DNA of 63,874 bases, filler included, from Reclinomonas americana ATCC 50394 (GCA_048213135.1; 5 parts of 3 records of this genome joined end to end with filler, not necessarily neighbours in it); one strand, 5' to 3'; numbered from the whole stretch's first letter, positions 1 to 63,874 are shown. The notes: generated by a model not told the origin, from the sequence alone. Made by a program: numbers and translations.

Positions 1-332
1 TCGACCACGCCCCATGCCGGTCGGTGGTGGCGCCACATCCGCGTACGGATTTCGCGACGCGGTGGCCAGGAGGGAGCGATTCGCCTTCTCGCGCAGACCC
101 TTGATCACGTGGCTGCGGAACGAGTCCTCGAGCATGGCCTGGCCACCGTCGCTCAGATACGACTGGAGCTGGAAGGCGGTGCGCTCGTCTCGGACAATGA
201 TCAGCACCGGTGCCGACGGTAAGGAGCCGGGAGCGGCCGCCTTCTGCACCTGCTGGATCTCGTCGAGGACCTCACGCACCACATGCCACTTGGGGTTCTC
301 CTCCAGAACGGTGCGCAGCACCATGCGCTTGT
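1..332 (-). CDS. ERCC4: Internal exon of XPF/ERCC4 (helicase-like region), inverted relative to the rest of the gene
   Basis: After a CAG acceptor the minus strand reads KRMVLRTVLEENPKWHVVREVLDEIQQ...VLIIVRDERTAFQLQSYL, matching the XPF/Rad1 'LExNPKW...VLI...D.RT..QL..Y' block; open to the window edge. Confidence 0.8.
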
Positions 333-780
333 CTGCTCGCGCGCATAAGTCGACGATGAGCGAGAGACAAGAACNNNNNNNNNNNNNNNNNNNNNNNNNN
401 NNNNNNNNNNNNNNNNNNNNNNNNNNNNNNNNNNNNNNNNNNNNNNNNNNNNNNNNNNNNNNNNNNNNNNNNNNNNNNNNNNNNNNNNNNNNNNNNNNNN
501 NNNNNNNNNNNNNNNNNNNNNNNNNNNNNNNNNNNNNNNNNNNNNNNNNNNNNNNNNNNNNNNNNNNNNNNNNNNNNNNNNNNNNNNNNNNNNNNNNNNN
601 NNNNNNNNNNNNNNNNNNNNNNNNNNNNNNNNNNNNNNNNNNNNNNNNNNNNNNNNNNNNNNNNNNNNNNNNNNNNNNNNNNNNNNNNNNNNNNNNNNNN
701 NNNNNNNNNNNNNNNNNNNNNNNNNNNNNNNNNNNNNNNNNNNNNNNNNNNNNNNNNNNNNNNNNNNNNNNNNNNNNNNN

Positions 781-2714
781 GGGAAGCGTGGTGCATCGGC
801 GGCTGGTGCCGGTAGTGCAGCTGCGGGTCGTGGAAGTGCGGGTCGTGGCCGCGGTCGTGGTCGTGGGGGTGGCAAGGTAGCGGCCAGTGCCAGCGGCTCG
901 TCACTGCCGCAACAGCAGGATCCACGACAGATGCGACTGTCGGAGACGAAGCTCCTGGCCGAACGCATGCTGCTGGATCGCATGGCCAAGTTGCGCCCGT
1001 GTGTGATGATGTACAGACAAAATCTCGACAGTGTGCTCACTTATGCGGCAGTCGGTACCTCGACGAGAAAACGTCGCGGAGTGATGCCGTGCCACCCGTC
1101 GAAACGAGTGCAACTGCCGTCGATGGGGACGACGACAGTACGCAGCGAAAGGTGCGTGTGTCCCTCCATTCTACCTCGTTCGTTCGACCACTTCTCTCTC
1201 ACAGACTGCACAGCAGCAGAACAAGTATGCGCGGGCGTGCAAATTGGCCGGCTGGTCGGCCGAGACCACTTCTGCATTTTCCAAGCATTTTGGCCTGGTA
1301 CCACCGTCCGAATCGGTGGTGGTGCGCGCACTGGACGCCGGCAATGCTGCGTTCGTGCTCGACCAGCTGCAACCGTGTTTTGTGGTGCTGTATGAACCGG
1401 ATCTGTCGTTTGGTCGGCGCCTGGAATTGTATCGGGCGGAGCACCCGTCGCGCCCACTGCGCGTCTACTGGCTCACCTACGAGGACTCGGCAGAGGAGCG
1501 TCGGTACCAGACCGCCATTACGCGAGAGCAAGACGCCTTCCGCTCCCTCATCCGCACCAAGGCCCAAATGGTTTGCATCGTTCCGTTGTCTGTCTCCCTT
1601 CGGCCCCCCCCCCTCGTCTCACGCCACTTGCAGGTACTTCCGCAAGATCTACTGGCTGCCTCCATGGCTGGGGCGACTGGGCGAGCGGCCGAAGTGGACA
1701 CGCGTCTGGCCGGCGGTGGTCGACTGCGTTCGCGTTCCTCCAAGACCGTGATTGTTGACATGCGAGAATTCCGCAGCGCGCTGCCTTCCATGTTGCACTT
1801 GCGTGGCATGGAAATCGTGCCTGCGACACTCGTGGTGTGTAGCGCCACTGCTGCAGCGCCGTGATGACACGTTTCTCTGTCTCATACACGCCCACAGGTT
1901 GGCGACTACGTGCTGTCACCAGACATTTGCGTGGAGCGCAAGAGTGTGTCGGATCTGTTCCAGTCGTTCACCTCTGGTCGTCTGTACAATCAGGTGTGCA
2001 CCACTCATCGCTCATCGGTGCTGCTCATCTCTCTTACGACAATGTTGTGTGCACAGGCAGAGGCCATGTGCAAGCACTACAGTCGACCAGCGCTGCTGAT
2101 CGAGTTTGACGAGGACGAGAGTTTCTGTTTTGAACACGAGCGCGACATGCCGTCGGAGATTTTGCCGACTCACAGTTGCGAGAAGCAGCAACAATCCCTT
2201 GACCCTTGACCCTTGCACCCGAGAGCATTCACACCTGCGTGTTACTGTGGCAGTCATCAGCAAGATCACCCTGCTCAGCATGCAATTCCCGTTCCTGCGC
2301 ATTTTGTGGAGCCGATCACCGTTCATGACAGCCGAGTTGTTTGAGCAGCTGAAGGGTGACACGACAGCCGAGCCGAGTGTGGAGGTCGGTTCTGCGATGT
2401 TGCTTGCGTCGTGGTCAACCAATGATCTGATATATTGTGTGCGCGCGCGTGTGTGTGTGCAGCGGGCAATGGCTCTGGGAATGGAAGAGGGTGCCGAGGA
2501 CACCTCCGAGTGGAACAGTGGTGCGCTCGAGCTAATGTCCAAGTTGCCGGGACTGCCGCGTCAATTGGCACGCACGGTGGCGCATCGCGTGCCGGATCTG
2601 CACACTTTGTTCCACATGACGGTGGATGAGTTGCGCGAGGTGGTCGGCACCGCCAACGCCAGCACCCTGCACGAATTCATCAATCGCGAAACTTTTGATG
2701 TACCATCAATATGA
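781..2714 (+). CDS. ERCC4: DNA repair endonuclease XPF/Rad1, C-terminal part (about 7 introns)
   Basis: Spliced exons give ...QPCFVVLYEPDLSFGRRLELY...EERRYQTAITREQDAFRSLIR..., then the nuclease motifs VIVDMREFRSALP, VGDYVLSPDICVERKSVSDL..S..SGRLYNQ and LLIEF, LRILWSRSP, and an HhH2 tail (LMSKLPGL); TGA at 2712-2714. Confidence 0.95.
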
Positions 2715-2859
2715 TTAGCGCGACTGTATTGTCACTTTTGCGTGCGATGATGCACAGGTCGGTCAGCGCGGCTCGCTGCTGTTGCGTGTGTGCGTCAATG
2801 TCGACGACTCTTTCGCCCGCACACTGTTCCTCTCGCCGTCAGGCGTTGAGGTATCGGCC

Positions 2860-5800
2860 TCAGGTGCTCAGCGAGTGGGCTGCTTCGCGGATCTGCGAGC
2901 GTAGTTTCACCGGGAGGTTGCGGAAGTGCTCGGTATCTACCAGCTCGCTAATATGCAGCGCAATGAATCTGTGTCGCACACGGGTCTCAGCGCTCGCTCA
3001 TCGTCGCCATCATCGACATGCAACGTGCTCACCTCACACACTCGTCCTGGGTGGACGCATCGCCGAGGCTCATGGCCAGATACAGAATGGGAATGACCAC
3101 CGAGGCGTCGAGGTAGCGCGCAATCACGTGCTGTGCGATCTTGGCCACGGGTCGCATAAAGAGACGCGAACTGCCCTCCCACACCTCCACGGCCACATCG
3201 GGCGACACACTGCCGGGCTCCACGCAGTCGCGATACAGGAACCCCACAACGACATGCAACGTGGTGCGTGAGATCTCGTGCAGCACCACCGTGCGCTCGA
3301 ATTGCTCCGAGAAGCCACTGTTGAGCATCCGATTGAACATGCCAGACCGAATCGACATGACAAACTGGGCGTCGCACACAAACACACACACGGGAGGTGA
3401 ACGGGAGGTTGGCGACGGGTGGGGAAAACAGCTGGCCACACACCTTGTGCACTTCGACCGACGACTCGTCGCCCGAGTGATCGCGAGACACCAGCTCGCA
3501 GTCAGGCACTGCCACATCGTGCAGGCGTGCGAACCAGCTGATGATACTCAAGGCCGAACCGTGCGTCACCAGAGTGGTGCGCTGTTCCAACACGTGGCAC
3601 AGATGACTGCGCGACGAGAGAGAAAGAGAGAGAAAGAGAGATTGTGAGTGCGCAACAAAGGTTGGGGACACACGGAGCGACTGCAGCACACCGGAAATCG
3701 AGCAGCTCGGCCAACTCGAGCAAGAGCTTGGACTGCACACGTTGCACGTACGGCAGCATCAACTCGGTATCCTCACCCAGTTCCGACAGAAACTCGAGAT
3801 ACGGACATGTGGAACTAATTTCTTCGTATGTCTGCCGCAGCGACACATGCAGTCGCAGTGTGTCCGTGTACACAAAACGGAGCAGCATCAAGGCCACATC
3901 CATCACATCTGTGTCGACGGGATGGATTAAAAAAACAACACTGAAAAGGAAGCCCTTCTGCACAGTGACGCACACACCATAGAGTGACACAAACGGACAG
4001 TGCGCAGCCACCAGTGCCGGCAACGACACGACGAGAGTGATGTCGGTTTGGTTGGAAATCGTGTCCTCCTCAACCAGCAGCGACACCCACTCGTTCAACA
4101 TGTGCACGCCCGGCTCGCGCAACAGCTTCGGGCAGCGCATGAGCAGCGCGCGGTGCAAGTGATACACCTCGGAACTGCACGAACGCACGCACGCCGAGTT
4201 AGCGTCAGTCTCCCAGTCACCGACACCATCCCGAGTCACGAAACGTCAACAGCAAGAGATCTTCGTCGCTCTCATCGTCGTCGGCGTCCACCGAAAACAT
4301 GGGACGCGAGCGTACTTGCACACGCACCGCCACGTCGGAGTAGGTTCCCTTGCCGCCATTGAAGGTTTTGAGCAGCTGCTGCACCAGCAGCGGCTGTGCG
4401 ACACACAGGTGCTTGGTGTTGCTCTCGAACGAGTCAAAGCTCCACACGGGCAGCGGCGGTGGTTCTCGCGACTGCATCTTGCGCGAAAGCTGCGACAGCT
4501 GCTGGCAACAATCCGCCGCCGTCTGCCAATGGTTGAGCTCCTCCCGACCACCTCCGACAATCACCAGGCGGCGGTGGTGTGGCAACATGGCAACGCGAGC
4601 TCCGGGCAGCAGTTCCGGCAACGTCAATGAGAGTACGCGAGTCCAGCGAGGCCCCGCGTCACTCATGTCGTAGATCCAACTGACAAACTCGCCAGCGTCG
4701 AAACCAGGCACTGCGTGGGAACAACACGTGAGCCACACAATCGCGACGCTGGGTCGCACAAACACTCACCCGTCGAGTGCTCTGATGGTCGCAGCCGTGC
4801 CGACCGTACGAGTGGTCCGTGGAACACGTCCATGTCGAGCGGCTTGTAGCTGTCGTCTGCGTGGGGTGCATGGTGAGCCGTGGGCAAGCAGTGAGATACA
4901 CCAAAACACACAGACACACAAACCATGTGCTCGAGCGAGTGCACTCATCGGTGGCAACATTGGTGTCAGACCCATGATGAGCAGCTGCGACTCGCCGAGT
5001 GTGTGCATGAACGGCGAGCTCACGAGCGGTGGTGCGGGCGAGAATGTCGGCGTGTTGACCAACGTGATCTGCGTCCACACCGTCCTCTCTGCCAGCACCT
5101 CGTAAGCAACTTTGTGCGCGCGATGCAAGTGGCAATCAACACACACACCAAGCGGCAGGCACCACAAGTCGTGCAGGTGCTCCCCGTTCGCGTCGAGGCC
5201 GCCATACATGTAGATTTTGCCGCCGACCTCGCACACCTGCACAAGCGGGGCGTGAGCGCGCGATGACGGTGGACCAAAAAGGACGCGACATGACACAAAC
5301 CGAGTGACAGGCACGCGGTGGCGGCCCCGAACCGCCGCCGTCTTCGCTGAGGCACGTCCACGAGATGCTGACCTCGATGCCGCTCTGGTCGCGGACGCGT
5401 GGCGCCGATCGATCGGGGAGTCGCACTGCGGAGAGAAGCAGGTGAGGGATGAGGGGATACCACAAATAAGGCCACCACGATTGGGCACCTTCGGTGGCGG
5501 CTATCCACACGTCATTCAGGTACGTGTTGCCTTCGGCACGTCCGCCGCACACAACCACCAATGGCCGAGTGCTCCCGGAACATGCTGCGTGGTCCGATCG
5601 CGCCGAGGGTCTCGTGCGGCTGGTCAACACCAGCTGCGAATAAAGTGGTGAGTTTGGACGGAGGTGGCAAGAACAGAACAGAAACATGACCCTGCATCGC
5701 AACATTGTGGCTCTCCACGCTGACCCATTCGAACATGGTTGGCCCGCCATCGGAGGCTGCGTGCATGCACAAACATGATTGAGTTGAGCGATGAAAAAGG

Positions 5801-7501
5801 CGCACACACGTGCGTGTGTGTGACAGAGAAGCCGCAACGGAAGAGCATATGCAAGTCGTTCAAAAACGTTAGTGACTCCCTGCCGCCGTGTGCGCCGCGT
5901 GCTCCACGTGGTCGAACGCCGCCAAACAGTAGGCAGCCACGCGTGGACACGCCAGCTGCAACGTGGCCTGTCGACCGCGCCGGATTGATGACTGCGACGG
6001 GAGCAAGTGAGACCACTCTCACTCAGAGGAGATCGTCAACACACACACACCAGTCAGCGTGTGACCGCATCGTGCCGACGGGCCAGCACCAATGCACTTG
6101 GCGCGCTTCCATGAGACGAGCGGGGCGCTGTTGCCACTGCCGCTCGGCGTGGCCGACGGAGAATCGTCAGAGTCCATTGGTGTCGCCGACGACGCTGACG
6201 ATGCCGACGACGACGACGGAGCAAAACTCATGTCGGTCACCCACAGATCGTTCATCACAGTGTCCTTCCAGTCGACGCCGCCAAACAGCAGCAGCTGCGG
6301 CACTTGCGGACGTGTGCCCGGGCAAGTGGCATGATACTGTCGACCGCAGAGCGGAGAGGGACTCTTGGCGGTCGCGCCACCGAGCTGCAGAGCGACAGTC
6401 ACAGGATAGTCACGAATTGAGTGAGGGAAGCAACAATGCACACACACCTTGACAGGATGCTCTTGCCACGACTCGAACATCGGGAATCGCTCACACACCC
6501 GCCAGTCGATCTCTGCGACAACAACAACAACGCAGTGATCAACACTGGGTGGGGGAAGAAGAAAAAACTCATGCAGCATCGCATACCGGCCGCAAACAAC
6601 GCCTCGGCACCCGCCACTCGACGATGGTACGGCTACATGCAATACGCGACTGTGTGAGAAAAAGGGCACGCACGTGTGTCAGTGACACTTACCAAGCGTC
6701 GCACTCGCTCCGCCTTTAATCGCCCCGCATCGGTGGTCTCACCGACCGCCGGCGTCGCCGTCGACGCAGGACCGCTCACCGGCGCAGTCATCGGTGTCAA
6801 CAGCGTCAGCGCAGCTGGAGGCACCACCACGCCTGCATCTTTACTGTGCGGTGGCACATCGCCGTCGTCACCATCATCATCATCGCGATTGCCATCGCCA
6901 CCATCGTCGTCGGTGAGCGGAACAATCGCTGCTGGTGTCGACAGTGTACTGCCAGAGACGGCGTTTGCTCGTGGCGATCGCGGCCGTGCCAACTGGCCGA
7001 TGGTCGACGACACAAAGAGCGGCTTGGAGGCGCACTCATTGACAATGTCTTGGCATTGTGCCAGCAACGTGAACAGCACTTCGCCTCCAGCGCCCTCCTC
7101 CGCCTTGCATGCAGCAGTGAGACAGAGAGCCATAATGGGAAAGAGTGTGTGTGTGAGTGCATGCATACCAGCTGCGCCAATGAGCGATGAGCCTCTTCTA
7201 GCTCCGCGTGTGTAAAGCCCTGCACGCGTGACAGTCGCACCGTCGGCGACTCTTGCGGGTACGCTCGTGGCACAGTCAATTCGGCAGTCGCTGAGTGCAA
7301 AAGAGCACGTGAGAAAGAGAGCGTGCGTGCACACCACTGCACGGAGGAGAGACCTTTTGCTTGTTGCACGCCGCTTGCTTGCAACTCAATCGACAGCAAT
7401 GCACACTCGTTGCCATCGGGCACTGGCTTCACGTGCAACGCGTCTTCATACACCGCGCGCAACACCTCTAGCTCATCACTGAGAACTGCATTGTCAACCA
7501 T
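2860..7501 (-). CDS. RWD + Kelch-repeat + tandem BTB protein (LZTR1-like Cul3 adaptor with an extra N-terminal RWD)
   Basis: ATG at 7501 starts an RWD signature (DELEVLRAVYED...VPRAYPQESP...GEVLFTLL). Phase-consistent splicing leads into Kelch repeats (GRQYHA..LLFGG..MNDLW; PSARSDHA..VCGG..YLNDVW; PRACHS..IYMYGG..LHDLW) and two BTB blocks (YSDVAVRV..HRALL.RCP; PDCELV..VHK..IRSGMFNRML.SGFSE). TGA at 2860-2862. Confidence 0.8.
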
Positions 7502-7597
7502 TCTCTCGCCCAAGGGAGCTAAATGCAGACGCGCGCCCTGCCCCATTCGTGAGTCATGTGATTGTCACGCTCTCACTCACTCGCCTTCTGTCATCGC

Positions 7598-12764
<5,167 letters not shown>

Positions 12765-12804
12765 CCGCGGCAATTGCAAAAAAAGAACATAATTAATTGA
12801 CTTG

Positions 12805-15800
12805 TTAATAGTACTCGTCCTCCAGTTCCACGCTGTCGTCGTCAGCTGTGGACGTCAACTCCAACAGTGAGATGAGGTGATAGAAGGCCTCCCTGCACAC
12901 GTCGGCGTCGCCTGCACAGCAGCAATAATGGTGTGTGAGTGGGTGAGTGATACGACGTGGATGGAGTCGAGGATGGGCGTGACAAACGTGACAGCTTGGC
13001 GGCTGCCGCCTTGGCATCGCGAACGAAGCGCACGTGCAGCGCGTCGTGCTTGCGTGCCGCGTGTGGAGACTGGTGGTGCTGGAGTTCGCTACCATCCGAG
13101 ATCTGCGACAGGTCCAGGGAATCGCCACCGAGCGATAGTTGATTGTTGACAACGTCGTTTGTCGACTCGCCACTCTCTCGCGCCACCAGATCCAATTGTG
13201 CCTCCAGTCCATCCAAATCCAGGTCGCGGTCAATGTTGGCCACGGATTTGTGCCCTTGCGCATTGTGCAGTTGCGCTTGCAACTCGACCAATCTCTGCAG
13301 GCAGTCGAATACGTGAGACATGTGCACGAGAAAGGGGGTTCGCAACTGACTGCAACCCACCTTGCTGCGTGACGACTGGCGGCCATCGGATGCCTTGCAA
13401 AAGAGAGCGTGTGAGATTGATTGTGCGGCAGACACGACATGCAGAGCAGCGATATTTAGAGGCGCAACTGAAGAGGGACGGCTTGCCGGTGCCGACAATG
13501 GTCTCAGACCGGCATCTGCGGCCGCCAGAAGCATGGCCTCTGAGGCTCGAGCTCGTGCCGACACTGCGGCCGGACGTGGCTGATTGATCACTCGTCAGTG
13601 GACACAGAAAGAGAAGAGAAGCAAGCAGAGTGTGACGCGCGCACCTGAATCACTGGAGGCGCACGAATGCAATAGTCAATGTGCACGCCGTGAGAGCGCA
13701 ATGTCCGACACGCATCCGTCTCCACATCTGCAAATGAGCGCTTACCAATTCAGTGTGCGGTTAATGAAGCTTGCAAGAGGAGTTCAGACGCACCATAGCG
13801 CACGTGCTCCTTGTCGGCAAACTTGCTCATCACCAGATCCTTGTCGGCCTGCACCAGCACCGATCCATGCGGCAGCAATTCCAGCAACAAGCCCACATCT
13901 CCCATGCGCCGCCGATTGACGACCTTGAGCGCGCGCAGTGCATGTCGAATGGCCTCCTCCTCCGGCAACGCGACACGCTGACACGCCCGCGGTGGTGATG
14001 TGAGCCGTCGTGTCGAAGCAACGTCACTGTTCTGCTGGCTGCCGCCATCGACATGCTGGTCGTCGTCGGCTTGTGGAGTCGACTGTACGGCCGGTCGACT
14101 GCCTCGTCTCTGATCGCCTACTGATGATGATGCACGTGCCTGCTCAACAACCATTTCCACGACAGAGGCACTCAAGCGTCGCGACTGGCGACGAGAGCTC
14201 TCCGACACTGGCGGCGACGACGACAAGGTCGGCCGTCTTTCGAGTGACGCACTTGCGGTTCCTGCCGCCGAGTTCTTTCGCGTCGCGGGAGTTGTTGGGG
14301 TGTGAGTCACCGACGGCCGGCGTGAGGGTGAGGGTGATGGCGTGGGTGAGGGTGAGGCGGCTGTTGGCGTTTTCCCTGCACACAAGAAAGTGAGTGTGTG
14401 GCATACACATGAGGTGAGCGGCAATCGAACTGCAAAGTGAAAAACCTGGCGTGGAACCCGCGGCTGCATTCTTCTTCTTCACAAACGAGAGCCGCCGCGC
14501 TGCACTGAGCGAAGTCGTCTCCACCATGCGAGTTCCAGGTACCTGCAGCAACTGCATGCCGGGGACAGGCGCCGGGAGTACGGCGGTGCGCTGCCGTGCT
14601 CTGGTCGTGCCCTTCTCGGTGTACTCCCGTCCCATGGACTCGGCCAGAGTCGGCTTGCGGACGAGTGGCACGTTCACGGCACTTGCCACCGGCGATGCGC
14701 CGGCGGTCGATGGCCGTCTGCGCGTCGGTGATCGGTGCGCCTCTGGCGACAGCGATGGACGGCGAGCGCCGCCGCCGCCACCGGCATCGGCTGCCTTCCA
14801 CTCGGCCAGCACGGCAGCTGCCGATTTGATAACATGCCCAGTCGCCACATCAGTGTCTGCTGGCGGCTCCTGGACGGCGGTGCTGCGATCGCGAGATGGT
14901 GATCTTGACGATCGACTGGGCGACACACTGCTACGCGATCTCGATGGAGAGGTGGCGGTCGAAAGTCGCCTGGCGGCCGCCGGAGGAGGAGGAGGTGGTG
15001 GTGGCGATGTTGGTGGTGGTGGTGATGGTGGACGTTCGTGTACTACGGCAACAGTCTCCGTTGCAACGGCGGGAATCGGCACCGCAGTAGGTATAACCAC
15101 TTGAGGCTGTGGTGGTGGTGGCGGCGATGGTTCTGCCGGTGGATCTGCCGGTGGATCTGCCGGTGGAGCTGCCGATGGTGAGAACCCACCACGCGCTCCA
15201 ACACCATCCGTTGGCGACACTCCACCACTCTCGGACTCGCCGCCGAGTAATCTCGGCGTGAGGAACATGCTCGTCGGTGATCCCGGCAGCGACGGCGTAA
15301 CCGAGGGATTGTGCTCGAGATTGAGCATCTGCCACTCCACGTCGGCGTCGAGCTCCCGCTGAATCTCGTCCAGCAGATCGCGACGCTGCGAGTTCATGCT
15401 GGCACGCGACCCGGCACGCGAAAACGTGGCAAATGTCGAGCCCGACGCCTGTCGCAGAAACTCAATGCCGTCGTTCAGCAGTCGATTCACCTGTTTTGAT
15501 TTCGTGAGCCGGATGCATGCGCAGAGGGGTGAAGGGGAGTGAACTATAGATAGATAGAGACCTCGTCGTCGCCCTCCGACATGAGCTCCGAGTCCAACAT
15601 CTCCGAGGTCGCCACACTCGAGGCGCCGTCGTCGGACGGCAGCTGCCCACTGCTCAATCCTCCGGAACTCACTCGACTGCCTCTCCGCAGCATCCGCAGC
15701 CCCCGATCGGCAATCTGCCGGGCCACCACATCCGCCGCCACCGCGTGACTCTGCCTCCGCTCTCCCGCTGCAGGGGGCGCCGGCAAGCTCGCCATTGAGC

Positions 15801-15870
15801 TGGACTTGGATGAGTGCGAGGCGCTCGATGCCAGTCGCTGCAGTGTGGCCAGTCGCTGTAATGAACGTGC
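12805..15870 (-). CDS. Hypothetical protein with long Pro/Ser-rich disordered region and helical C-terminus (5' end not found)
   Basis: A ~1 kb open exon within 14450-15490 (MNRLLNDGIEFLRQ...LLDEIQRELDAD...), further GT-AG exons, terminal exon ending ...DDDSVELEDEYY* at 12805; acceptor at 15871 preceded by a long pyrimidine tract. Confidence 0.6.
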
Positions 15871-16139
15871 CTGTGGAGGGGGAAGGGAGAGTGAGGGGGA
15901 AGTGAAGAGAGAGGGGAGGGAAGAGAGTGAGGGTGAGGGGAAGGGAGAGTGAGGGGAAGGGAGGGGAAGAGATGGGAGAGAGAGGAGGGGGGAAGGGAGA
16001 GTGAGAAGGGAGAAGAAGAGAGAGGAAGAGAGAGAGAGAGAGAGGAGGAAGGGAGAGTGAGGGAGAAGGGAGGGGGAAGAGAGAGGCAGAAGGGAGAGTG
16101 AGGGGGCAGAGAGAAGAGAGACTGAGAGGGAAGTAGACC

Positions 16140-17586
16140 TATCAGTGCATTCTTCCTGCACACTATGACTGTTGCTGTCTCTGCGCCTCTTCCACTCTCA
16201 ATCTGATCGTCTTACTTTGCGTTGCTCCACAGACACACCATGTTGTGTTTCTCGTCCTCTTTCTCTTCCTTTTTCTCTATGTGAGAGAGAGTGAGGGAAA
16301 AACACAACTTCCGCATCAATATCAATGCACTCCCGCACACACTATGACTGTTGCTGTCTCTCTGCCTCCTTCTCTCACTCTGATCGTCTCACTCAGTCAC
16401 AGACAGACAGACAATGCTGCGTCTCTCCTCCTCTCTGTATCTCTCTCTCTCTCTCTGAGCGTGAGAAATAGAGTGAGGGAAAACACAACTTCCGAACCAG
16501 AATCAGTGCAATCCTCGTCTCCCGCACACTGTCACTGTTGCTGTCTCTCTGCCACGTCCCCTCTCATCCCTATGATGTCACTTCGTGGTGCTCCGCAGAC
16601 ACAACATGCTGTGTCTCTCCTCTTCTTACTCCACTCTTTCTCTATGTGTGTGTGTGAGAGAGAGAGAGAGAGGAAGAGAGAGAGAGAGAAAGGGAAAGCC
16701 ACACCTTCCGAATTACAATCCTCGTCTCCGCGCACTCACTGCTGCTGTCTGTTTGTCTCTTCCCCTCTCACTCTTATCATCTCAGAGACAGACAGACAAT
16801 GCTACGTCCCTCCTCCTCCTTCTCTTCTTTCTTCTCTCTGTATGACAGAGAGTGAGGGAAAAACACAACTTCCGCATCACACGCTGTCTCTCTCTGCCAC
16901 GTCCCCTCTCATCTCTATCATCTCACTGCGTGTTGCTCCACAGACACACCATGCTGTGTCTCTCCTCTTCTTACTCCTCTCTTTCTCTATGTGCGAGAGA
17001 GAGAGAGGAAGAGAGAGAAAGGGAAAACCCAACTTCCGAAGTACAATCCTCGTCTCCGCAGCTGTCTGTTTGTCTCTTCCCCTCTCACTCTTATCATCTC
17101 ACAGACGAGACAGACAATGCTGCGTCTCTCCTCCTCTCTGTATCTCTCTGTGTGAGCGTGAGAAAGAGAGTGAGGAAAAACACAACTTCTCCTCGCCTCC
17201 GTGCACTCACTGTTGCTGTCTGTCTGTGCCTCTTTCCCCTCTCAGTCTTGTCATCTCACTTTGCGTTGCTATCAGTCACACTCACTCACACACAGACAGA
17301 CAATGCTGTGTCTCTCTCGTTCTCTTCCTTCTCCTCTGAGAAAGAGAGGAACAGAGTGAGGGGAAAAACACACCGAACCAGAAGTGCATTCCTCGTCTCC
17401 CGCACACTATCACTGTCGCTGTCTGTCTGTCTCTTCACCTCTCACTCTTATCATCTCACAGACAAGACAGACAATGCTGTGTCTCTCTCGTTCTCTTCCT
17501 TCTCGAGGAGCAGAGTGAGGGAAAAACACACTCACTCACACACAAGGCACTCGACTTCTCTTCCTTCATCTCTCTCTCTCTCTCTC
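16140..17586. repeat. Complex degenerate minisatellite (units of roughly 150-260 bp)
   Basis: Recurring blocks GAGTGAGGGAAAAACACAACTTCCG, CAGACAGACAATGCTG and CACTGTTGCTGTCT, each seen several times. Confidence 0.85.
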
Positions 17587-18420
17587 NNNNNNNNNNNNNN
17601 NNNNNNNNNNNNNNNNNNNNNNNNNNNNNNNNNNNNNNNNNNNNNNNNNNNNNNNNNNNNNNNNNNNNNNNNNNNNNNNNNNNNNNNNNNNNNNNNNNNN
17701 NNNNNNNNNNNNNNNNNNNNNNNNNNNNNNNNNNNNNNNNNNNNNNNNNNNNNNNNNNNNNNNNNNNNNNNNNNNNNNNNNNNNNNNNNNNNNNNNNNNN
17801 NNNNNNNNNNNNNNNNNNNNNNNNNNNNNNNNNNNNNNNNNNNNNNNNNNNNNNNNNNNNNNNNNNNNNNNNNNNNNNNNNNNNNNNNNNNNNNNNNNNN
17901 NNNNNNNNNNNNNNNNNNNNNNNNNNNNNNNNNNNNNNNNNNNNNNNNNNNNNNNNNNNNNNNNNNNNNNNNNNNNNNNNNNNNNNNNNNNNNNNNNNNN
18001 NNNNNNNNNNNNNNNNNNNNNNNNNNNNNNNNNNNNNNNNNNNNNNNNNNNNNNNNNNNNNNNNNNNNNNNNNNNNNNNNNNNNNNNNNNNNNNNNNNNN
18101 NNNNNNNNNNNNNNNNNNNNNNNNNNNNNNNNNNNNNNNNNNNNNNNNNNNNNNNNNNNNNNNNNNNNNNNNNNNNNNNNNNNNNNNNNNNNNNNNNNNN
18201 NNNNNNNNNNNNNNNNNNNNNNNNNNNNNNNNNNNNNNNNNNNNNNNNNNNNNNNNNNNNNNNNNNNNNNNNNNNNNNNNNNNNNNNNNNNNNNNNNNNN
18301 NNNNNNNNNNNNNNNNNNNNNNNNNNNNNNNNNNNNNNNNNNNNNNNNNNNNNNNNNNNNNNNNNNNNNNNNNNNNNNNNNNNNNNNNNNNNNNNNNNNN
18401 NNNNNNNNNNNNNNNNNNNN

Positions 18421-39100: not shown

Positions 39101-40059
39101 CCCCAGCGGACACGATCTGCAGGGTGACGGCACCAGCCAGTACCCGTTCGCCACCATTCAGCGCGGAATCGACATGGCCTTGTACAATCAGCGCAATGGA
39201 CAGCAGTACGGCAAGGGCCCAGCTGGTGTGTGCCCTCTCTTGACCGCATTACTTGATACTCCTTCCATCAGCACTCAAGTTTGCCTCGTGCTCGCTCCAG
39301 GTCTCCAGAACGGTCAGCCCGCAGCACGCGGCAGTCTCAAGAACTTCAATCCGGACACAATTGTGCTGCGCAAGGGCGTCTACCGTGGCGTCGGCAACCG
39401 CGGCATCCGGCCGTACGGCAAGCTGCTGACTCTGCGCTCGGAGAACTCGGATTACCTGCAGAACAGCAGTGCGGCGCCTGGGCTGTGGGCCTCGGAGGCA
39501 GTTGCGTTTTTTTTTTTTTGCTGCATGTCTCTCCCCCCAAGAGTTTTTCTCCTCACGCGAATCACCCTTGCACAGCTGGTCGACTGCGAGGACTCGGGCG
39601 ACGGCTTCATCATTGAGAGTGCTCAGCGCTACTGGGACAACGATGACAATGCTCGTGAGAGCATCTACGTCAAGAATGTGGCGGAGCGCAAGTGCGTCAT
39701 CGTGCAGCGTTCGAGCACTCTCGCGTGTTTCTTGCTTCCTTACACCATTTGTGTGCGTGTTGCGCAGTTGCAATTCGCGCCGCGTGTACAGCGTCTGGAA
39801 TCCCTTCAAGCTGCGCAATGAGCCGTACCGCAGCCCACTGCAGCAATTCCACAAGGCGTTTGATTACAGCCAAACCAGCGCCACGCTCAAGGCCCAGCAG
39901 GTCTCTTTTATTTTCTCTTCCGTGTTGTGCATTGATTTCAGCGGCTTACCTTTGGTGGATCATTTGCAGCCGACTCAAGTGGTGGACCCGACGCCCAATC
40001 GCTTCCGCGCCGGCAAGACGAAGCCGGGCAAGCCCTGCGCCTCCGACACTGGCTGCTGA
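36161..40059 (+). CDS. Secreted IPT/TIG-repeat protein with a C-terminal 'YVSPxGxD..GDGT..PFATI' beta-helix-cap (DUF1565-like) region
   Basis: Signal peptide MKLLYILASISLVLALM; IPT motif PRLTRLFPTTGPQNGGTTVTIWGANF; later DIYVSPSGHDLQGDGTSQYPFATIQRGIDMA...IVLRKGVYRGVGN; TGA 40057-40059. Confidence 0.75.
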
Positions 40060-40297
40060 ACTGCGCCCTCACTGCTGTATTCTTTCTCTGTTTTGTTTCC
40101 TTCTTTTCGACTTGGTGCTCTCTCTCTCTCTCTCGCCCTCTCCTTGCTGTTCACAAGGTAAAAAAATGCTGGAGACGAGCGCGTGTCGAGAAAATAATTT
40201 CTGTCTCTGTCGTTTTGTTCCGTAATCCTGTTACAATGCCTCGGGTTTCTATCCACAACACACGTGTTCCGTCCGTCGCCACTCTGCCTCTGGCGTT

Positions 40298-42709
40298 TCA
40301 GTCCATCTTCTCCTGGCGCCTCAGCGGCATTACGGGATGCGACGCGGTATCCAGTCTCAAATCGTCTTCCTCATCGTCGAACAAATCATCCTCCGCACTG
40401 CCGATGGAGAAGGCGTTGTTTGGAGGCGGCTGTCCCGGGCCGCGGCCGACTGGCAACTCGGCGCGACGGCCGTGCTTGCCACCGGCGGCAGCAGGCGCTC
40501 CGCCGGCTGTGGTACGCGCCGACTCGACGTCCACCGTACCAAGCGTGCGCTGGTCGTTCTCCTCGTCGGTCTCCTCACCCGGGTCAAAGGTGGCCAGCTC
40601 TTGGTACGCGTACCTGTCCCGCGGAGGTCACACATGTTAGACCACCTACATGGCACACATTGGCAGACGCAACGCGCATGTCCCAACGAAACTTGTGATT
40701 GTCGCTTGTCGGTCGCCAGATAATCATAATGGCCAGCATGACGAAGAAGTACAGTACTTCCCAAAACGCATCAAACGTCCACAGACTCTTCCATTGATGG
40801 TCATAGTCGCGCGTGCCATTGACAAAGCTGGCCGCAACATGAAAAAATCGACAGTGAGCGATCACTCTTCCCCGCACGCGTGCGTGTGTGTGTGTGTGCG
40901 TGTCATACTCACGTGACATAGATGAGCCAGAGCAGGGCGCAAATGGCGTAAAAGCCGAGGATAAAGGCAAACAGCTTGTACATGTGCATCTTCGCGTCCT
41001 GGTTCGACGAATCCAGCTGCTTGATGGTGTTGACGAGCGAGTAAAAGATCCACGTGTACAGCAACGCGTCCATCAGCGCCACCGGGAAGGCGAACATGAC
41101 GAGCACGTAGACGGGAATCTCGTGCGCACGGAAGCGCGCGTTCATCAACTCGAACAGGCCGCCAAGGACCAGGTACAGCGCGGCGAAAATAATGACCTGC
41201 CACTTTTGCTTGCCGAGCGAGGGGCTGCGCAAAATCGCGAGGGACGGTGAACATCGACGTTTGTAGTGAGTGGAGTGCTGGCAAACGCACACTACAACTC
41301 CGTAGCCCATGACCACCACGAGGATGAGCAGACGAGCAAAGGTCTTGCGCAGTAGCGTGAATGTCAGCGAGAAGCCGAGAGCCGTGGATGCTGCAGGTGA
41401 CAAATCAGTCTGTGCACGCTTTCAACATGGGAGGACCACCGCGCGACGCAACACACGAGACCGGTATCGTTCCAGCCGCTCGTCTCCACGTACCAGCACA
41501 GCGATTCGAGAATGCTGAGCACAATGACACCACCAATGTACATCTGCACTGGCCGAGTGAGCACACTACACTGACTGCGGTTGAGAAAAACAGACGTCAA
41601 CAGTGCAACTGACCTGCAAACGCAGCAACTCCGACCAGTGCTTGACACACAAGATGATCCACACAATGCCAACAATGCCGTACAAGAGCGTCATCGCCAA
41701 GTAGAACTGTGTTGCAAAGGGAAATAATGTGAGAGAGACTCGCCAGCGACGACAACACTGGCAGACCGCACCGGTAGGATGCGATAGTAGCCGCCGGGGA
41801 GCTCGCCGTAGGGGTTGCGGAAGTTGAGCGTGCCGGAAAAGTACAGCTTGACACTATCCTGCTTGGCCGTGTCGGACGAGGCCTCCATCAGCATGCGACG
41901 TGTGCCGCCGCCGTCGCCCATCATCTTGTCTTCTGTGGGCGCCGACATAGGTCGGTGGCACCACGCCACCACAAAGTAGTGCACGCCGCTCTTGTCGACG
42001 GGGAAATCCTGTGCATCTGGAATGAACAATAGAGAGCGAAGCAAACGACTGCCATCATGTGACAAAACTCACCAAACTCACTGGCCCCGGCACCTGCGTC
42101 GTGTTGACATGGATCGTGTCTGTGGCCACAATCAGATCCTCGTTCGTTCCGTCGCCACAGTACACTTTCTGCACGACCACCATTACAATGAGCGACCAGC
42201 AGCCACCTCTTCGCGCAAGACACCAACAGCAGCACCTTGCCGTCCGTGTCAACATAGCCGACATTATCGGCATCGTCCGAGTGATAAAAGGCCACCTGTA
42301 CCTGCGACGTCAACTTGTCGACATCCTTGGCCCAGTGGAAGTCGCCTGCAGCACTGGCGCGTGAGCAGACAGACGCACACACACAAGCGAGAGAGACAGA
42401 CATGATGCGACAACTAACCGACGATTCGCGCAAACGAAGGACCGTGACTGGACGGCGCCTCATCGCGCGTCCACATGCCCACTCGGTACAGCAGCACCAT
42501 ACCAGCAGTGAACTGCAAACGATCACGAGTCGGTGATGAGCGAGGGGAGGAAAGGAATCGACAACTGCCTTTCCCCTGCTTGCCTGTGTGTCGTCGAGTT
42601 TGAAGACCACGGCCGAAGACGAGTGTGCCATCAGCGCGACAGTCACAAGCATCACTACGCACGGCCAGCAGGCCCACATGACGCGGGCGCCCCGTGTCTG
42701 ACCCGCCAT
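40298..42709 (-). CDS. TMEM87: TMEM87/PTM1 family (lung seven-transmembrane receptor, GOST) protein
   Basis: FRNPYGELP..FYLAMTLLY..LLRLQMYI..KTFARLLILVVVMGYGVV.PSLG..WIFYSL..KMHMYKLF..WKSLWTFDAFWEVLYF..IWRPT..RYAY and an acidic tail. Confidence 0.9.
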
Positions 42710-43575
42710 TGCTGCACACACACACACGCACACACACGTGTCAGACTCTCCTGTGTGCGCACACTCGACGATCAAAGCTTGTGTGTGTGCAAGTGTGCCT
42801 GAGCGCGCGCAAAACACGCACAACACATCACACAGACACGCGTGCTGGTGCAACGGATCACACTAGCTCTCACTCTCTCTCTCGCGCGCGCGCGCGCGCT
42901 GACACTCTCTCGTCAGCCACTCACTGTGTACATGAACACGCGTGCACACAACGACTACGACAAGTGGGGCACGAGCACATGCGCAGAGCGCGTGCGTGCC
43001 GGATCGCTCACCTTTGATCGCAATCTCCTGAACGAAATTGAACTTTTGTCGCGTCGACGTCCTTTGTTGTTGCTTTTTTCCTCTTCTCCCCCTCTCTGCA
43101 CACAGCGGCACGTATAGGGAGAATTCGTTGATGCATTACAATATGCCTCAGCTGGTACACACAAAAGTTGCCAGGGTTCCTTCTTTTTCGTACAACGTCG
43201 CAAGGGGGCCCATGGCAACCACACACACACACACAGGAATAGGGGGAGAGTTAGAAAGGAAGAGCAAAGAAAAAAAAAAGAGGGCAGGAAGAAGACAATC
43301 ACGAGGGAGTAGAGGAGGAAAATCTGTAGGGTTGTCGTCAATCAGAGACGCAGAGAAACAGCAACGAGAGAAATGCCACGCAGAAGAAGAAATACGCCAG
43401 TCCAACAGGCCGCTGCGCGACAGCCACCCACCACCTTTCGCACACAGTAACACGAACATGCGAAATAGGTGGCAGCTGGCACAGCAGAATGGCCAGACGA
43501 CGTACGACTCGTCGGCGCAAATCGGCATCAACTCACGGCCGTCACTCGACACGCCTCAATCCTGATCTTTTTTTC

Positions 43576-46500
43576 TTAGATGGGGCACATGGTCGGCGTG
43601 CACCTGTAGATGACCTCGCCGTAGACCGGAGCGGCTGCGTAAAACAACAGAAAATCAGTAAGCAGGCTCGGTAAAAGTCAAATACAAGGGAAAACTTGAG
43701 ACGCAACCCGAGTAGCACGGAGCCAGGAAGCTAGGCGGAAGCTGGAACGTGAAGTCGAGAAGCGAATCGCGCGAGAAGTTGTACGAGCACACCAGGCCGG
43801 GGGTGCAAATGTCGAACTCGCACAGAGCGCTGGTGAAGTTCTTGATGTTGTCGGCATCGCTGTAGCCGTTGCAGTTGGCCTGCACGTTGGCACCGCACTT
43901 GGCGGTGGCCACACCACGGAAGATCGAGTTGTTGGTGCCAGCACCCCAGGTGGCGTGCAGGATGTCAATGGCCTCGCCGAGCGGGCAGGAGATCGGGTCG
44001 GCGGTGTTCTCGCAAATGATCTGGAAACGAGCATCGCAATCGCCATTGGTGGCAAAGGCGGTGTCGTCGTTGGTCCAGCTCAGCGGCGGGCCGAGGTCGC
44101 AAGTGCAAGTGCCCTGGCCACCGCAAAGGCCGTGGCCGTTGCAAGTGTTCGCGCCAATGTTGTCGGCACCGCCAGGCTGCGGGTTGTTCACGTTGTCGAT
44201 GCACTCGTTGATGCAGAACGTCGAGTCGGCACCAGCGCCGAGATCCATGAGCTCGGGCTTCGGGTAGTAGGTCGGCGTGCACTGCTCGCAGTTGCTGCCG
44301 GTCCAGTGATCGTTGCAGGTGCACGAGCCGTCAAAGTTGGCGGTACCGTTGCCGTTGCAAGTGACCTCGTCCGAGTACTGGCAGAAGACACCGTTGAAGC
44401 CGCTGTCGCAGTTGCAGAGGGTGGTGTCGCCGACGACGCCGCGGTGGTCAAAGTAGGCAGCCTGGCAGAGACCGTTGCCGTTGCAGCCGTTCTGGGCGCG
44501 CGAGTTGAGGCACTCGCAGTTCGGGCCGTTGAAGCCGTCGCCAGTGTTGCAGATGCACAGCGGGATGTTGTCGCCGGCAACGGGGTTGCAGGTACCAGNN
44601 NNNNNNNNNNNNNNNNNNNNNNNNNNNNNNNNNNNNNNNNNNNNNNNNNNNNNNNNNNNNNNNNNNNNNNNNNNNNNNNNNNNNNNNNNNNNNNNNNNNN
44701 NNNNNNNNNNNNNNNNNNNNNNNNNNNNNNNNNNCGTTCTCGGCCTGGTGGCAGGTGCCGACCGCGTCGAGGTTGCCGCCCTTGGCGTGCACGTCGGTGA
44801 TGACCGGGTTGCACTGGCAGTTGAGGCCACCCCAGCCGTCGGGGCACACGCACTCACCAGTGCGCGAGTTGCAGCCCTGGTAGTTGCAAGTGTCGATCTC
44901 GCTGCAGTTGCAGTAGTCACCGAACCAGTCAGCGTTGCAGCTGCAGTCCCAGTCGCTCGAGCACGAGCCATGCGGGCCACAGTTCACAAAGTCGGTCAGG
45001 CCGGTAATGGTGGAGCGTCGCCGTTCGAGCACAGGCAGTGCGGGCCGTCAAAGCCGTTGTCGCACACGCAGTTCTGGCCCTCCTTGCTTGCGTCGCAGTC
45101 GCCCTTGACGCCGCACTCTGACTCCAGGCAGCGGCAGTCCTTGCCACCAAAGCCAGACTCGCAGGCGCACTTGTTGATCTCGGTATTGTCGCACGAGCCC
45201 TGAGGAGTCATCAGATCCGAGCCGCAGTACGCNNNNNNNNNNNNNNNNNNNNNNNNNNNNNNNNNNNNNNNNNNNNNNNNNNNNNNNNNNNNNNNNNNNN
45301 NNNNNNNNNNNNNNNNNNNNNNNNNNNNNNNNNNNNNNNNNNNNNNNNNNNNNNNNNNNNNNNNNNNNNNNNNNNNNNNNNNNNNNNNNNNNNNNNNNNN
45401 NNNNNNNNNNNNNNNNNNNNNNNNNNNNNNNNNNNNNNNNNNNNNNNNNATTGGTGCAGGCGCAGGTGGTGCCACCGAAGCCGCTGTTGCAAGTGCAAGC
45501 ACCGTCGGTGCCGCTAGCAGTGCAGCTGCCCTGACCGAGCGGAGCGCTGCAGTCGTTGGCCTGGTTGCAACGGCAGTCGGCACCAGTGTAGCCGGCCACG
45601 CAGGTGCACTCCTGAGTGGTCGAGTCGCTCTTGCACGAGCCCGACGTGGCGGTCGACAGCGTGCAGTCCGACTGGCGGCACGAGCAGTCGGCTCCGCCAA
45701 AGAGAGCGTCGCACTGGCACTCGCCATTGGTACCGTCGGCCTTGCAGTCGCCACGGCTCAGCGCCAGACCGCAGTCGTTGCGCACGCAGCCGCAGTCGGC
45801 GCCGCCAAAGCCACTGTTGCAGATGCACTCGTTGACCTTGTCCGCATTGCACTGACCCTGGCTGGTGCCAAAGTTGCAGTCGTTCTGGTTGCACTCGCAG
45901 GTGCTGCCGCCCCAGCCTACACGCGAAAGCCACTCAGTGAGTCACCAACGACGGGAGGCGCGAAAAAAATCAAATACAACGACAACACACCGGCGCTGCA
46001 CTCGCAAGTGATGCCGTCAGCACCGCAAATGCCATTGAAGCAGTTCTTGTTCGGGCCCGAGGTGAGGCACGGGGTGATCTCGCAATTGTCGCCCGAGAAG
46101 CCCGGGTCGCAGATGCAAGGCGCGTTGCCGTTGGCCGACAGACCGCCAGTGGCGAACTTGCCGTGGCCGCTGCAGTTGTTGGGGACGCAGTGCCAGGTGA
46201 GCTCGAGGTACTTGTAGACCGACGAGCACTAGAGAGAGAGAGAGAGAGAGAAAGTGAGCCAACCACCGAAAAAGTTGTAACGGGCACACGACGATTGAAA
46301 AAATTATAGTGCACTCACCGGTGAGCCCTCGTCGTCGCTGGGCTGGCCGAGCACGCTGACAGACGGCTTGAGGCCAGGGCACGACTCGAGTGGCGGCGAG
46401 GTGTGGCACTGGGTGGCGTAGGCGTTGATCACCGTGGTGCCAGCGCCCATGCACAGCGAGTTGGTCTTCAGAGACGACAAGTTAGCCGGCGGCGTCGGGC

Positions 46501-47157
46501 ACGCCGTGGTCGGAGCAGTCTCGCGGCGGCCCCAGAATGCGTTCCTGCACGCTCGAGTGAGTGCACGAGTGCGCAGAAAAGACACGATTGCGCGCCATGG
46601 CGCCCCCGTCACACTCGGAAACAGACAGTGCCACTCTCTCTTTCTCTCTCTCTCTCTGACATGTGCACCACGCTTTTCTCACTGACGCGCAAGAACAAGG
46701 AACACAGGGGGGCCGTGCAGAAACTGCGCCAGTTTTTGGCGCGAAACAAACACGCACAAGTGTCGAAGAAGAGACGCAACAGAAGATAGACGTAGGTTCC
46801 TGCCGGGCACGAGAAGGCAGCATCGGCAGGGATGGGATCACTGTCGGCGACTTGACATGCTGCGAACAGAAAACAAGAGGGGTGAGCACAGATTTTTCGT
46901 AACGGTCATTTTTGCAATGCGCGCCAAACACTTTCCACTCTGTGATCATCATCATCTCCACAATCAACACACACACACTCGCTCACACACGCACTCACCC
47001 TGCTTGTGTGCACGGCCGTCAAAGCCAAAGTCGGGTGGTGGCTGGGCCACTGCGCGTGTGGAGAGTGAGACGGGTGGTGGTAAAAAATCATGCGTGCCAA
47101 CGCACCAACGAGTGCGATCAGCGCACACAGGGCGACCGTCCACAACAAGGCGCGCAT
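43576..47157 (-). CDS. Secreted EGF-repeat (tenascin/teneurin-type) protein with a C-terminal SUEL/galactose-binding-lectin-like domain; one apparent frameshift near 45012
   Basis: Signal peptide MRALLWTVALCALIALVGA; many CxxxGxC...CxCxxGFxGxxC repeats; C-terminus CPLGEAIDILHATWG...APCYS|AAPVYGEVIYRC* after splicing at 43707. Confidence 0.8.
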
Positions 47158-47524
47158 GTTTCTTCACTGCTTCCTTCTTCCTGTGTGTGTGCGAGTGGGT
47201 ATTCTTGTGGTTTGGTAAGAGTGAGAGAAAACAAAACGAGTGAACCTGCGCTCCCGCGTGACAAACAATCGCAAACGGTCTGCAAGAAATTTCGCGATTG
47301 AATTTGACCGTTGCGCGCCCACGACCACAATAATGCATTGTGTCGCTCCATTTGACGATTGGAGTCTTCCTTCTCTCCCTCTTCCTCTGATCCTGCAGCT
47401 GTCCCTTTTTTCTCTCTCTCCTGCCTCCCCTCGTTCCTTCTGATGGGTAAATTGTATAATTACCAAATACGTCGACACAGATTCCGTGTTCGTTGTCGCA
47501 TGCATGCATATTCACTTAGTATCA

Positions 47525-49493
47525 CTAGACTGCCGACTCGAGAAACGCGCGTAGTGCCAGAAACGGATGGACACTCGAGCTATCCATGGCCGCCGCCGCC
47601 GTTGCCGCAACAGCGGGCGCCGTGGCCGCAGCCGCCGCCGAACTATGCGTGCCGGTACGCTGGCGTTTGGTGGCAGGCGGCTTGGTTTCTGGCGATACAA
47701 CCATGCGGACCGAGCCCGACGCCACCTTCCGCACCGGCAGACCACGGACGGCACGCGTGATGCACGACACGAGCTTGTCCACACGACGACTGCGTTTACG
47801 CAGCGGTGGCGCAGAAGCGTGGCAGAGAATGAACTCCAGCACCTGGATGTCTGGCAGCACGAACACGGTCACAGTGAGAACACTTGTCGTTCGGAGGCGC
47901 AGAAACCCCGCGCACGCTCATGCGTAACTTGAGATTTGTGCAATCCACACCGAGGGGTCGTCGACATCAATGAGACTCGGCAGCGCGTCGACCAAGTCAC
48001 TCTGGAACTGTGGCCACGCAAATTGACACAGCATCGCCTGCACAACACGAGGCAGGTATTGAGCGTCTACAATGAGATCGAGTGCCGCCGCCCCCTCGGC
48101 ATACCAGTTGTGCGTGGTTGCGCCGTTCGCGAGCGGCACCAATCAGAGCCGACACGGCGTGGAACAACAAGGCAGTTGGTGTACACCAACAGAACACCAG
48201 ACTGCGCACATCGTTGGTCGAAAACAGCAAGTCGCCACTGCCCGCGCCACCCTCTGCCATCGGAGCATCGCCGTCGCCAGCAGCCAACGCCGAGGCGGCC
48301 TCGCCACCTGCGACGGCAGACGAGTGTGGTTCGCGTGGCACCACGGCACACACGGCTGGCGTCAGGTGGCCGTCGGTGGCGGCCGCAGTGAGCAGTCGCG
48401 TGGCGACCCGTCGCAGCTCCTGCCAGCAGTCTCGGCCGGCAAAGTGTGCCAGAAAGGCGCGCTGCAACAATGCCGCATCGTGACGCAGACGCAGTTGAGG
48501 AGATCCGCTGAGCACCGGCTCCACCAGCGTACACATCACCGAGCACCACTCCAGCGCCTCCTCCACTCTCCCATTGTACGCGAAAGCGGTCTGCATCGAC
48601 GACGCAAACCACGCCGCACTGGGTGTGCTCAACAGGCGCGGACACCACTCTCGAACGGTGGCGACGGTGGCGAGCTGGGACGCGCCTCCGAGCGCCTCAT
48701 CCATGGCCAGCAGCGATTTGCGTATCTCGGCCTGTGGGCCCACTGCCGACTGCTCCACACGCGGCCGATGCGACACGAGCGACACAATGGACGTTCTAAC
48801 ACACACACAGCGGAGGGATGAGACGCACGCACGTGCGCGCTCTGGCTGCTCTTCCCCATGCACACACACACACACATACCGTCCCACGGTGCACGCAGCG
48901 TGTAATCTGTACGCGGTCGACACGAGGCGCGCAGCCGTCAGCGCGTCGGCAACACTGCTGCTGCCCTCAATGCGGGTGGCGAGTGCGGTCAAACTCTGCC
49001 ACCGCGACTGCAGCGCCAAGTGCTCCACCGCCAGCAGTGTCAGTCGCTGAAGCGATGCCAACGTGTGCGGATCCACAACAGCTGCCACATCAACAAACGG
49101 AAGCACATGGTCCACTGCATGGCGGCTGGTCAGATGAAGACAGAGACAGGTACATGCAGACACACGTGCTTGCTCACCGACAAAATCTCGAGCACACTCA
49201 TCGTGACGCGACGATCCCACACCGCCCTCACCACTCACTCGCACAAGCATCTCCGCCAGCCCCAGCAGTGAGATGTGCGAGCCACGATCCACTTGCACCC
49301 ACAAGCGATGCACAAGCACCGCAGTCCACCTCGCAGTGGCCGCCGAGTCCGCCGCGGCCGCCGAGCGCAGTGCGGTGGCGGCCCCGGCCAGCGCGCGACT
49401 CGCATTCGCCGAGCGCAACAGCACTCGCGCAACCTCGGCACGCGACGATGCCAGAGACGAAGAGGAGAGCGCGGTGAGAGCGACGGCATCGCG
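47525..49493 (-). CDS. Helical-repeat protein, possibly Integrator subunit 10 (C-terminal part)
   Basis: Long open exons; the C-terminal AMLCQFAWPQ...FVLPDIQVLEFI resembles INTS10 'VLLQxxWP...YVTNIDMLEEF'; TAG at 47525-47527. The identification is from memory and weak. Confidence 0.45.
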
Positions 49494-50276
49494 NNNNNNN
49501 NNNNNNNNNNNNNNNNNNNNNNNNNNNNNNNNNNNNNNNNNNNNNNNNNNNNNNNNNNNNNNNNNNNNNNNNNNNNNNNNNNNNNNNNNNNNNNNNNNNN
49601 NNNNNNNNNNNNNNNNNNNNNNNNNNNNNNNNNNNNNNNNNNNNNNNNNNNNNNNNNNNNNNNNNNNNNNNNNNNNNNNNNNNNNNNNNNNNNNNNNNNN
49701 NNNNNNNNNNNNNNNNNNNNNNNNNNNNNNNNNNNNNNNNNNNNNNNNNNNNNNNNNNNNNNNNNNNNNNNNNNNNNNNNNNNNNNNNNNNNNNNNNNNN
49801 NNNNNNNNNNNNNNNNNNNNNNNNNNNNNNNNNNNNNNNNNNNNNNNNNNNNNNNNNNNNNNNNNNNNNNNNNNNNNNNNNNNNNNNNNNNNNNNNNNNN
49901 NNNNNNNNNNNNNNNNNNNNNNNNNNNNNNNNNNNNNNNNNNNNNNNNNNNNNNNNNNNNNNNNNNNNNNNNNNNNNNNNNNNNNNNNNNNNNNNNNNNN
50001 NNNNNNNNNNNNNNNNNNNNNNNNNNNNNNNNNNNNNNNNNNNNNNNNNNNNNNNNNNNNNNNNNNNNNNNNNNNNNNNNNNNNNNNNNNNNNNNNNNNN
50101 NNNNNNNNNNNNNNNNNNNNNNNNNNNNNNNNNNNNNNNNNNNNNNNNNNNNNNNNNNNNNNNNNNNNNNNNNNNNNNNNNNNNNNNNNNNNNNNNNNNN
50201 NNNNNNNNNNNNNNNNNNNNNNNNNNNNNNNNGCTTGTGCGTGTGTCACACACTTGCAGCTCACCTCCGCGTGTAG

Positions 50277-50549
50277 TTACACCGCGTTTCCATGCTCATG
50301 CGGTTGCGCAAGCCGCGCGAGGCCGCACAAGAGCTGCAGTCCATGTTGTCGTCGGGCGGCAATCAGCATCGTGCATTGATTGATGAAATGGTGCATTCAT
50401 GCTTGGTGGCTCTGGCAGTGGAGGACGCCACGTCTTCTTCTTCTTCTTCTTCGTCTGCTGCTGCTGTGCCACCATCGTCGACGCCACCAGCGTTCAGCGC
50501 ACCACCATTGCTCGAGTGCCTGGAGCTGCTGCGCGAGGAGGCGATGAGT
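50277..50549 (+). CDS. Exon probably belonging to the N-terminus of the INTS10-like gene, inverted
   Basis: After a TAG acceptor: LHRVSMLMRLRKPREAAQELQSML..HRALIDEMVHSCLVAL..LLECLELL, a helical pattern like the INTS10 N-terminus. Confidence 0.35.
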
Positions 50550-50649
50550 NNNNNNNNNNNNNNNNNNNNNNNNNNNNNNNNNNNNNNNNNNNNTTAATTA
50601 ATTAANNNNNNNNNNNNNNNNNNNNNNNNNNNNNNNNNNNNNNNNNNNN

Positions 50650-50687
<38 letters not shown>

Positions 50688-51421
50688 CACGAGCGTGAAA
50701 CATGAAGTCAGAGAGTGGGTGAACGTGAGAAGACAGAGAGCGCACGTGCGGGGAGATACGGGAGCGAAGGGAGAGAGAAGGGAGAGAGCAATTTACATCA
50801 GAGACAAGAGAGAATGAGCACACGGTGACACGAGTATGAGCGCACAGTGAAATGAGTCAGCGAGAACCACATCGTGCGAGTAAAGGGTAAGAGTGGAGAG
50901 AGCCACAAAGAGAGAGGGGGAGGGAACACAGATGAGGAGAGAGAGAGAGAGCGACAGTGAGAACCACATAGAGAGAACAGCAAAGGGGAGAGTGGAGAGC
51001 AATGCACAAGACTCCAGAGAGCGGTAGAAGACCACGGGGGTGGGCAGAGAGAGCAATGTATAAGCCAGAGACAAGAGAGAGAGTGGCGGAGAAGCGTGAG
51101 AAAGGGAGAGAGCGCAGATTAAAGCGCAGTGACAAGAGACAGAGAGAAAGAGAAGAGCGCGACGAAGAGTGTGTGTGTGAGAGAGAGAGAGACAGAGAGA
51201 ACACATCGAGTGAAGAGCAAATGGAGAGTGGAGCGAGCAATGCACGAAGCAGAGACAAGAGAGGGTGGCAGAACAGAAAGCACACAGTGACAAGAGACAG
51301 TGAGAACCACATCGAGAGAAGAGCAAAGGGTAAGAGTGGAGAGAGCAATGCACGAAGCAGAGACAAGAGAGGTGGCAGAACAGAAAGCGAGCGAGCGAGA
51401 GCGCACGGTGACAAGAGACAG

Positions 51422-51479
<58 letters not shown>

Positions 51480-52000
51480 NNNNNNNNNNNNNNNNNNNNN
51501 NNNNNNNNNNNNNNNNNNNNNNNNNNNNNNNNNNNNNNNNNNNNNNNNNNNNNNNNNNNNNNNNNNNNNNNNNNNNNNNNNNNNNNNNNNNNNNNNNNNN
51601 NNNNNNNNNNNNNNNNNNNNNNNNNNNNNNNNNNNNNNNNNNNNNNNNNNNNNNNNNNNNNNNNNNNNNNNNNNNNNNNNNNNNNNNNNNNNNNNNNNNN
51701 NNNNNNNNNNNNNNNNNNNNNNNNNNNNNNNNNNNNNNNNNNNNNNNNNNNNNNNNNNNNNNNNNNNNNNNNNNNNNNNNNNNNNNNNNNNNNNNNNNNN
51801 NNAGAGAGAGAGAGAGAGAGAGAGTGACAGAGAGAGAGAGAGAGAGATAACACAGAGAGCGCAGTGAGACAACAGACAGGGAGAACCACATCGAGAGAAG
51901 AGCAACAGGGAAGAGTGGCACAGATAAGCGTGAGACAACACACATGAGAGCGCACGTTGACAAGAGAGAAGAACAAGCAAGCACGACAGAAGAGAGCGCA
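50650..52000. repeat. Intronic GA-rich minisatellite (GAGAACCACATCGAGAGAAGAGCAA / GAGAGCAATGCACGAAGCAG units)
   Basis: Motifs repeat with ~110-170 bp spacing downstream of the last visible MBF1 exon. Confidence 0.8.
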
Positions 52001-52050
52001 TAGTGCCTTCCCCTTTCCTCTCTCTCTATTGCCGGCCCTGCGCACGCAAC

Positions 52051-52479
52051 ACTTTTGCACAGTCACCACCTAAATAAAGACCACTCTTGAGTGTCAGAGG
52101 CATGCAATGCACACACACAGAGTGAAATTACACGAAACCTCATAGCCTGCACGCTCCGCCTGTCGCGCAAACTGCTCAGGGTTCGACGCATTCTTCTTCA
52201 CGGGCGCCTGTGTGTGAGAGAGAGAGCGACATGTCACGCACTTTTATCTCGCACTTTCGTGTGTGAGTATGTAAGAGTGTGAGGCAGCACGCAACCTTCT
52301 TGCGCAGCACAACGGGCTTCCTGTGTGTGAGTGAGAGAGTGTGAGAGAGAGAGAGCGCATGATGATGATGATGATGCGCATACAAGATTCCGCACCAGTC
52401 TGTGCATGCAATACAGAGCGCGCAAGTGAGCATCTCACACACGCACAAAGACAGACACACTCGCCGCACCTTGATCCAT
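52051..52479 (-). CDS. MBF1: Multiprotein bridging factor 1 (EDF1), 5' part; the rest is lost in the gap/linker
   Basis: Five tiny exons splice to MDQDWKPVVLRKKAPVKKNASNPEQFARQAERAGYEVVTVQK, the MBF1 N-terminal signature (QDWxPVVLRK...ARRxGxxVxTxxK). Confidence 0.88.
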
Positions 52480-52511
52480 AATCGCTTTACAGATGTTGTC
52501 AAATAACACGA

Positions 52512-52978
52512 TGGACAAACAAAGGGACAATCGATGAGTCACATGCAAGATCCTGCGCACGCAGCACATCGATGCCTTTCGCTGCATCACACCATCAGTG
52601 GAGAAGTTGCATCGATGCCGTGCAAACGGCATTCAAAAAACATGTTGCGTCGACGACAAAAGTGGACAAAGGACAATCGATGAGTCATACGACCGAGAAG
52701 CGCCCTTGTTGCACACTCAGCATTATCGATGGCAGCTCGAGCTCCGACCAGCTGCTTCGGCTCCGCTAAAGAGGCATTCAGTCTTGTTCCACGGAGGAGT
52801 GGACAAATCAGCAAGGACAATTGTGACTCACACAAGCGCCTCATCGCACACACACGCACAGGATGTTATCGCTTCCTGCACCGATCGCATCACCGCACGC
52901 CTGCTTGCACAAGAGGCAACCCGCAGACTACTTGTATTTTGAAAGCGGACAAGGGACAATCGATTGATGAGTCACATG
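52512..52978. promoter_or_regulatory. Four-copy ~145-bp-periodic element carrying TGA(G/C)TCA (AP-1/GCN4-type) sites upstream of MBF1
   Basis: GGACAA..GGACAATCGATGAGTCA-like boxes with the heptamer at 52535, 52681, 52824 and 52968. The regulatory function is inferred. Confidence 0.45.
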
Positions 52979-53439
52979 ANNNNNNNNNNNNNNNNNNNNN
53001 NNNNNNNNNNNNNNNNNNNNNNNNNNNNNNNNNNNNNNNNNNNNNNNNNNNNNNNNNNNNNNNNNNNNNNNNNNNNNNNNNNNNNNNNNNNNNNNNNNNN
53101 NNNNNNNNNNNNNNNNNNNNNNNNNNNNNNNNNNNNNNNNNNNNNNNNNNNNNNNNNNNNNNNNNNNNNNNNNNNNNNNNNNNNNNNNNNNNNNNNNNNN
53201 NNNNNNNNNNNNNNNNNNNNNNNNNNNNNNNNNNNNNNNNNNNNNNNNNNNNNNNNNNNNNNNNNNNNNNNNNNNNNNNNNNNNNNNNNNNNNNNNNNNN
53301 NNNNNNNNNNNNNNNNNNNNNNNNNNNNNNNNNNNNNNNNNNNNNNNNNNNNNNNNNNNNNNNNNNNNNNNNNNNNNNNNNNNNNNNNNNNAGCGAGAGA
53401 GGCGTGGCGCTTGGGCGATTCTGAGTCTCTCCTATTGTG

Positions 53440-55200
53440 AGTTGCTGTGGTCGGCTCTCTCTATCTCCTGCTCATCATCGCCGACCACTTTGATTCTTGC
53501 TTGCTCCTCATTCCATGCGATTTGGTTTCTCGTGATCTTCGTCTCCACATGATCTCTCTTCTCTCCTCGCTTCGTTGCCACTCTATTTCCTTCCACCACG
53601 ATCCCTCACCAAGCATCTTGACTCACTCCATCCGAGAGTGCGCTTCGTATCCTGCCGCAATCACCCCCTCGCTCTCCCTTTCGCAAGCACGATCGACTCT
53701 CCATGTCAATCGCTCTCCTTTGGTCACTGTCGTTCACTCATCCTCGCCGACCGCTTTGATTCCACACCAGAGTGCGATTTGGTTTCTCGTGATCATCGTC
53801 TCCACGCGATCTCTCTTCTCTCTCCTCTCCTCGATTCGTTGCCTGCTCTCTGTCTCCGTCCACCGCGATCCCTCTCATCACCAGGCATCTTGACTCACTC
53901 CATTCCAGAGTGCGCTTCGTCTCCGTCTCTCCCTCCCTCTCTCCTTAATGCACAACGATCGATCTCCTTTGGTCACAGTCGCTCACGCATCATCGACTGG
54001 TTGCTTCTCATGTCATCACGAATGGCTCCTGATGTCCTTGTCTCCGCACGATCCTCTCTCTTTCTCTCACTCGTTGCAAGCATGCTTGATTGTCTCCTGT
54101 CACCACGATCGCTCTCGTTCAATCACTCGCCCTGAAGCGCCTTGATTGCTCTCGTCAGCATTCACTGTGGACAGCCTCTTTGTCATCCAGTCTCGCCTCT
54201 CATTCCATGATGGCCTCTGCTGGGCCCTTCAGTGCACTGGCGTTCTCATTTTTTTCACGTACCACTGTTCTCGTCCTCCTTCGCACGACTCTCACCCTTC
54301 CCCACATGATCTCTCTTGATCACAGTCTCACTTCTTCTCATGCCATTGCACACTGTTCTTGCCCTCTGCTGCACTGTTGTCTCACATCGTCTCCTCACGA
54401 TCTGTCACTCTCTCTCTCTCTCTCTCGCCCTCCTTGCTAGTTCCTCAATCCATTGCAGAATCCCCGACAATTACTCTCCCTGCTCCATGTGATCTCTCTT
54501 GATCGCCCAGACTCACTCCTTCTCGTCCTATTTGTTCTCCCTTATTACCGGCACCACGTTTTTCTCTGCTCCACACGATCTGTGCTAATTACCCATCTTC
54601 ATATGTCATCGCAAACTGTTCTTGCCTTCCTTTGCGCGACGATCTCTCCCCCACTTTACATGGTCTTTTCTCTTTGTCGCCCAGTCTCACTTCTCATGCC
54701 GTTGCAAACTGTTCTTGCCCTCCTCTGCATTGTTGTCAACACAACATCTCCACACGATCTCTCTTAATCTCGCTGGCTCATTCCTTCTCGTCCTATATGT
54801 TCTCCCTTATTACCGGCACCACGATTTTCCCTGCTCCACATGATCTGTGTGAATTGCCCATCTTCATATGTCATCGCAAACTGTTCTTCCCTTCCTTTGC
54901 GCGACGATCTCTCCCCCACTTTACATGGTCTTTTCTCTTTGTCGCCCAGACTCACTGCTTCTCATGCCGTTGCAAACTGTTCTTGCCCTCCTCTGCACTC
55001 TTGTCATCAAACGTCTCCACACGATCTTGATCGCCCAGACTCACTCCTCATGCCGTTGCAAGCTGTTCTTGCCCTCTCCCTTCTCCACACGATCTTTCTC
55101 TTCATCGCAGTCTCTTCATCCTATTGCCAGGACTGTTCCTGCTCATGTGTTGATCATTCAGTCTCACTTCTCCTCATTCCCCACTCCATTCCAAAACCAT
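53440..55200. repeat. CT-rich tandem duplications (~255-266 bp units), probably intronic to CFAP141
   Basis: TCTCGTCCTAT.TGTTCTCCCTTATTACCGGCACCACG at ~54521 and ~54787; TGCGATTTGGTTTCTCGTGATC at ~53516 and ~53773. Confidence 0.85.
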
Positions 55201-55213
55201 CGACACCACGATT

Positions 55214-55246
<33 letters not shown>

Positions 55247-55303
55247 TCTGTATGTCTATCCTTGCATCTCAACTCTTCCCCTTTTCCTTCTCCCCCATCA
55301 CAG

Positions 55304-55785
55304 CCACTCCTCTCCCGCGGCGTCGAACCCCGCAACATCTCACGACGAATCGAGATCGATCGACACGTCGCCGACTACGAGCACGTAACCAAAAGGCGCG
55401 TGCGCATGCGCTTCACTCTCTTTCCCCCTTTTTTTCTGCGAGAGTGACTCACTGTCGCCGCCGCCAACAAAAAAAAAACAGGGACCGCATTGCACAATTC
55501 AAGGCCGACTGGGAGAACAAGAAGATGGCCTCCAAGCGGGTAAACATGCGCAACCCGCTGGCCAACCCCGGGGTGAAGGAGGAGCTGCGGGCGGTGCAGT
55601 ATGCCACCATGGTTGAGCGCAAAGCCGCCCTGCAACGGCTGCTGGAGGAGGAGCAGGCGGGGTGCGTGGTTTTGTTGAGCGATTGAGGGAAGGAGTTGGG
55701 TTTGATTGCTCACTGTGGTGTGTCAGGTACGAGAGGGAACTGGATGAAATGGGACTGGCGATCTTCCGTGAGAAGGATTGAGGAG
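55304..55785 (+). CDS. CFAP141: Cilia/flagella microtubule inner protein CFAP141 (C1orf189) family; start exon not located
   Basis: ...DRIAQFKADWENK...VKEELRAVQYATMVERKAALQRLLEEEQAG|YERELDEMGLAIFREKD* matches the 'EL...L..R.AAL..L...E...Y..EL..MG.A' signature. Confidence 0.75.
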
Positions 55786-56309
55786 GGGGTGGGGTGGTGG
55801 AGCGTGTGTGTGTGTGAGTGTGAGTGGGGAGGAGAGGAGGATGAAGAAGAAGAAGTGTATATTTCAAAAAGCAAGTTATTTCAAAAAGCAAGTTACTTCT
55901 GGTCGTGAGGAACTGTGGTGATGCAGGGAACTGGATGACATGGGGCTGGCAATCTTCTGAGAGAAGGATAGAGGGCAGGCGTGTGTGAGTGAGAAGAGAG
56001 GAGAGGAGGAGGAAAAAAGAGTATTAATTTCTTACTTGTGGTCGTGAGGATGGAATGGGATGGTCCAGGCGTGACTTGGAAGGAGCGGGGGTTGGTGATC
56101 CTGGAGAGATAAAGACTGGAATGCAGAATGAGAGCTGGAGTCGCGTTGGGTTTGAAACTTGTAAGGAGAAGCAGTGGGGATGGATGGGCAGTTGTGATAT
56201 GAGAAAGCACAGTTCGTCTCATTGAAAGAGATGTGTTGGTGTTGGGAGTTGTAACGAGTGCAGGTAAAGTCGGGTAAGAACAGTGAGACCGGTGGTGCAC
56301 TTAGAAATA

Positions 56310-56790
56310 GAGAAAACTCGTCTCCACGCAGCAGTGCAGATTGACGGCAAGAGAGTCTGTGTAGGAAGCCATAAGGAGAACCACCAGGGTGGAGCAATAA
56401 GCAGTGGGAATGCTGGTGATGAGAACAAGAAAGATGATGAAGTTTGCTGACATGAAAAGGACTAGCAGTCGAGAAGGAGTGGATGCAGTTGCAATAAGAG
56501 AAAACTCGTCTCCACACACAGCAGTGCAGAATGATGGCGAGAGAGATGTCGGTGTAAGAGGCAGAGTGGGGTAGCAGTGTGCAGTCGTGATGTGAGACCA
56601 CGATCGTCTCCACACAGCAGTGCAGAAAGATGGCGAGAGAGTCGATGTAGGAAGCCATAAGGAAAGGAGCAGAAAGCAGTGGGAATGCAGGTGCAGTCGT
56701 TTACGGAGAACAAGAGAGATGATAACGTTGGAAGACATAAGAAGGATCAGCAGTCGACAAGTAATGCATGCAGTCGCGATGGGAGAAAGC
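56310..56790. repeat. Degenerate tandem repeat (CTCGTCTCCACACAGCAGTGCAGA / GTAGGAAGCCATAAGGA)
   Basis: Motifs recur 2-3 times in intergenic DNA. Confidence 0.7.
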
Positions 56791-57217
56791 ACAGCTCTTC
56801 TTTATACAGCGTGTGAAAGCAAGAGAGGCATTCACTTGGTAGACTCTGTTCGTGACTTCAAATCTATCAGTCTACATCACTGTGTGGAGCTTGTCAGGAG
56901 CCGCAATCTTCCCCATCGTTTATAGCTCGTGATTTTTGGAACTAGGAGGTCATAAGGGAGACCAGCAGCATCGGGGAAGAAACACGCGAGTATGAAAAGA
57001 AATGCAGGCGTTGTCGTGAAGGGAGAAATCGCGGCTCGTCTTCACAAAGCAGCGCCACATATTTACAAGAGACGTGTTGGTGACAGCAATTCAGGAAACC
57101 CCGTAGAGTCAGGAAAGAAGCATGCAACTCGAGGAGGTGGGAATTGTCGCGGATCCTGTCAATTTTCCGACACGCGCCCGCTTCTCTCCCCATATCTCTC
57201 GCCGGCGCGCACGCGCA

Positions 57218-58219
57218 ATGGAGGGCTACACGCACCTCCACCATGCATTATCCATCGAGCGTGCCTCTATCCATGTGCACGTTGTGTGCGGAAGAGATCG
57301 CTCTTCGCCAGTCCTGCTGTGTGCTTCGAACAGGCGTCGTCTGGTCGTCCCGAAACGCGACTTGGTGCGTCCGTCTCCTCTCCTCTCCTCTCGTCCGCCC
57401 CTTCTCTCTTACACACGCATGTGCACAGCGATACCGCCTCCAGCCGGCCTCCTTTGGTGATCTGCCTCGACTCGTACGCGCCCTTGTCGTCAACCTTGAA
57501 CACAAGCTGATACGACCGGCAGACGAGTTGGTCGAGTGGGCGCTCTGCGCCCATGCTGATCCGCCCTGCATCTTTCGTGTAGGAGCGCTGCAACGAGCTC
57601 TCCTCCCGCATCTGCAGCACCAGTTGGAACATTTGGTGGAGGAGCTCGCAGAGGACTCGAGAGTAGTGTTGCCTGACGAGTTTTGTGATGCTTGTGAGCA
57701 GCAGCTGCCGTCGACGTATTCAGTGGTCAGCAAGGACGCGCTTGTTTCGGAGGCAGAGGTGGCCATACGTGAACACTTGATTCGGGAACTGGTGGTCGCT
57801 GGCGACGACGGTGAAGATGACAACGGATCGGCGAGATTCAGCATGGAGGGCGACGACGATCACCAGCGCGATTGTGGTCGATGTGCAACGTGGGCCGAGT
57901 GTGCCCGTGAATTCGCTTTAGATGAACTGTGCTCGCGGGAACTGCTGATTGCAAGGTCAACAAAGGGGGGATGGAGAGCGTTTGTCAACGCCGCCGAGTC
58001 GAGACGTTTGTGTTGCCTGCTGCAGTGCGCCTTTCTCACTGCTGCTCTCCCTCACTGCTTTTCCCAAACGCAGAGCACAGACGATTTCGTGTGCGCCTAG
58101 TCACGGCGGCATGTCAAGCGTCTCCAGCGTACTATGCCGCTCGAAACGTTTGGTACCAAGGCCCTTTCTTCACTGGATTCGGGAGAGACCACTTCGAAAG
58201 AGTCGTGGATGTGGAGTGA
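57218..58219 (+). CDS. Hypothetical protein (3 exons)
   Basis: ATG 57218, GT-AG introns at about 57365-57428 and 58006-58072, a long middle exon (RYRLQPASFGDLPRLV...), ending ...HFERVVDVE*; no family recognised. Confidence 0.5.
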
Positions 58220-58241
58220 ATGGTTGTTGGTTGGCGGCAGA

Positions 58242-59583
58242 TCACTCCCAGTTGCTGCCAGTGAGGTCAACACACGCGCGGTGAGCGAGAAGTCGAATGA
58301 ATGGCGGAAAGTAGGCGACTTAACAAACGTAGACCACATCCCCCTGTCCCCCTGGTCGCGCAGTGCATGTGATTGCAACCGCCTGCGCGCGGCAGCCCAC
58401 AGTGTGTGAGTTGCAGGGAACGATCAGCCGACAGCGTGATTGCCCTCTTGACACACCGTTCTTTTCGATACGGGTCCCACAGCGGGGACAGGGTTTCGTC
58501 AAAACTGCAATACTTTCCGCCGTCAAGCGCTCCTCCTCCTCTCGGCGACGCCGTGCCTCCTCTTCGGCTCGCTTCTGCTCAGCATGCGCACGCCGTTCCT
58601 CTTCCACGTGTCGATCATACGACGCACAATCGAATCCGAAATGCCACGCAGACTGCAGAGATGGCTGAGACGTCGCGAGTAAACCCATCCCACAAAGAGA
58701 ACTCCCCCACACTGTGGCTCACGTTGTGGTGCAAACACCAGTGCTGAGAACATTGGGCGCAGGCAAAATGAACGTCGCCCTCGTCGACCTGCACAACATT
58801 ATGGATTTTGCTGTCGGCGCGGAGAAGCAACAAACATATGCATACAGAGACAGGAAGCCACCCTTGACCATTTGCACGGCAGAGCACTGCGGGTTGAGGC
58901 ATCGGTGACAGTGCGGATCCTGAGAGACGTGCGCGGTGATTGCCAGATGCTGGAAACGCTCGTAGACCTCACGAGTGGCCAATCGCTGAACATGTACAAG
59001 TCAATGCGACGTGAGCTGCCACACTTGCATGCAAAGGGCGACGAAAAAGTATCGGCATATCTTCTGGCTCGAGTTGCCGTCGACAAGTGACGTTGGAACA
59101 ACGCACCACCGAAGTGCCCGTGTCGGGGTCCATCACAGCAGTAGCGATCAATTGCGCAGCGCACTGACAAAACAACACAGAATGTCAGTGTATATAACTC
59201 ACGCATCGTAATGCTCAGTGGCGATTCACCTCAGCACAAAGCTCGTCGGGATGAGGACAAGTGAGCGTGAGTGGCACTAGGCGATCGACGCTGAACCTCT
59301 CGCCGCAGACTGAGCAGTCGGCCTCGGGGATGCGGACGACATCTTCCAGTGCCTCAACCGGCTCTGCGCCCATGTCCGCCAACTGGCGACGGAGCGCTGC
59401 CAGTCGTGCCTGCCGAGCCGGAATACTCGGGTCCGCTTTGTGCATGTACACGCAGTGAGACACCGCATAGGCGAAGGTGTTTCGGCAGACAGCCACACAC
59501 GGCACCTCGCGAATTCGTGCGCAAAAAGTACTCGAGCGACACGAGCTCCGAGCGCAGGTCGTCGGCCAGCGTGGAGGGATCCA
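58242..59583 (-). CDS. RBR (RING-IBR-RING) E3 ubiquitin ligase, C-terminal part
   Basis: RING1 CSVCGE..TCPH..LCAEC; IBR CHRCLNPQC..FACAQC...WH..DCASY; RING2 TKPCPRCGTRIEKNG|GCNHMHC..GCGLRFNWE*, including the catalytic Cys context. Confidence 0.9.
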
Positions 59584-59695
59584 CTGCAACACCACATCAG
59601 TAGTCAATTCTGCCTTCGCAACAAAACTGGCGCCTNNNNNNNNNNNNNNNNNNNNTGATGCGTGGGGTGGCTCATGTGACGCGTTGTGAATGCAG

Positions 59696-60175
59696 CTCTA
59701 CCCCTCTGCTGGTGGGCGGCGTGGCACAGGTGCCCATGTTCGTCGTGGTGAGCACTCTCGAGCATCTCTTTGGGCCGATTGTTTCGGCGTCTCGGAAGAC
59801 GTTTGAAGGCGCCTATGGGATTGTGCGGTTCGGGTCTCGGGAGCACGAGGCCGCTGCGGCCGACAGGGAGGTGGTGGAGATTGCCGGGCGGCAAGTGCGG
59901 TGCGTATGCACGCCATGTCGCCACTTGTCAGTGTCGAATCTCACTGTGTGTGGAACGAAAAATAAGAATTGCGACCATCTTGCATCCTGATCAAAAAGAC
60001 GTGTATCCGGGCGCGTGGACGCGACTGGTGGAGGCCGTCTCTGGCGCGGAGTTCACACAGCGCACGTCGGAGATGTTGGCACGCTCGCTCAGTCACGTGC
60101 GCGAGGCCGTTTTTGAACAGATGAGCCCGGATACGATGGGTGTCGCTTTCGACGAGTACTTGCCGACCGCTCTTG
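59696..60175 (+). CDS. RRM-like exons, probably the N-terminal part of the RBR ligase on an inverted contig
   Basis: LLVGGV..LEHLFGPIVSA..AYGIVRF..AAA..VEIAGRQVR shows an RNP2/RNP1-like pattern. It ends in a phase-1 donor compatible with the phase-1 acceptor of the RBR piece. Confidence 0.5.
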
Positions 60176-60339
60176 GTGNNNNNNNNNNNNNNNNNNNNNN
60201 NNNNNNNNNNNNNNNNNNNNNNTTAATTAATTAANNNNNNNNNNNNNNNNNNNNNNNNNNNNNNNNNNNNNNNNNNNNAGACTGTGTGATTCTGCGCGAA
60301 ATGTTCTTTGCCTTTCCTCCCGCTCACGTGTACGGATAG

Positions 60340-61187
60340 TGTTCCGTTGGTGTGCGCCGGTGTGCTGCTGTGGGTGCGTGCACTGTTTGCCGATGCCGAG
60401 TTCCACGGCGATGCGTACAAGGACACGGCCACGGTGAACACCTTTGTCAACATTCTGCTGCTGGTCCGTTCGCGTGTTTGTGCATATCTCCCATGTGCCC
60501 CCCCTTCTGTGTCTCACCCAGCCTCCCCGCAGATCAACGAACGGCAAGCGCGACAGCGACTGCATGTATACCGTGTGGCCAAGGAGATTGTGTCGTCCAC
60601 TGTGGAGAAGATCGAACCGGCTCCGTTGGTGTGTGTGTCTGTGCTGAGGAGAGAGAGATTGAGTCGCTCAGTGCTCACTGCCACCATGGCGAACGCACAG
60701 GTCGGCTATCGCAATCAGTTTGTCCCCATATTCGTGCAGCTGGCTCAGTTGGGTCACGTCGACGCGACGCTTGCGGCACTTGCCGAGTTTGCCGCCTCCG
60801 ACAGCGTCGATTTGTCGTTCATTCGTGAGTGCATGATGGAGGTGAGAATGTCGCATTGCGCCGTCGTGTGTGCGCGTCAGGTGCTCACGTTGGCGATGCA
60901 GTTGCTGGGCATGATCGAGCCACCGTTCGAGCCGGCCTTTGTGTCGGACGTGATTCGCGTCCTCGGCCATCCGCGATACGCGCTGGCCATGAAGCGTGTG
61001 GAGTGCAAGAGTCGAATCCGCGAGTTCTACGGTATTTTTCCTCCTTGTCACAACGAATCACACAAGACACTCCCACTCTTACGCACACGTGTGTTATGCA
61101 GATGGAATCCGCGAGTCGGGCGTTGGTCTGGCGGCAGGGGAAATATCCATTCTGCAATCACACATGCCCGAGGGTGTGGTACTCTAA
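60340..61187 (+). CDS. NELFCD: Negative elongation factor C/D (TH1), C-terminal part
   Basis: VPLVCAGVLLWV...FVQLAQLGHV...VDLSFIRECMME|LLGMIEPPFEPAFVSDVIRVL..IREF aligns by eye with NELFCD 'PVVAMGVLKWV...MVHLLSRGYV...TDISLIRYFVTEVLDVIAPPYTSDFV'. Confidence 0.85.
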
Positions 61188-61322
61188 TCCCAACTTGTCT
61201 GTAAACCGTGTCTGGCAAATAAAAGAAGCAAGCGAGTGAATGCACAAAGACCAGCTGCACCTCTCTTTACGGAAACCCGGCACATGCACACAGAAGGGGG
61301 AGCACGCGACACGGTGTTGCTA

Positions 61323-63775
61323 TTACAATCCCGGAGGCCGTTGGTCGTATGATTGCGTGGCCCACGGTTGTTGTTGCTGCTGCTGCTGCTGCTGTGACGG
61401 ATCACCCCACGGTGCCGGCTGCGCGAATGAACCAAGAATCACTGGTGAACAAATAGCAACAAAAAAAAGGATACAACACAAACAGAAAGAGAGACTTACC
61501 GCGCCCCACGGAGCACCAGGAGCTGGAGGTACCGGCACACCATAGCCCGGATATCCACCGTACGCGGCCGGCGGCGGCGGTGGTGGGTAGCCGGGGTAGG
61601 CTGCCGCGGGTGGCGGATAGTAGCTGGGAGCCATGCCCGGTGCCAGGCCAGGAGCCATACCGGGAGCCATAGCAGGTGCCGGTAGCATGCCGCCACCGTA
61701 ACCGCCGGCTGATGGCGGTGGTGGAGGTGGCGGTGGTGCTGCGCGCGCGGAGCGGTCCTTGCCTTCGATTTCCGCCATGAAATCCTGATACTCTTCATCC
61801 ATGCGCGAGTTGCCTCGGCCACCGGCAGCACCGGCGCCACCGGCCATGCCAGCACCACCAGCAAAGTACTGGTCGGTATGCCTGCCGGAGCCGCCCTCCT
61901 GTCGATCGTCGCGCAATGTGCCTGGGGGAGGAGCAGTGTGAGAAAGAAAAGAAGCAAGGGAGGAGAGCTAATTTGTGTGTGCCTACCATTGATCTTGGCC
62001 AGCTCCTCCAGCTGCTTGCGCTTCCAGTCGTTCAGGTCGTCGTCGATGGGCACCAAGAGCTTTTCAATCATCTTGACGGCCTGGGGTGAGGAGGAGTGAG
62101 TGCGTGAGTGAATGGAGATGGAAGGAGGAGAGGGGCATTAACACGAAACCTTATCGACTTGCTCCATGGTGTCACCTGTCACGGCCACGTGCAAATCCTC
62201 ATCATCGCCTGGCTGCGGGCGATTGGACTGTGGATTGCACGCAGAGAGGGAGTGAGACAGAGAGCGGGCAGTGAGGAATAGAGATCGACGCAACTCTGCC
62301 CTCCTTCGTGGAACCCTTGCCACGAATAGCAATGTTGCAACCGGTTTCACGCGTCAGGCGCTTCTGAGTGTTGCCACGCGGACCGATGATCAAACCTGTT
62401 GAGGCAGAAAGTGTGTCAGTGAGAGGCCGCGGGTGAGAAAACGACAGTGCCATCACGCACCAATAAAATTGTAGTCCGGGTACTTCTTGTACGGAATGGG
62501 GATCTTCTTCGTGATGCGCAGGTTCTCCGGCTTCATGTCAACCGGCGGCTGCAAGGAACGAGCATCCATTTTTTAAAACATCAAACAACCACACACGCGG
62601 TCAACAAAAACATCACGCAACTCTGAACTGCGGCCACACTTGCATGGCTTTCTTGACCAGATCGCGTCGTTCAATGTTGAGGCGATCCTTGACGACCTGA
62701 TCACGCGTGTTCTGGCGCTTGCCGTACCGATCGTAAACGTAGTCTGGCGATGGCTCACTGCGCGTCGACGGAGATGAGAGGACATGCTGAAAACATGCAG
62801 GAGACACAAGACTCACCGCTGCATCTCTTCCTCCTCATACGCGCCCAGGTTGACCTTGCGGCCGATTTCCTCCAGGCGAGCGCGGACTGCAGCGAGAATG
62901 GTGAGACGAAGGGATGAGGGAGGGAGAAGAGGGAAGGGAGGGAAGGATGGAAGGGACGGGAGAAGGAGAGGAGAAGGAGAGGAGAAGGAGAGGAGAAGGA
63001 GAGGAGAAGGAGAGGAGAAGGAGAGGAGAAGGAGAGGAGAAGGAGAGGAGAAGGAGAGGAGAAGGAGAGGAGAGGAGAGAGAGAGAGAGAGGGAGAGAGG
63101 GNNNNNNNNNNNNNNNNNNNNNNNNNNNNNNNNNNNNNNNNNNNNNNNNNNNNNNNNNNNNNNNNNNNNNNNNNNNNNNNNNNNNNNNNNNNNNNNNNNN
63201 NNNNNNNNNNNNNNNNNNNNNNNNNNNNGGAGGGGAGAAGGAGGGGAGAAGGAGGGGAGAAGGAGAGGAGAAGGAGAGGAGAAGGAGAGGAGAAGGAGAG
63301 GAGAAGGAGAGGAGAAGGAGAGGAGAAGGAGAGGAGAAGGAGAGGAGAAGGAGAAGAACAAAGAAGGCGGAAAGAAGTGGGGCTGAAGATGAGTAAGGCA
63401 TGGCGAGAACGGGAGGGTGGATAACGGAGAGAGGAAAGGCAGGGAGGGGAGGGTATGTCCAAGTTGTCGGTGAGCAATGTCGTTGTAGGGGAAAGGCTGA
63501 GCAGCGATGCTGAGTAGGCGCATGCATGGGGACGAAGTGATCCCAGTGTGCAGACGTGTGCATTCGTCTCTCTCCCCTCTCCTCTCTTCCCTCACTACCT
63601 CTCTCTCTCTCTCTCCCACCCCCTCGTTCCACGCAACTCATAAACGCCTGCTGCGCCTCCTCCGTCATCCCATACGGAATGTGCGGCGGCACTCCCGGAA
63701 TCACAGTCTTCTGCTCCGGTCCCCAACGACGACGCCGCGCCTGTGACATGTGCTCGCGACGAATGCGCTCCTTTT
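61323..63775 (-). CDS. SF1: Splicing factor 1 / branchpoint-bridging protein; 5' end lies beyond the window
   Basis: [35 protein letters not shown] domain [43 protein letters not shown]2 [32 protein letters not shown], and a Pro-rich tail. Confidence 0.96.
62960..63355. repeat. 11-bp minisatellite (GGAGAGGAGAA)n in an SF1 intron
   Basis: Perfect tandem copies on both sides of a gap. Confidence 0.92.
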
Positions 63776-63874
63776 CTGCACACACACATGCAAACACAAA
63801 GTAAGAAACAAAGAGAAGAGACAAAGAGAAGACAGAGAATGCAGACACGAAACCTTCATCAATCGGCTTCTTGG

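Follow-up and report, generated by a model that had tools for sequence, protein, structure and literature searches.

Of the introns that can be checked in a 63,874-nt window of Reclinomonas americana ATCC 50394 (GCA_048213135.1; five parts of three records joined end to end with filler), about half open with a donor that carries an extra T after GT. In these GTT donors the intron-side consensus lies one base further downstream than in ordinary donors, and the G at -1 is mostly lost. The GTT donors are supported as real; their introns are best explained as ordinary major-spliceosome (U2-type) GT-AG introns of 53-79 nt that carry a CTNAY branch box and end in CAG.

Frequency of GTT donors

A first-pass annotation had listed 22 donors as GT-T and considered them a major class. 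All 22 coordinates read GT-T on the strand given, as GTTGCGT (14), GTTGCG[A/C/G] (3), GTTGAG[T/C] (3), GTTACGC (1) and GTTAAGT (1), and the recounted -1 bases agree with those first given (A 12, T 4, C 3, G 3). The frequency of the class had been understated: GTT donors open 13 of 25 verified introns, comprising 4/7 in SF1, 8/16 in an acid-sphingomyelinase-like gene and 1/2 in XPF, and those at 62149, 34774 and 34980 in these genes were absent from the list. Donors were fixed without use of the donor sequence, by spliced alignment in SF1, by the open frame and the GNHD and GHTH motifs in the sphingomyelinase, and by colinearity in XPF. All 25 introns begin with GT and end with AG, and once they are taken out the reading frame is colinear with homologues in the three genes, one sphingomyelinase stretch being 13 aa longer than human ASM.

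The class is defined here as GTT followed by N[C/A]G; among the 13 verified members +7 is T or C in 11 and A in two. This definition is fitted by 216 of 7451 GT sites (2.9%), against 13/25 of verified introns (binomial p 3.8e-14). Counted over both strands, GTTGCGT has 25 occurrences where 12.7 are expected; GTAGCGT, GTCGCGT and GTGGCGT are without enrichment (1, 19 and 15 vs 2.5, 15.4 and 19.2 expected), leaving T as the sole base enriched in the extra position. The branch box CTNA[CT] is present in 10/11 strict GTT introns vs 9/14 others of the verified set, and in the extended sets described below no difference in branch-box types was found between GTT and ordinary introns; median intron lengths are 67 (GTT) and 63.5 (ordinary), with no class difference.

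Introns of the SF1 gene

The introns of SF1 were located by a donor-blind spliced alignment to 11 relatives, which found seven; four have GTT donors, three of them previously listed. Evidence is the spliced alignment unless another source is named.

63847..63853, minus strand: first visible SF1 intron, unlisted candidate donor AAG/GTTTCGTG (ab initio model only)
62887..63637, minus strand: SF1 intron, GTT donor TGA/GTTGCGTG
62758..62816, minus strand: SF1 intron, ordinary donor GCG/GTGAGT
62549..62621, minus strand: SF1 intron, GTT donor AGA/GTTGCGTG
62396..62460, minus strand: SF1 intron, ordinary donor TTG/GTGCGT (masking loss 114.5)
62228..62294, minus strand: SF1 intron, GTT donor AGA/GTTGCGTC
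62081..62149, minus strand: SF1 intron, unlisted GTT donor with -1 G, AAG/GTTTCGTG
61922..61986, minus strand: SF1 intron, donor ATG/GTAGGC

Masking of the GT lowered the alignment score by 20.1 units at 62149, the best-supported site, by 13.1 at 63637 and by 10.0 at 62621, where the junction QFR/PPVD corresponds to F[KR]PP.DY in the relatives. At 62294 the GT and a GC donor 3 nt downstream are not separable by homology (drop of -0.1 on masking). The intron at 62887..63637 is 751 nt long and contains an N run and CT-rich repeats; that at 62228..62294 has a second in-frame acceptor at 62213.

Introns of the acid-sphingomyelinase-like gene

Removal of 16 introns from this gene yields one open frame containing the GNHD and GHTH motifs; eight of the 16 have GTT donors.

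33123..33186, plus strand: sphingomyelinase intron, GTT donor ACT/GTTGCGC (frame joins FLQL to TDLHIQLD)
33212..33270, plus strand: sphingomyelinase intron, ordinary donor GAT/GTGCGT (open frame)
33723..33780, plus strand: sphingomyelinase intron, GTT donor AGA/GTTGAGC (open frame)
33934..33992, plus strand: sphingomyelinase intron, GTT donor TGG/GTTGCGTG (GNHD formed across the junction)
34380..34452, plus strand: sphingomyelinase intron, GTT donor TCC/GTTGCGTG (open frame)
34578..34640, plus strand: sphingomyelinase intron, donor TGG/GTTCGTGC (frame and ab initio model; depends on exon 34641-34674)
34675..34733, plus strand: sphingomyelinase intron, probable GTT donor GCT/GTTGCGTA (open frame and ab initio model)
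34774..34840, plus strand: sphingomyelinase intron, unlisted GTT donor with -1 G, AAG/GTTCCGCG (open frame, junction ILLK/YADIL)
34879..34949, plus strand: sphingomyelinase intron, GTT donor CAC/GTTGCGTC (GHTH formed across the junction)
34980..35036, plus strand: sphingomyelinase intron, unlisted GTT donor TGT/GTTGCGAT (phase)
33549, 33843, 34072, 34183, 34277 and 35164, plus strand: further ordinary sphingomyelinase donors (open frame)

The donors at 33123, 33723, 33934, 34380 and 34879 draw support from the continuous open frame, from PDB colinearity and from three catalytic motifs (TDLH, GNHD and GHTH); for the 33723 intron the residue count between PDB-anchored exons fits within 4 aa, and the exon downstream of the 34380 intron aligns with human ASM residues 343-383 of 5i81_A. 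The GTT donor at 34675 is graded as probable only, because the 34-nt exon upstream of it (34641-34674) could be skipped, since the model exceeds human ASM by 13 aa in that stretch. At 34980 lies the sole GT of the right phase joining HNDLFRGERV to FRILRKP; the final ab initio model runs a single 158-nt intron from 34879 across this site, and places a donor at 34783 rather than 34774. The donor at 34578 has T at +3 but G and T at +5 and +6, and is therefore in the ordinary register.

XPF, Kelch and other sites

The remaining donors are supported by homology in XPF/ERCC4 and a Kelch/BTB gene, and elsewhere by an ab initio gene model that recovered 15/22 listed sites; its accuracy is only moderate, as cross-validation found 5/7 and 7 to 8/16 donors.

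1994..2056, plus strand: XPF intron, ordinary donor CAG/GTGTGC, 63 nt, in frame (alignment)
2175..2253, plus strand: XPF/ERCC4 intron, GTT donor ACA/GTTGCGAG (colinearity with human XPF)
5757..5838, minus strand: Kelch/BTB intron, GTT donor TCC/GTTGCGGC (Kelch-like junction peptide)
11891..11959, plus strand: predicted GTT intron, donor GCA/GTTGCGTG (ab initio model only)
12070..12128, plus strand: predicted GTT intron, donor CAA/GTTGCGTG (ab initio model, including a donor-blind pass)
37488..37562, plus strand: predicted GTT intron, donor ACA/GTTGCGTG (ab initio model only)
39501..39575, plus strand: predicted GTT intron, donor GCA/GTTGCGTT (ab initio model only)
43635..43707, minus strand: predicted GTT intron of an EGF-repeat gene, donor CGG/GTTGCGTC (ab initio model, including a donor-blind pass)
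47851..47928, minus strand: predicted GTT intron, donor CAA/GTTACGCA (ab initio model only)
52289..52295, minus strand: listed GTT donor AAG/GTTGCGTG (ab initio model; many in-frame acceptors possible)
38673..38679, plus strand: candidate listed donor CGA/GTTGAGTG (two phases stay open; absent from the ab initio model)
58318..58324, minus strand: candidate listed donor TTT/GTTAAGTC (frames ambiguous; adjoins an RBR-type GCNHMHC motif)
32322..32328, minus strand: candidate listed donor CGA/GTTGAGTG (N run 31421-31908 downstream)
52044..52050, minus strand: candidate listed donor AGT/GTTGCGTG (N run 51480-51802 downstream)
52138, 41452, 40692, 23247, 4244 and 5703, minus strand: predicted unlisted GTT donors (ab initio model only)
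1580, 8167 and 12441, plus strand: predicted unlisted GTT donors (ab initio model only)

The open reading frame upstream of the 2175 intron corresponds to residues 710-770 of human XPF and the exon that follows it to 786-903, so that the interval left between them has a suitable size; the 1994..2056 intron appears as a 20-residue insertion relative to XPF, flanked by two aligned blocks. Joining at 5838 produces the Kelch-like peptide FLNDLHMLF-P-SDGGPTMFEWVSV between reading frames with Kelch Pfam matches, and the exon upstream of 43707 has EGF Pfam matches. Four of the 22 listed sites are without verification: 38673 and 58324 have ambiguous frames, and 32328 and 52050 lie beside N gaps, with no N-free acceptor found within range of the former and no usable acceptor for the latter.

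Displaced consensus and loss of -1 G

Extended sets of 35 GTT and 28 ordinary donors, which depend on the ab initio model trained with both donor classes, were used for comparison of the two consensus sequences. GTT donors have G at +4 (25/35), C at +5 (31/35), T at +7 (27/35) and G at +8 (17/35); ordinary donors have G at +3 (25/28), C or A at +4 (15/28 and 10/28), T at +6 (26/28) and G at +7 (13/28), so that +4 to +8 of the former match +3 to +7 of the latter. The earlier proposal of an intron-side consensus slid by one base is borne out by the summed Jensen-Shannon divergence, which is 0.19 at a shift of +1 and 3.2, 2.5 and 2.7 at shifts of 0, -1 and +2; agreement of +5/+6 with +6/+7 arises partly from the definition of the sets, because the model was trained with both classes.

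The exon side differs as well. Within the verified genes -1 is G in 11/12 ordinary vs 3/13 GTT donors (p 0.001), and in the extended sets in 18/28 vs 7/35 (p 0.0006); the 35 GTT donors have A 13, T 9, G 7 and C 6 at this position, the AAG/GTTTCGTG subtype being one that retains G. Loss of -1 G is a prediction of a slipped register and not of a plain +3 bulge; a one-base register slip therefore fits better than the simple bulge. In a pure shift A would be expected at -1, where it would pair with U10. The enrichment of A at -1 claimed in the first-pass annotation is not robust, as A occupies 12/22 listed but 1/13 independently found GTT donors (p 0.01). That annotation's interpretation is supported in part: the class is real and major, its consensus is slid and -1 G is lost, while the preference for A differs between the two lists.

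Proposed recognition by U1 and U6

The reading preferred here, held with roughly even confidence, is that donors in two registers are read by the same U1 and U6 RNAs, the GTT form through a +1 slip. The 5' splice site has an ordinary form, G/GU-GCGU(G) or GAGU, and a second form with an extra U after GU, N/GU-U-GCGU(G) or GUUUCGU, in which the distance from the cut to the entire intron-side recognition block grows by one base. The RNAs that read the 5' splice site, U1 and then U6, would pair with the displaced block in the +1 register, and we infer that intron G+1 takes the place held by exon G-1 in ordinary donors; for the subset with -1 G, a bulged U at +2/+3 may be an alternative to the slip. 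The cut position would still be set at GU by the catalytic core. The U1 arm of this lineage is presumed to be more G/C-rich than the canonical arm, which could strengthen the downstream half of the helix to the point where a slip is tolerated.

Modeled pairing with the canonical U1 arm is weak for GTT donors, at a mean duplex energy of -2.2 kcal/mol vs -6.1 for ordinary donors, and with that arm the human mechanism would therefore not transfer as it stands. The best fold is in the shifted register for 5/35 GTT donors and bulged for 5/35; the bulged (+2/+3) register suits the AAG/GTTTCGTG subtype but not the class, in which only 7/35 have -1 G. Position +5 is dominated by C where A would pair with U1; this C would face pseudouridine, which counts against the slip. 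No snRNA genes were found in the window.

Because the canonical arm pairs poorly in any register, a changed or additional U1 must be taken seriously as a competing explanation. Such a dedicated or remodelled U1, sole or as a second variant, would have a 5' arm that is the direct complement of (A)GUUGCGU, for which GTT donors would be canonical; it is considered possible but rather unlikely. The GTT motif is stereotyped over seven bases, including the near-constant +5 C, and resembles a specific complement; compared with the -2.2 kcal/mol of the canonical arm, hypothetical arms reach -6.5 (ACGCACC) and -9.3 (ACGCAAC), values that speak to feasibility only as the arms were designed to fit. Co-evolved arms are reported in the relevant part of 10.1101/2022.06.08.495308 for Entamoeba (ACAAAC with GUUUGU) and Mastigamoeba (ACGUAC); however, the same source gives standard U1 arms for Thecamonas and Mamiellales despite donors with C-rich +4. 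The ACGCAAC arm also weakens ordinary donors to -5.9, and therefore two U1 species would be needed; a straight complement with C opposite -1 further predicts the -1 G that most GTT donors lack.

It is improbable that recognition proceeds mainly without U1 pairing, with U1C, LUC7-type or other proteins or direct contacts of U6 or U5 reading GUUGCGU; on such an account the likeness to a slid consensus would reflect U6 or protein preferences. Weak predicted U1 pairing in every register and a nearly unconstrained -1 position are in its favor; however, GTT and ordinary donors share one intron-side block that differs only in its displacement, which is simplest with one reader and one binding face.

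Mis-called donors, with true starts at the GC three bases downstream (GTT/GCGTG, always in frame) or at other nearby GTs, are very unlikely. Masking a GTTGCGT donor does make the spliced alignment revert to the GC site, at 62294 without score loss, frames alone do not exclude that site, and the four listed donors at 38673, 58324, 32328 and 52050 are unverifiable. The GC reading nevertheless inserts an extra residue, disrupting GNHD (33934) and GHTH (34879), and costs the 13.1 and 10.0 units noted for 63637 and 62621, 4 of these being GC penalty; GCGTGN is also unlike the ordinary donors of the window (GTGCGT/GTGAGT), and GTTTCGT donors offer no GC there, although 62149 has the best support of all. 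A recently amplified, introner-like intron family or an assembly artefact (an extra homopolymer T) is scarcely credible as the source of the 25 copies of the heptamer, since intron interiors have mean local scores of 6.97 (GTT) and 7.28 (ordinary) vs 6.38 when shuffled, and an indel error would neither alter the -1 preference nor be confined to donors.

Comparison with known systems

U12-type introns have the donor consensus [A/G]TATCCTT. GTT donors resemble them in forming a second stereotyped donor class beside the major one; however, 0/22 listed sites match this consensus and the GTT introns do not differ from ordinary ones in their branch boxes.

INPP4A and GTF2H1 are examples of human genes with atypical GUU-type donors. 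Both shifted and +2/+3-bulged registers have been proven in human cells (PMC4856993), and Table 3 of that source gives predicted counts of 68 (+2/+3) and 51 (+3) among 201,541 donors. Human shifted-register donors (Roca and Krainer 2009, as presented in PMC4856993) share with the GTT donors the arrangement of N/GUU followed by the ordinary consensus displaced by one base; in both, the cut is at GU and no G is required at -1. As described there, human shifted sites are a tiny minority with A at +4/+5 and good canonical U1 pairing, whereas 13/25 verified introns here have the form, with G-C-G and poor pairing. In the human +2/+3 and +3 bulge registers (Roca et al. 2012; Tan et al. 2016, as presented in PMC4856993) one extra U after GU can loop out with the remainder still paired; this would suit the AAG/GUUUCGU and AAG/GUUCCGC subtype with -1 G, but 28/35 GTT donors are without the -1 G that such a register would use.

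Archamoebae likewise depart lineage-wide from GUAAGU, with GUUUGU (+3 T) in Entamoeba and GUGCGC (+3/+4 G-C) in Mastigamoeba, a departure attributed to changed U1 bases in the portion of 10.1101/2022.06.08.495308 that treats them. Their donors, as described there, form one class that carries G/U at +5/+6 and keeps to the normal register; in R. americana, unlike Archamoebae, donors of both registers occur side by side in single genes. GTT with a displaced signal, a form very rare in humans, accounts here for roughly half of the introns that can be checked.

Gene content of the window

The window is eukaryotic, with a G+C content of 57% and 5991 N spread over 25 runs, and short introns are dense across it. 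The genes recognized through Pfam or PDB matches are:

XPF/ERCC4, 0.9-2.9 kb, + strand
BTB/Kelch gene and RWD gene, 3-7.5 kb, - strand
acid-sphingomyelinase-like gene, 33.0-35.7 kb, + strand
TIG-domain gene
GOST-family membrane protein, 40.3-42.8 kb, - strand
EGF-repeat gene, 43.5-47 kb, - strand
RBR-type ligase
splicing factor SF1, 61.4-63.9 kb, - strand

A Pfam scan of 386 ORFs and exons lacking stops (150 + 150 + 86) gave few matches, the exons being short. Word-index protein searches with a GOST exon and a sphingomyelinase ORF, both in the correct frame, returned zero relatives, and the top SF1 match by full HMMER search shows 59% identity across 45 residues; judged from these sequence comparisons, the lineage seems poorly covered by public protein sets. 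Rfam detects no snRNA in the window at gathering thresholds; at E up to 1, just low-complexity microRNA-like matches and one weak SCARNA2 match appear.

The spacers at 19844-19943, 33372-33471, 50550-50649 and 60179-60278 each consist of 44 N, TTAATTAATTAA and 44 N; the central element stops translation in every frame, as do the linkers used to build pseudo-scaffolds from contigs, and the blocks on either side of a spacer may therefore not be real neighbours. Tandem repeat units at 25500-27500 and 53400-57200 share identical putative splice signals, with CATGCC/GTTGCAA (a slash marks the cut throughout) recurring within tandem repeats at 54701, 54969 and 55055; the ab initio genes with 200-450-nt introns over these repeats are probably a repeat artefact.

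Position of the GTT donors

GTT donors are 5' splice sites with GT, one extra T, and then the block of an ordinary donor (G/GTGCGT, GTGAGT or GTAAGT type) one base further in. All 22 coordinates listed in the first-pass annotation carry GT-T on the strand assigned to them, as read directly in the sequence; the forms are 14 GTTGCGT, 3 GTTGCG[A/C/G], 3 GTTGAG[T/C], 1 GTTACGC and 1 GTTAAGT, and the tally at -1, the last exon base (A 12, T 4, C 3, G 3), is reproduced.

The best test of donor reality is the spliced alignment of SF1, the one gene to which homologue-based splicing was applied. One SF1 exon, used as the query of a full HMMER search, retrieved 24 relatives; a profile built from 11 of 12 fetched relatives was aligned to the minus strand of 61000-63874 by a dynamic programme that required GT or GC at the intron start and AG at its end and was otherwise donor-blind. 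Seven introns were obtained.

Donors of the SF1 introns found by spliced alignment to relatives (all - strand)
63637, TGA/GTTGCGTG
62816, GCG/GTGAGT
62621, AGA/GTTGCGTG
62460, TTG/GTGCGT
62294, AGA/GTTGCGTC
62149, AAG/GTTTCGTG
61986, ATG/GTAGGC

The three GTT donors previously listed within the alignment were thus all recovered, and a fourth (62149) was added; an eighth intron starts at 63853 with AAG/GTTTCGTG, beyond the aligned region, and has the gene model as its sole support. For the intron from 62294, acceptors CCACAG/ and CCCGCAG/ lie 15 nt from each other, both in frame (62213-62228, - strand); homology favours the upstream one and the gene model the downstream one. One SF1 intron, at 751 nt, is roughly tenfold longer than usual; (CTCCT)n-type repeats fill it on either side of an N run (62890-63420, - strand).

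Removal of 16 introns from the sphingomyelinase-like gene yields a single open frame with LWTGDNPSH, GNHD and GHTHNDLFR. Eight of these introns begin with GTT and then any base, C or A, and G (33123, 33723, 33934, 34380, 34675, 34774, 34879 and 34980), six of them already listed. The model is anchored by three exons on human acid sphingomyelinase, chain 5i81_A.

Exons anchoring the sphingomyelinase model on 5i81_A
33620-33721, residue 18 at position 225, weak match
34451-34579, residue 3 at position 343, E 2.6e-05
35038-35163, residue 10 at position 427, weak match

From the first anchor to the second the model falls 4 residues short of the human protein, which supports, taken together, the seven introns and six small exons lying there; from the second to the third it exceeds the human protein by 13 residues, so exon 34641-34674 (34 nt) may be spurious, which leaves site 34675 no more than probable. 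Exon 33994-34071 gave no match in the PDB search. The intron from 33549 has in-frame acceptors GAGAGAG/ and TTTGTAG/, 9 nt apart (33609-33617, + strand).

In XPF, the ORF upstream of 2175 matches residues 710-770 of the human protein and the exon that follows the proposed intron matches residues 786-903, an arrangement that fits a predicted intron at 2175-2253. A separate 63-nt XPF intron (1994-2056, + strand) is in frame and stop-free, so that, left unspliced, it would read as an ORF carrying 21 inserted residues.

Elsewhere, the junction peptide at 5838 is Kelch-like, and the ab initio model, which found 5/7 and 7 to 8/16 held-out donors in cross-validation, alone supports 11891, 12070, 37488, 39501, 43707, 47928 and 52295. 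Checks at 38673, 58324, 32328 and 52050 did not confirm a donor.

Enrichment over chance

Across the three verified genes (SF1, the sphingomyelinase-like gene and XPF), 13 of 25 introns carry a GTTN[C/A]G donor, with T or C at +7 in 11 and A in 2; the same pattern fits 216 of the 7451 GT sites in the window (2.9%; p 3.8e-14). GTTGCGT is about twofold enriched (25 observed, 12.7 expected), and no enrichment is seen in the window for GTAGCGT, GTCGCGT or GTGGCGT. The top hexamer of a donor-blind ab initio pass is GTTGCG (6), despite heavy noise that placed 87 of 117 GT donors outside any class. Scoring local coding potential round all GT sites failed to tell donors from background, and a test for strong acceptors downstream was dropped, being confounded by intron density; GTCGCGT also scored 6/19. 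The class first described is confirmed and is larger than its original list, with unlisted donors in the verified genes and in the model.

Branch-box types and length show no difference between GTT and ordinary introns, and intron interiors share no sequence beyond background; the two classes are accordingly one kind of intron rather than an amplified family. A CTCA[CT] branch box that seemed tied to GTT donors in the verified genes (10/11 vs 4/14) was rejected, the association being gone in the larger sets (18/35 vs 13/28).

Consensus of GTT and ordinary donors

The 22 listed GTT donors and 13 further ones were compared with 28 ordinary donors, homology verifying part of each set.

Base frequencies in GTT and ordinary donors
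G: GTT +4, 25/35; ordinary +3, 25/28
C, A: GTT +5, C 31/35, A 4/35; ordinary +4, C 15/28, A 10/28
G: GTT +6, 35/35; ordinary +5, 27/28
T: GTT +7, 27/35; ordinary +6, 26/28
G: GTT +8, 17/35; ordinary +7, 13/28

The summed divergence between the sets is 0.19 at a one-base shift and 3.2 unshifted; set definition accounts for part of this match in the G and T columns but not in the flanking ones. The proposal of an ordinary consensus slid by one base is supported. At -1, G is common in ordinary donors and scarce in GTT donors, both in the verified sets (11/12 vs 3/13, p 0.001) and in the extended sets (18/28 vs 7/35, p 0.0006); ordinary donors show no base preference at -2. The excess of -1 A claimed alongside the slide holds within the original list (12/22) and fails among the 13 added donors (1/13; p 0.01 between lists), and the argument from it for a register slide is weak; we take -1 in GTT donors to be mostly free of constraint, A being mildly preferred at best.

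GTTTCGT is a second stereotyped GTT donor (63853, 62149, 52138, 4244 and 40692, - strand; 8167, + strand). Unlike A/GTTGCGT, a subtype of it keeps -1 G, as AAG/GTTTCGTG (63853, 62149) and GAG/GTTTCGTG (52138).

Recognition of the displaced donors

A slipped register predicts the two properties seen, loss of -1 G and displacement by one base from +3 onward: intron G+1 would lie opposite U1 C9 in place of exon G-1, and U+3 would stand where U+2 normally does. With the canonical U1 arm, the mean folding energy is -2.2 kcal/mol for GTT donors and -6.1 for ordinary donors; the shifted register is chosen by only 5/35 GTT donors and the bulged by 5/35, and the near-invariant +5 C would fall opposite a pseudouridine. 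The human shifted-register model does not transfer as it stands. Among hypothetical U1 arms, picked to fit so that their energies speak to feasibility only, G/C at the two pseudouridine positions gives -6.5 kcal/mol for GTT and -9.5 for ordinary donors, and an arm complementary to GUUGCGU gives -9.3 and -5.9.

That one snRNA set reads both registers, by slipping or bulging, is given about an even chance. Tentatively, and somewhat doubtfully, two registers may operate side by side in the same genes through a changed snRNA set, either with G/C for the two U1-arm pseudouridines, which would make a one-base slip energetically harmless, or with a second U1 (perhaps with a matching U6 change) that is the straight complement of AGUUGCGU. 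A dedicated or remodelled U1 as such is assigned about one quarter of the weight, and protein- or U6-driven recognition, together with error, takes the rest. A plain U+3 bulge would retain the -1 G preference and suits only the AAG/GTTTCGTG type.

GC donors three bases downstream are rejected as a general explanation by motif breakage, score costs and the GTTTCGT donors, although single sites such as 62294 may differ. With a GTTGCGT donor masked, the alignment falls back on that GC (GTT/GCGTG), always in frame; this costs 13.1 units at 63637 and 10.0 at 62621, 4 of each being the preset GC penalty, and nothing at 62294. The GC reading adds one residue inside GNHD (33934) and GHTH (34879); GTTTCGT donors have no GC at that place, and masking 62149 costs 20.1.

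Comparison with known systems

PMC4856993 describes human shifted and bulged registers as experimentally proven yet rare: its Table 3 predicts 68 bulge sites at +2/+3 and 51 at +3 among 201,541 donors, and all validated non-canonical registers combined make up 1.5%. Altered U1 arms matching atypical donors are described for Entamoeba and Mastigamoeba, and a standard U1 arm retained despite +4 C for Thecamonas and Mamiellales, in preprint 10.1101/2022.06.08.495308. The literature searched, with most subscription journals outside it, yielded no report of a lineage with displaced donors as a main class, nor of GTTGCGT, GUUGCGU, GTTGAGT or GUUGAGU as a splice signal; the motif occurs there in a single paper on another subject.

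In R. americana, a gene finder trained on GTNNGT donors would get a large share of the exons wrong. How the cut phosphate stays fixed despite variable U1/U6 pairing is known chiefly through engineered reporters and rare human exceptions; were the recognition block displaced by one base in about half of a genome's introns, that genome would test cut-site fidelity in nature and on a large scale, and would reveal which partner yields: the U1 arm, the U6 ACAGAGA box, or U1C/LUC7-type proteins. GTT-type donors account for about half of the verified introns here, whereas in humans they are rare exceptions; if the changed-snRNA reading is true, no genome before this one would have shown a one-base-displaced donor consensus as a main class backed by its machinery rather than a rare tolerated exception.
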